Shown: positions 1-37,407 of the stretch, piece by piece
How the letters are laid out: each line of letters starts with the position of its first letter
How positions within the stretch are numbered: position 1 is the stretch's first letter
Assembly: GCA_043730305.1 (NCBI GenBank)
Contig: JAYTKL010000400.1
Location: 1-37,407 of the forward strand
Direction of reading: 5' to 3'
From: Deinococcales bacterium
Lineage (GTDB): Bacteria > Deinococcota > Deinococci > Deinococcales > JAAFIG01
DNA: 37,407 bases
The notes under the pieces: generated by a model
Seen by the model: the letters and a program-made list of their open reading frames with translations, nothing else
What the model was told of the DNA's origin: nothing
The model's database searches: none
Made by a program: the position numbers and the translations under genes

Positions 1-366
1 CTTTTCAGCATTCGGATACTCCTCGTCGGATAAGTGTTTCAAGAATCCTGCGAAATCCAAACTCGTGCGCCGATCCGTAATCTTCACGCTTCGTTTGCCT
101 GCCAGTGGTTCGAGCGCCATGAAGATGTTCGCACTGCCTTCACGTTGGTACTCGTAATCCTCGCGTTCAACCTGACCTGGTTGAGCGGGGATACTGCCTC
201 TGGGTGTGCTTCGCAGTTCCTTTTTCCCTTCATCTACGCACACCACAGGTTTTCTCGCATCGAAGGGGCGTGCGTACACCTCGAGTACATCCTCCATTTT
301 GGCTACGAAATTCGCGCTCGCTTTGGGGATGCAGTACCGTTTGATTCTCCACGGTTTGATCTCGTT
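1..366 (-). CDS. IS630-family transposase, DDE catalytic part (-1 frame relative to OrfA), truncated by the window edge
   Basis: My translation of the minus strand from 366 gives NEIKPWRIKRYCIPKASANFVAKMEDVLEVYARPFDARKPVVCVDEGKKEL...YEYQREGSANIFMALEPLAGKRSVKITDRRTSLDFAGFLKHLSDEEYPNAEK. It is open to position 1 and joins OrfA as ...RLKK|NEIKPW by a -1 shift. Confidence 0.8.
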
Positions 367-797
367 TTTTTCAGACGATCCCCCAGCGTGCTACGCCCCA
401 CACTAGGCAACCAACCTTCAGCGATCACATGCTTTTTCAACAGTGAAAGCGTCCAACGAGCCGCGCCTTTAGGAGGTTCACTACAGGCGAGCAGTGCGAT
501 CTTAGCTTCGATTTCACCAGTGATTTTTGGGATTGCCCCAGGACGTGGTTTCTCCTCGAGAGCCTCTGTTAAACCTTGGTTGGCATAACGGTTGCAGATT
601 CGGGAGACTGTCGGGATGCTGGTTTGGCTGAGTTGCGCGATGTTGGCTCGAGTGTGTTTTTGACCTTGGCTTTGGTCGGCGAGGAGCAGGATTTTAGCTC
701 GGGTGATGACCCTGGCTTTGTTGCTGCCGCTTCGACTCAGTTTTTCGAGATGTTGGCGGTGATCGATGGGGAGGTTGATTCTGGCGGGTTTGCTCAT
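303..797 (-). CDS. IS630-family transposase, N-terminal HTH/winged-helix part (OrfA frame)
   Basis: 164-aa ORF. The strings KARVITRAKILLLADQ...IAQLSQTSIPTVSRICNRYANQG...EEKPRPG...KIALLACSEPP...RWTLSLL are typical of the IS630 N-terminal DNA-binding region. This frame ends 20 codons after an A7 run. Confidence 0.85.
   Translation of the reverse strand: MSKPARINLPIDHRQHLEKLSRSGSNKARVITRAKILLLADQSQGQKHTRANIAQLSQTSIPTVSRICNRYANQGLTEALEEKPRPGAIPKITGEIEAKIALLACSEPPKGAARWTLSLLKKHVIAEGWLPSVGRSTLGDRLKKTRSNRGESNGTASPKRARIS
365..371 (-). other. A7 slippery run (T7 on the plus strand): candidate -1 programmed frameshift site, or a 1-nt indel
   Basis: Minus strand reads cgt ctg aaa aaa acg. Re-reading one A gives aac gag atc aaa ccg tgg, which continues the transposase frame. 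Confidence 0.6.
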
Positions 798-810
798 GCT
801 TTAAAGCTTA

Positions 811-2352
811 TCAAATCCAACTGGATACAGCACTAAGTTCATTGCCATCGGCTGTAACAATCCGTACCTCTGCGAACGAATCTCGAGTTGTGTCTAGAAC
901 CAAGTTAGATAAACTCACCCGAATCGGTTGGTCTATCGATAAAGAGTTCAAAGAGCTGCGTGGGATTTGAACAGCAACCGAACTACCACTTACCGTTTCG
1001 TGATCTTCTGGTGCTGCAAACAAAGGCGTACTGAATTTGGCTAGGGAAACGGAGGCATTTTGATTCAGTGCCCCGCTGTCGGCATTGAGTTGCACACTGT
1101 TGTCCCCAGTCGTCACTGAGCCACTTCCACCAACATTCAGTATGGCAACTCCCACACTTGCAGGGGCTTGCAAACTCAATCCCAAAGTGCTGCTTTTGCT
1201 AGAATCATCGCGCAGAATGGCTGTGATAACCACGCTGGCTGTTGTCGCCACATCTGGTGCACAAAACGTTACCGTTGTTCCTGTCTGATTGCTCAATGCC
1301 CCCTGTCCTGTCATGCTCCAAATCACACCACTCCCTAGACTCCCGCCGTCGCTCGAGGCTGCCGTTAACGTGGTGCATTGGTTCGCTGGAATTACTCCTA
1401 TCGGGCTGTCAATCCTGAATGCCAGCGTCTGTGATGGAATGTAATACTGCGGGGCGCTGCTGACTCGAGCATTCGTCAAGCGCAGGTTCGTCACCCCAGG
1501 CACAGTGTCTGTATCCGCTCCGATCAACACCGCTTCGGTGGCGTTCACCGCTTGCGCTCGAGCCGTGACTTGCGCCGTAGTTTCTTCTATACTGCGCGTC
1601 ACGCGAATGTTGGGTTCGTCCACCAGCAAGTAGGTCATTTGGAAACGGTATGGATTCTCGAGCGCATTGGTTGGTTTGGGCATCCGCAATGCCAATGTCA
1701 CTTGACCCGTGCCACTGGGGGCGATGGCTCGTCCACCCGTATTGTTGCGTGCCACAAAACCGTATTCGAGCACGTCATCGAGTTGTTGCAGCAAGCCAGC
1801 TTGTTTGGCAGAATCCTCGACGGCTTGCGTTTCCAGATCGCTAAACGCTTGAAAATCCGCCTTGCTCGGGTCAACCTCGAGCGTCGTGCCGTTGACTTTG
1901 ATGCCGTGCATCGGGCGCACACTCTGGGCTATTGCGGGGTTGGTGATCGCTTGCCCATTCAGGTTCTCGAGGCTCAGGAAGGGGGTCAGTCCCAGTCCTT
2001 TACCGGCGAAGTTGACGCCGATCAGGTTGAGGTTGCTGATTGCGTTGGTGCTGGTGTTGGCAACCTCGAAGGTCGCCCAGGCGTACCTAGAGTTTGTGCC
2101 GTCGTCGTCAAAAGCCCCCGTGAATTTTCGGACGAAGTTGATGCTGACGTTAAAATCACGACCTTGCCGACTCGAGGTGGGTTTGAACGGTGTGACGGTG
2201 GCTTTCGCGGAGTTCCCATCGAATTGCACCGTGACCGTGCCAAGCAATTTGCCTTTAAAGTTTTCTGGTCTGGGTGTTGGTGCTTGCCCACAGGCACTGA
2301 GCAATCCGAGAAGGGCAACGGCAGTGGTGGTGGCGATGCGCTGTGCGTTCAT
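811..2352 (-). CDS. Secreted lipoprotein of unknown function with Ig-like repeats; paralogue of the N-terminal part of 24395..28090; 3' end abuts the IS630 element
   Basis: The internal ATG at 2352 is preceded by AAGGAG. The N-terminus MNAQRIATTTAVALLGLLSAC has a lipobox. About 270 aa align by eye with 24395..28090 (VTRS.EETTAQ, LIG.DTDTV, VDP..AD.QA, F.V.RN..GGR..AP..TG.VT.A). The 127-codon upstream extension of the ORF has no RBS and was rejected. Confidence 0.75.
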   Translation of the reverse strand: MNAQRIATTTAVALLGLLSACGQAPTPRPENFKGKLLGTVTVQFDGNSAKATVTPFKPTSSRQGRDFNVSINFVRKFTGAFDDDGTNSRYAWATFEVANTSTNAISNLNLIGVNFAGKGLGLTPFLSLENLNGQAITNPAIAQSVRPMHGIKVNGTTLEVDPSKADFQAFSDLETQAVEDSAKQAGLLQQLDDVLEYGFVARNNTGGRAIAPSGTGQVTLALRMPKPTNALENPYRFQMTYLLVDEPNIRVTRSIEETTAQVTARAQAVNATEAVLIGADTDTVPGVTNLRLTNARVSSAPQYYIPSQTLAFRIDSPIGVIPANQCTTLTAASSDGGSLGSGVIWSMTGQGALSNQTGTTVTFCAPDVATTASVVITAILRDDSSKSSTLGLSLQAPASVGVAILNVGGSGSVTTGDNSVQLNADSGALNQNASVSLAKFSTPLFAAPEDHETVSGSSVAVQIPRSSLNSLSIDQPIRVSLSNLVLDTTRDSFAEVRIVTADGNELSAVSSWI

Positions 2353-2683
2353 GGGAACTCCTTTGGTAGGCGCTCGAGGCGCGAGTATTGCGTTGGTCAG
2401 AGGGTGTCGGGTTGGTTCAGGTTGCCGAATGGTGGGGAAATACCGCAGGTGGTTGTGATGTAGTTGTGAATCTCGAGTTTTGGGGTTTGATATTGTTGAA
2501 AAGGCATGTCTGCTATCGGTAGATTTGGGGCTATTCTGTTGTGGTCTTGTACGTTTTTTAGATCGCCTGTTTGGATCAGCGACAATTGGGTATCCATAAC
2601 ATCCCCCATCATTCTCATTGGTACAATGATGTCTGAGATTAGCAGATTTTTTCGGAGTAAACCTTAACTTGATACGATTGCAC

Positions 2684-4282
2684 TCAGCTTTGTTGCCAAA
2701 TGGCTTCAGGGTCAAGCCAGAATTCGTACCCATCTGACCGAATACTTTCTGGATACTCGAGCGTCTGCCGCAACTTTGCGATGACTTTGGACATCAACTC
2801 CCCAAATGAAGATTCGACGTTGAGGATTTTTTCTTCAACCAAAATGGCGTATGCTAATTCGTTGGCGGTCACCCGTGTGTTTTGGGCATTCAGAAGATAT
2901 TGCAAGGCTTTAATTTGTTGTGAATCACCAACTTTGGCAAGCTGTCGCCCGTTGATAAAAATCTGTGGTTTTGGGTGTTTCACAAAACGAATCACGAATT
3001 GTTCAGGATAAGACAAAACTTGAACGCGCAAGCCTTTTTGACCCAACAAAATAAACAGCGCTGGGAATTGTGCCGCCTCTTCCCGAACCACCCGAGTCTC
3101 GAGTGGCAACTCAAGCAGCTTTTCTAGTGCTTGCGTCTCGAGCTTTTCTTGTCGAATCAGTTCGGCTTCAAGAATTGATTTCAAATGCACATCCGCCCCA
3201 AAGACCCGTGTCACCTGATTGAGTGAGTGTGTTGCCTGTTTGTTTTGCTCGAGTTTCAGATACGCAGCAGCCAACTCAAGCCAGAAATCACTGGGGTTGT
3301 TCGGGTTTTTCTTTAGGGTTTCCTCGAGCAGTTGTTTCGCTTCCAGAGAACGCCCAGCCAAGCGATGGGTTCGTGCCAAGTTCAACAAAATTTGGTATTG
3401 CTCGAGCGAATCATTGATTTCGATGGCGGCTTTTTGTGCTCGCCTGTAAAACTCGAGCGCAATGTACCACTCGCCTTGAAATCGTCTGAATGCGGCAACA
3501 CCCGCCAAGGCTTTGGCTCTGAGCGGTTTGCCTTCGGATTTGAAGGTTTCAGCAAGGGATTGTAAAAAGTAGTGCTCTGCCAGTGGGTCACATTCGCGCA
3601 ACAGGTTTAAACCGATTTGGTAGTTGATCCAAGCTGTGTGATACGTATCTTCTTTAAGGTATGCCAGTGCCTCGAGCGCCAGGTCTTTGGCTTTTTGGGT
3701 GCGATGCTCGGAATACAAGCAAGTTGTGGCATTGAGGAGCGCCAATCCCAAAGGGTGTCCTTGCAAATGTGATTGAGCCTCGAGCAAGTGATGCTCCCAA
3801 GGTTCGTGTAAACGATGTGAAGCCCAGAGCAAACGTTGATGTGCCAAACCAAGCCAGTAGCCGTTCAATTTTGGCAGGACAGCATACAGAGAAGCTTTTG
3901 TCTCGAGATACCGCCCAGCGCAAATCAGCACAAAACCTTCTAACACCTGCAATTCAGGCTCGAGTTCTCCAGATTGTTCGAGACAACTTTTTAACCATCG
4001 CTCGAGTTCAATTTCGTCCTGACACCCCGCGAGAATACGCCCGATCAGAATGCGCCACGGGGTTTGCTCGAGAAACGCAATCGGTTCAACAGTAAATACT
4101 TTGCCGCCCTGTTGTTGGGGTTGCTCCCAGATTTGCCGCAACACCCGCCAATCTCGAGCTTGACGGATGTTGTCGGCAGCGCTTTGCAGCACGTTAAGGG
4201 CTTCGGGAAGGTGGTTTCGGTCTAGCATGTACCGCACCGCATCACGAATTTTGCTGGGATGGGCGCGGCTCATGCTCGGCAT
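2684..4282 (-). CDS. TPR-repeat regulator with a C-terminal OmpR/PhoB-type winged-helix DNA-binding domain
   Basis: 532 aa. The helical-repeat body carries TPR-like strings (YHTAWINYQIGLNLL, WYIALEFYRRAQKAA, LELAAAYLKLEQN). The C-terminus INGRQL...IKALQYLLNAQNTRVTANELAYAI...VIAKLRQTL...IRSDGYEFWL fits the Trans_reg_C pattern. Confidence 0.6.
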   Translation of the reverse strand: MPSMSRAHPSKIRDAVRYMLDRNHLPEALNVLQSAADNIRQARDWRVLRQIWEQPQQQGGKVFTVEPIAFLEQTPWRILIGRILAGCQDEIELERWLKSCLEQSGELEPELQVLEGFVLICAGRYLETKASLYAVLPKLNGYWLGLAHQRLLWASHRLHEPWEHHLLEAQSHLQGHPLGLALLNATTCLYSEHRTQKAKDLALEALAYLKEDTYHTAWINYQIGLNLLRECDPLAEHYFLQSLAETFKSEGKPLRAKALAGVAAFRRFQGEWYIALEFYRRAQKAAIEINDSLEQYQILLNLARTHRLAGRSLEAKQLLEETLKKNPNNPSDFWLELAAAYLKLEQNKQATHSLNQVTRVFGADVHLKSILEAELIRQEKLETQALEKLLELPLETRVVREEAAQFPALFILLGQKGLRVQVLSYPEQFVIRFVKHPKPQIFINGRQLAKVGDSQQIKALQYLLNAQNTRVTANELAYAILVEEKILNVESSFGELMSKVIAKLRQTLEYPESIRSDGYEFWLDPEAIWQQS

Positions 4283-4300
4283 CCTAGCAGAGGGTTTGGT

Positions 4301-4477
4301 TTAACCCCCAGTCGGTTTGGTGCCACTGCCGCCGTCATCCGCGAGCAGGTTGGGCGGACTATACGTTGGTTTGCTCGAGGCGCTCTGATTGGAAACCGAT
4401 TGGGTGTTGGTCAAGCCGAGCCATGCCAGCATGAGTGCCGCAATGACCCGACCCAGCCGCTGTGCGGTGGGCTTCAT
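4301..4477 (-). CDS. Small secreted peptide precursor (58 aa), hypothetical
   Basis: Absent from the ORF track (under 60 aa). ATG at 4477 is preceded by GGAGAG. My translation is MKPTAQRLGRVIAALMLAWLGLTNTQSVSNQSASSKPTYSPPNLLADDGGSGTKPTGG, a Sec-type signal followed by a polar Pro/Gly/Ser tail. Its stop lies 18 nt before the start of the TPR regulator. Confidence 0.4.
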   Translation of the reverse strand: MKPTAQRLGRVIAALMLAWLGLTNTQSVSNQSASSKPTYSPPNLLADDGGSGTKPTGG

Positions 4478-4650
4478 GTCTCTCTCCTTCGACTCGAGAT
4501 TTAGAACCTCGAGTGCAGTGACAAGCGACCCGCGCCAGGTCAGTTGTCAGTGCTACAGGTACGCGGTTTTCGCGTGGCATGCCTGCCTGTAACGAAAGAG
4601 AGCTTAGGGGAATTCCCCAAACGGATCATCGGTAAAATTACGGGGTCACT

Positions 4651-7176
4651 CTAAATGAATGGTTCGATCAAGCCAAATTCTTGGGCTTTCAAAACCAATT
4701 CGGTGCGATTGTCAGGATTAAAAATGCTAAAAAGATCACTCATATGATCATTTACTGTTCTTGGAGCAATACCAAGTTCTTTGGCAATTCGTTTGTCTGA
4801 AAAACCTCGAGCGACCAAACGAAGTACATCCAGTTGTCGAGCAGTAACAATTGGAATGTTTGATGGTGAATTTGAAGCCAGTTGTCTTGCAATTGAAAGC
4901 AAGAATCTTCGTTGCGTATCCGGATTACTGTTAAAAACACCACTGCCCCGCAACTTTTTTGGCGATCTTGTCTCTGCAAGAATCTTGTCACATTCGGCTT
5001 GAAAAGAATTTAATTCTTCCTGGTAACGAACCAACCCAGTAGCTTTCACGCTGACAATTGTTTTGTACCACCCAATCAATTGAAGCCCAAGCAATGCGCT
5101 TTGGACACTTGAGGACTTTGTCAGGCAATCAAGCAAGAAAGCGAATACTTCGCGAATACGATCAGGGCTGCCGTAAGCCACGGCAGAATTTATGGCTTGA
5201 ACCCACATCTCGATAGCAACCTTGACTTGCCCCATTTGGGCATAAGCAACGCCTGTGCCAACAATTGCCTTATTATGCTCCTCAGAGTTTAGTATTGGTT
5301 CCGTTTTTAACAATCCAGCGTAGTGTAACAAGGCTTCTCGAGGGTTATCGGTCTCTAAACAAATATTGCCTAACGCCAATTGTGACAGGCGTTGACCTTC
5401 AACATCTCCCAAATGTTGAAATAAAGAAAACGCTTCGGAAACCAAAGGCATTGCTCGGGATGTTTGTTGCTCTAATACCAACGCAACTCCAAAATTTAAC
5501 GCCGCAAATGCAATTTCAAATGGTTTGTCTTGTTGACGCAAAATGATTAGCCTTTGCTCAAAGAGTTCCAGGGCACGATCCACTTGCCCAGTTGAATAGA
5601 GGGCAATTGCCAGAGAGTTAAGCGCAACACTCAGACCATATTCATTGTTTGATTGCCGTTCAAGCTGAAAGCATTCTTCAAGTAAGGGAATTGCTTCTGC
5701 GTGACGGTTATTATCGTTTAGGAGCGCTGCTAAGTTTTGCAACCCAAGCGCCAGATGTTCACTTGAGTTTTGCCTTGCAAGCGCAATGGTATCAACAAAG
5801 CGTTGTATTGATCGATCTTCCAAACCAAGTTCATGTTCACTTTCTGCCAAGTAGAACTGCGCCAAAATCCAATCGCTTACTTTGTTTAAAGAAGGAAATT
5901 TTTCTAGCATTGTCAGCCAAAATGCTGCTTCACGATAGTTTGCTTCAACCATCCAAAATAAGTACATCAATCGAACCAGTGTAAGTGCTAAACGAACCAA
6001 CAAAGTCTGTTGACCTCTAAGTTTTTTGATTCGTTCAAGTGCGAAATTGGCTTCTGGAAGTAAAGCTCTGACCGCTTCAACAGCGTGCGGTTCCACAGAA
6101 ATCAAAGCCTCCTGGACTTGAGACAAGCGATGGACCACCCACTGCGTGTGTCTTCGCTCAAAAGCATGAACTTCTGCCGACGATAACAATCCTCGCATCG
6201 TGCTTTGAATGGGCACATGCCAAGCAAAACGAGGTTCCGAGGTTAGGTTGGCTGATCGCAATTGAAGTAAATTTTTAGAAACCAAACTGAGTAAACAACG
6301 TGCCACGGTTGATGCGACCCAGGATTTTCCTAGCACCCATCGACAGTCTTCAAGAGAGAATTCAATGTTGAACATCGTGGCATGTTCGAGTACCTCGAGT
6401 TCATCGTCTTCAAGCAACTTACAACTCCAAGCCAAAGCGCTTAGATAATCCACGTGTAAAGCCTCACTCTTGCTGCGATGTCGAAGCTCTGCCGTAGCAC
6501 CCAAATCTACGAGGTGAGCGATGGTTTCAAGACCTGCTTGACCCGCATGACCTGCCAGCAATTCGATCAGCAACGGGATTCCAGCAGAGAAGTTGAGAAG
6601 CCGTTCGAGGAAGGGATTATTGAAATCCAAATCATGTCTTTCAATCCAGTAGGAAACCATTGCCGTTGCGGAGGCGTGAGAAGTAGTTTGGCGATCATGA
6701 ATATCAAAAGGTTGCAAAAGATGCTTGATTTCGCCACCGATCTCGAGTGGTTCACGGCTGGTCACAAGAACGTGCAACTTGGCAAATTGAAATTTGGTCA
6801 AAAAAGATCGAACCTCTGCCCGAATGTGTTCGGCATTGTCCAAAGCGAGGACATAACCATCCAAAGCTTCAGCCAGCCTCACAAGCTCTAAGTCTTCTTC
6901 TAAAACAATTTTGAAGGGAGCAGCAACTTGCTCGAGGAGCTGCAATTCGGAGAAACAACCACGCAAATCAACCAGCAAATACGGCGAAGATTTTTGCGAA
7001 AGCCATTCGTCTAGCAAGCGAGTTTTCCCAACACCGGGTACACCCGTTATTGTAAATAATCCTGACGAATTCTCTTGGTACCATCGATCAAGCATTTTGA
7101 AATCATCTTGACGACCAACAAACGGAGTTCGCCGATGGTGACTTGACAACTGAGTTACAGAACTACGGTCTGTCAC
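4651..7176 (-). CDS. STAND-type ATPase + TPR regulator with a C-terminal LuxR/GerE HTH (MalT-like architecture)
   Basis: 841 aa. The N-terminal P-loop is FTITGVPGVGKTRLL with Walker-B-like YVLALDNAEH. The middle is TPR-like and helical. The C-terminus TARQLDVLRLVARGFSDKRIAKELGIAPRTVNDHMSDLF is a LuxR-type HTH. The DNA is AT-richer and poorer in CTCGAG than its neighbours. Confidence 0.8.
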   Translation of the reverse strand: MTDRSSVTQLSSHHRRTPFVGRQDDFKMLDRWYQENSSGLFTITGVPGVGKTRLLDEWLSQKSSPYLLVDLRGCFSELQLLEQVAAPFKIVLEEDLELVRLAEALDGYVLALDNAEHIRAEVRSFLTKFQFAKLHVLVTSREPLEIGGEIKHLLQPFDIHDRQTTSHASATAMVSYWIERHDLDFNNPFLERLLNFSAGIPLLIELLAGHAGQAGLETIAHLVDLGATAELRHRSKSEALHVDYLSALAWSCKLLEDDELEVLEHATMFNIEFSLEDCRWVLGKSWVASTVARCLLSLVSKNLLQLRSANLTSEPRFAWHVPIQSTMRGLLSSAEVHAFERRHTQWVVHRLSQVQEALISVEPHAVEAVRALLPEANFALERIKKLRGQQTLLVRLALTLVRLMYLFWMVEANYREAAFWLTMLEKFPSLNKVSDWILAQFYLAESEHELGLEDRSIQRFVDTIALARQNSSEHLALGLQNLAALLNDNNRHAEAIPLLEECFQLERQSNNEYGLSVALNSLAIALYSTGQVDRALELFEQRLIILRQQDKPFEIAFAALNFGVALVLEQQTSRAMPLVSEAFSLFQHLGDVEGQRLSQLALGNICLETDNPREALLHYAGLLKTEPILNSEEHNKAIVGTGVAYAQMGQVKVAIEMWVQAINSAVAYGSPDRIREVFAFLLDCLTKSSSVQSALLGLQLIGWYKTIVSVKATGLVRYQEELNSFQAECDKILAETRSPKKLRGSGVFNSNPDTQRRFLLSIARQLASNSPSNIPIVTARQLDVLRLVARGFSDKRIAKELGIAPRTVNDHMSDLFSIFNPDNRTELVLKAQEFGLIEPFI

Positions 7177-7330
7177 AATGTGTCATTTTACGAGTAATTC
7201 TGGGTCAGGTGGACCAAATCTCGTCCAGTTCATAACAGCTTATCCAACTACATTATCCGATACCTGCCCTAGGTGTATAAATCCAAAAACGTTTTTCGGC
7301 ACGATATTCGACACCCTCTCAAGTAAGCCA

Positions 7331-10297
7331 TCATGCTATGAGCATTGTCTCGACAAGTGATGTCAACGTAGTGGTCTTAGCCGTTGGAAGTTCCATAAGC
7401 TTGAGGCTCGAGAGAACACGACGAGCCGCAGCTTGACCGAACACCCCACTCGCAGGGTTGGTCAACGCGAAATTCGCGGCTTTGGCTGCAAGCGCATGAT
7501 TGCCTGCCTCGAGTAAAACCTCTGCTTGATACGGCACAGCCCAAGACAACACCAATCCAATGTGATTCGAGTGCGCCAAACGCATCCCCTCGAGCAAAGC
7601 ACTCGCTGTTTTCTGGTCATTGCGTGCCAAGCCTAGCCGCCCAAGCACCACCAAGAGAAACGATTGAACGAAATGCTGACCCGTCCGTTCCGTGATTGGC
7701 AACGCCGCACGACACAAGCCCTCAGCCCGCTCGAGCCGAACCGAATCACCTTCTTGCAAGCCGATCTCGAGCAAGGACAGTGCCTCAATCGCTTGCATGA
7801 TTGCCTCAAGAATTCCAAGAACGGCTGGATTCCTGGCAATGATCGCATAACCCGCCTCGAGTGTCGCCAGCGCCTCCGCATGGGTTCCAAACAGCATTTG
7901 AGCGCAACCGAAATACGTGTACAACCAAACCGCATCGATTCCGTCGGGCAGGCGACCAGTCTGATACAGCTTGAGCGCTTCTTCAAAGGCTTGGTTCGCT
8001 CGAGTCTGGTCTGCCACAACCGCCGCCGCCAACCCAAGGGTGCTGAGGACTCGAGCCACCCGCACGTCATCGCCGATTTCTCGAGCCAGCACGAGCGCCT
8101 GTTCAGCAATGGTGGGGCTTTGAGCAAAATGACCCGCACGGTAATAGGCTTGCGCGAGCGCGTCAAAGGCTCGGCTGGCTTGCAAAGGCTCGGAAGAGCG
8201 TTGAGCAATTTTTACGGCTGTTTCGCAGTGCCTCACACCAGCCGCAAAGTCACCAACGAAGAGGTGACTCCAACCGTAACTGGTGGCAAACGAAACTCGA
8301 GCCTCGAGCGCCGAAGGGTCGTTCTCTGGCAAGGCAGTCAAAACTTCGGCAAACAACCGCGTGCCTGCTTCAAGTCTGCCACTCATGCCCATATGCCACA
8401 GCAACGGTTCGGCAAGACCCACCAGATCGCCGTACTGCCGTTTTTGTAGCAGGTGACGCAACATTGCCAAGACGTTTGCATCCTCACCGAGCGTGAAAAC
8501 AATCAATTCTGCACTGGCTGCCCCGCTCGAGGCTCGGTTCACTGCCGCTATGCGCGAGGCAAAATACGCGGCGTGGACATCGTGAGTCTCGAGATCAAGC
8601 GTTTCAGTCTCGGTCAGTTTGGCAGCGACGTAACTGTGAAGCAACGCATGAAATGTGAAGCGCCCAGGTGAAACGATTTGCACCAACGCCGCATTGCAAA
8701 GACGTTCAATGATGGTCGCGGTAGCCCCAGCCACCTCGAGTGCGGCGACAGCCGTAAAGCCACCCTGAAACACCGAGAGTTTGGCAAGCGTGTCTTGTTC
8801 AGTGGTTGTCAGCAGCCGCCAGGAATACTCGAACGCCACCCGCATCCCTTTGTGCCTCGCTCGAGCATCACGAAAGTGGGTTTCCACTCCAAGCGCGTCA
8901 CGCTCGAGGTTCACTCGCAATTCGGCAAGCGGCTCGAACCGCAGTCGTGCGGCGGCAAGCTCGAGCGCCAGTGGGTAGCCGCTCAGAAGCGTGCAGACTC
9001 GAATGGCGTCCGCAATCATCTCGGGTAGAAACGCAAAACCGTGTTGCGCCCGTCCAGCGCGATCCTCGAATAACTGCAACGCCTCGCTTTCCCGCATGAT
9101 CTCGAGAGTGGCGTCCAAAGCTGGAATCTCGAGTCCGTCCAAGGTCACAACGGTTTCGCTGCGCAGGTTGAGTCGTTGTCGTGAAGTCACCAGCAAGACC
9201 AGGTTTGGACAGCTTGAGAGTAGGCGCGGCAAGTGTTCTGCCGCCTCGAGTAAATGCTCGAAGTTGTCCAACACCAGCAAGACCTCGAGTGACCCAATGG
9301 TTTTGGCGAGGGTTTCATACGGCTCAGGCGAACCATCCACCACCAACCCGAACGGTTCCGCCATCCGACCCGCGACAGCAGCGCGATGCTCGAGGGTGTC
9401 GAGTGGAACGAAAAACACGCCATTGGCGAAATAAGCCCTGTCATACAAGCGACGGGCAACCTCAAGGGCGAGACGGGTTTTGCCAACCCCACCAGGTCCG
9501 TGCAGCGTGACCAGGCGAGAATCGTGACGATCAAGCAGCCTTGTTAAATCGCGCAAGTGCTGTTCACGACCAATAAAACCGGTGGCGAAGGCTGGAAGGT
9601 TTGTGGGAATGTTTTTGGGGTCTTGAAGTGATTCACCAAGGGCTGCGGCTTCACGCCTCAACCGTTCGAGACTCGAGCCACCATGAGGTGAAAGCAGGGT
9701 GTTCAAGCGTCGCAAATCGCGTCCTTCGGGTGTGGCAGCCACCCGCAAGGCTGCCTGTGCAAGCTCGAGAGACTGTTGTGAATCGCCTTTTGAAAACTTG
9801 CGTTCGCTGAATTCGAGGTGGGCGGATCGTGCCAAACTTGCCAGGCGTTCGCGGGTGTGAAAGACCCATTCCTCGAGTTCCTTGCCAAGACCACTACCAA
9901 GACCCGCCGCAAAATCTCCTGAGTACAATCCAATGGCTTCCTCGAGATTGCCAGTTTTACAATGCTTGGAAAACAAAACCGCATCGCAATCAATACAGGA
10001 TTCGATCTTGCCATCCTGCTCGAGGATCAGTTCGCCCGCACTGCGAAGCCGTCGCAAGGTGGTGGAAAGCGCATCGGCACTTTCGTTGCTTTCAGGGAAA
10101 AACAATGCGGCAAGATGACGACGTGTTTGTGAACCCTCGAGACACAAGTAGCCAAGCAGCAAGAGAGGCTTGGGGCGCTGAAATACCGCGCCCTCTAAAC
10201 GCACTCCGCCGAACGTCTCGAGTTGCATGATGGTGTTCAGTATACTTTGGGGTGCGAAACTGTGCTTGGCAGAATATTCTCGAGTTCGCTCTGTCAC
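7331..10297 (-). CDS. SARP/BTAD-headed STAND ATPase + TPR regulator (AfsR-like architecture)
   Basis: The N-terminal winged helix is LETFGGVRLEG..FQRPKPLLLLGYLCLEG..RRHLAALFF. BTAD-like strings are YSGDFAAGL..ELEEWVFHTRERL. The P-loop is LHGPGGVGKTRLALEVA and Walker B is LLVLDNFEHL, followed by a long TPR-like tail. By comparison with the paralogue at 19378, the likelier start is the ATG at 10228 (MQLETFGG), not the GTG at 10297. Confidence 0.85.
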   Translation of the reverse strand: MTERTREYSAKHSFAPQSILNTIMQLETFGGVRLEGAVFQRPKPLLLLGYLCLEGSQTRRHLAALFFPESNESADALSTTLRRLRSAGELILEQDGKIESCIDCDAVLFSKHCKTGNLEEAIGLYSGDFAAGLGSGLGKELEEWVFHTRERLASLARSAHLEFSERKFSKGDSQQSLELAQAALRVAATPEGRDLRRLNTLLSPHGGSSLERLRREAAALGESLQDPKNIPTNLPAFATGFIGREQHLRDLTRLLDRHDSRLVTLHGPGGVGKTRLALEVARRLYDRAYFANGVFFVPLDTLEHRAAVAGRMAEPFGLVVDGSPEPYETLAKTIGSLEVLLVLDNFEHLLEAAEHLPRLLSSCPNLVLLVTSRQRLNLRSETVVTLDGLEIPALDATLEIMRESEALQLFEDRAGRAQHGFAFLPEMIADAIRVCTLLSGYPLALELAAARLRFEPLAELRVNLERDALGVETHFRDARARHKGMRVAFEYSWRLLTTTEQDTLAKLSVFQGGFTAVAALEVAGATATIIERLCNAALVQIVSPGRFTFHALLHSYVAAKLTETETLDLETHDVHAAYFASRIAAVNRASSGAASAELIVFTLGEDANVLAMLRHLLQKRQYGDLVGLAEPLLWHMGMSGRLEAGTRLFAEVLTALPENDPSALEARVSFATSYGWSHLFVGDFAAGVRHCETAVKIAQRSSEPLQASRAFDALAQAYYRAGHFAQSPTIAEQALVLAREIGDDVRVARVLSTLGLAAAVVADQTRANQAFEEALKLYQTGRLPDGIDAVWLYTYFGCAQMLFGTHAEALATLEAGYAIIARNPAVLGILEAIMQAIEALSLLEIGLQEGDSVRLERAEGLCRAALPITERTGQHFVQSFLLVVLGRLGLARNDQKTASALLEGMRLAHSNHIGLVLSWAVPYQAEVLLEAGNHALAAKAANFALTNPASGVFGQAAARRVLSSLKLMELPTAKTTTLTSLVETMLIA

Positions 10298-10446
10298 GCT
10301 TGCCCGCGTCCAAGGGTGTATAGAGTTCCTCTTGACGTGCCTGAACTAGATATGCCGTTTAGGGGCACCCTTTTCTGAAAAACACCGTCCAGCAAAGAGC
10401 CAAAAAACGAAACTTTTCAATGTCTAGGATGAGGCATGAATAGGGA

Positions 10447-11592
10447 TCATAGTTCCCTGAATCGCACCCAAGCCGTTGAGGGTACACGTCCTCCAGCAAG
10501 CCCACCACCGCACGATAAGCTTGTGAAGAGGATTATCTTGTGACCCTTCTCAAGCAACAATTTCCCGACCCTGTCAGGATAAGTTGGTAGAGATGCCTTC
10601 GTCCACCCTCCAGTGACCGATGGCTTGTATGAAAAATCAGCGTCGAGATTTTTAGACTCATTCGGGGTGTTGCAGCCATTCGGCAAAGGCTTCATAGGCT
10701 TGGAGTAAATGTAAACTTCTGTTTGCTCTCCCGACGTCCACATCGCATCGATGCTGTATGTACCAGTTCGAGGAATGTCAATTCCTAAAGTAAAGTTGTC
10801 AGACCCCCTATTTGGGCTATCCGAGACAATCAATTCTTGTTTCGCATCATAATGAACGCCATAACCGAGAGTAATTGCCGAAGCTTGGAATGCCTTCTCA
10901 AATTTAACTGGAGGCAATGAATAATCTACAAGCATTGAATCAGGGATAGCCCCCAAAAAATTCCCAGATATCCGCACTGCTGATGCACCCACATCTCTCT
11001 TCACCTCGTATACTTTTGATCCAGAACCAGAAAAGGTCTCGTGAAGCGATTTTTTAGAATTTACTGTTCCGCCTACCAGCGCGATATCAACTACACCCCT
11101 AATAGTACCGATTGGAAACACCCTCGAGACGACCAATGTAAAGCCGTTGTTCGTAACATTTCGAGCTGAAAGAAGAAAGCCAGCCGCCGATGTAACTTTT
11201 GTCACACAATTTTGCCAAGCATTCACCTGAGCATCTGTCAAACCAGTTTTGAGATAGGATTGCGCCTCCGCGTCGCTCTTGGAGAAATTTTCTTGACTAA
11301 GACGTTGACGCACTTTTTTTGCAAAATCTTCTTTGCTTTCCGATTGGTTGTAATCGACTCCATACCCCGCATAACTTCCGCCTGCTCCCAACGAATTAGA
11401 TCGACCACTTTTATTTTCATCATATTCATAAGCGGCATAAAGATACATATAAGCCTGAGAGCGCCTGATATCAGAAGTTATTTGTTCAACAGTTGGTTTT
11501 AAAACTTCTCCGCAATTAATCGTATTTTGCGCAGATGCCACCTTTAAACCAAAGAGGACTATCACCAATGCGACGGCAGCTAAATATTTCAT
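10447..11592 (-). CDS. Secreted protein of unknown function
   Basis: 381 aa. The signal peptide is MKYLAAVALVIVLFGLKVASAQ. GAGGGG precedes the ATG. The C-terminal ~130 aa look like a beta-sandwich. I recognise no catalytic motif. It lies in the AT-rich island. Confidence 0.7.
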   Translation of the reverse strand: MKYLAAVALVIVLFGLKVASAQNTINCGEVLKPTVEQITSDIRRSQAYMYLYAAYEYDENKSGRSNSLGAGGSYAGYGVDYNQSESKEDFAKKVRQRLSQENFSKSDAEAQSYLKTGLTDAQVNAWQNCVTKVTSAAGFLLSARNVTNNGFTLVVSRVFPIGTIRGVVDIALVGGTVNSKKSLHETFSGSGSKVYEVKRDVGASAVRISGNFLGAIPDSMLVDYSLPPVKFEKAFQASAITLGYGVHYDAKQELIVSDSPNRGSDNFTLGIDIPRTGTYSIDAMWTSGEQTEVYIYSKPMKPLPNGCNTPNESKNLDADFSYKPSVTGGWTKASLPTYPDRVGKLLLEKGHKIILFTSLSCGGGLAGGRVPSTAWVRFREL

Positions 11593-11755
11593 GCTTTCCC
11601 CTCATTTAGTGCTTTCGTGTTTGGGCTTCTGGATTCATAAACACGCGAATTATTGCTGAATCCGAAGCCAACTTAAAAGTAGGTGATCTTGAACTGATTT
11701 TACGTTTGGTGTAAGAAGTCTGGTGAGCTAACCGTACCAAACTCGTCAGACATTT

Positions 11756-11953
11756 GCGGGTGTGAAAACCCAATTCTCGAGTTCCTTGCCAAGACCATCA
11801 CCAAAACCCGCCACAAAATCTCCCAAGTACAACGCATGGCTTCTATTCGCTTTCGCCGTCGAAGCGCACGTATATCTCATGGATGTCTATCTCTGCCCCA
11901 GATGCAAGTACGCCAAGTACAAGGGGATCGGTGAGTGTCAAAAATTGCAACCG
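11756..11953 (-). pseudogene. Composite scar: the 3' end of a paralogue of 14924..15460 fused to a fragment of a SARP-regulator gene
   Basis: 11843..11953 translates to ...LASGAEIDIHEIYVRFDGESE*, compared with ...INIHEMYVRFDGKCE* at the end of 14924..15460. 11756..11842 matches DNA at 9836..9920 of the intact SARP gene and 14836..14923. The breakpoint ...ATGGCTTC|TATTCGC... is the same as at 14924. Confidence 0.65.
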
Positions 11954-13753
11954 CTAGCGTTTTACACAATACCTAAGTGCAATCCAAGGGGGCATGCTTT
12001 CAAAGGGCTTACCGTCTCCTGTAGACCCTGTCATGTGGCTTCCAACACCTGGACTGTTTGTCCCCCAGCTCTGATTTGGTGTTTGCAAGTAACCTGCACC
12101 CGCTCCTGCTCCACCACTCAGCGTTTCGCTGTGCGAATGTGGCGGAAGATTTGGAACTGTCAGCACATGTCGTTCCTCTCCCCCAGATTGCATCAGACCT
12201 CGAGGGGTCAACCCAGCACCAGCACCGACACCGACAATCACTCGACCTGCCGCTTCGGTAAACTCATTCCAACCGTCTGGACATTCGCCATCAAGCCTGA
12301 AGGCAATTACCGACCTCGACATAGATTTTTCCGCAGTCTCTAGGGTCGCTAGGCGTTGACCAAAACTGGGTGAACCAGTATTACCTTGTTGATTGAATTG
12401 CGATAACTGCAAGGTTTTGGTTTTCGCAAAGTAATCCTTGGGTGAAAGCACCGTTTTAGCAGTTATAAACGTCGCACTGCTTTCAAAAGAACTTCGATTG
12501 ATCTGTCGAACTCGGATTTTTTTCGCAACGAAACGTTGTCCTTCCCACGAAAGGTCAATATCGTGTTTTGCATAAGTCTCGATAATTGCCCCTCGAGAAA
12601 CTTTGCTGCCAAATCCAAATGTAGCAACCACTCCCTCAACGGGTACGCCAATGTTGAGACTATCATCGCTCGTAGTCGTGTAATTTGAGGTTCCCTTGAT
12701 TTCGCTGAAAACCTTGTTTGTTTGCTTGGTAATGACATCGGGTGATAGGTCGTCTTTATTGTAAGTTGCTGCCAGCTTGTTTTTGTCATATTCGGCAGAT
12801 TGAGTGTCAAATTTGTTGTTGGCATACGATTTGATAAAGTCTTCAGCAACCGAATCCGTGAACGTTGCTGGGTCTTCGATGACATAATCAGCGCTTATTG
12901 CCGTTTGGATGCTTTCAGATAACGAACGGATGTCATCTCGATGCACATAGACATTTCCGCTCGCATCAGGCTTGATGCCTGATCCAGAGCCAAAAAGTTG
13001 AACATAGAAATTGGTGTTCTTGATATTTTTCAGTGAGATTCGGGTACTGTTGGTCAGGGCTGTATGACCTTTGAACGTGTAATTGTATTCAACGTTTTTT
13101 GTAATAGCAAAACTGGATGCGTTGGTCGCAATTTGCCGACTTGGACATGTAATTACAATGTCATAAGTTTCACTAGTTAATCCATTGACTTGGTAAAATT
13201 GAGCAGAAACACCACTTAAACTTGCGTCTTTTCCCAACCAACACTTTGGGTACGCGACAGCCAAATCCGGAATGCGAAACACCAACTGCCCAAGGTCGAG
13301 CGAGAATAGTTGTACTTCTTCCAGAGTATTAAATTTTCCACTCAAGACGTTGGCAATTTTCTTCACAGCCAAGTCTCGTGCGGCGTTTGGTAGGGTGACG
13401 ACTGTTAAAGAAGCGCTCCAAAGATCGGAATCATCTTTGAGATTTGGATTAAAAGGATGGATGTCAATTTCGGGTTTACCGTCGGCTTTGGTACGAGGAA
13501 TGAACATTGGTTCAAATCCGAATTTCCACTCACTTACTGGTTTTGAATTGTTTTCAGAGTCTGCCCAAATGGTACTAGTGATCCCCGAATAGGAAACAGC
13601 AGTCAAAAACTTAAAGGTGACTGCACCGATTTGAAGATCACCGTTATTAGACCCCACGCTCCCTTGTTGAGCACGTGAGCTAGATTGAATGAGCAATATA
13701 CCTATTGCAACAATACTCAACATTACGATTGTGCTCATTGTTATTTTTTTCAT
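11954..13753 (-). CDS. Secreted protein: ~480-aa unknown N-terminal region fused to a C-terminal phage tail-collar domain
   Basis: The ATG at 13753 is preceded by GGAGG. The signal peptide is MKKITMSTIVMLSIVAIGILLIQSSSRAQ. The C-terminus ECPDGWNEF..AGRVIVGVG...GGEERHVLTVPNLPPHSHS...GKPFESMPPWIALRYCV matches the tail-collar (MdpB-like) pattern. Confidence 0.75.
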   Translation of the reverse strand: MKKITMSTIVMLSIVAIGILLIQSSSRAQQGSVGSNNGDLQIGAVTFKFLTAVSYSGITSTIWADSENNSKPVSEWKFGFEPMFIPRTKADGKPEIDIHPFNPNLKDDSDLWSASLTVVTLPNAARDLAVKKIANVLSGKFNTLEEVQLFSLDLGQLVFRIPDLAVAYPKCWLGKDASLSGVSAQFYQVNGLTSETYDIVITCPSRQIATNASSFAITKNVEYNYTFKGHTALTNSTRISLKNIKNTNFYVQLFGSGSGIKPDASGNVYVHRDDIRSLSESIQTAISADYVIEDPATFTDSVAEDFIKSYANNKFDTQSAEYDKNKLAATYNKDDLSPDVITKQTNKVFSEIKGTSNYTTTSDDSLNIGVPVEGVVATFGFGSKVSRGAIIETYAKHDIDLSWEGQRFVAKKIRVRQINRSSFESSATFITAKTVLSPKDYFAKTKTLQLSQFNQQGNTGSPSFGQRLATLETAEKSMSRSVIAFRLDGECPDGWNEFTEAAGRVIVGVGAGAGLTPRGLMQSGGEERHVLTVPNLPPHSHSETLSGGAGAGAGYLQTPNQSWGTNSPGVGSHMTGSTGDGKPFESMPPWIALRYCVKR

Positions 13754-13850
13754 ATTGCCTCCATTTAACTTGGAAAGAAAGGTCAATTAAATATTTCGTC
13801 AACGTAGGTTCAAATCAAACAGTTATTGTAGAGTTTTCTGCTGATCTTTT

Positions 13851-14381
13851 TTAGTTGTTTGATCTTGGTCCGTTTGCTTGAATGCCTTGTGTTGTGGGAT
13901 CGGCATCAAAGTTTGGAGTGCCGTATTTGCGTACTGCACTAAAGTAGATGTGAGCTTTTCCATTGCAAAGAGTTTGTAATACACCACTGGTCTGCTCCTT
14001 ACAGAGCTGAAAGAGGTCGTTTTCAAAACGCTGATCCACTCCCAAGCGCGACATCATGCGAAAATCTACGGTGCCCGTCCTGATCGAGTCGTAAACAATC
14101 CCGCCTGAATATCCTGCATCGTGCATGTCACATGCGCGGGTTACTGTTACGATGATGACTTGCTTGGAGGTTGGATTTTCGATCCGAAACGAATCAGGAA
14201 CCAAGCTAGAAAAACCCGCTCCTCCACAGCCATTCGAGTATGCTGTCGCCTTAAATGGGTTGCTCGTGGTGTTGCCCTGGAGGATATCGGCAAATACCAA
14301 ACTGTTAATCAACAAATAACCCATGGTTAACGAGGCAGCAAGCGATAAGCGCAACATCTGGCGAAACACTATGACCATCAT
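13851..14381 (-). CDS. Secreted phospholipase-A2-like protein (putative)
   Basis: 176 aa with GGAGG before the ATG and an N-terminal signal/anchor. YSNGCGGAG (aa 48-56) resembles the PLA2 Ca-binding loop Y.G.G. ACDMHDAGY (aa 83-91) resembles the catalytic C..HD..Y motif. There are four Cys in the predicted mature part. Confidence 0.45.
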   Translation of the reverse strand: MMVIVFRQMLRLSLAASLTMGYLLINSLVFADILQGNTTSNPFKATAYSNGCGGAGFSSLVPDSFRIENPTSKQVIIVTVTRACDMHDAGYSGGIVYDSIRTGTVDFRMMSRLGVDQRFENDLFQLCKEQTSGVLQTLCNGKAHIYFSAVRKYGTPNFDADPTTQGIQANGPRSNN

Positions 14382-14689
14382 TCAAATCCTCCTTTCTTAA
14401 TATTTTCATACTTGAGCTTTTTGTTTCTCGAGACCCGTTTTCATAGTTTCCCGTCATCTTGCTCATTGAACATCCACCAAACGTCGAAGTAAAATTCTCG
14501 GGTTTTTCTACTCAAAGCGGGAATAATCGTCATTCACTGGCTGATCTGGCTGATAGAACGAATTGCTTTCGCAAGGATGTTGGCAGCAAACCGAATATCT
14601 TCATTGGTGTGGTTTGGAGTGACCTGCAAACGAAAACGTGCTGCCCACGCCGACAAGCCAGAAACTCGATGTTATTGAGAATCAAACCA

Positions 14690-14923
14690 CTCTCGAAGCA
14701 CTGCCTGTACGCTTGCCGCGCAACAGGTTCCTCGCCGACCAGGACAAGCACGAGAGACCGTTATGAATCGCCTTTTGAAAGGGCGCGTTCGCTGATTTTG
14801 AGGTGGGCTGATCGTGCCAAACTTGCCAGGCGTTCGCGGGTGTGAAAAACCCATTCCTCAAGTTTCTTGCCAAGACCACCACAACACCCGTCGCAAAATC
14901 TCTCGAATACAACGCATTGGCTT
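14690..14923 (-). pseudogene. Remnant of a SARP/BTAD regulator paralogue (codons about 117-195 only, premature stop)
   Basis: It translates to ...LGKKLEEWVFHTRERLASLARSAHLKISERALSKGDS*, compared with ...GKELEEWVFHTRERLASLARSAHLEFSERKFSKGDSQQ in 7331..10297. TAA replaces CAA. It has no N-terminus or ATPase part and abuts the stop codon of 14924..15460. Confidence 0.7.
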
Positions 14924-15460
14924 CTATTCGCATTTGCCGTCGAAGCGCACGTACATCTCATGAATGTTGATCGTTGCCCCAGTTGCATCAATGCTAGCTG
15001 GGGTTGATTGATCAGGGAAGATGTTAAGGTAGAGAACGGACGTGCCTCCCTGGGCATAGTATAAGGTAAGGCTCTTTATTGCCTTCAGTAATTGCTTCGT
15101 CTGAGGAGAGAGAGTGGATGGAGTTGGTGACCACGTGGCGCTCAGGATCGCGTTGTTGCCGATGACCTGTTGAGGGATGGGCACAGAGGCGTATTCCTGT
15201 GAGAAATCCAGAGTACCTTGGAATGTAAAGTTGAAGTCCTTCGAGCAGATGCTTGGTGTTGTTGTTGCTTGAAGAGCAGTGACTTTCCCTTCCAGTGCGG
15301 TTACGGCAGTACCAAGGGCACTAAAATTCTGATTCACTGCGTTTGAACTGATGACGGTTCCACTTATAAATGTGTTTGGGATTGTTGCAGCCAAAGCAAC
15401 CAAACCAAAGGAGCCGAGGGCAAAACCAAGAACGAGGTTTTTGAGGGTTTTTGTGTTCAT
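14924..15460 (-). CDS. Secreted fibre-like protein of unknown function
   Basis: 178 aa. AAGGAA precedes the ATG. The signal peptide is MNTKTLKNLVLGFALGSFGLVALA. It is followed by IPNTFISGTVISSNAVNQNFSALGTAVTALEGKVTALQ, an N-terminal motif plus short coiled coil seen in tail-fibre/collar-type proteins. Confidence 0.65.
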   Translation of the reverse strand: MNTKTLKNLVLGFALGSFGLVALAATIPNTFISGTVISSNAVNQNFSALGTAVTALEGKVTALQATTTPSICSKDFNFTFQGTLDFSQEYASVPIPQQVIGNNAILSATWSPTPSTLSPQTKQLLKAIKSLTLYYAQGGTSVLYLNIFPDQSTPASIDATGATINIHEMYVRFDGKCE

Positions 15461-15512
15461 CTGAGCATTCCTTTCGAGCAGCTTGAAACCGAGAGGCGGC
15501 GGATTGATCGTT

Positions 15513-15662
15513 TCACGATCCCCAAACAGCGCTGTCCCATTGACTGGTGTTGGTGTCCCAAGTACTGGTCGAAGATGGCGGCGGTGGCGGTGGAGGAGGC
15601 GGCAATATACAAGAAACCAAAAGGGTGACCAACACCAAAACCATAACCAAATGACGTTTCAT
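15513..15662 (-). CDS. Small lipoprotein with a poly-proline tract (49 aa), hypothetical
   Basis: Absent from the ORF track. ATG at 15662 is preceded by GGAGG. My translation is MKRHLVMVLVLVTLLVSCILPPPPPPPPPSSTSTWDTNTSQWDSAVWGS, with the lipobox LVSC. It sits between the RCC1 gene and 14924..15460. Confidence 0.4.
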   Translation of the reverse strand: MKRHLVMVLVLVTLLVSCILPPPPPPPPPSSTSTWDTNTSQWDSAVWGS

Positions 15663-15685
15663 ACTGCCTCCTGAACCACCTGGTC

Positions 15686-18600
15686 TTACTGAAATCTAAA
15701 GTTCGCCGCGTGCACCGAACCATCGCTCAAGGTCACCACCATCTGACGGCAGGTGTCTTTCCAGCCTCTTAATGCGAACACCTCGAGCGCGTACACACCG
15801 CTCTTGAACGTCAGGCTTTCAACCCAGACTTCATTCGTGCGTCCCTGAACAACCAGGGTAGTGCAATTGATCTGAACCGAATTGACGATCCTGACCACGC
15901 GACGACCAAAATCCCCACCCAGACTAAACTTCAAGAAGAACGTGTTGCCAACCCGAACACTGTTCAACGCGGGTAGGTTCAGCACTGGTGAGAAGAAACC
16001 CGTGAAGTTGAATCCTGTCATGCCCGTGAACGAGACGCTCACCGTTGCGGGACTGGTCAAGTTCAGGGTTTGCGGGTTGGTTGTTCCGGTCAACGCACCA
16101 GAAAAGCCGCTGAAGGTAAAACCTGAATTCGGGGTGGCGGTGATCAAGATCGGTCCTGCATTGAAGAAACCTGAAGTGGGCGAGATACTGCCACCAGCAC
16201 CAGCGGAGGTCGTCAACTGGTATTGCGTTTGAAAGTTCGCCGTGATCGTAACTGGACTCGAGGCTGCCGTCACACTGTGTGAAATCGCACCGCCATCGGA
16301 CCAATTGAGCAGCACATACCGTGTGCCTGCGACCAGACTCTGCGGCGAGGTCGTGGAGACGCTGTGGGCGCTACCGGGGACCCATTGAAAGGTTCGTGCG
16401 GTGTTGTAACTGGTGCCGTCCACCGTGAAACTCAAGCCCGAGGGTGAGGTGGCAATCGTGGTGGCGACGATGGTTTGGGCAAAGCTCGCACTCACGCTCA
16501 GCGGACTCGTCAAATTCAAGGTTTGTGGGTTGGCCGTGCCAGTCAAAGCACCAGCAAAACCGCTGAAGCTGAAGCCCGAATTTGGACTTGCCGTCACGAC
16601 AACCGGACCAGCGTTGTAAAACGCTGTGGCTGGCGTGATGCCTCCACCAGCGCCAGCCGAGGTCGTCAAGAGAAACTGCGTTTGAAAGCTCGCCGTGATC
16701 GTGGTTGGACTGGATGGTGCAGTGACGGTGTGCGATATGGCCCCACCGTCTGACCAGGCATTGAACACGTACTGCGTTCCGGCGACAAGGCTTTGCGGCG
16801 AGGTTGTCGAAACGCTATGCGAACTCCCTGGCAGCCAATCAAAGGTTTGGGTGCTGGTGTAGGTGGTTCCGTCTACGATGAAGTTGAGCCCGGCTGTTAC
16901 CGTGTTGATCGTGGTTGCCACGGTGAGTTGATTGAAGGTCGCGTTGACCGATGCAGGACCGATCAAATTCAAGATTTGTGGACTGGTCGTCCCAGTCAGC
17001 GCCCCAGAAAAACCATTGAACGCGTAACCAGCATTGGCGGTCGCGCTGAGCACCACTGGACCCTCATCGTAAAAGCCTGTTGACGGTGAGACACTTCCAC
17101 CCGCACCAGCCGAAGTCGTCAACTGATGCTGGGTTTTGAAGCCCGCCGTGATCGTGGCGGCGCTTGATGGGACGGTCACACTGTGCGAGATTGCGCCGCT
17201 GTCAGACCAGGAATTCAGGACGTATTGCGTGCCTGCGACCAGGCTTTGCGGCGAAGTTGTTGCAATCGTGTGTGTGCTGCCAGACAACCACTGAAAGGTG
17301 TGGCTGCTGGTGTAGGTTGTGCCATCGGCCGTGAAGCTGAGCCCAGCCGGTGAAGTGTTCACGGTGATCGGAACCTCGAGATCATCATTCACAATCGTGC
17401 CGAGACCTTGAGCATCGCCCACCGTCGCACCGGTCACGTTGCTGAGGTTGACCTTAAAGGTCTCGTCAGGCTCGACCAGCGTATCGCCGTTGACCTGCAC
17501 GGTAAATGTGGCGCTCGAGCTTCCGGCCGGAATGGTTTGCGCGGTCAGTGCTTGCGTTGCGAAATCGCTCGTGCTATTCGCAGTGTCATCTTCGGTGGCA
17601 ATGTCGAAGGTCACACCGCCAGCTCCGGCTGGAGTGCTGAGGTTGACGGTGAAGGTAAACGAGGTAGTACCAGTGTCGCCTTCGTTTTGAGAGACATCGG
17701 TGATGCCCATGACCACAACGAGGAGGTTCAACCCGCTCACATCCACTGGAGTGTTGCTGTTGGTATTGCTGCCATCCCCTAGCTCTCCACCGGCATCGTT
17801 TCGTCCCCAGCATTTGACCCCACCCATATTGGTCAAAGCGCAACTGTGGTACCCACCTGCAGTAATGGCAGTGACCCCGCTTGTCAACCTGCTCACATCC
17901 ACTGGGGTGTTGCTGTCGGTGGTGCCGCCATCTCCTAGCTGGCCAAAGAAGTTTGAACCCCAGCACTTGACCCCACCAACGCTGGTCAGGGCACACGTTT
18001 GCTCATTGTTAGCACTGATGTCCGTGACCCCGCTTGTTAAACCGTTTACATCCACTGGAGTGTTGCTGTCAGTGGTGCTGCCATTCCCTAGCTGGCCCTC
18101 GAGGTTGCGACCCCAGCATTTGACCCCACCCGTGTTCGTCAGAGCGCAAGTGTGGTAGTAACCAGCGCTGATGGCCGTGACCCCGCTGGTCAACCCGTTC
18201 ACATCCACAGGAGTGTTGCTATTGGTGGTGCCACCATCCCCCAACTGTCCAGAGAAGTTGGCACCCCAACATTTAACCCCACCAACACTGGTCAAGGCAC
18301 AAGTGTGAGAATAACCAGCGCTGATGGCAATCACTTCACTGGTCAATCCGCCCGCATCCACAGGAGTGTTGCTGTTGGTGGTGCTGGCATCCCCTAGCTG
18401 GCCAAAAGGGTTCGAACCCCAACATTTGACCCCACCTGTGCTGGTCACAGCGCAAGTATGGTCAACACCGGCGCTGATAGCAGTAACCCCGCTTGTTAAT
18501 CCGATTACATCCAAAGGAGTGTTGCTGTTGGTGGTGCTGCCATTCCCTAGCTGGCCATTGAGGTTGCGACCCCAGCATTTGACCGCACCTGCGCTGGTCA

Positions 18601-18937
18601 GAGCGCAAGTGTGGTTAGCACCAGCGCTGATGGCCGTGACCCCGCTTATCAAACCGCTTACATCTACCGGGACGTTGCTGCTGTAAGTATTGCTGCCGTC
18701 TCCTAACTCACCATTGCCGTTGAAGCCCCAGCATTTGACTCCACCGGCACTTGTCAAGGCACAAGAATGTATATTACCAGCGCTGATGGCTGGCTGGGTG
18801 CCCAGCGTCATCAGTTTGGGCTGGTTCAAGGTCTGGTTGGGCTTATCGGCTTGGACGGCTTGGGGTGTTGGAAGCTGGTTGCAGGCGCTCGCAATAACCG
18901 CGAGCATACAAACCAACAGGTAGTGGATTGCTTTCAT
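15686..18937 (-). CDS. Large lipoprotein: 7x RCC1 repeats + Calx-beta + 3x ~151-aa tandem repeats + C-terminal PxKF-like domain
   Basis: The ATG at 18937 is preceded by AAGGAG. The lipobox is [19 protein letters not shown]. Seven copies of H(T/S)CALTS.GGVKCWG.N..GQLG.G.T..S.TPVDV give RCC1 blades. [17 protein letters not shown]...[13 protein letters not shown]...[12 protein letters not shown]...IVNDD is Calx-beta. The end [34 protein letters not shown] resembles the PxKF domain. Confidence 0.85.
16020..17375 (-). repeat. Three tandem ~453-bp coding repeats (~151-aa units)
   Basis: The unit V.TT..T...GL.F..DGT.Y......F.W..GS.H...[13 protein letters not shown]...[28 protein letters not shown]...P...F...GP......N.G..F.GF.GALTG...PQ.LNL..P.SV...F occurs three times. 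Coordinates are approximate. Confidence 0.8.
17720..18790 (-). repeat. Seven tandem ~150-bp RCC1-blade coding repeats
   Basis: The ~50-aa unit ...[41 protein letters not shown] is repeated 7 times in the protein. Coordinates are approximate. Confidence 0.8.
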
Positions 18938-19305
18938 CCGTGTCTCCTTTGCGTTTCGAACCTGAAAGTTGTCCGGCTGGTCAGACGGAATAAGTTCATG
19001 TTTCCCCCAAGAATTTACGGTTGACACGCGGTCAACCTCGAGTGGTTCCTTCCAAACGAAGTAATGGAAGTCTTTGAACGTGTTTGAACAGGCGTTTTGT
19101 CAATTGATGATTCCCTTCACGTGTTTTCTCTTCGTGAACACCCGAGGATTTAGCCATGCAAGAGAAGTTTTTTAGAATCGTCCGTTAGTCTGACAAACGA
19201 ACATCCACTAAACGTCTATGCAAAAATGTGAGAGTTTTTCCACTCAAATAACCTGAGTGTCTTCTGCTCAATCTGTTCCATGATTATCATTTTGTAGCAC
19301 TCACG

Positions 19306-19338
19306 ATCCGACCAAAATCCGACCAGTATCCGACCAGC
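19306..19338 (+). promoter_or_regulatory. Three tandem 11-bp direct repeats (ATCCGACCAAA / ATCCGACCAGT / ATCCGACCAGC): candidate activator (SARP-type) binding site
   Basis: The 9-nt core ATCCGACCA is perfect and repeats with exact 11-bp periodicity. The array ends 26 nt upstream of the -10-like TAAACT at 19365. SARPs are known to bind direct repeats with 11-nt phasing next to the -35 position. Confidence 0.45.
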
Positions 19339-19364
19339 ACCCCCAAACCTCTCAAGCAAAGCGC

Positions 19365-19370
19365 TAAACT
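19365..19370 (+). promoter_or_regulatory. -10-like hexamer TAAACT, 7 nt upstream of the ATG at 19378 (leaderless-type promoter)
   Basis: The sequence is gcgcTAAACTctcgagaATG. There is no Shine-Dalgarno sequence, and the spacing fits transcription starting at or next to the start codon. Confidence 0.4.
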
Positions 19371-19377
19371 CTCGAGA

Positions 19378-22338
19378 ATGAGCTTGCACCTCGAGACACT
19401 TGGAGGGATTCGACTGGTTGGCGTTGAATTTCAACGACCGAAACCCTTGTTGTTGCTCGCATACCTGAGTCTCGAGGGTCCAAAACCACGGCGCGACCTC
19501 ACGACCTTGTTCTTCTCGGACAGCGATCAACAGGCGGATGCCCTGTCCACCACCTTGCGTCGTTTGCGGGCGGTGAAGGTGATTGACGAGTCTGGCGGAC
19601 GGGTCGCTGCAACCGTGAACTGTGATGCGAACCTCTTGCGGGAACATTTCGAGCAAGCTGATCTCGAGCGTGTCCTCGAGTTGTACTCGGGAGTGTTCGC
19701 CGCAGGGTTGAGCGGTCATCTTGGCACTGACCTCGAGGAGTGGGTCTTCCAAACCCGCGAGCGTTTAGCTGGTCTGGTTCGTTTGGCGCACCTCGAGCTG
19801 GGTGAACGTGCCCTCGAGCAAGGCGACACGCGACACGCGTTGAAACACGCCGAGGCTGCGACGCATGTGCCTGGTGCGAAAGAACCCGCTCAGACAAAAA
19901 CAAAACGCTTAAAGCAGCTGCTCGAGCATTTGGGGAACAGTTCAGCAAACCTTGCTGGAACACCCAGAACGTCCAAGCTCCCCTTGTCGTTGACCTCGTT
20001 CGTCGGACGAAATCATGAAACGAAGCAGGTGCTCGAGATTCTGGCTGGCACGGCGGGCAGACTCATCACGATTCATGGTTCTGGTGGGGTTGGGAAATCC
20101 CGTTTCGCGCTCGAGGTTGCACGCTTGGCATTCGAGCATGATTCAAGCTGGCAGGGTGTTCACCTGGTTCAACTCGAGTTTCTCGAGAAACCCGATGGCT
20201 TGGCGGCTGCCATTGCACTTGCCTTGGATTTACCACCACCGGCTGGCAGTGACCCGTTTGCGGCACTCGCTTCAAGCATGGGTCACTCGAGACGGATGCT
20301 GGTGCTAGACAACTTCGAGCACCTGATTGCCGCCGCCTCAGCTTTGCCTCGCTTGTTGTCTGCCTGTTCGGGCTTGGCTTTGATCATTACTTCCCGCGAG
20401 CGTCTGAACTTGCGTGCCGAATGGGTGCTCGACCTTGAAGGCTTACCAATCGCACCGCACAACGCGACCCTCGAGGAGCAACGCGTTTCCCCTGCCGTGT
20501 TACTGTTCATGGATCGCGCCCGTCATGCCCGTGTCAACCTCGAGTTTGATGCAGACCATTTGCAAGACGCTGTTCACATCTGCGAACTCACAGACGGTTA
20601 TCCGCTCGCGCTCGAGTTGGCTGCCGCATCACTTCGAATGGTGCCGCTCGCCGAACTTGCCCGCACCTTGAAGAGCACAGCGCTTGACCTCGAATCACCG
20701 CACCGTGATAACCCTGACCGTCATCGTAGTGTCCGTACCGTCTTCGAGCATTCATGGCAGCGACTGAGTGCCACCGAACAACACGGACTGGCTTGCCTCG
20801 CGTCGTTTCAAGGTGGCTTCACTCGAGAAGCAGCACTCGCCGTCGCCAGTGTGGACGGTCATGCACTCGAGGGTTTCGCGGATCGCTCGTTGGTGCAAGT
20901 TTCGCCGACTGGACGGTTTGGGTTTCATCCCTTGCTGCACAGTTTCTTGCGCTCAAAACTATCAGCAGACACAAAACTCGAGGAACACGCGCTCGAGCTT
21001 CACGCTTTGTACTTTGGCAACATCCTTCAATCGCTGAACGTGCAAGCCCACGGTGCGGCGGATGCTGGCGTGATGGATTACATGGCAAGCGAGGAGGGAA
21101 ACCTGGTCGCGCTACTTCGGTATAGCCTGCAACACCAGCAGTTTGATACTTTGGCGAATCTGGCAGAACCTTTCTTGTGGTACATGCCACTCCGAGGACG
21201 TTTTGCCGAGGCGTTGCAACTCAATGTTGAGATTCTCGAGGGACTACCTGAAAACGACCCAGCAGCGAACGGCGCACTTGCCGCGTTCCTGACAAATGCC
21301 TCGTGGTTATACCGACTGGTTGGCGATCTCGAGCAAGCTGTCGCATTGGCACGCCAAGCGCTGCAATTGGTAGAAACGAGCGGCAATACCTTGCAACACA
21401 TGCGCGTTCTTGATGGACTGGGGCAAGCACTTTTTCTTTCAGGTTCGTTTGACGCGGGCATTACCAAAGTTGGCAAAGCGCTCGAGATTGCCAGAAGTTA
21501 TGGTGATGACACCCGTTTGTTACGGGCTTTGAGCAATCTTGGTGCTGGGTACACCACATCGGGCAACATGCAAAAAGCCACGCAGTTCTACACCGAAGCT
21601 CGAGCTTTATACGACACTGGACGTGTTCTGAAAGGCATGGATGTGGTTTGGTTGCTCTCGAATATCGGTTACCAAAACCTACTGATTGCCGAATTTGATG
21701 AGGTGATTGCCATCTGCGACGAAGCGCTGGGTGTGGCACGTGAGGCGCGATGTGATGGACAGATGACGCTCTTATGGGCGTTGACTGCTTTTGCTCGACT
21801 TGAACGTTATCTCGAAGGTCACGATCCAACTGATCTCGAGATTGCCAATTCAACTTGCGTTCACGCTGTCCCTGCGGCAAAACAGAGCGGTGAGAAGTTC
21901 TCAGGGGTGATGCTGCTTACCGTCGAAAGTCGCATCATGCTTGAGCATGGGAATACGTCACACGCTACCGAACTATTGCTCGAGGGGTTACAGATCGCAC
22001 TTGAAAGTGGCAACCGCATTGCGTTTTTGTGGGCGTTGCCATACTACATCGAGGCATTGATCGCCTTGAGCAAGCTTGAAAAAGCGGCTGAACTTACAGG
22101 GTTTATTGCCGCCCAACCATCAAACGGCGTTTGGATGAAAGCTCGAGTGGCACGATTGGAAGTGACTCTCGAAACACGATTCGACGATCAGAAATTGTTT
22201 GAAGCTGGGAAATCTCGAGGTTCACTGCTGAGTTCTGAAAGTACGAAAGAGCGCTTGCTTGCCATGCTCGAGATTTCGGATAACCACGCGCCTTTTTTGA
22301 ATCCTGAGATTGGTATCAAAAAACCTGATTCGTGGTGA
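19378..22338 (+). CDS. SARP/BTAD-headed STAND ATPase + TPR regulator (paralogue of 7331..10297)
   Basis: 986 aa. The head is MSLHLETLGGIRLVGVEFQRPKPLLLLAYLSLEG..RRDLTTLFF. BTAD-like strings are YSGVFAAGL..DLEEWVFQTRERL. The P-loop is IHGSGGVGKSRFALEVA and Walker B is MLVLDNFEHL, followed by a long TPR-like C-terminal half. Confidence 0.85.
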   Translation: MSLHLETLGGIRLVGVEFQRPKPLLLLAYLSLEGPKPRRDLTTLFFSDSDQQADALSTTLRRLRAVKVIDESGGRVAATVNCDANLLREHFEQADLERVLELYSGVFAAGLSGHLGTDLEEWVFQTRERLAGLVRLAHLELGERALEQGDTRHALKHAEAATHVPGAKEPAQTKTKRLKQLLEHLGNSSANLAGTPRTSKLPLSLTSFVGRNHETKQVLEILAGTAGRLITIHGSGGVGKSRFALEVARLAFEHDSSWQGVHLVQLEFLEKPDGLAAAIALALDLPPPAGSDPFAALASSMGHSRRMLVLDNFEHLIAAASALPRLLSACSGLALIITSRERLNLRAEWVLDLEGLPIAPHNATLEEQRVSPAVLLFMDRARHARVNLEFDADHLQDAVHICELTDGYPLALELAAASLRMVPLAELARTLKSTALDLESPHRDNPDRHRSVRTVFEHSWQRLSATEQHGLACLASFQGGFTREAALAVASVDGHALEGFADRSLVQVSPTGRFGFHPLLHSFLRSKLSADTKLEEHALELHALYFGNILQSLNVQAHGAADAGVMDYMASEEGNLVALLRYSLQHQQFDTLANLAEPFLWYMPLRGRFAEALQLNVEILEGLPENDPAANGALAAFLTNASWLYRLVGDLEQAVALARQALQLVETSGNTLQHMRVLDGLGQALFLSGSFDAGITKVGKALEIARSYGDDTRLLRALSNLGAGYTTSGNMQKATQFYTEARALYDTGRVLKGMDVVWLLSNIGYQNLLIAEFDEVIAICDEALGVAREARCDGQMTLLWALTAFARLERYLEGHDPTDLEIANSTCVHAVPAAKQSGEKFSGVMLLTVESRIMLEHGNTSHATELLLEGLQIALESGNRIAFLWALPYYIEALIALSKLEKAAELTGFIAAQPSNGVWMKARVARLEVTLETRFDDQKLFEAGKSRGSLLSSESTKERLLAMLEISDNHAPFLNPEIGIKKPDSW

Positions 22339-22541
22339 AAATGAGAGCCACTGAAACAATTACTGTAGATTAGGTTGAGCGAAACCACTGTAAATTACAA
22401 AATCGCAAGTTGTTTTTTTGCGTTCAGGATATGATCACTACTACACGTTTCAAAGATCACAGACACCTGAACGCATAAACATGCACTCGAGGGACACTCA
22501 GACTTGAATGAGCTTCGGATTCCGCGTTTGATCGCGTTCCT

Positions 22542-23558
22542 ATGAACTCCGAAGCCCGAAACACTTTTAACACCTTCCAAGCCCTTCTTGACCATAAAAC
22601 GCACCTTCGGGCATGGTCGCTCATGCCAACCCGTGCAACCAAGAAAGCCTTCAAAAGCGCGGTTCATCACCTCCTCAAAGCCAACGGCAACCCCAGACCT
22701 CAACACTGCAAAACCACCAGTCCCAGCACCATCAGTCGATTCCATAACAAAACCCGTTGGGATACCCAAGTCTTAACTCGAGCCATGCAAGCCGTTGTTG
22801 TGAACATCATCATCAAATCGTACAAGCACACTCGAGGAGCGGGTCAAGTCATCAAAGCCCGATTGGATTTAACCACCCTCGAGAAAACAGGGAACTTCCC
22901 AAACCTTCCAATCACTGGCTTCAACGCTGTGAAAGGCTTGCACATCATTGTTTTGTACATCAGTGTAGGCAACCAGAGTTACCCGTTTCATTACGCGATC
23001 TGGAAAGGCAAAGGCAAAGCGACCTTGACGCAATTAGCCCTGGCTTTACTCAAAAAACTCGAGCGATCTTTACCTGAGCGTTTTAAGATTCGTGCTTTCA
23101 CGGAACTGAGCCGTCGTGGTGCGATGGTCTTCCTCAACAAGTGTAGCGTGCCCGTTTGGGTGAGTTGGTTTAAGCTCGAGCTTCACGGTGGGGAATTTGA
23201 ATGGCGTTACGTGGTCAGCACTAAAGTTGGTGATTGGTTGACGATTGTCACTTGGGGACGAGCGCGTTGGGCGATAGAGGGCTTTTTTAAGGTTATGAAA
23301 AGCAGGTTTGGTTTAGATCAGTTTGGGCAACGAACATTGCTTGGCACGATTCGGTTCTTACTCCTGTCTTTTCTAGCGTTTATGTTGACGAGTATCTCGA
23401 GGGTGGATCGAAGTATTTTACCCGACTGGCAAGCGTTGGCGCTCGAGTTGCGAAGATCGTTGTTCGCGCGGTTGGAGTGGGCTGTTGTGGAGCGGGAAAT
23501 GTTTGAACTTGAACCTTATTTGCAGGCGACTATGCAAGATTATGCGTCTGGTACATAA
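22542..23558 (+). CDS. IS4-superfamily DDE transposase, probably degenerate (internal deletion)
   Basis: 338 aa. RLDLTTLEKTG fits the first-Asp region and RARWAIEGFFKVMKSRFGLDQFGQRTL fits the conserved Y..R..IE..F/K block. I could not recognise the second-Asp region, and the spacing between blocks is short. IS ends were not identified. Confidence 0.6.
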   Translation: MNSEARNTFNTFQALLDHKTHLRAWSLMPTRATKKAFKSAVHHLLKANGNPRPQHCKTTSPSTISRFHNKTRWDTQVLTRAMQAVVVNIIIKSYKHTRGAGQVIKARLDLTTLEKTGNFPNLPITGFNAVKGLHIIVLYISVGNQSYPFHYAIWKGKGKATLTQLALALLKKLERSLPERFKIRAFTELSRRGAMVFLNKCSVPVWVSWFKLELHGGEFEWRYVVSTKVGDWLTIVTWGRARWAIEGFFKVMKSRFGLDQFGQRTLLGTIRFLLLSFLAFMLTSISRVDRSILPDWQALALELRRSLFARLEWAVVEREMFELEPYLQATMQDYASGT

Positions 23559-23625
23559 CTGCAAGAAATGAGGTATCTCGAGGTACAAAAAAATCAGCAA
23601 TTGCTTGTTCTCCTCTCATCCCCCA

Positions 23626-23649
23626 CCCTTCTCTCCCAGGAGAGAAGGG
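23626..23649 (+). terminator. Hairpin CCCTTCTCTCC-CA-GGAGAGAAGGG (11-bp stem) followed by a weak T-rich stretch
   Basis: The 11-bp inverted repeat is perfect and lies 68 nt after the transposase stop. It is followed by AGTCTTTATTG. It may be a terminator or part of the IS end. Confidence 0.35.
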
Positions 23650-23732
23650 AGTCTTTATTGAATGTTCGAGGGACGAAAATTTGTGTTTTGAACCTTTTCA
23701 ACCCTTAAAACTCGAGATTAAAACAGCTTTGA

Positions 23733-23738
23733 TATAAT
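23733..23738 (+). promoter_or_regulatory. Consensus -10 hexamer TATAAT, 7 nt upstream of the GTG start at 23746 (leaderless-type promoter)
   Basis: The sequence is ctttgaTATAATcctagctGTG, with no Shine-Dalgarno sequence. A CTCGAGATTAAAAC repeat motif lies at the -35 position. Confidence 0.45.
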
Positions 23739-23745
23739 CCTAGCT

Positions 23746-24081
23746 GTGCAATCAACCAAAACATTTCGTGAACGGGTGCTGGATGTGATCGCTAACATTC
23801 CAGAGGGGCGCGTCATGACTTACGGTCAACTTGCCGAAGTGGCAGGAATGCCGCGTCACGCTCGAGCCGTCGGTGACATCTTGCATGGGCTGTCGCTCGA
23901 GACTGACCTACCGTGGTGGAGGGTGATTAACTCGAGCGGCAAGATCAGCACCTACAAGGTTGGGACGGGCGAATTGCAACGGGGGTTGCTCGAGCGCGAA
24001 GCGGTGCAGTTTGATTCAAATGGCAAGCTGAAACTCGAGTTGTTCAGGTGGCAGATTGAAGTGATTGAGACCGAGCACTGA
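23746..24081 (+). CDS. Alkyltransferase-like (ATL) protein: MGMT/Ogt DNA-binding domain lacking the acceptor cysteine
   Basis: 111 aa. IPEGRVMTYGQLAEVAG.PRHARAVG is the MGMT helix-turn-helix. The active-site pentapeptide is PWWRV rather than PCHRV, as in ATL proteins (PWHRV). Confidence 0.75.
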   Translation: MQSTKTFRERVLDVIANIPEGRVMTYGQLAEVAGMPRHARAVGDILHGLSLETDLPWWRVINSSGKISTYKVGTGELQRGLLEREAVQFDSNGKLKLELFRWQIEVIETEH

Positions 24082-24203
24082 GTTTCATTCTTAACGCGCC
24101 TTGAGCAAATTAACCATAAAACCATCTAGCAATACCGCAAAATACTTTGTCTCACAAGATGTAAATCTTGTTCGGGGAGTTTTAAAGCAAAGATGAACGA
24201 AGG

Positions 24204-24220
24204 CAAGGTCATTGACCTTG
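24204..24220. promoter_or_regulatory. Perfect 17-bp palindrome CAAGGTCA-T-TGACCTTG, candidate operator
   Basis: It lies about 175 bp upstream of the start of 24395..28090, in a 313-bp AT-rich intergenic region. I cannot name a binding factor. Confidence 0.25.
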
Positions 24221-24394
24221 AATACCACTATGCCCTACAATTATTGCAAAACTCATTCTTTTGTTATTTCGCAGTTTTGAACGAGCCTCGCAACAAAGGA
24301 AATTTCAATTAGGGTCGTAGTAAAACAACCCGAAATACAGGTTGCCGAAACCACCATCAAAGTTTGGAATTAAGCGTCGTTTAAGGGGAAAACC

Positions 24395-27300
24395 ATGACT
24401 CGAATCATCGTTTGTCTTGCATTTCTCAGTCTAGCCCTAACTGCCTGCCAGCAAGCACAGAATGGCAGTGACTCGAAGCCAAATCGCATACTGGGTCGTG
24501 TTGAACTGAGGATTGACAATCAAAGCGATGCTAGGGCAAATCGCCCAGCCGCGATTGTCGTATCTCGAGCGTCAACTCGAGGTCTTCCTGACAATTCAGT
24601 GGTTATTTCTCGCACTGCCAACGGCACTTTTGACAGCACCGATGGCTTTCGCTATATGTTTGGTGTGTTTGATGTCACAAATTCTACTGAACAGCCTTTT
24701 CAGAACTTAACCCTACATGCGTTCGTTGAGGCATCCCAAAGTCTTGGTCAAACTGCCTTCAAAACACTGAACAATTTTGGAGGTACTCCAATCACCAACA
24801 CCCAAATCGCTCATAACGTGCAGCCTACACATGGCATGACAATGAACGGCATAGAGATTCAAGTTGATCCAAACAGAGCTGACTTGCAAGCAGTCTTATC
24901 CAGTGAAAGTCAAGCGGTTGAGAACGCGGCTCGAGCAGGTGGGACAATCCAAGCAAACGATCATGTTCTTCAATATGCTTTTGTCGTTCGCAACAAGAAC
25001 GGTGGACGAATCCTCGCACCACACCAAACGGGTACAGTGACCATTGCCGTAAAATTGCCAAAAGTGGTTGACGACCAGCTTAACCCGACAACAATGGTTT
25101 TCACCGCCGTACTCGAAGATCAAAGTGTGACTCGAGTGACCCGCAGTCCAGAAGAAACAACGGCGCAAGCGGAAGCGAGAGCCATCTCCATTGGGGCTTC
25201 TGAAGTTGCCTTGATTGGCTCAGATACCGATACGGTCAGTCCTCCACGCACGACTGTTCGACTGCTTGACCTTGAAACGGCAGCCACACCGCTTTGTCTG
25301 CTGGCTCGCACCCCAAATTCAATCAGTGGTTTGACCGTCAGCACCCCACAAACCAGCCTTTTGAGTGGAGAAAGCGTAACGATCAGCGCAAACGTTGACG
25401 GTGGGATTGCCTGCAATTCTGGTCTTCACTGGGAGGTGGTCGGAGAGGGAACACTCTCACAAACCAGTGGTGGAACAACCGTCTATACCGCCCCTATCGT
25501 TACGAGCACTCGGAGCGCCCAGGTGGTCGCAGAATCAACGGCTGACTTTAGACACACGGTCTGGAACAGAATTGACATCAAGCCGCGCCCAATTACAGTC
25601 CTTGCCTTGCCATCAACCATCGAAATTTCTGGTGGACAATCCATCAACCTGAGCGCCACAGCGATTGATGCGGTAAATCCCAATTTGATTTGGCAACTGG
25701 TAACAGGCTCTGGAGTCCTGACACCCAACGATGCCACTGGCGCGAGCGCACAATTCACTGCCCCTGATGTCAGTGCCAACACCACCATGACCGTACAAGT
25801 CACCTCGGAGCAAGACCCCACGAAGACCGCTTTGGTCACGATTGGCGTTAAAGCCAAGACCAGCATCACGGGCATCACCCTGCAAGCGCCAAGTGTAATA
25901 GACGGTGACGATAACGTCTCCATCTCGGCAACCTTGACTGGCACTGGTCCATTCAATTCAAACGCCGTTTTCTCGAGTCCAATCGGTACTTTTAACACCA
26001 ACCTTGCGCCCAACGGTCAAGCTGTTCGCTGGCAAGCCCCCGATGTTGCCTCCGATCAGTACGTCACCATTACCGCAGTCTCTCAACAAGATCCAAGCAA
26101 AACCAAAAGCTTTGCCGTCTTTGTTCGTGCTCAACCGCAGATTCTCGAGCTTTCCGCCGAAACCTTTGGGGGCAACGCCAACGGTGTACGGGTGCGGTCA
26201 TTTGTGAGGCATTATGACAACCGTCAATTGCGCTGCAACTTCCGAGACGAACAAGGACTGACTTGGAAAGAACAAGATTGCGATGGTGGAACCGTTTTTG
26301 AGATTAGCTCGATGTATGACCCAAACAAAAAATTTGTCCTTGGCAGTCAATACAAAATGCACGTGACCGTGTTTGTCCCTGGTGGTGCAAACATCGAACG
26401 CAACCTCTTGTTTATTCCTGGGGCAGCCCAAAAAACGTTTGGCACAAATGCAGACTGGCCACCAAACACGCCACGCATCCTCAGTGTTCGCCCATCCACT
26501 TTTGACAACAGCACCGCCGTTCGTTTCCAACTCTCGGTGTCCGTGCCACCTGGCTATTCTTCGGTGGTTTGTCGAATCCTGGACGATTCCAACGGTGTGC
26601 AAGTTGGTCCGAGCTTCCCAACAACATTTGGTACGACCCAAGACATCAGCTTTCCACGCATGGGCGGGTTTATTGTCAAAGTCATCTGCGAAATTCCAGG
26701 CGGTGCAGGCGATTTTGTCAAGAGCGCCTTTGTGGTCGGCGAGGACGGCGGCGGCACACCCCGTTTGCGCCTGACCGCACCCAGCCCAGTCAAACGCAAC
26801 GAGACCTACAATTACACCTACTCCGTCGGCATACCGGCTGGCGTCAGTGTTGTTGGCAATTGCACCCTGGATGTTGACTCCAAAAACGGGGCTGAATACA
26901 CCAACATCAACCCCAATGGCACAACTTGGTCTCACACTTGGTCGTCGGTGCAACCATTGGGAGATTACACCAGCAAACTGAGTTGTCCACTCTCAGATGG
27001 TCGCACAGCCTCGGCATCAACGGTGGTAACGCTTGTGGATGGTGCTGGGTCTGGCGGCGGTACACCAAGTTCAAATAAAGCACCAATTATCTCGAGCTTC
27101 ACCGCCACGCCCTCGAGTGGCACAGCTCCCATAACAGTAAACCTTGCTTGGACAGTCCGTGACCCTGATAATGATGCCTTGACTTGCATCTTAGACGCGA
27201 ACGGTGACGGCATACCCGATCAAACAATCAATAACTGCACGACAGGATCGTTTTCCCAAACATTTTCGAGTAACGGAACGTACAACGCAAAGTTGCAAGT

Positions 27301-28090
27301 GGTGGACGGGCGAGGTGGAGTGGCGAATGGAACTCGAGTGCTGGGTTTTGGTCTAACCTCAGGAAATCATGCACCAACAGTGGTTTTGTTTGATCCATAT
27401 CCTCGAACAACTACTGCTCCACGTAATGTTGACCTATATGTCAACACGCGATTTTCTGTAAGTGTATATGATGCTGATTCAGCAGATCAAGATTCATTGA
27501 GGTGTGAGATTTCGACCGGAGTGTCAAATTGGTCAGTACCTTGTGCGGCACTTCAGACACGGTCTTTCTTGTATGGATATAGGGTTCTCAGAAACGGTAC
27601 TGATTTATCTTTACCTGTTTCGCTCACAGTCACTGATCAACATGGTGCATCAGTTACAACGCCAAATATTTACTTGAATTATTATCACAATGATTCTGTT
27701 ACTTTCCAACCTGTCGCAGATGCAGTCGAGTGTTTTGCTACAACAATAACAATTTCTGCAATCAAAACTGTATGGGCAGTACCATCTGCAATTGTGACAC
27801 TTATGGAAGGGCTACCAGAATTCTGGGAATATAAGAATCTAACGGACATAAATTTATCTAACTCAACTGAGGAATTATCCGCTGCAACAGAATTAATTCA
27901 GGAGGCAGTAAAAGCGTATAACAGTGGAAAACCTCTAGAAGATCAATTACGCTTAGGATTTCTTACGAAATTTGCAGCATCCAAGATTGGTAAGGGTGTC
28001 GCAAATATATTTAAATACGGAGGACTGGCAGTTGAAACAGCATCTGCGGTGCCAGATTTTGCAAGTTGCCTTGCTCGTAAGGGTATTTGA
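24395..28090 (+). CDS. Large multidomain lipoprotein: unknown N-domain shared with 811..2352, Ig-like repeats, PKD domain(s), compositionally distinct C-terminal module
   Basis: The lipobox is MTRIIVCLAFLSLALTAC. GGGGAA precedes the ATG. There are three Ig-like units (...SGG.SI.LSAT...W.LV.G.G.L......A.FTAPDV......V.VTS..DP.K...V.I.V). The PKD-like segment is APIISSFTATPSSGTAPITVNLAWTVRDPDNDALTC...GTYNAKLQVVDGRGG. The last ~230 codons are AT-rich. Confidence 0.85.
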   Translation: MTRIIVCLAFLSLALTACQQAQNGSDSKPNRILGRVELRIDNQSDARANRPAAIVVSRASTRGLPDNSVVISRTANGTFDSTDGFRYMFGVFDVTNSTEQPFQNLTLHAFVEASQSLGQTAFKTLNNFGGTPITNTQIAHNVQPTHGMTMNGIEIQVDPNRADLQAVLSSESQAVENAARAGGTIQANDHVLQYAFVVRNKNGGRILAPHQTGTVTIAVKLPKVVDDQLNPTTMVFTAVLEDQSVTRVTRSPEETTAQAEARAISIGASEVALIGSDTDTVSPPRTTVRLLDLETAATPLCLLARTPNSISGLTVSTPQTSLLSGESVTISANVDGGIACNSGLHWEVVGEGTLSQTSGGTTVYTAPIVTSTRSAQVVAESTADFRHTVWNRIDIKPRPITVLALPSTIEISGGQSINLSATAIDAVNPNLIWQLVTGSGVLTPNDATGASAQFTAPDVSANTTMTVQVTSEQDPTKTALVTIGVKAKTSITGITLQAPSVIDGDDNVSISATLTGTGPFNSNAVFSSPIGTFNTNLAPNGQAVRWQAPDVASDQYVTITAVSQQDPSKTKSFAVFVRAQPQILELSAETFGGNANGVRVRSFVRHYDNRQLRCNFRDEQGLTWKEQDCDGGTVFEISSMYDPNKKFVLGSQYKMHVTVFVPGGANIERNLLFIPGAAQKTFGTNADWPPNTPRILSVRPSTFDNSTAVRFQLSVSVPPGYSSVVCRILDDSNGVQVGPSFPTTFGTTQDISFPRMGGFIVKVICEIPGGAGDFVKSAFVVGEDGGGTPRLRLTAPSPVKRNETYNYTYSVGIPAGVSVVGNCTLDVDSKNGAEYTNINPNGTTWSHTWSSVQPLGDYTSKLSCPLSDGRTASASTVVTLVDGAGSGGGTPSSNKAPIISSFTATPSSGTAPITVNLAWTVRDPDNDALTCILDANGDGIPDQTINNCTTGSFSQTFSSNGTYNAKLQVVDGRGGVANGTRVLGFGLTSGNHAPTVVLFDPYPRTTTAPRNVDLYVNTRFSVSVYDADSADQDSLRCEISTGVSNWSVPCAALQTRSFLYGYRVLRNGTDLSLPVSLTVTDQHGASVTTPNIYLNYYHNDSVTFQPVADAVECFATTITISAIKTVWAVPSAIVTLMEGLPEFWEYKNLTDINLSNSTEELSAATELIQEAVKAYNSGKPLEDQLRLGFLTKFAASKIGKGVANIFKYGGLAVETASAVPDFASCLARKGI

Positions 28091-28298
28091 ATTTATGGGT
28101 GATCTCAGAAACGCGAATTTTCAATTTAATCCGTTCTGTATACCAAAATCTTCAATAAGCAAAGTCCAAATCTTAGCTCAAATCACTCAAATTTTATGAG
28201 CACAAGCCTTCTCTTATTTCACTCGGACGTTAGAGCCTGGTAAGCACCCGATCTAACTTCTTTCCAATTGATAAACACCCAGAAAAAACCAATTTCAG

Positions 28299-28342
28299 GT
28301 TTTGAATCTCGAGATTTAAAACAAAATCTCGAGATTCAAAAC
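28299..28342. repeat. 44-bp imperfect palindrome (19-bp stem, 6-nt loop) carrying two AATCTCGAGATT cores; REP-like element or bidirectional terminator
   Basis: The sequence is GTTTTGAATCTCGAGATTT-AAAACA-AAATCTCGAGATTCAAAAC, between convergent genes. Related half-elements (GTT.TGAATCTCGAG / CTCGAGATTAAAAC) occur at 2463..2477 and 23711..23724. Confidence 0.5.
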
Positions 28343-28410
28343 AGCATAAGTCAAACTCGAGTGTGAAGCACAGAGGAAATCAATTTGAAAAATCGAAAAG
28401 AATGAACCTT

Positions 28411-28431
28411 GAAGACAGCAAATCTGTCTTC
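28411..28431 (-). terminator. Hairpin GAAGACAG-CAAAT-CTGTCTTC downstream of the LysR gene
   Basis: The 8-bp stem lies 18 nt after the LysR stop on the minus strand. It is followed by AAGGTTCATTCTTTTCGATTTTTC, which is T-rich but not an immediate T run. Confidence 0.35.
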
Positions 28432-28448
28432 AATCTCTCGAGCCACTT

Positions 28449-29345
28449 TTAATCCAGTGGTTTCCAGTCGCGCAAAGCTCGGACAAAGGCTTTGACGGCT
28501 GGCGTGACCGACTTGGCTCGAGGGGTCATGACACCCAAACGACGCTTAAGCGGGTTAGGCAGTGAAAAACTGGTCACGCCTCTGGGCAGTGGATGTACGG
28601 CAAGGGCTGGCATGATGCTAAAGCCCAAACCGTGATTGACCATTGAAACGATCACGCTGTCGTTGCCAACTGTAAACGCTGACTCGAGTTCGTGTCCAAC
28701 AGCTTTCAAATGGGTTTCAATTCTGATGCCACAGGAACTCTGGCAGTGGATATACGGCTTGGTCTGAATCTCCGCCCAGTCTGGCGCAAGCCTGCGCCCA
28801 TCATCTTTCCAGAGCAGCACGTACTCGTCTTGGGCAATTTCCCACTCGAGAATTTCTGAGGGCGCAGGTGCTCCAAGCGTGACCAGACCAATGTCCGCAA
28901 CGCCTTCCAGCAATTTTGTCGGGATAAGATCGTCTTCGCTGTCAAAGTCGAGCACTTCAAATTGCACGCCAGGGTGAATCAAGCCAAATTGCCCAATCAC
29001 GCCAGGTAAAACGTGCGAACCCAGACTTTGAATCGTGGCAATTTTCAGCATGACTTTCAAACCGTCCCGCTCGAGTTGTGCCTCTTGCTCAAGGGCTTCG
29101 ATGGCACTCAAAGCAGTTCTGGCGTGTTCGAGGATTTTTGTTCCAAACAATGTGGGTTTCGCGCCTTGGCGTCCTCGTTCGAGAACCCGTTTTCCAAGAG
29201 TATGCTCGAGTTCGACAATGGCGTGTGACAGCGTGGATTGTGATTGATTGAGTTCCAGGGCAGCCTCGGAATAACTGCCCGTTTCGCAGATTTTTAAGAG
29301 TGTCCTGAGTTGTGAAAGGGTGACTCGAGCATCGCTTAAAATCAT
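28449..29345 (-). CDS. LysR-family transcriptional regulator
   Basis: The N-terminal HTH is LSQLRTLLKICETGSYSEAALELNQSQSTLSHAIVELEHTLGKRVLER, followed by a substrate-binding-type C-terminal domain. I prefer the ATG at 29345; the ORF extends to a GTG at 29366. It is divergent from the copper-related genes. Confidence 0.85.
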   Translation of the reverse strand: MILSDARVTLSQLRTLLKICETGSYSEAALELNQSQSTLSHAIVELEHTLGKRVLERGRQGAKPTLFGTKILEHARTALSAIEALEQEAQLERDGLKVMLKIATIQSLGSHVLPGVIGQFGLIHPGVQFEVLDFDSEDDLIPTKLLEGVADIGLVTLGAPAPSEILEWEIAQDEYVLLWKDDGRRLAPDWAEIQTKPYIHCQSSCGIRIETHLKAVGHELESAFTVGNDSVIVSMVNHGLGFSIMPALAVHPLPRGVTSFSLPNPLKRRLGVMTPRAKSVTPAVKAFVRALRDWKPLD

Positions 29346-29478
29346 GGTTTCATCATTAAACACCAACTTTGAAACTTCTATCGAATTCTTGCATACATGC
29401 TGCCTTCCACCGCCCGAAAATCAATTGTTGTTATTGACACTCGAGCCTAAACTTTATTCAAGAAAGCGAGGCAGGAAA

Positions 29479-29703
29479 ATGATCGCAATACAAAACGTCT
29501 ATCTCGAGGTGGTTGGTGAGGCAAACGAGGCAGCCTTCAAAAATGTTTTTGGAAACCTTGAAGCTCGAGTTTTACCCTATGCCAGACTTGGAGATTTTAC
29601 CTTGCAGGTTTCGATTTGTGCCGATGCCATCAAGCAACTGGTATTTAAAGATGTGAAAATGCAACTCGAGAAACTTGGCTTTACGGTGCTCGGGGCGCAT
29701 TAG
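29479..29703 (+). CDS. Small hypothetical protein (74 aa)
   Basis: ATG at 29479 is preceded by GAGGCAGG. The protein begins MIAIQNVYLEVVGEANEAAFKNVFGNLEARVL.... I recognise no motif. The longer ORF from 29320 overlaps the LysR start and was not used. Confidence 0.4.
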   Translation: MIAIQNVYLEVVGEANEAAFKNVFGNLEARVLPYARLGDFTLQVSICADAIKQLVFKDVKMQLEKLGFTVLGAH

Positions 29704-29748
29704 CCTAAAAATTCATCTGTTCTCAGTTTTGGCACGTACACTGTTTCA

Positions 29749-30138
29749 GTGAAGTTCCGCCGCCGTCATTTGCGTCAACTCGAGCGTTTTACTCGCGCTC
29801 GAGTTGTGCCTTTGATGTTGGCGGTGCTTGTTGCATGGTTGGGCACAAATGCGTTTCTCGAGTCGGCTGCAATGCAAGTCATGCACCATCACACATGCGT
29901 TGAACTCTTAACAAAAGCAGACTCAAAAAACTCGAGCGAGACAAATCAATTCCATGAACACTGCCAGTTTTGTTTTGCACCTGCGCTAGCTTCTGGCGTT
30001 CCAAATAAGTTCCGCATCTCGCGTTTGACAGTCACTGAAATCCTGAAACTCGAGCCTCGTTTTCAGGTTGTTTTCAATCGTTTCGACCATGAGCTTGCCG
30101 CTCCTCGAGCGCCACCAGTTCAAACTTTTTCGGTTTGA
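29749..30138 (+). CDS. Membrane-anchored His/Cys-rich protein, DUF2946-like (putative metal handling)
   Basis: It has one predicted TM segment (VVPLMLAVLVAWLGTNAFL). It then carries MHHHTC and HEHCQFCF, the H...C..C signature I associate with DUF2946 proteins found next to copper genes. It starts at a GTG. Confidence 0.4.
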   Translation: MKFRRRHLRQLERFTRARVVPLMLAVLVAWLGTNAFLESAAMQVMHHHTCVELLTKADSKNSSETNQFHEHCQFCFAPALASGVPNKFRISRLTVTEILKLEPRFQVVFNRFDHELAAPRAPPVQTFSV

Positions 30139-30194
30139 AATTTGGTTTTTGGCGTTCTGTCTCGAGTGTTACTCGAGGTCTTTTGAGGAGTGTT

Positions 30195-30635
30195 ATGAAA
30201 AAAAGTGTTTTGATGATCCTGAGTATCAGCTTGGTTTTTGTTGGTATTGCATTCGCGCATTCCAAAGTTAAAAAATCCACTCCCAAAGAAGGCGAGATTG
30301 TGAAAATCATGCCCAAAACCGTCAAGCTCGAGTTTAATGAGGGGCTGGTGACCCAATTCAGCACGTTTAAAGTCTACAAAATGACCACAAAATCTAAAGA
30401 CAGTGAAAAACTCGAGGCTGAAGCTGAGGCGCTGGCTTCAAGACTGACCATGAAAAAAGGTGATGAAAACGCTCGAGCCGACACTGGTTTTAAAGGCGCG
30501 GCGGCAGAAACCACCAAAGTCACGGTGAGCCTGAAAACAGGCTTAAAACCTGGCGTTTACGTGGTGATGTGGCGCTTGCTCGGCACGGACACGCACGCGG
30601 TTTCGGACAATTTGTGGTTTCAATATAAACCCTGA
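30195..30635 (+). CDS. copC: CopC-family periplasmic copper-binding protein
   Basis: ATG at 30195 is preceded by GAGGAG. The signal peptide MKKSVLMILSISLVFVGIAFA is followed by a mature N-terminus HSKVKKSTPKEGE (N-terminal His, S.P..G pattern). The C-terminus is GVYVVMWRLLGTDTHAVSD. Confidence 0.75.
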   Translation: MKKSVLMILSISLVFVGIAFAHSKVKKSTPKEGEIVKIMPKTVKLEFNEGLVTQFSTFKVYKMTTKSKDSEKLEAEAEALASRLTMKKGDENARADTGFKGAAAETTKVTVSLKTGLKPGVYVVMWRLLGTDTHAVSDNLWFQYKP

Positions 30636-30666
30636 GACATTTCTGAAACTTTAACCTTATGCTGAA

Positions 30667-31881
30667 TTGGACACGATGAACAACGATTATCTGCCACTGG
30701 TCTTCCGCCTCGCCTTTTTTGTCGGGGCGGTCTGTCTGATTGGCTCAAGCAGCTATCAACGTTATCTCTCCCCTGCTGCGCCCTCGAGATTGATGCGCAT
30801 TGTGCATCATGCTGGTGCGGTGTTGCTGATTGCCGCCAGTTTGCTCGAAGTTGGCGTGACTGCTTACAGGGCGCTATTGGAGTTAAATCCGTATTTGTAC
30901 GGCGCGTACATGACCACCTCGAGACACGGACGGGCAACCTTGGCGCGGGTGGCGATGGCGGCGGCGTTGTGGTGGGTGGGTTTGGTCGCGCAAAAAGAAT
31001 GGTTTGAATTTGGCAAGTTGAACGGCAAGTTGCTCGATCAAATTGCTCATGGTTTGTTGTGTGTCGCAATTTTGGTCACGATCAGTTTCACCTCTCATGC
31101 GGGCGCTCGAGCCGAGGTGCTGCCGATTTTTGCCGATGTGATTCATTTGGCTGCCATGACCGCCTGGGTCAGTGCGGTGGCGTTCACCGCTTTTAACTTG
31201 CTTCCCAAAGCGCCACAAGACACCCTGACTTTACTCGAGCGCGTCTCGAGCGTTGGGCTTGGCACGGTGATTGCGCTGACCTTGACTGGGCTTTACACGG
31301 GTTTGATTCGTTTGTGGGACCCAGAATTGCTGGTCGAAACCCAGTACGGGCAGGCGTTGGTGTTCAAACTGGCAGTGGTTGCCGTGATCGTTGCTTTGGC
31401 GGCAATCAACCGTTTTGTCATGATGCCTCAAATGAAAGCCAAGCCTAATAATTCTAACTTCACAAGATTCTGGGGCATTTTAAGGCTCGAGACGGCATTG
31501 CTGGGATTTGTCATGCTTGCCTCGAGCAATTTGTCCACGATTTCACCACCCGAACGCGGCGTGCAACTTGCCGCAACCCAAAGTTTTAATCAACGCATTG
31601 CACCTTGGACACTGAAAGGCACCGCCACACCAACCGTCATTGGCGGGGTCAAGCTCGAGTTTGAAATCCTTGGCGATAAGGGTTTTCAACTTTCACCAGA
31701 TGCCAGAATTGATGCCTCGCTCGAGTCCACCAGCCACACCATGACCCCAGATGTCATGAAGGTTGAGCGATCAAGCGACGGGGAATACCATACAAAAGGC
31801 ATTTTTGGCATGACTGGGACGCATTTGGTGATTCTCAAATGGTCCGGAGCTAAAGCCGAAATCAGACTCGAAGCAAAATAA
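30667..31881 (+). CDS. copD: CopD-family copper-resistance membrane protein with a C-terminal soluble beta-rich domain (YtkA/FixH-like)
   Basis: It has about 8 hydrophobic segments and lies immediately downstream of copC. The last ~110 aa are hydrophilic. The start may be the ATG at 30676 instead of the TTG at 30667. Confidence 0.7.
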   Translation: MDTMNNDYLPLVFRLAFFVGAVCLIGSSSYQRYLSPAAPSRLMRIVHHAGAVLLIAASLLEVGVTAYRALLELNPYLYGAYMTTSRHGRATLARVAMAAALWWVGLVAQKEWFEFGKLNGKLLDQIAHGLLCVAILVTISFTSHAGARAEVLPIFADVIHLAAMTAWVSAVAFTAFNLLPKAPQDTLTLLERVSSVGLGTVIALTLTGLYTGLIRLWDPELLVETQYGQALVFKLAVVAVIVALAAINRFVMMPQMKAKPNNSNFTRFWGILRLETALLGFVMLASSNLSTISPPERGVQLAATQSFNQRIAPWTLKGTATPTVIGGVKLEFEILGDKGFQLSPDARIDASLESTSHTMTPDVMKVERSSDGEYHTKGIFGMTGTHLVILKWSGAKAEIRLEAK

Positions 31882-31903
31882 ACTCGAGCCAACAGGAGTT
31901 TTT

Positions 31904-32710
31904 ATGCGTGTACACCCATTTGTTTTTCTTTGTGCGATTGCTGCTTTCAGTGTTTTGATTGCCACACCTGTCTCGGGGCAGCAGGGCGTCAATTTGACTG
32001 TCTTTGCCACCTCGAGTTTGACCGATTCTTTTAGCGAAATCGGCAAGGCGTTCGATATCAAAACGGGCAGCAAAACCAACTTTCAATTTGCAGGGTCGCA
32101 GATCTTGCGCACCCAACTCGAGAATGGCGCGAAAGCCGACGTGTATGCCAGCGCCAACAGCGCCCAGTTTGATCCGCTCATCAAAGCTGGTTTGATCGCT
32201 GGCGGTGTCGCTTTTACCAAAAACCGTTTGGTGGTGATCGTGCCAAAAAAGGGCAAGGGGAATGTCAAAACGCTGTCTGACCTTGCCAAACCTGGCGTCA
32301 AGCTGGTGATTGCCGACAAAACAGTTCCTGTTGGAGCGTACAGCCGTCAAATCCTCGAGACCCTTGGAAAATCAGATCAATTTGGTGCAGATTACACCGC
32401 TCGAGTTCTCAAAAACGTCGTCTCCGAAGAAACCAACGTCCGTCAGGTGGCGTTAAAAGTTCAATTGGGCGAGGCAGATGCGGGCATGGTCTACACCACC
32501 GATGTCACCCCAAACCTCGCCCCCAACGTGATTCAAATTGCCATACCGACACGGTACAACGTGATCGCCAAATATTTGATTGGCGTCTTGAAAAACTCGA
32601 GCAACCCAGACGCTGCGAGAGCATTCACCGATTTTGTGCTCTCAAAAGACGGGCAAAAGATTCTGGGCAAATGGGGGTTTTTGTCGATCAGCAAAAGCAA
32701 ACTCCCCTAA
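31904..32710 (+). CDS. modA: Molybdate ABC transporter substrate-binding protein
   Basis: AGGAG precedes the ATG and there is a signal peptide. LTVFATSSLTDSFSEIGKAF...FQFAGSQILRTQLENGAKADVYASAN...VPVGAYSRQIL...EADAGMVYTTD matches the ModA pattern. Confidence 0.8.
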   Translation: MRVHPFVFLCAIAAFSVLIATPVSGQQGVNLTVFATSSLTDSFSEIGKAFDIKTGSKTNFQFAGSQILRTQLENGAKADVYASANSAQFDPLIKAGLIAGGVAFTKNRLVVIVPKKGKGNVKTLSDLAKPGVKLVIADKTVPVGAYSRQILETLGKSDQFGADYTARVLKNVVSEETNVRQVALKVQLGEADAGMVYTTDVTPNLAPNVIQIAIPTRYNVIAKYLIGVLKNSSNPDAARAFTDFVLSKDGQKILGKWGFLSISKSKLP

Positions 32711-32774
32711 ATCCCGCAATTGCTTTCAGACCTCGCGCTTGAAGCTCGGGCAATCAATGGCATGATAAGAGCGC

Positions 32775-33584
32775 GTGAGTTCCAAGAAGCCAAAACCATC
32801 CGTCTCCAATCCGCTGCCAGTGCTGCCCATCGTGGCAAGCCTGGTGCTGATCGCTTTCTTGTTGTTACCAACCTTGGTGGTGCTCGAGCGCGGCGTGGGT
32901 GCGGGGTTTGCTGGGGCGTGGCTGAATCCAGTCGTGCTCGAGGCGTTGCGCGTCAGTTTGGTGACGACGGCTATCACGTTGAGTTTGACCGTGGTGTTTG
33001 GTACGCCGGTGGCGTATTTGCTGGCACGTTACCGCTTTGTTGGTCACACCCTGCTCGATACGCTGCTTGACCTGCCAATCGTCTTGCCGCCCGTGGTGGC
33101 TGGCGTGGGTTTGCTGCTGACCTTTGGGCGTCAAGGTTTACTGGGTGCACCACTCGAGATGGCAGGCATCTCGTTGGCGTTCAGCCCTGCCGCCGTGGTC
33201 ATGGCACAACTTTTTGCCAGCGCACCATTCTTTATTCGGGCGGCGAAGGCTGGGTTTATGGCGGTAGACCGTGACATTGAAGACGCGGCACGCATCGACG
33301 GCGCTTCCAACCTTCAAGTTTTTAGGTTTATCACCTGGAAGCTGTCTTTTGCCTTTTTGCTCGAGGGTCTGGTGCTGACCTGGGCAAGGGCTTTGGGCGA
33401 GTTTGGCGCGACCATCTTGTTTGCAGGATCACTCATCGGCAGCACCCGCACGATCACCCTTTCGATTTATGCGGCACTCGAGAGTGATTTGAATCCCGCC
33501 CTGGTCTTGTCGGCGGTGATGGTCTTTGTGGCTTTTGGCTTGTTGTTTGTGGTGCGGGTGCTGACCAAAAATCGCAACCTTTAA
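32775..33584 (+). CDS. modB: Molybdate ABC transporter permease
   Basis: It has multiple TM segments. LLTFGRQGLLG and the EAA-loop-like IEDAARIDGASNLQVFRFITWKL are typical of ModB/CysT-type permeases. No ATPase gene follows. Confidence 0.8.
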   Translation: MSSKKPKPSVSNPLPVLPIVASLVLIAFLLLPTLVVLERGVGAGFAGAWLNPVVLEALRVSLVTTAITLSLTVVFGTPVAYLLARYRFVGHTLLDTLLDLPIVLPPVVAGVGLLLTFGRQGLLGAPLEMAGISLAFSPAAVVMAQLFASAPFFIRAAKAGFMAVDRDIEDAARIDGASNLQVFRFITWKLSFAFLLEGLVLTWARALGEFGATILFAGSLIGSTRTITLSIYAALESDLNPALVLSAVMVFVAFGLLFVVRVLTKNRNL

Positions 33585-33593
33585 ACGCTTGAA

Positions 33594-33646
33594 GCGGTAA
33601 CTCATCACGCTCGAGGCAGTAACCCATCACGCTCGAGGCAGTAATC
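33594..33646. repeat. 2.4 copies of a 22-bp tandem repeat (GCRGTAACYCATCACGCTCGAG)
   Basis: The copies are 33594..33615, 33616..33637 and a partial copy at 33638..33646. They lie in the gap between the convergent modB and 33648..34022 genes, and each full copy carries a CTCGAG. Confidence 0.8.
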
Positions 33647-33647
33647 T

Positions 33648-34022
33648 TTAGGCTTGAGCTTCGGGTTGTTCGGTTTCGCTGGTGTTATCGGCAGCAAAAT
33701 CATTGGCGACAATTTCATCATTGCCGACCAGCACAGGCAATTCGGTTGGTGCGGGTTGCAAGAGTTGCGCCAGCACGCTTTCACGGTCACGAATGGTCGC
33801 ATGAACCCGCTCGAGTTCGCGCACGATTGGCTCCAGGGCGCTCGAGTCGTTGCGTCCAAAATAGTAACTGCGCCCAAGGCGTGCAAACAGCACGTCGCGT
33901 TCGCGGTTGAGGTTGAGAATATCAAGCCGTACACGGGCAACTCGAGCACCCAATTCGCCTTTTTCTTTGGCAAATTCGTAGCCTTTGGATAAATTCTTTT
34001 TGAGGTTGTCTAACAGTCCCAT
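33648..34022 (-). CDS. Hypothetical coiled-coil protein with an acidic tail
   Basis: 124 aa. GAGGAG precedes the ATG. It begins MGLLDNLKKNLSKGYEFAKEKGELGARVARVRLDILNLNRERDVLFARLG.... I recognise no family. Confidence 0.5.
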   Translation of the reverse strand: MGLLDNLKKNLSKGYEFAKEKGELGARVARVRLDILNLNRERDVLFARLGRSYYFGRNDSSALEPIVRELERVHATIRDRESVLAQLLQPAPTELPVLVGNDEIVANDFAADNTSETEQPEAQA

Positions 34023-34122
34023 TTGGGTTTCTCCTCGGGAATTGATTGAGTCTCAGAAATTCCCATCACTATGGTACGCGGTAGTGACTTACAAAAAACT
34101 AACAAACCGTTTGGCTCGAATT

Positions 34123-35292
34123 CTATACTTTTAAAGCGATCACAGGCACGAGCATTTCGGCACTCGACCAGCCGCCGTGCGCCCCGAGCAAGGTCGAGGC
34201 GGTCTTGCGACCGCCAAACGTCCAATTAAATTGAATGCCGTCGTGTGCCACAGCGATCAGATCACCAATTCGAGATCGAAACGTCTCGAGTTCGGGCTTT
34301 CCACCAAACAAACCCGTGTCCCAGGCATCCTGGCTACGCATGGTTTGCGCGTACGGTTTTAAATATTCCTCGAGTTCTTCGATCATCCCGTCCTGCACCC
34401 GAAAATACCTCGAGAGTCGCTCACCTGCGGGCGCACCGCGCAACGTGCTGCGCAGAATTTTGTCACGCTCGAGATGCACCACTTTTTTCGGGTCAAGGTC
34501 GCGCTGCCCATGATCGGCGGTCAAGATAAACAGTGTTTTGCCGTCTCTGGGAAGCGTTTTTAAGAGTCTTGCCACGCACAAATCGAGAGCCGCCACCTCG
34601 TCGCTGGCGTGTTTGCTGCCAGGTCCGTGCTTGTGACAGACCGTGTCGTAATCGGGGTAATAGGCGCAAATGTACTGCGGCGCGTCCAGTTTCGGGTAAC
34701 TCGAGATAAGGCTTGGAATCGTGTTCGGGCTGAAATAACCACCCTGAAACGCGCCCTGCCAGTACCAGTCGTTCAAAAATGATCCCTTGTAAGCCCCTGG
34801 TTGCGCGGCAAAACATTGCACGCCCAGCTTCTCGAGCCGTGCGGTCAGGCTGATATGGCTTTTTAAGAATTCAGGGTTTTCAAGTTGGGTGCTGGTCTCG
34901 AGGTTTGCCAGGGCAATCATGTCAGTTACGGCGTTCACTTCCTCGAGCCAGAGCGTGTACCCGAGCCAACCGGTTTTGGCGGGCGGTGCCGCCATGTGAA
35001 TGCTGGTCACGGCGCTCATGGTGGTGCTGGGAAAAACACTGGTGATGGTGGTTGACACGGTATCTTGCCCAAGTAAAGTTTTGAGGTTTGGCGCGTCGCC
35101 GTCCGCCATGTGCCGCTCGAGTTGCCCCTGTCCCAAACCGTCGGCGATGAACAGCACCACGCGTTCCATGCCTTCAAAGGGCAGTGAATGTTTTAACGGC
35201 GCATAACCCGTCTTCAAACCGAAATGCGCGGCAATGCTCGATGACAGATTAAGGATACTGCCGTCGTTGTAATCTGGAAGAACTTTGGTCAA
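34123..35292 (-). CDS. Alkaline-phosphatase-superfamily protein (type I phosphodiesterase / nucleotide pyrophosphatase-like)
   Basis: 389 aa. VVLFIADGLGQGQL, VFPSTTMSAVTS, FILTADHGQ and LGAHGGWSSAEMLVP fit the metal-ligand and nucleophile blocks of the AP/NPP family. It starts at a TTG with GAAAGG upstream. Confidence 0.65.
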   Translation of the reverse strand: MTKVLPDYNDGSILNLSSSIAAHFGLKTGYAPLKHSLPFEGMERVVLFIADGLGQGQLERHMADGDAPNLKTLLGQDTVSTTITSVFPSTTMSAVTSIHMAAPPAKTGWLGYTLWLEEVNAVTDMIALANLETSTQLENPEFLKSHISLTARLEKLGVQCFAAQPGAYKGSFLNDWYWQGAFQGGYFSPNTIPSLISSYPKLDAPQYICAYYPDYDTVCHKHGPGSKHASDEVAALDLCVARLLKTLPRDGKTLFILTADHGQRDLDPKKVVHLERDKILRSTLRGAPAGERLSRYFRVQDGMIEELEEYLKPYAQTMRSQDAWDTGLFGGKPELETFRSRIGDLIAVAHDGIQFNWTFGGRKTASTLLGAHGGWSSAEMLVPVIALKV

Positions 35293-35349
35293 AAAAACCT
35301 TTCAAAAATCAATTGCAAAAGTGTACCCCAGTCTCTGGAATTTAGAGTC

Positions 35350-36192
35350 ATGAGGGTTAAAACCGCCTTGTACAACACCACAAAACGTCTCGTGGCGGTT
35401 GGCGTTCCCAGTCCAGATTCCGACGCCAGTTGGTTGCTCGAGGTGGTCATGAATGCCAGTTATTCGGATTTGTTCTTGATGTCGGAACAAGTTTTAACTC
35501 CAATTCAACTCGAGCAACTTGAAGGCTTTGTGATACGGCGTGAGGCTCGAGAACCTTTGCAATGGATCATTGGTTTCACCGAATTTTATGGTTTGAAAAT
35601 CGAGACTCGAGTTGGTGTGTTGATTCCGCGTCCAGAGACCGAAAGATTGGTTGAATTGGTGCTCGAGGATTTGCCAAACGCACCCGCCAAGGTGGTGGAC
35701 ATTGGCACTGGAACGGGCGCGATTGCCCTGGCGCTGAAAGCCGAACGTCCAAAACTCGAGATTCTGGCAACCGACATCAACGTAAAAGCGCTCGAATTGA
35801 CCCGCAAAAACGCTTTAACTTTAAAACTGAAACTTGAAACCGTTCAAACCTCGATTTTGGACGGAATTGATCGAATGTTCGACGCGATTGTTTCCAACCC
35901 ACCGTACTTGCCAGCCAGCGACGATGGCAAGCTGGATATCGAAGTGCAACTCGAGCCTTCAGAAGCTCTGTTTGGCGGCACTGACGGTTTGAGTCTGGCT
36001 CGGATGATCGTGAATGCGGCTCGAGAAACACTGAACGACGGTGGTTTATTGGCGCTCGAACTCGACCCGCGAAATGCCGCGACACTGGCAAGAGAACTCG
36101 AGCTTTCAATCTGGCAAGACGTGAGGCTCGAGGCTGATTTGGTCGGACGTGAACGGTTTGTGCTGGCACGCCGTAAGCTAAGGCATGAGTGA
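35350..36192 (+). CDS. prmC: Peptide chain release factor N5-glutamine methyltransferase
   Basis: REPLQWIIGFTEFYGLKIETRVGVLIPRPETE is present. The SAM-binding block is VVDIGTGTGAIALAL and the catalytic motif is VSNPPYLP. It overlaps ruvX by 8 nt. Confidence 0.85.
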   Translation: MRVKTALYNTTKRLVAVGVPSPDSDASWLLEVVMNASYSDLFLMSEQVLTPIQLEQLEGFVIRREAREPLQWIIGFTEFYGLKIETRVGVLIPRPETERLVELVLEDLPNAPAKVVDIGTGTGAIALALKAERPKLEILATDINVKALELTRKNALTLKLKLETVQTSILDGIDRMFDAIVSNPPYLPASDDGKLDIEVQLEPSEALFGGTDGLSLARMIVNAARETLNDGGLLALELDPRNAATLARELELSIWQDVRLEADLVGRERFVLARRKLRHE

Positions 36193-36631
36193 TTTACTTC
36201 CCGCAATTGCCTTAGACGTTGGGACTGCCCGAATTGGCTTCGCCGCCAGCGACACCCAGGGGCGTTTCGCCTTCCCCAAGGGCTACCATACCTGCGTCTC
36301 GCTCGAGCAAGATGTCCAGGCAATCAAAGATTTTATGAACGCCGAAAACGCTAAAGCGGTGATTGTGGGCTTGCCACTGCGCACCGACGGCGCAGATTCG
36401 CCGCAAACCCTGAAAGTCCGCAGTTTTGCGGCTTCGCTCCAGGCTGCGGGTTTAAACGTGATCCTGCAAGACGAACGCTTCTCGACCCGTATCGCCACAC
36501 AATCCTTATTGGCAGGCAGCAGCCGCAAAAAACGCCAGGAAAAAGGACGCACCGATGAAGCCAGCGCGATCAGCATTTTGGAAACCTGGCTCGAGAAACA
36601 ACGCATCAAAAGTGCTTTACAAAACCTTTAA
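36185..36631 (+). CDS. ruvX: Putative pre-16S rRNA nuclease / Holliday-junction-resolvase-like protein (YqgF family)
   Basis: ALDVGTARIGFAASD, VIVGLPLRTDG..SPQ, the V.SFA..L pattern, LQDERFST and DEASAISILETWL match the YqgF family pattern. Confidence 0.85.
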   Translation: MSDLLPAIALDVGTARIGFAASDTQGRFAFPKGYHTCVSLEQDVQAIKDFMNAENAKAVIVGLPLRTDGADSPQTLKVRSFAASLQAAGLNVILQDERFSTRIATQSLLAGSSRKKRQEKGRTDEASAISILETWLEKQRIKSALQNL

Positions 36632-36831
36632 GTTGTGATCTTGAATCCAGTGCATTTTGAAGCCCTAACGTAGCGTGACTGAGCATCACAAATCTGGGGC
36701 ATTCAACCCGTGCAAATTCAAAGAAAGCAGTAAAATAACCCATGTCAGAACCTCGAGCTTTCAACCATCAACGTCTTTGCGTTACCTCGCAAGCCGTTTT
36801 CAGTTTCCAAACCGTCAAGTAAGGAGTCCTT

Positions 36832-37407
36832 GTGAAGCGTTTTCCTCCCGTCAACATCTGGTTGATCGTGCTGGCACTGATTATGGTTGGGGTTTTAATT
36901 TCGATCAATGTACCACGCAGCAACGTTGACCCAATCAACTTTTCGGTTTTCATTGATTCGGTCAGCAAAAACGAAGTCAAGAGCGTTCGCATCAACACCG
37001 AGGGCGCAAACGTGATTTTGAACGGCGAAATGCAGGATGGTAAAAAATTCAGCACCGCCACCACCATCACCGACGATTGGAGCAGCCCAAGCTTCTTAAA
37101 AGACAAAGGCATCAAAAGCGTTGATGTGGACAACGGACAAGGCATGAACTGGCTCAATATTGTCTTCAACCTGCTTCCCATTGTGGCAATGGTCGGTCTG
37201 ATGTGGTTTTTGTTGCGCGGAATGCGCGGCGGTCAGGACGGCGCCATGAGTTTTGCCAAATCCAAAGCCAGAATCGTTCCAGAAGGCGCTCCCAAAACCA
37301 CTTTTAAGGACGTGGCGGGTTGCGACGAAGCCAAAGAAGAGCTTTCTGAAATCGTGGATTTTCTGAAGAACCCCGCCCGTTTTCACGACATCGGCGCGAG
37401 AATCCCT
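36832..37407 (+). CDS. ftsH: ATP-dependent zinc metalloprotease FtsH, N-terminal part (open at the right window edge)
   Basis: The GTG at 36832 is preceded by AAGGAG. It has two TM segments. The end ...MSFAKSKARIVPEGAPKTTFKDVAGCDEAKEELSEIVDFLKNPARFHDIGARIP is the conserved entry into the FtsH AAA module. It is absent from the ORF track because it has no stop codon in the window. Confidence 0.9.
   Translation, partial: MKRFPPVNIWLIVLALIMVGVLISINVPRSNVDPINFSVFIDSVSKNEVKSVRINTEGANVILNGEMQDGKKFSTATTITDDWSSPSFLKDKGIKSVDVDNGQGMNWLNIVFNLLPIVAMVGLMWFLLRGMRGGQDGAMSFAKSKARIVPEGAPKTTFKDVAGCDEAKEELSEIVDFLKNPARFHDIGARIP

Follow-up and report, generated by a model that had tools for sequence, protein, structure and literature searches.

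Genes and CTCGAG sites in the window

The window, which here means the whole stretch of 37,407 nucleotides that was analysed (1..37407), holds two paralogous STAND NTPase/TPR genes that are 41% identical (19378..22338, + strand, and 7331..10297, − strand), a gene for a LuxR-type STAND/TPR regulator (4651..7176, − strand, GC3 0.38), a block of five genes on the − strand (10447..19027), a DDE transposase gene (22542..23558, + strand), an MGMT-type DNA-binding domain (23746-24081) and a gene for a 1231-aa Ig/PKD-domain protein (24395..28090, + strand). It ends in a core block (28429..37407) in synteny with four sister species (~83-87% nucleotide identity). PrmC (35350-36192) is the only methyltransferase-fold gene of the window, which bears out the original prediction that no DNA methyltransferase or restriction gene is present there.

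The palindromic hexamer CTCGAG occurs 202 times in the window (5.4 per kb) and is by far its most frequent hexamer; the runners-up are its own 5-of-6 overlaps. About 200 sites had been counted by eye, a count that stood, and about 9 expected by chance. In 37.4 kb, 5-9 copies are expected; Markov models of order 0, 1 and 2 give 9.3, 7.5 and 16, and 100 dinucleotide shuffles of the window averaged 7.7 copies, with at most 16 in any one. When the sites were masked from the background, 5.1 were expected. The observed-to-expected ratio (O/E) is 27 with the dinucleotide model and about 40 with the masked background, and 39-64 in low-GC relatives. The hyper-abundance of CTCGAG as first observed is confirmed.

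The exact hexamer is the unit of this enrichment: all 16 flank combinations are present, the commonest 10-mer context is found only 8 times, and no longer word is hyper-abundant. Since the flanks are unconstrained, the word is not part of a repeat element; a REP or MITE family was rejected, as no conserved sequence extends past the core word. One-off variants, when pooled, are only about 1.3-1.4x enriched. The pair CTCGAA/TTCGAG, which had also been called frequent, indeed numbers 44 in the window vs 17-22 expected (2.0-2.6x), with a weaker excess in relatives (1.0-1.8x).

The STAND NTPase/TPR gene at 19378..22338 carries 29 sites (9.8/kb), 24 of them as CTC-GAG, 4 as xCT-CGA-Gxx and 1 as xxC-TCG-AGx, and 24 of its 33 Leu-Glu dipeptides lie on CTCGAG; the number of sites and their frames are exactly as had been claimed. 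Its paralogue carries 30 sites (10.1/kb), and the core block has 6-12 sites/kb. The transposase gene, with 7 sites (6.9/kb), is a mobile-element gene that is as saturated as a core gene. The intergenic examples quoted in the original prediction are all real, among them a cluster of three (28308, 28328 and 28356, within 28300..28362), two of which lie within a 20-nt tandem duplication, AATCTCGAGATT(T/C)AAAACA, and a pair (33610 and 33632, within 33596..33645) inside a 22-nt tandem duplication, GTAAC(T/C)CATCACGCTCGAGGCA. Site-poor are the LuxR-type regulator gene (2.0/kb), the Ig/PKD-domain gene (2.4/kb), for which a search of 5.8 billion proteins gave no sister-species orthologue, and the five-gene block (0-1.5 sites/kb). 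This block contains an ORFan (11954-13786), a phospholipase-A2-like gene and an RCC1/Calx-beta surface protein; its 11 sites in ~8.7 kb compare with ~2 expected from the window-wide chance rate and are still ~5x chance. We take the block to be younger accessory DNA. CTCGAG is sparse in strain-specific ORFan genes.

Reading frames, codons and proteins

The density of CTCGAG is 5.5/kb in coding and 4.8/kb in intergenic DNA of the window. The original prediction had named as its refutation test a codon-shuffled null, which keeps protein sequences and codon usage, and it withstood this test: the null yields 25.2 ± 4.6 genic sites (maximum 41) vs 177 observed, that is, ~7x fewer. By frame, 112, 40 and 25 sites were observed vs 19.5, 3.7 and 1.9 expected, and every reading frame is enriched 6-13x over the synonymous shuffle. 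Leu-Glu dipeptides are 2.3x over-used in the window (175 observed vs 74.9 ± 8 expected, a surplus of ~100 in ~10,700 codons), whereas Glu-Leu dipeptides are not (66 vs 73.6 expected). Since the intergenic and coding densities are similar, all three frames are enriched, and Leu-Glu but not Glu-Leu is in excess, we concluded that the signal acts on DNA and not on protein. The earlier suggestion that a DNA word shapes both codon choice and protein sequence is supported by the same results, and is further backed by lineage-specific replacements in FtsH that coincide with sites: the lineage has Leu-Glu at five CTCGAG sites where outgroups have LA, LV or LT, and Ala-Arg-Val at a site in 13 of the 13 lineage copies covering the position, where outgroups have G, D, N, K or S. 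CTCGAG is an extreme case of a DNA-level signal that overrides protein sequence, with residues changed even in FtsH.

A protein-level or translational preference, for Leu-Glu or for the CTC-GAG codon pair, could draw on the 63% of genic sites (112/177) that are in the CTC-GAG frame and on the richness of helical TPR/STAND proteins in Leu and Glu, but the two other frames are 11-13x enriched, and neither the intergenic density nor the lack of a Glu-Leu excess fits. An assembly artefact is contradicted by the recurrence of identical sites in independent assemblies (ENA, Logan and six MAG projects). We give these readings, and that of a dispersed repeat (MITE/REP), hardly any credence, as the density, frame, flank and assembly tests have already refuted them.

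Spread, spacing and retention of sites in the clade

In the uncultured clade labelled Deinococcales, CTCGAG occurs once per about 130-230 bases and is the top hexamer in 16 of 16 loci from eight related MAG species (48-62% GC, 4.3-7.7 sites/kb). The enrichment continues in the remainder of the 73-kb contig (8.4 kb on the left side of the window hold 46 sites, and L001, counted with the rest of the contig, holds 125) and is present in every related genome sampled, so that the claim also held outside the window. No enrichment was found in 60+ unrelated loci, nor on the megaplasmids of two cultured Deinococcota, D. radiodurans MP1 and T. thermophilus pTT27. We conclude that CTCGAG is a DNA-level, clade-wide watermark of this lineage, resident in all frames of coding DNA and in non-coding DNA that the lineage has long held. 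The complete chromosome of the lineage is OZ252252.1.

The sites are spaced somewhat more evenly than random: gaps of ≤30 bp occur at about half the random rate, the gap CV is ~0.8, and long gaps are rarer than random in most core loci. This spacing, together with the palindromic form of the word and its similar density in coding and non-coding DNA, would suit an abundant nucleoid-associated or chromosome-organising protein that binds the sites, with selection on density and spacing and not on individual sites, as Xu et al. proposed for HIP1 (PMC5861425). We regard this role as distinctly unlikely, since conservation across species covers individual sites and not density alone, the low density in ORFan genes requires an extra assumption, and no candidate protein was identified. 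The high and fairly even density, with its scarcity of long gaps, would also fit a methyl-directed strand-discrimination or nicking signal for mismatch repair or replication-coupled processes, which would require that no mismatch lie more than a few hundred bases from a site and was argued for HIP1 by Elhai 2015 (PMC4390886). However, one site per ~150 bp is much denser than this function requires, no MutH-like or nicking enzyme was identified, and such a signal leaves unexplained the use of one word while dozens of palindromes are purged; we consider it very improbable.

Among species at ~85% identity, pairwise retention of sites is 75-88% vs 43-48% for random hexamers, and 30 of 56 window sites are kept in all four species vs 21% of random hexamers. 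A second, 14-kb region replicates the difference (85% of sites vs 44% of random hexamers). Third codon positions are conserved at 0.81-0.95 inside sites vs 0.59-0.69 in the same codons outside them, and across the core block at 28429..37407 the conservation of the sites and of the synonymous positions within them exceeds that of matched controls. In three sister species, 22 sites were lost vs 51 expected (P = 4e-6); an established site disappears at about half the rate of matched sequence. Within the species of the window, loss was near the neutral rate (14 observed vs 15 expected), with 0 unique gains. Single-step gains of CTCGAG showed no measurable elevation (1 observed vs 0.66 expected), and some gains took two substitutions (TTGGAG -> CTCGAG and ATCAAG -> CTCGAG). 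Sites originate by point substitution, including substitutions that change amino acids (Leu-Glu; x-Arg-x).

Retention above baseline can be obtained from a repair bias that restores mutated sites, and not from selection alone. A rival is a molecular drive without function, in which a repair or conversion bias specific for the sequence would keep writing and restoring CTCGAG, and the sites would be inert. Such a bias alone would suffice for the hyper-abundance, and would be in line with the gains by two substitutions and with the presence of sites anywhere, transposase genes included; candidates are biased gene conversion and a mismatch correction of the very-short-patch (VSP) type coupled to a cytosine methyltransferase for CTCGAG. 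Nevertheless, we consider a function-less drive unlikely. The VSP signature, a depletion of C-to-T products, was looked for in the one-off word counts of the window and its relatives and was absent (CTTGAG/CTCAAG at 0.8-1.4x and TTCGAG/CTCGAA at 1.0-2.6x expectation). Protection appears at all six positions and not just at a methylated C, the 27-64x enrichment is far above the effect of Dcm/Vsr in E. coli, which is roughly 1.3-fold, and neither a Vsr nor a C5-methyltransferase gene was seen in the lineage DNA sampled.

Proposed role and comparison with known systems

The genomes of the clade have been purged of most other palindromes: 26 of 50 other palindromic hexamers have an O/E < 0.25 in the window, CGATCG is absent from it (8.5 expected), and GGCC has an O/E of 0.08 in these genomes. 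Restriction-site avoidance for CTCGAG is ruled out, as this palindrome is 27-40x over-represented and not under-represented. The original prediction had spoken of the opposite of restriction avoidance, which is right and even falls short, since this DNA strongly avoids most of the other 6-bp palindromes. No methyltransferase, endonuclease or binding protein for CTCGAG was found; ~280 kb of lineage DNA contains only PrmC and a methyltransferase for rRNA, and a search for M.TaqI homologues gave TaqI orthologues only. The missing methyltransferase is weak negative evidence, because ~280 kb samples only ~5% of one genome; since none was found, the mechanism is one that we infer.

The simplest account of an exact 6-bp palindrome that is kept so stringently would be that a dimeric sequence-specific protein, encoded at another place in the genome, recognises it. 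We tentatively propose CTCGAG as a recognition word of the HIP1 kind, which such a protein probably reads or methylates and which may serve as a self-DNA tag in DNA exchange, i.e. in uptake and/or homologous recombination. The likeliest recognising protein would be a solitary methyltransferase for CTCGAG, perhaps accompanied by a protein that reads the mark, and the word would accumulate through selection and a molecular drive biased by uptake or recombination, as for DUS/USS. Methylated HIP1 increases transformation >100-fold (10.1101/2024.09.10.611283), an uptake-sequence role has been proposed for HIP1 (10.64898/2026.06.24.733823), and uptake by C. jejuni is restricted to DNA methylated at RAATTY (cited in PMC10046745). 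Two site-rich transposase genes are contrary to the prediction of an uptake-only drive. It also counts against the self-tag that a hexamer gives low specificity and that known uptake sequences are asymmetric 9-12-mers, as do the near-neutral loss of sites in the window's own species and the lack of a measurable excess of single-step gains.

A further-reaching version, which we see as possible but doubtful, is that the clade has evolved an independent species watermark outside cyanobacteria: nearly all other palindromes would have been purged under restriction pressure, and the DNA saturated with one hexamer that is read, probably after methylation, to accept DNA from kin. If this is true, HIP-like words would be a convergent, general way of telling self from non-self when DNA is exchanged. 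More radically, CTCGAG might be spread by a site-writing repair or conversion system that propagates itself. In practice, the density of CTCGAG is a strong marker of the clade in binning and host assignment, and also flags recently acquired genes.

No earlier report of CTCGAG hyper-abundance in this clade was found in the literature. To our knowledge, HIP1 has gone unexplained for three decades and its known examples are all cyanobacterial, so that functional inference is confounded with cyanobacterial biology. The CTCGAG clade looks like a second, independent case of the HIP1 phenomenon, and its value lies in its differences: another phylum, a different and shorter word, a several-fold higher density and species from 48 to 62% GC. 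It opens comparative tests of the genes that co-occur with CTCGAG, of its methylation and of a link to competence genes. The earlier label of "HIP1-like" is fair, as both are exact palindromic words with a very high O/E, a frame-independent density in and between genes, conservation between species above matched controls and clade-wide spread, in genomes heavily shaped by restriction-modification. Between-genome conservation was also the argument of Xu et al. 2018 for selection on HIP1, for which they describe a chromosomal periodicity of 10-90 kb (PMC5861425). HIP1 itself is GCGATCGC, and other iterated palindromes of cyanobacteria include the hexamer GGCGCC in Calothrix PCC 7103 (Elhai 2015, PMC4390886; Xu, Lawrence & Durand 2018, PMC5861425). 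HIP1 proper is ruled out here: the word is not GCGATCGC but CTCGAG, CGATCG is missing from the window, and the public records of the lineage bear the title 'Deinococcales bacterium', whereas HIP1 is cyanobacterial. CTCGAG is a hexamer and HIP1 an octamer, and its 4,300-7,700 copies per Mb are 2-25x denser than the 300-2,700 per Mb of HIP1 (PMC4390886). A further difference is the effect of CTCGAG on protein, which is visible even in FtsH.

The RAATTY word of Campylobacter jejuni, for which we know of no enrichment, is degenerate, whereas CTCGAG is exact. The likeness lies in a short hexameric palindrome which, after methylation by a solitary methyltransferase, could label DNA as self for uptake. 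Dcm/Vsr of E. coli (CCWGG) is similar in that it makes the target word of a methyltransferase more frequent, but VSP repair gives small enrichments and a deficit of T-containing one-off words, and the CTCGAG data match neither. The DUS of Neisseria and the USS of Pasteurellaceae are hyper-abundant short words found in all frames and in core genes, fairly even in spacing, shared among kin, rare in DNA of recent acquisition and able to reshape peptides; they are asymmetric 9-12-mers, present about once per kb and recognised by the uptake machinery. CTCGAG differs from them as a symmetric 6-mer with free flanks at 5-8 per kb, and resembles them in its hyper-abundance, its fairly even spacing, its presence in related species, its scarcity in newly acquired DNA and its effect on peptides.

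Abundance, unit and level of the CTCGAG signal

The window (37,407 bases, 50.6% GC) contains 202 copies of the palindrome CTCGAG, compared with 7.7 ± 2.9 copies (maximum 16) in 100 dinucleotide-preserving shuffles, which bears out the hyper-abundance claimed in the original prediction from the sequence alone. It is the commonest hexamer of the window by a wide margin, and the runners-up are its own 5-of-6 overlaps. Markov models of order 0, 1 and 2 gave 9.3, 7.5 and 16 expected copies, respectively; orders 3 and 4 were uninformative because CTCGAG itself creates the sub-words, and masking CTCGAG from the background left 5.1 expected copies. The earlier manual count for the ORF at 19378-22338 was exact (29 sites, frames 24/4/1), and CTC-GAG indeed encodes 24 of the 33 Leu-Glu dipeptides of its product.

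The flanks of the word are free: all 16 combinations of flanking bases were present, the commonest 10-mer context in the window occurred just 8 times, and no hyper-abundant 7-12-mer without CTCGAG was detected, which rules out a longer word or repeat element. The nine pairs of words one base away from CTCGAG, when pooled, exceeded the masked background only 1.3-1.4-fold; the highest pair was TTCGAG/CTCGAA, already noted as frequent in the original prediction, with 2.6-fold in the window and 1.8-fold in relatives. Therefore, the unit of the signal is the exact hexamer. These one-off words also bear on the possibility that a pure repair or conversion drive writes CTCGAG. Such a drive predicts a shortage of C-to-T one-off words, but this shortage was absent, and VSP-type repair was rejected because one-off transition words were not depleted.

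Coding tests were performed with 24 window ORFs, most of them with Pfam support. Site density was 5.5 per kb in coding and 4.8 per kb in intergenic DNA. When synonymous codons were shuffled within each gene, preserving every protein and the codon usage of each gene, 25.2 ± 4.6 sites (maximum 41) were obtained versus 177 observed in genes, so the enrichment survives the codon-shuffled null proposed for it; codon permutation gave 12.1 genic sites. All three reading frames were enriched over the synonymous shuffle: CTC-GAG (112 observed versus 19.5), xCT-CGA-Gxx (40 versus 3.7) and xxC-TCG-AGx (25 versus 1.9). The suspected over-use of Leu-Glu was real, with 175 dipeptides in the window genes versus 74.9 ± 8 in amino-acid shuffles; Glu-Leu (66 versus 73.6 expected), Leu-Asp, Leu-Lys and Ile-Glu were near expectation. 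Therefore, about 100 Leu-Glu dipeptides per ~10,700 codons are owed to CTCGAG. TTG is the top Leu codon of these genes (31%) but nearly never precedes Glu. We conclude that the enrichment acts at the level of DNA, not of protein or codons.

Reach of the trait beyond the window

The window corresponds to bases 8,426-45,832 of a 73-kb ENA metagenome contig (ERZ27315198 k141_5442838). The enrichment extends beyond it, as both contig flanks are equally dense, with 46 sites in the left 8.4 kb and 125 in L001, a locus that reaches to the right of the window. FtsH, encoded just right of the window, was used as a query against GTDB with one genome per species. Copies with 65-98% identity were confined to MAGs bearing the title 'Deinococcales bacterium'. 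These represent eight species, one of them with a complete chromosome (OZ252252.1, 5.09 Mb); the remaining matches were at most 58% identical and all from other phyla. The genomes compared are MAGs throughout, with the taxonomic label given by their depositors. CTCGAG was the top hexamer in 16 of 16 clade loci (4.3-7.7 per kb, at a GC content of 48 to 62%), versus 0-2.5 per kb in more than 60 unrelated loci. The Deinococcus radiodurans megaplasmid MP1 showed no enrichment (8 copies in 50 kb, observed/expected 0.4), and in Thermus thermophilus pTT27 the word was merely about twofold over expectation. Therefore, the trait belongs to the uncultured clade rather than to the phylum. As to other genes of this contig, a PIN/DUF6364 toxin-antitoxin-like pair comes after FtsH, and a XisH/XisI gene pair with a HEPN_AbiU2 gene lies ~8 kb past the right end of the window (L001:19836-20566).

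A three-site pattern scan also returned several CTCGAG-rich IMG/VR viral contigs (L186, L172 and L099; 58-70% GC), in which the word was present at 10-16 times expectation (45 sites in 8.2 kb of L186). They shared no similarity with the lineage loci, and neither an informative phage match nor a methyltransferase was found in them; L186 matched a phage DpdA-like tRNA-guanine transglycosylase gene, and GAGCTC was in excess in L172 and L099. Most matches of the metagenome pattern scan were due to chance, in short high-GC contigs. A 13-kb JGI metagenome contig (L317, 58% GC) had 40 CTCGAG (observed/expected 15) and was also rich in GGATCC (33 versus 7) and GAGCTC (17 versus 2.2). This contig may derive from a different lineage in which several palindromes are enriched.

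Conservation, turnover and distribution of sites

A syntenic block of ~9 kb could be compared in four species (window 28429-37407 and the relatives' loci L005, L008 and L016) at ~85% nucleotide identity. Each of the other species kept 75-88% of the window sites, versus 43-48% of random hexamer windows, and 30 of 56 sites were present in all four species, versus 21% of random hexamers. A second, independent 14-kb region in two of the same sister genomes gave 85% versus 44% retention. The third codon positions of CTC, GAG, CGA and TCG were conserved at 0.81-0.95 within sites and at 0.59-0.69 outside, so that, in the orthologue comparison proposed earlier, both the sites and their synonymous positions were conserved above controls.

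For the count of site losses, the ancestor was reconstructed by majority rule, and each codon position was given its own rate. The three sister species had 22 losses versus 51 expected (P = 4e-6), and the window's species had 14 versus 15 expected, with 13-14 losses counted as lineage-specific and no unique gain; these gain and loss rates rest on 9-14 kb. The window's species, in which the upkeep of sites may be relaxed, differed from the other three at P of about 0.007, on small numbers. Within the syntenic block it carries 56 sites versus 62-75 in its sisters, which lose sites at 0.3-0.5 of the neutral rate; its own loss is about neutral, and its CTCGAA/TTCGAG excess is the highest. CTCGAA was the commonest decay product, but reading a methylated base from such products was abandoned, as this is confounded with synonymous constraint.

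Gains can change proteins. Some of them took two substitutions within a single short branch, namely TTG-GAG to CTC-GAG and ATC-AAG (Ile-Lys) to CTC-GAG (Leu-Glu). FtsH is among the most conserved of bacterial proteins. In 13 of 13 lineage FtsH copies covering the position, old paralogues included, Ala-Arg-Val is encoded through a site, whereas the residue in ten outgroups is Gly, Asp, Asn, Lys or Ser; at five more FtsH sites the encoded dipeptide is Leu-Glu, and that of outgroups is Leu-Ala, Leu-Val or Leu-Thr. To summarize, we demonstrated that an exact palindromic word is maintained clade-wide at the DNA level by forces able to change proteins. Tandem duplications of 20 nt and 22 nt, each unit with a site, lie in intergenic DNA at 28300-28362 and 33596-33645; local duplication, and not point mutation, thus multiplies part of the sites.

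The spacing of CTCGAG in core loci was more even than random: gaps of at most 30 bp occurred at about half the random rate, and in six of nine loci the gaps had a coefficient of variation of about 0.8 (P ≤ 0.022 for every one of these loci). Genes with only 0-2.4 sites per kb were located at 4651-7176, 10447-19027 (five genes), 24395-28090 and 36768-37181; the 10.4-19.0 kb block had about 1.3 sites per kb, yet ~5 times chance. For 11954-13786 and 24395-28090, no sister-species orthologue was found among 5.8 billion proteins. The codon usage of the site-poor genes was merely slightly atypical, so a foreign origin rests mainly on ORFan status. We infer that these genes are younger accessory DNA in which sites have not yet accumulated. 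Two transposase genes were site-rich (4-7 sites per kb, like core genes).

Several individual genes may be mentioned. The site-poor block encodes two proteins without a Pfam match, one of which is the ORFan 11954-13786, a prokaryotic phospholipase-A2-like protein (13851-14381) and a 1113-aa RCC1-repeat/Calx-beta/InlB-B-repeat surface protein (15686-19027). An IS630-like pair is split into HTH_32 (window 303-797) and DDE_3 (L325:10501-11121, immediately to the left of the window). A search for terminal inverted repeats around the DDE_Tnp_1 transposase gene at 22542-23558 gave none. The 111-aa protein encoded at 23746-24081 consists solely of the DNA-binding domain of O6-methylguanine-DNA methyltransferase (alkyltransferase-like), and its gene has 14.9 sites per kb, among the highest densities of the window. 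Large STAND NTPase and TPR genes are clustered (4651-7176, 7331-10297 and 19378-22338, also 811-4282); one has a LuxR/GerE HTH, and two others are 41% identical paralogues with NACHT/NB-ARC-like matches. A role in signalling or defence is possible for these STAND proteins.

Avoided palindromes and the possible role of CTCGAG

Most other palindromes are exceptionally strongly avoided while CTCGAG is over-represented, in agreement with its earlier description as the opposite of restriction-site avoidance. GGCC had 11 copies in the window (observed/expected 0.08) and only 3 in 133 kb of low-GC relatives; CCGG was at 0.2. Of 50 palindromic hexamers, 26 were below 0.25, versus 3.5% of non-palindromic hexamers. 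Eleven palindromes, each expected 6-15 times, were absent from the window: AGGCCT, ATGCAT, CCCGGG, CCGCGG, CGATCG, GAGCTC, GCCGGC, GCGCGC, GGATCC, GGGCCC and GTCGAC. The avoidance was seen in the window and in the loci L005, L007-L011 and L013-L016, was far weaker in controls, and differed in its targets between species (e.g., GCCGGC 0 versus 37 expected in OZ252252). Avoidance of this kind is what many restriction systems classically leave behind, and CTCGAG is the sole striking exception.

A motif scan followed by Pfam analysis of ORFs of at least 150 aa in ~270 kb of lineage loci detected PrmC and one rRNA methyltransferase as the only methyltransferase or restriction genes, and none was present in the 8.4 kb at the left end of the contig. 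M.TaqI (TCGA core), its sequence checked against PDB 1AQJ, was used as a query and gave 120 TaqI orthologues, none with the Leu-Glu excess expected for a clade protein. Neither a cognate methyltransferase nor a reader protein was found in lineage DNA worth ~5% of one genome.

It is inferred that CTCGAG is recognized by a dimeric protein with sequence specificity. We favour the reading that it would serve as a self-DNA tag in DNA exchange, probably working through methylation, because current evidence on HIP1, the highly iterated palindrome of cyanobacteria, points that way: methylated HIP1 raised transformation more than 100-fold (10.1101/2024.09.10.611283), and a role as an uptake sequence was proposed for it (10.64898/2026.06.24.733823). 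In Campylobacter jejuni, uptake is limited to DNA methylated at RAATTY (PMC10046745). Alternatively, CTCGAG could be bound by nucleoid proteins, as suggested for HIP1 by Xu et al. (PMC5861425), or signal the strand for mismatch repair, an idea put forward for HIP1 by Elhai (PMC4390886), whose survey was limited to cyanobacteria. A self-DNA tag fits the properties that CTCGAG shares with DUS/USS sequences, namely even spacing, rarity in new DNA, occurrence in several species and effects on peptides. A full-text literature search, with most subscription journals outside its scope, returned no bacterium for which hyper-abundance of CTCGAG had been reported. CTCGAG extends the phenomenon of highly iterated palindromes to another phylum and another word, at a density 2-25 times that of HIP1.

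Follow-up and report, generated by a model that had tools for sequence, protein, structure and literature searches.

The islet described here (positions 10298–15685, all of its genes on the minus strand) is probably a mosaic, its genes for exported proteins each acquired separately, and it lies within a flexible region of 32 kb or more that is specific to this lineage. It occurs in a 37,407-nt stretch of DNA, 'the window', from the metagenome-assembled genome (MAG) of an uncultured relative of Deinococcus-Thermus. In kind it is an ordinary genomic islet, with no recognisable toxin or secretion system, and secretion-system genes are absent from the window as a whole. An earlier note on this DNA had proposed an acquired or reshuffled effector module. 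Acquisition and reshuffling are borne out by the CTCGAG deficit and odd codons of the four main genes, A–D, by the lack of synteny, and by two scars derived from a regulator gene. A single acquired module is not: composition and homologue distribution vary from gene to gene, and the neighbouring RCC1-repeat lipoprotein and SARP-like genes are native by composition.

Composition and the CTCGAG deficit

CTCGAG is the commonest hexamer of the genome (27,690 copies; 6.5/kb), and richness in it is common to the family (3.6–7.4/kb across five genera). The islet, which is ∼78% coding, contains five copies, at 11123, 11776, 12199, 12592 and 14427, and the adjacent SARP-like gene contains 30, as the earlier note had counted. 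Among 1,873 genomic windows of 5.4 kb, the islet has the fewest, and none other is as low. Its GC content, 46.0% against a genome mean of 51.3%, falls at the 3.5th percentile of such windows. The contrast is milder than the 30–42% versus 60–68% first reported: lines of 60 nt average 45.8% GC in the islet (range 27–65%) and 55–57% in the flanking genes (range 43–68%). Non-coding DNA of the islet carries two CTCGAG in ∼1.2 kb, versus ∼7/kb genome-wide. The poverty in CTCGAG is thus real, but it does not stop at 15685; the poor tract, the longest of the assembly, extends from 10300 to 19300 and takes in the gene for the RCC1-repeat lipoprotein.

Raw counts need correction, since 60% of the CTCGAG sites in coding regions encode Leu-Glu, and motif density therefore tracks protein composition. 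Genome-wide, CTC-GAG spells 73% of Leu-Glu dipeptides; the regulators have 27–33 of these per protein and the island proteins 0–2, and it is mostly for this reason that the counts differ as 5 to 30. The first regulator is saturated (30 observed versus 27.4 expected). The RCC1 part of the tract, with 5 observed versus 6.2 expected, is CTCGAG-poor solely because it has few Leu-Glu, and all three that it has are written CTCGAG. Genes A–D behave differently. Conditioned on their peptides, they have three CTCGAG where 9.6 are expected, a threefold deficit (P = 0.0014) that rests on small counts (19 peptide 'opportunities' for the motif); among genes of comparable expectation, only 0.4–1.6% fall as short. 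Export alone fails as the cause, because the observed/expected ratio is 1.08 across 337 native genes whose N-termini resemble signal peptides. Codon usage is atypical as well: for fit to the genome, A stands at percentile 1.5, B at 5.6, C at 9.4 and D at 5.5 (the lowest 1.5–9%), and RCC1 at 33. GC3 is 0.40 in A, and in C and D it is unremarkable (22nd percentile). Atypical composition, one hallmark of a horizontally acquired island, thus belongs to A–D and not to RCC1, which with its normal codon usage looks compositionally native. Both SARP-like genes are native by composition too, and a LuxR-type STAND gene next door lacks the CTCGAG signature.

These figures bear on the suggestion that A–D are simply native, fast-evolving, weakly expressed accessory genes, whose low GC and lack of CTCGAG reflect amino acid content and relaxed selection. 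Leu-Glu content does explain most of the raw contrast, and that of RCC1 wholly; the N-terminal module of D is from a native family with multiple copies across the order, and small collar-domain proteins like the end of B are common among relatives. We nevertheless consider a native origin quite unlikely: the threefold deficit persists after conditioning on the peptides, exported proteins of native origin are normal in CTCGAG, the relatives of A and B occur only in unrelated phyla or lineages, and the genes were not found in congeners with 85% core DNA identity.

Genes of the islet

A signal peptide or lipobox is visible by eye in all six genes (A–D, a small poly-Pro lipoprotein and RCC1), and all six have a Shine-Dalgarno-like motif, found at 20–26% of crude starts genome-wide. 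In the three STAND regulators, a −10-like box near the start codon takes its place. Promoter and terminator scans gave fewer matches than shuffled expectation, and searches of A–D with NCBIfam and PADLOC returned nothing usable. Profile and structure searches, which the earlier note had recommended, placed C in a phospholipase A2 family, the only family assignment among the island proteins; the models of A and B are of low confidence, and Foldseek found no clear match for either.

Gene A (10447–11592, minus strand) encodes a 381-aa protein with a signal peptide and four conserved cysteines, a member of an orphan family. Only four homologues were found (41–52% identity), all on metagenome contigs of 56–62% GC that are not CTCGAG-rich, where the neighbours are a Qat defence system or a PIN toxin–antitoxin pair; there is no match in 40 relatives (five congeners and 35 others). 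The model, from five sequences (pLDDT 57, pTM 0.38), tentatively suggests helices in the N-terminal part, then beta-sandwich parts. Foldseek matches to CBM6, Cry/Vip toxin domains and VesC (TM ∼0.2) do no more than hint at beta-sandwich modules, and none was accepted. By hhalign the family is unrelated to the gene that lies beside a B homologue in Pyrinomonadaceae. With five known members, this uncharacterised family would be worth a structure.

Gene B (11954–13753, minus strand; 599 aa from an ATG preceded by a GGAGG box) comprises a signal peptide, a ∼430-aa uncharacterised domain with a VHRDDLR motif, and a C-terminal tail-collar-like domain of ∼100 aa. Its first ∼490 residues have no counterpart in the five congeners or 35 further relatives, in which the collar domain alone matches, small collar-domain proteins being common there. 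A search with a six-member alignment found relatives in Acidobacteriota and Nostocales; a profile search of a 5.8-billion-protein set with a 32-member alignment returned B itself and nothing else. The ∼430-aa domain, with ∼90 sequence clusters, is joined in some proteins to a collar domain and in others to a GTPase, which replaces the collar in Nostocales; as an uncharacterised family it, too, merits a structure. B's model (10 sequences) has a pLDDT of 48, Foldseek gave no match under E 0.3, and the sequence has no match in the PDB. B has no hit to PF07484 at E ≤ 0.01 and misses the Collar threshold, although nine of the 32 B-family members do match that family, and it scores 19.3 bits against Gp10_C, under the Pfam cut-off of 27. 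To judge from its sequence, B resembles the phage tail collar family, yet we do not file it there.

The C-terminal 100 aa of B weakly match PHROG tail families (1e-8 to 2e-6) and Gp10_C, and the N-terminus of gene D is a fibre-like coiled coil. One could accordingly picture a prophage or tailocin remnant, in which the collar and fibre-like proteins are decayed tail genes. This is extremely unlikely. Genes for capsid, portal, sheath, baseplate, terminase and integrase are absent, the PHROG matches are confined to the collar domain, B-family proteins carry signal peptides and are encoded by lone genes in bacterial chromosomes, and D-family genes form chromosomal tandem arrays across the order.

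Gene C (13851–14381, minus strand) encodes a 176-aa protein predicted to be exported, with a C-x-x-H-D-x-G-Y centre. It scores 32.4 bits against PF09056 (cut-off 29.4), over positions 44–110 of the 110 in the profile, the C-terminal 60%. Its ACDMHDAGY aligns with the AC(H/A)RHDFGY of PDB entries 8k1w and 1faz, and cysteines close to the C-terminus align also. Identity to the solved enzymes is low (E 8e-4 to 0.1), and the N-terminal half, calcium loop included, is not alignable to them. We regard C as a divergent member of the prokaryotic phospholipase A2 family PF09056, and a putative enzyme. Like A and the N-terminal domain of B, it was not found in the five congeners; relatives of all three occur in lineages that are unrelated and poor in CTCGAG.

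Gene D (14924–15460, minus strand) encodes 178 aa: a signal peptide and coiled-coil N-terminus (65 aa) that belong to a multi-copy, order-wide family, and a unique C-terminal head. The last 76 nt of D are 96% identical to a gene fragment beside an insertion sequence (IS) in another genus (g2), the core DNA of which is only 63–68% identical to that of the host. We considered that these 76 nt might be an IS end and rejected this, as the inverted repeats of the IS in G010 begin just past them; the match there is best read as a gene fragment truncated by the IS. Upstream of D lies the putative 49-aa poly-Pro lipoprotein (15513–15662, minus strand), with an LVSC lipobox and an AGGAGG box; its reality is uncertain, and public gene sets do not call it.

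Regulator-derived scars

Both pseudogene scars of the original description are present, at 11722–11906 and 14745–14987. In scar 1, 11722–11843 is 82% identical to 9817–9940 of the first SARP-like gene, and 11844–11906 matches the last 20 codons of D. In scar 2, 14745–14924 is 87% identical to 9760–9940 of the same gene (codons ∼120–180) and abuts the stop codon of D. The scars thus have one chimeric junction in common, at which part of the SARP-like gene runs into the end of D, and they evidently stem from duplication of parts of the regulator gene next door. Because the copies are 13–18% diverged, some of the rearrangements were not very recent.

As 185-bp direct repeats, the scars bracket B and C and could permit the pair to move by recombination. 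It is tempting to see in B and C a mobile two-gene membrane-attack cassette, with the collar tip of B as receptor binder and C as phospholipase A2, representing a new class of contact-dependent or secreted antibacterial weapon in Deinococcota; by analogy, the fusion of the B domain to dynamin-like GTPases in cyanobacteria would fit a role in membrane binding. We rate this reading as very unlikely.

The flexible region

Synteny with the congeners breaks at 23746, and the region to the left, 10.3–15.7 kb included, is non-syntenic. The first conserved gene is an ORF of 111 aa (23746–24081, plus strand; 93% aa identity), where synteny resumes. In congeners G003 and G004, this ORF is directly abutted by an RtcB-like gene; at the same junction in the present genome are IS elements, STAND/TPR regulators, and genes for surface or secreted proteins. 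IS elements or transposase genes occur at both ends of 1–23745; that at the right edge (22542–23558, plus strand; 338 aa) encodes a DDE transposase whose catalytic region seems incomplete beside that of its relative in G010. Given where synteny ends, the islet lies within a flexible region peculiar to this lineage; 32 kb is a lower bound for its length, as the left end is beyond the assembly. Neither an integrase nor a tRNA turned up at the locus, nor did a clean island boundary, and the arrangement here may conceivably result from rearrangement rather than insertion.

Core genes share 89–92% protein identity and ∼85% DNA identity with the congeners, and those that flank the region are conserved and adjacent there, while A, the N-domain of B, and C were not found. 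We say 'not found' because the congeners are MAGs of 79–92% completeness. Two assemblers agree across the island: ENA and Logan assemblies contain the identical sequence (21.8 kb and 5.0 kb; 0 mismatches), and they might share the MAG's source sample.

The flanking regulators and RCC1 lipoprotein

Regulator 1 (7331–10297, minus strand; likely start 10228), the source of both scars, and regulator 2 (19378–22338, plus strand), 41% identical to it, are SARP-like STAND NTPase-TPR proteins. Of the earlier label, SARP-STAND, the SARP half is weak: the STAND NTPase and TPR are recognised by Pfam, and Trans_reg_C and BTAD go undetected at cut-off (BTAD, 16.7 bits against 22.1 in regulator 1 and nil in regulator 2), the N-termini being SARP-like by eye only. 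Neither has a close orthologue; the best congener matches are paralogues, 33–38% identical. Similar paralogues are scattered, 5–15 per congener genome. A syntenic site could not be located through orthologues of the SARP-like genes, and two short DNA matches in G003 and G004 were uninformative. The RCC1-repeat lipoprotein (15686–18937, minus strand), which combines Calx-beta with three InlB-B-like repeats, is transcribed divergently from regulator 2. Between the two are three ATCCGACCA boxes, phased by 11 bp (19306–19336); none of this one motif occurs upstream of A–D.

It is here that the effector-module hypothesis must be judged, namely that the exoproteins RCC1, D, C, B and A are expressed together, serve in attack on or adhesion to other cells, and are switched on by the SARP-like STAND sensors. 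Several features are in line with it: every gene between 19027 and 811 is on the same strand, each of the six has a Shine-Dalgarno box and either a signal peptide or a lipobox, a phospholipase A2 is plausible as a membrane-damaging enzyme, and phased repeats separate regulator 2 from RCC1. We think it unlikely all the same. Intergenic gaps are 65–540 bp and contain dead gene fragments; the genes are unlike in composition and in the occurrence of homologues; elsewhere, homologues of A and B never adjoin each other or phospholipase A2-like genes; the window lacks secretion-system genes; and the regulators have scattered paralogues in place of close orthologues. Control of A–D by the flanking regulators, as first suggested, finds no backing in the repeats, the sole phased set being that beside RCC1. 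A role as toxins or in predation, also raised by the earlier note, is conjectural.

How the islet might have formed

Under the mosaic reading, the SARP-like regulators and RCC1 would be long-term residents, because they carry the CTCGAG signature of the family. A, B, C, D and the LuxR-type STAND gene would have been imported from outside this CTCGAG-rich family, too recently for amelioration. Illegitimate joining and partial duplication could have built the patch: part of the regulator gene would have fused to the 3′ end of D, and the fusion junction would afterwards have been duplicated, so that two copies now flank B and C. The products, we infer, work independently outside the cell: C as a phospholipase A2, B as a surface-binding protein with a collar-type tip, D as a coiled-coil fibre with a variable head, and A, perhaps, as a helical plus beta-sandwich protein. 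The region so delimited would be a turnover zone for surface and secreted proteins and STAND regulators.

Comparison with known systems

Among individual proteins, the phospholipase A2 of Streptomyces violaceoruber (PF09056; PDB 1faz/1lwb) resembles gene C in its catalytic His-Asp, flanking cysteines and export (predicted for C); it differs in that only the C-terminal 60% of the profile is matched, identity is low and the calcium loop is unaligned. Phage-tail-collar proteins (PF07484, MdpB-like) may be likened to the C-terminal ∼100 aa of B, which falls under the Collar threshold and bears, in addition, the ∼430-aa N-terminal domain.

The locus as a whole is comparable to flexible genomic regions, or plasticity zones, which have conserved core genes at their borders and IS elements scattered within. 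Its conserved flanks are adjacent in congeners and its interior is species-specific, made up of IS elements, paralogous regulators, pseudogene fragments and surface-protein genes. Unlike in such zones, there is no sign of an integrase, a tRNA target or genes for conjugation, and the left boundary is outside the assembly.

The closest precedent for the compositional argument is Synechococcus elongatus PCC 7942, in which genomic islands were recognised by scarcity of the palindrome HIP1 together with unusual codon usage (Delaye et al. 2011, PMC3025956). Those islands, like the islet, lack a hyper-abundant palindrome, use atypical codons, and hold orphan genes with no counterpart in relatives; the motif is GCGATCGC there and CTCGAG here, and the phylum here is Deinococcota. 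The same reasoning applies, that the motif arises in situ and its scarcity signals recent arrival. The authors cautioned that scarcity may have other causes (PMC3025956), of which RCC1, CTCGAG-poor from another cause, is an example. Without correction for Leu-Glu, alpha-helical regulators seem 'native' and beta-rich exoproteins 'foreign' by default; with it, the abundance of CTCGAG in this Deinococcota family can indicate how long a stretch of DNA has been resident, in the way that HIP1 does for cyanobacteria.

Host genome and its CTCGAG excess

The metagenome-assembled genome (MAG) that holds the window on its contig C400 comprises 4.27 Mb in 648 contigs, at 51.3% GC. Its ribosomal protein L2 scores 470–476 bits against Deinococcus radiodurans and Thermus thermophilus, versus 366 against Bacillus, which suggests membership of Deinococcota. 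CTCGAG is by far its commonest hexamer (27,690 copies; 6.5/kb), and the window contains 202 copies, versus 7.7 expected from shuffles. Each of the five genera sampled in the family shows the excess (3.6–7.4/kb); elsewhere in the order, the Thermus-like and Deinococcus-like families have little or none of it (0–1.6/kb).

Composition of the island

Positions 10298–15685 lie between regulator 1 (7331–10297, minus strand) and the gene for an RCC1 lipoprotein (15686–18937, minus strand), beyond which lies regulator 2 (19378–22338, plus strand); both regulators are SARP-like STAND–TPR genes. The five CTCGAG sites claimed for this island in the earlier note are all present (11123, 11776, 12199, 12592 and 14427), the fewest among all 5.4-kb windows of the genome, and its GC content, 46.0%, falls at the 3.5th percentile of these windows. 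The GC gap claimed was genuine in direction, but the values quoted were extremes: 60-nt lines average 45.8%, versus 55–57% in the flanking genes. The CTCGAG-poor segment is likewise real, but its limits were misplaced; it extends from 10300 to 19300, the longest of only 20 such stretches in the assembly, which together make up 2.2% of the DNA. The second longest is C326:1-7300, on another contig of the MAG.

Such counts depend on the peptides encoded. In coding regions, 60% of CTCGAG sites are read as CTC-GAG, encoding Leu-Glu; conversely, this spelling is used for 73% of all Leu-Glu dipeptides. The SARP-like proteins contain 27 and 33 Leu-Glu, versus one in A (10447–11592), two in B (11954–13753), none in C (13851–14381) and one in D (14924–15460), all on the minus strand, and three in the RCC1 lipoprotein. 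We calculated the sites expected per gene from all peptide contexts able to hold the word, each scored by its genome-wide usage. Regulator 1 (27.4 expected, 30 observed), regulator 2 (30.5 and 29) and RCC1 (6.2 and 5; Leu-Glu written CTCGAG 3/3) are native-like. A–D pooled have 3 sites versus 9.6 expected (P = 0.0014), and 0.4–1.6% of comparable genes are equally poor. The island's non-coding DNA, roughly 1.2 kb, has 2 sites, whereas simple arithmetic gives about 8 as the typical number. Among native genes whose N-termini resemble signal peptides, observed/expected is 1.08, so being exported does not in itself account for the deficit. When genes are ranked by how well they fit the genome's codon usage, A falls at the 1.5th percentile, B at the 5.6th, C at the 9.4th and D at the 5.5th, versus the 33rd for RCC1. 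A–D thus remain compositionally foreign after correction, although the raw contrast overstates the case; RCC1 does not appear foreign. The Leu-Glu caveat is a useful by-product wherever CTCGAG serves as a marker of foreignness.

The most CTCGAG-under-saturated gene of the assembly, given its peptide, is that of a LuxR-type STAND/TPR regulator (4651–7176, minus strand): Leu-Glu as CTCGAG 3/18, 5 sites versus 18.6 expected (z −5.3), GC3 0.39. None of the island genes appears as plainly foreign as this one.

A lineage-specific flexible region

The window is collinear with three congeners from 28.4 to 37.4 kb (85% DNA identity), and a small ORF (23746–24081; 111 aa) is conserved in congeners at 93% aa identity. 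In two of these, G004 and G003, it lies directly between LysR (gap 29 bp in G004) and an RtcB-like gene; relative to them, a 1231-aa lipoprotein gene (24395–28090, plus strand) is inserted beside LysR. With 9 CTCGAG sites versus 10.5 expected, that gene is close to normally saturated. Left of 23746, synteny stops and nothing has an orthologue among the congeners, the best identities there being ≤38% for the regulators and ≤47%, over part of the length, for RCC1. The proposed congener comparison thus places the island in no conserved position. In a public 73-kb contig, C400 extends leftward via an IS630-like element into contig C77, and C326 carries, at its end, the final 87 codons of the RtcB-like gene (C326:2-262). 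From these joins and the end of synteny, the flexible region is therefore lineage-specific and at least 32 kb long, its left boundary beyond the assembled sequence. Public ENA and Logan assemblies are identical to the window over 21.8 kb and 5.0 kb, which argues against mis-assembly.

The flexible region includes transposase genes, at 22542 and at the left edge of the window. Around the former (22582–22622 and 23588–23698) are dispersed repeats, one of ~40 nt (copies 97–100% identical, >10 contigs) and one of ~100 nt (76–95%, >20 contigs). On C77, beside the IS630-like element, a gene for an 800-aa PGAP1-like hydrolase (L062, 12735–15137; 42.9% GC, only 2 CTCGAG) is another foreign-looking exoenzyme gene of this region.

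The island proteins

Protein A (381 aa; signal peptide, four invariant Cys) has only four homologues among 5.8 billion proteins, at 41–52% identity, and no match among 40 relatives. Those homologues are GC-poor versus their own surroundings; their contigs (56–62% GC) are not rich in CTCGAG, and their neighbours are either a Qat defence system or a PIN toxin–antitoxin pair. In a poor model, A would begin with a helical part and also contain beta-sandwich parts. Protein B (599 aa, counted from an ATG with a GGAGG box) has a signal peptide ahead of a domain of ~430 aa, and its C-terminus is collar-like. Its N-domain family has about 91 representative clusters; 9/32 members end in a Pfam Collar domain, those of Nostoc, Anabaena and Phormidium end in a GTPase instead, and further relatives occur in Acidobacteriota. 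Among the 40 relatives, the collar part alone matches, to small tandem collar proteins. At cyanobacterial loci (L049–L052, L054, L055; about 5960–8950) the N-domain lacks a signal peptide and is fused to the GTPase, and a second GTPase–DUF697 gene always comes next, a conserved two-gene unit.

Protein C (176 aa) scores above the Pfam threshold for prokaryotic PLA2, aligns with solved PLA2s across the His-Asp centre, and was not found in the five congeners. The signal peptide and coiled-coil N-terminus of D (178 aa) are those of a family present across the order in multiple, often tandem, copies, and the C-terminal head is unique to D. A poly-Pro ORF (15513–15662, minus strand; 49 aa, lipobox and Shine–Dalgarno (SD) box) is uncalled in public gene sets. 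SD-like boxes precede six of six genes, and three STAND regulator genes look leaderless, as the earlier note had it. Two uncharacterised protein families are a by-product.

Assembly history

A segment adjoining the D stop codon (14745–14924) is 87% identical to codons ~120–180 of regulator 1. The same junction, here involving the final 20 codons of a D-like gene, recurs at 11722–11906; the copies are 83% identical to each other, 3,081 bp apart, and bracket B and C. The junction being the same in both, the chimera formed once and was then duplicated, perhaps by recombinational insertion of a junction-carrying circle, or by duplication followed by replacement. At 96% identity, the final 76 nt of D match a fragment in another genus, where it is truncated by an insertion element that has 20-nt inverted repeats of its own. 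That genome and the MAG share only 63–68% identity in core DNA, which suggests that a D-type gene was exchanged recently.

Function and regulation

Foreign composition of A–D, absence of congener synteny and the duplicated chimeric junction support both acquisition and reshuffling, as proposed. A module under SARP control, also proposed, is not supported: neighbours of A and B homologues elsewhere are unrelated, gaps between island genes contain dead gene fragments, and phased repeat boxes occur solely in the gap that separates RCC1 from regulator 2. These are three exact ATCCGACCA boxes, unique in the window, at 11-bp spacing upstream of regulator 2 (19306–19336).

PADLOC gave no result for A–D. 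Outside the island, a 532-aa TPR protein (2684–4282, minus strand) matches its model PDLC01171 ('TPR repeats containing protein', candidate defence systems; E 1e-57). Nothing found links A–D into one system. They are most likely exoproteins that act independently: one phospholipase, one collar-tipped binder, one variable-head fibre and one protein without assignment. Plausibly, they may take part in interactions with other cells. The island itself, a mosaic of acquired genes for exported proteins, is an ordinary islet within a variable region.
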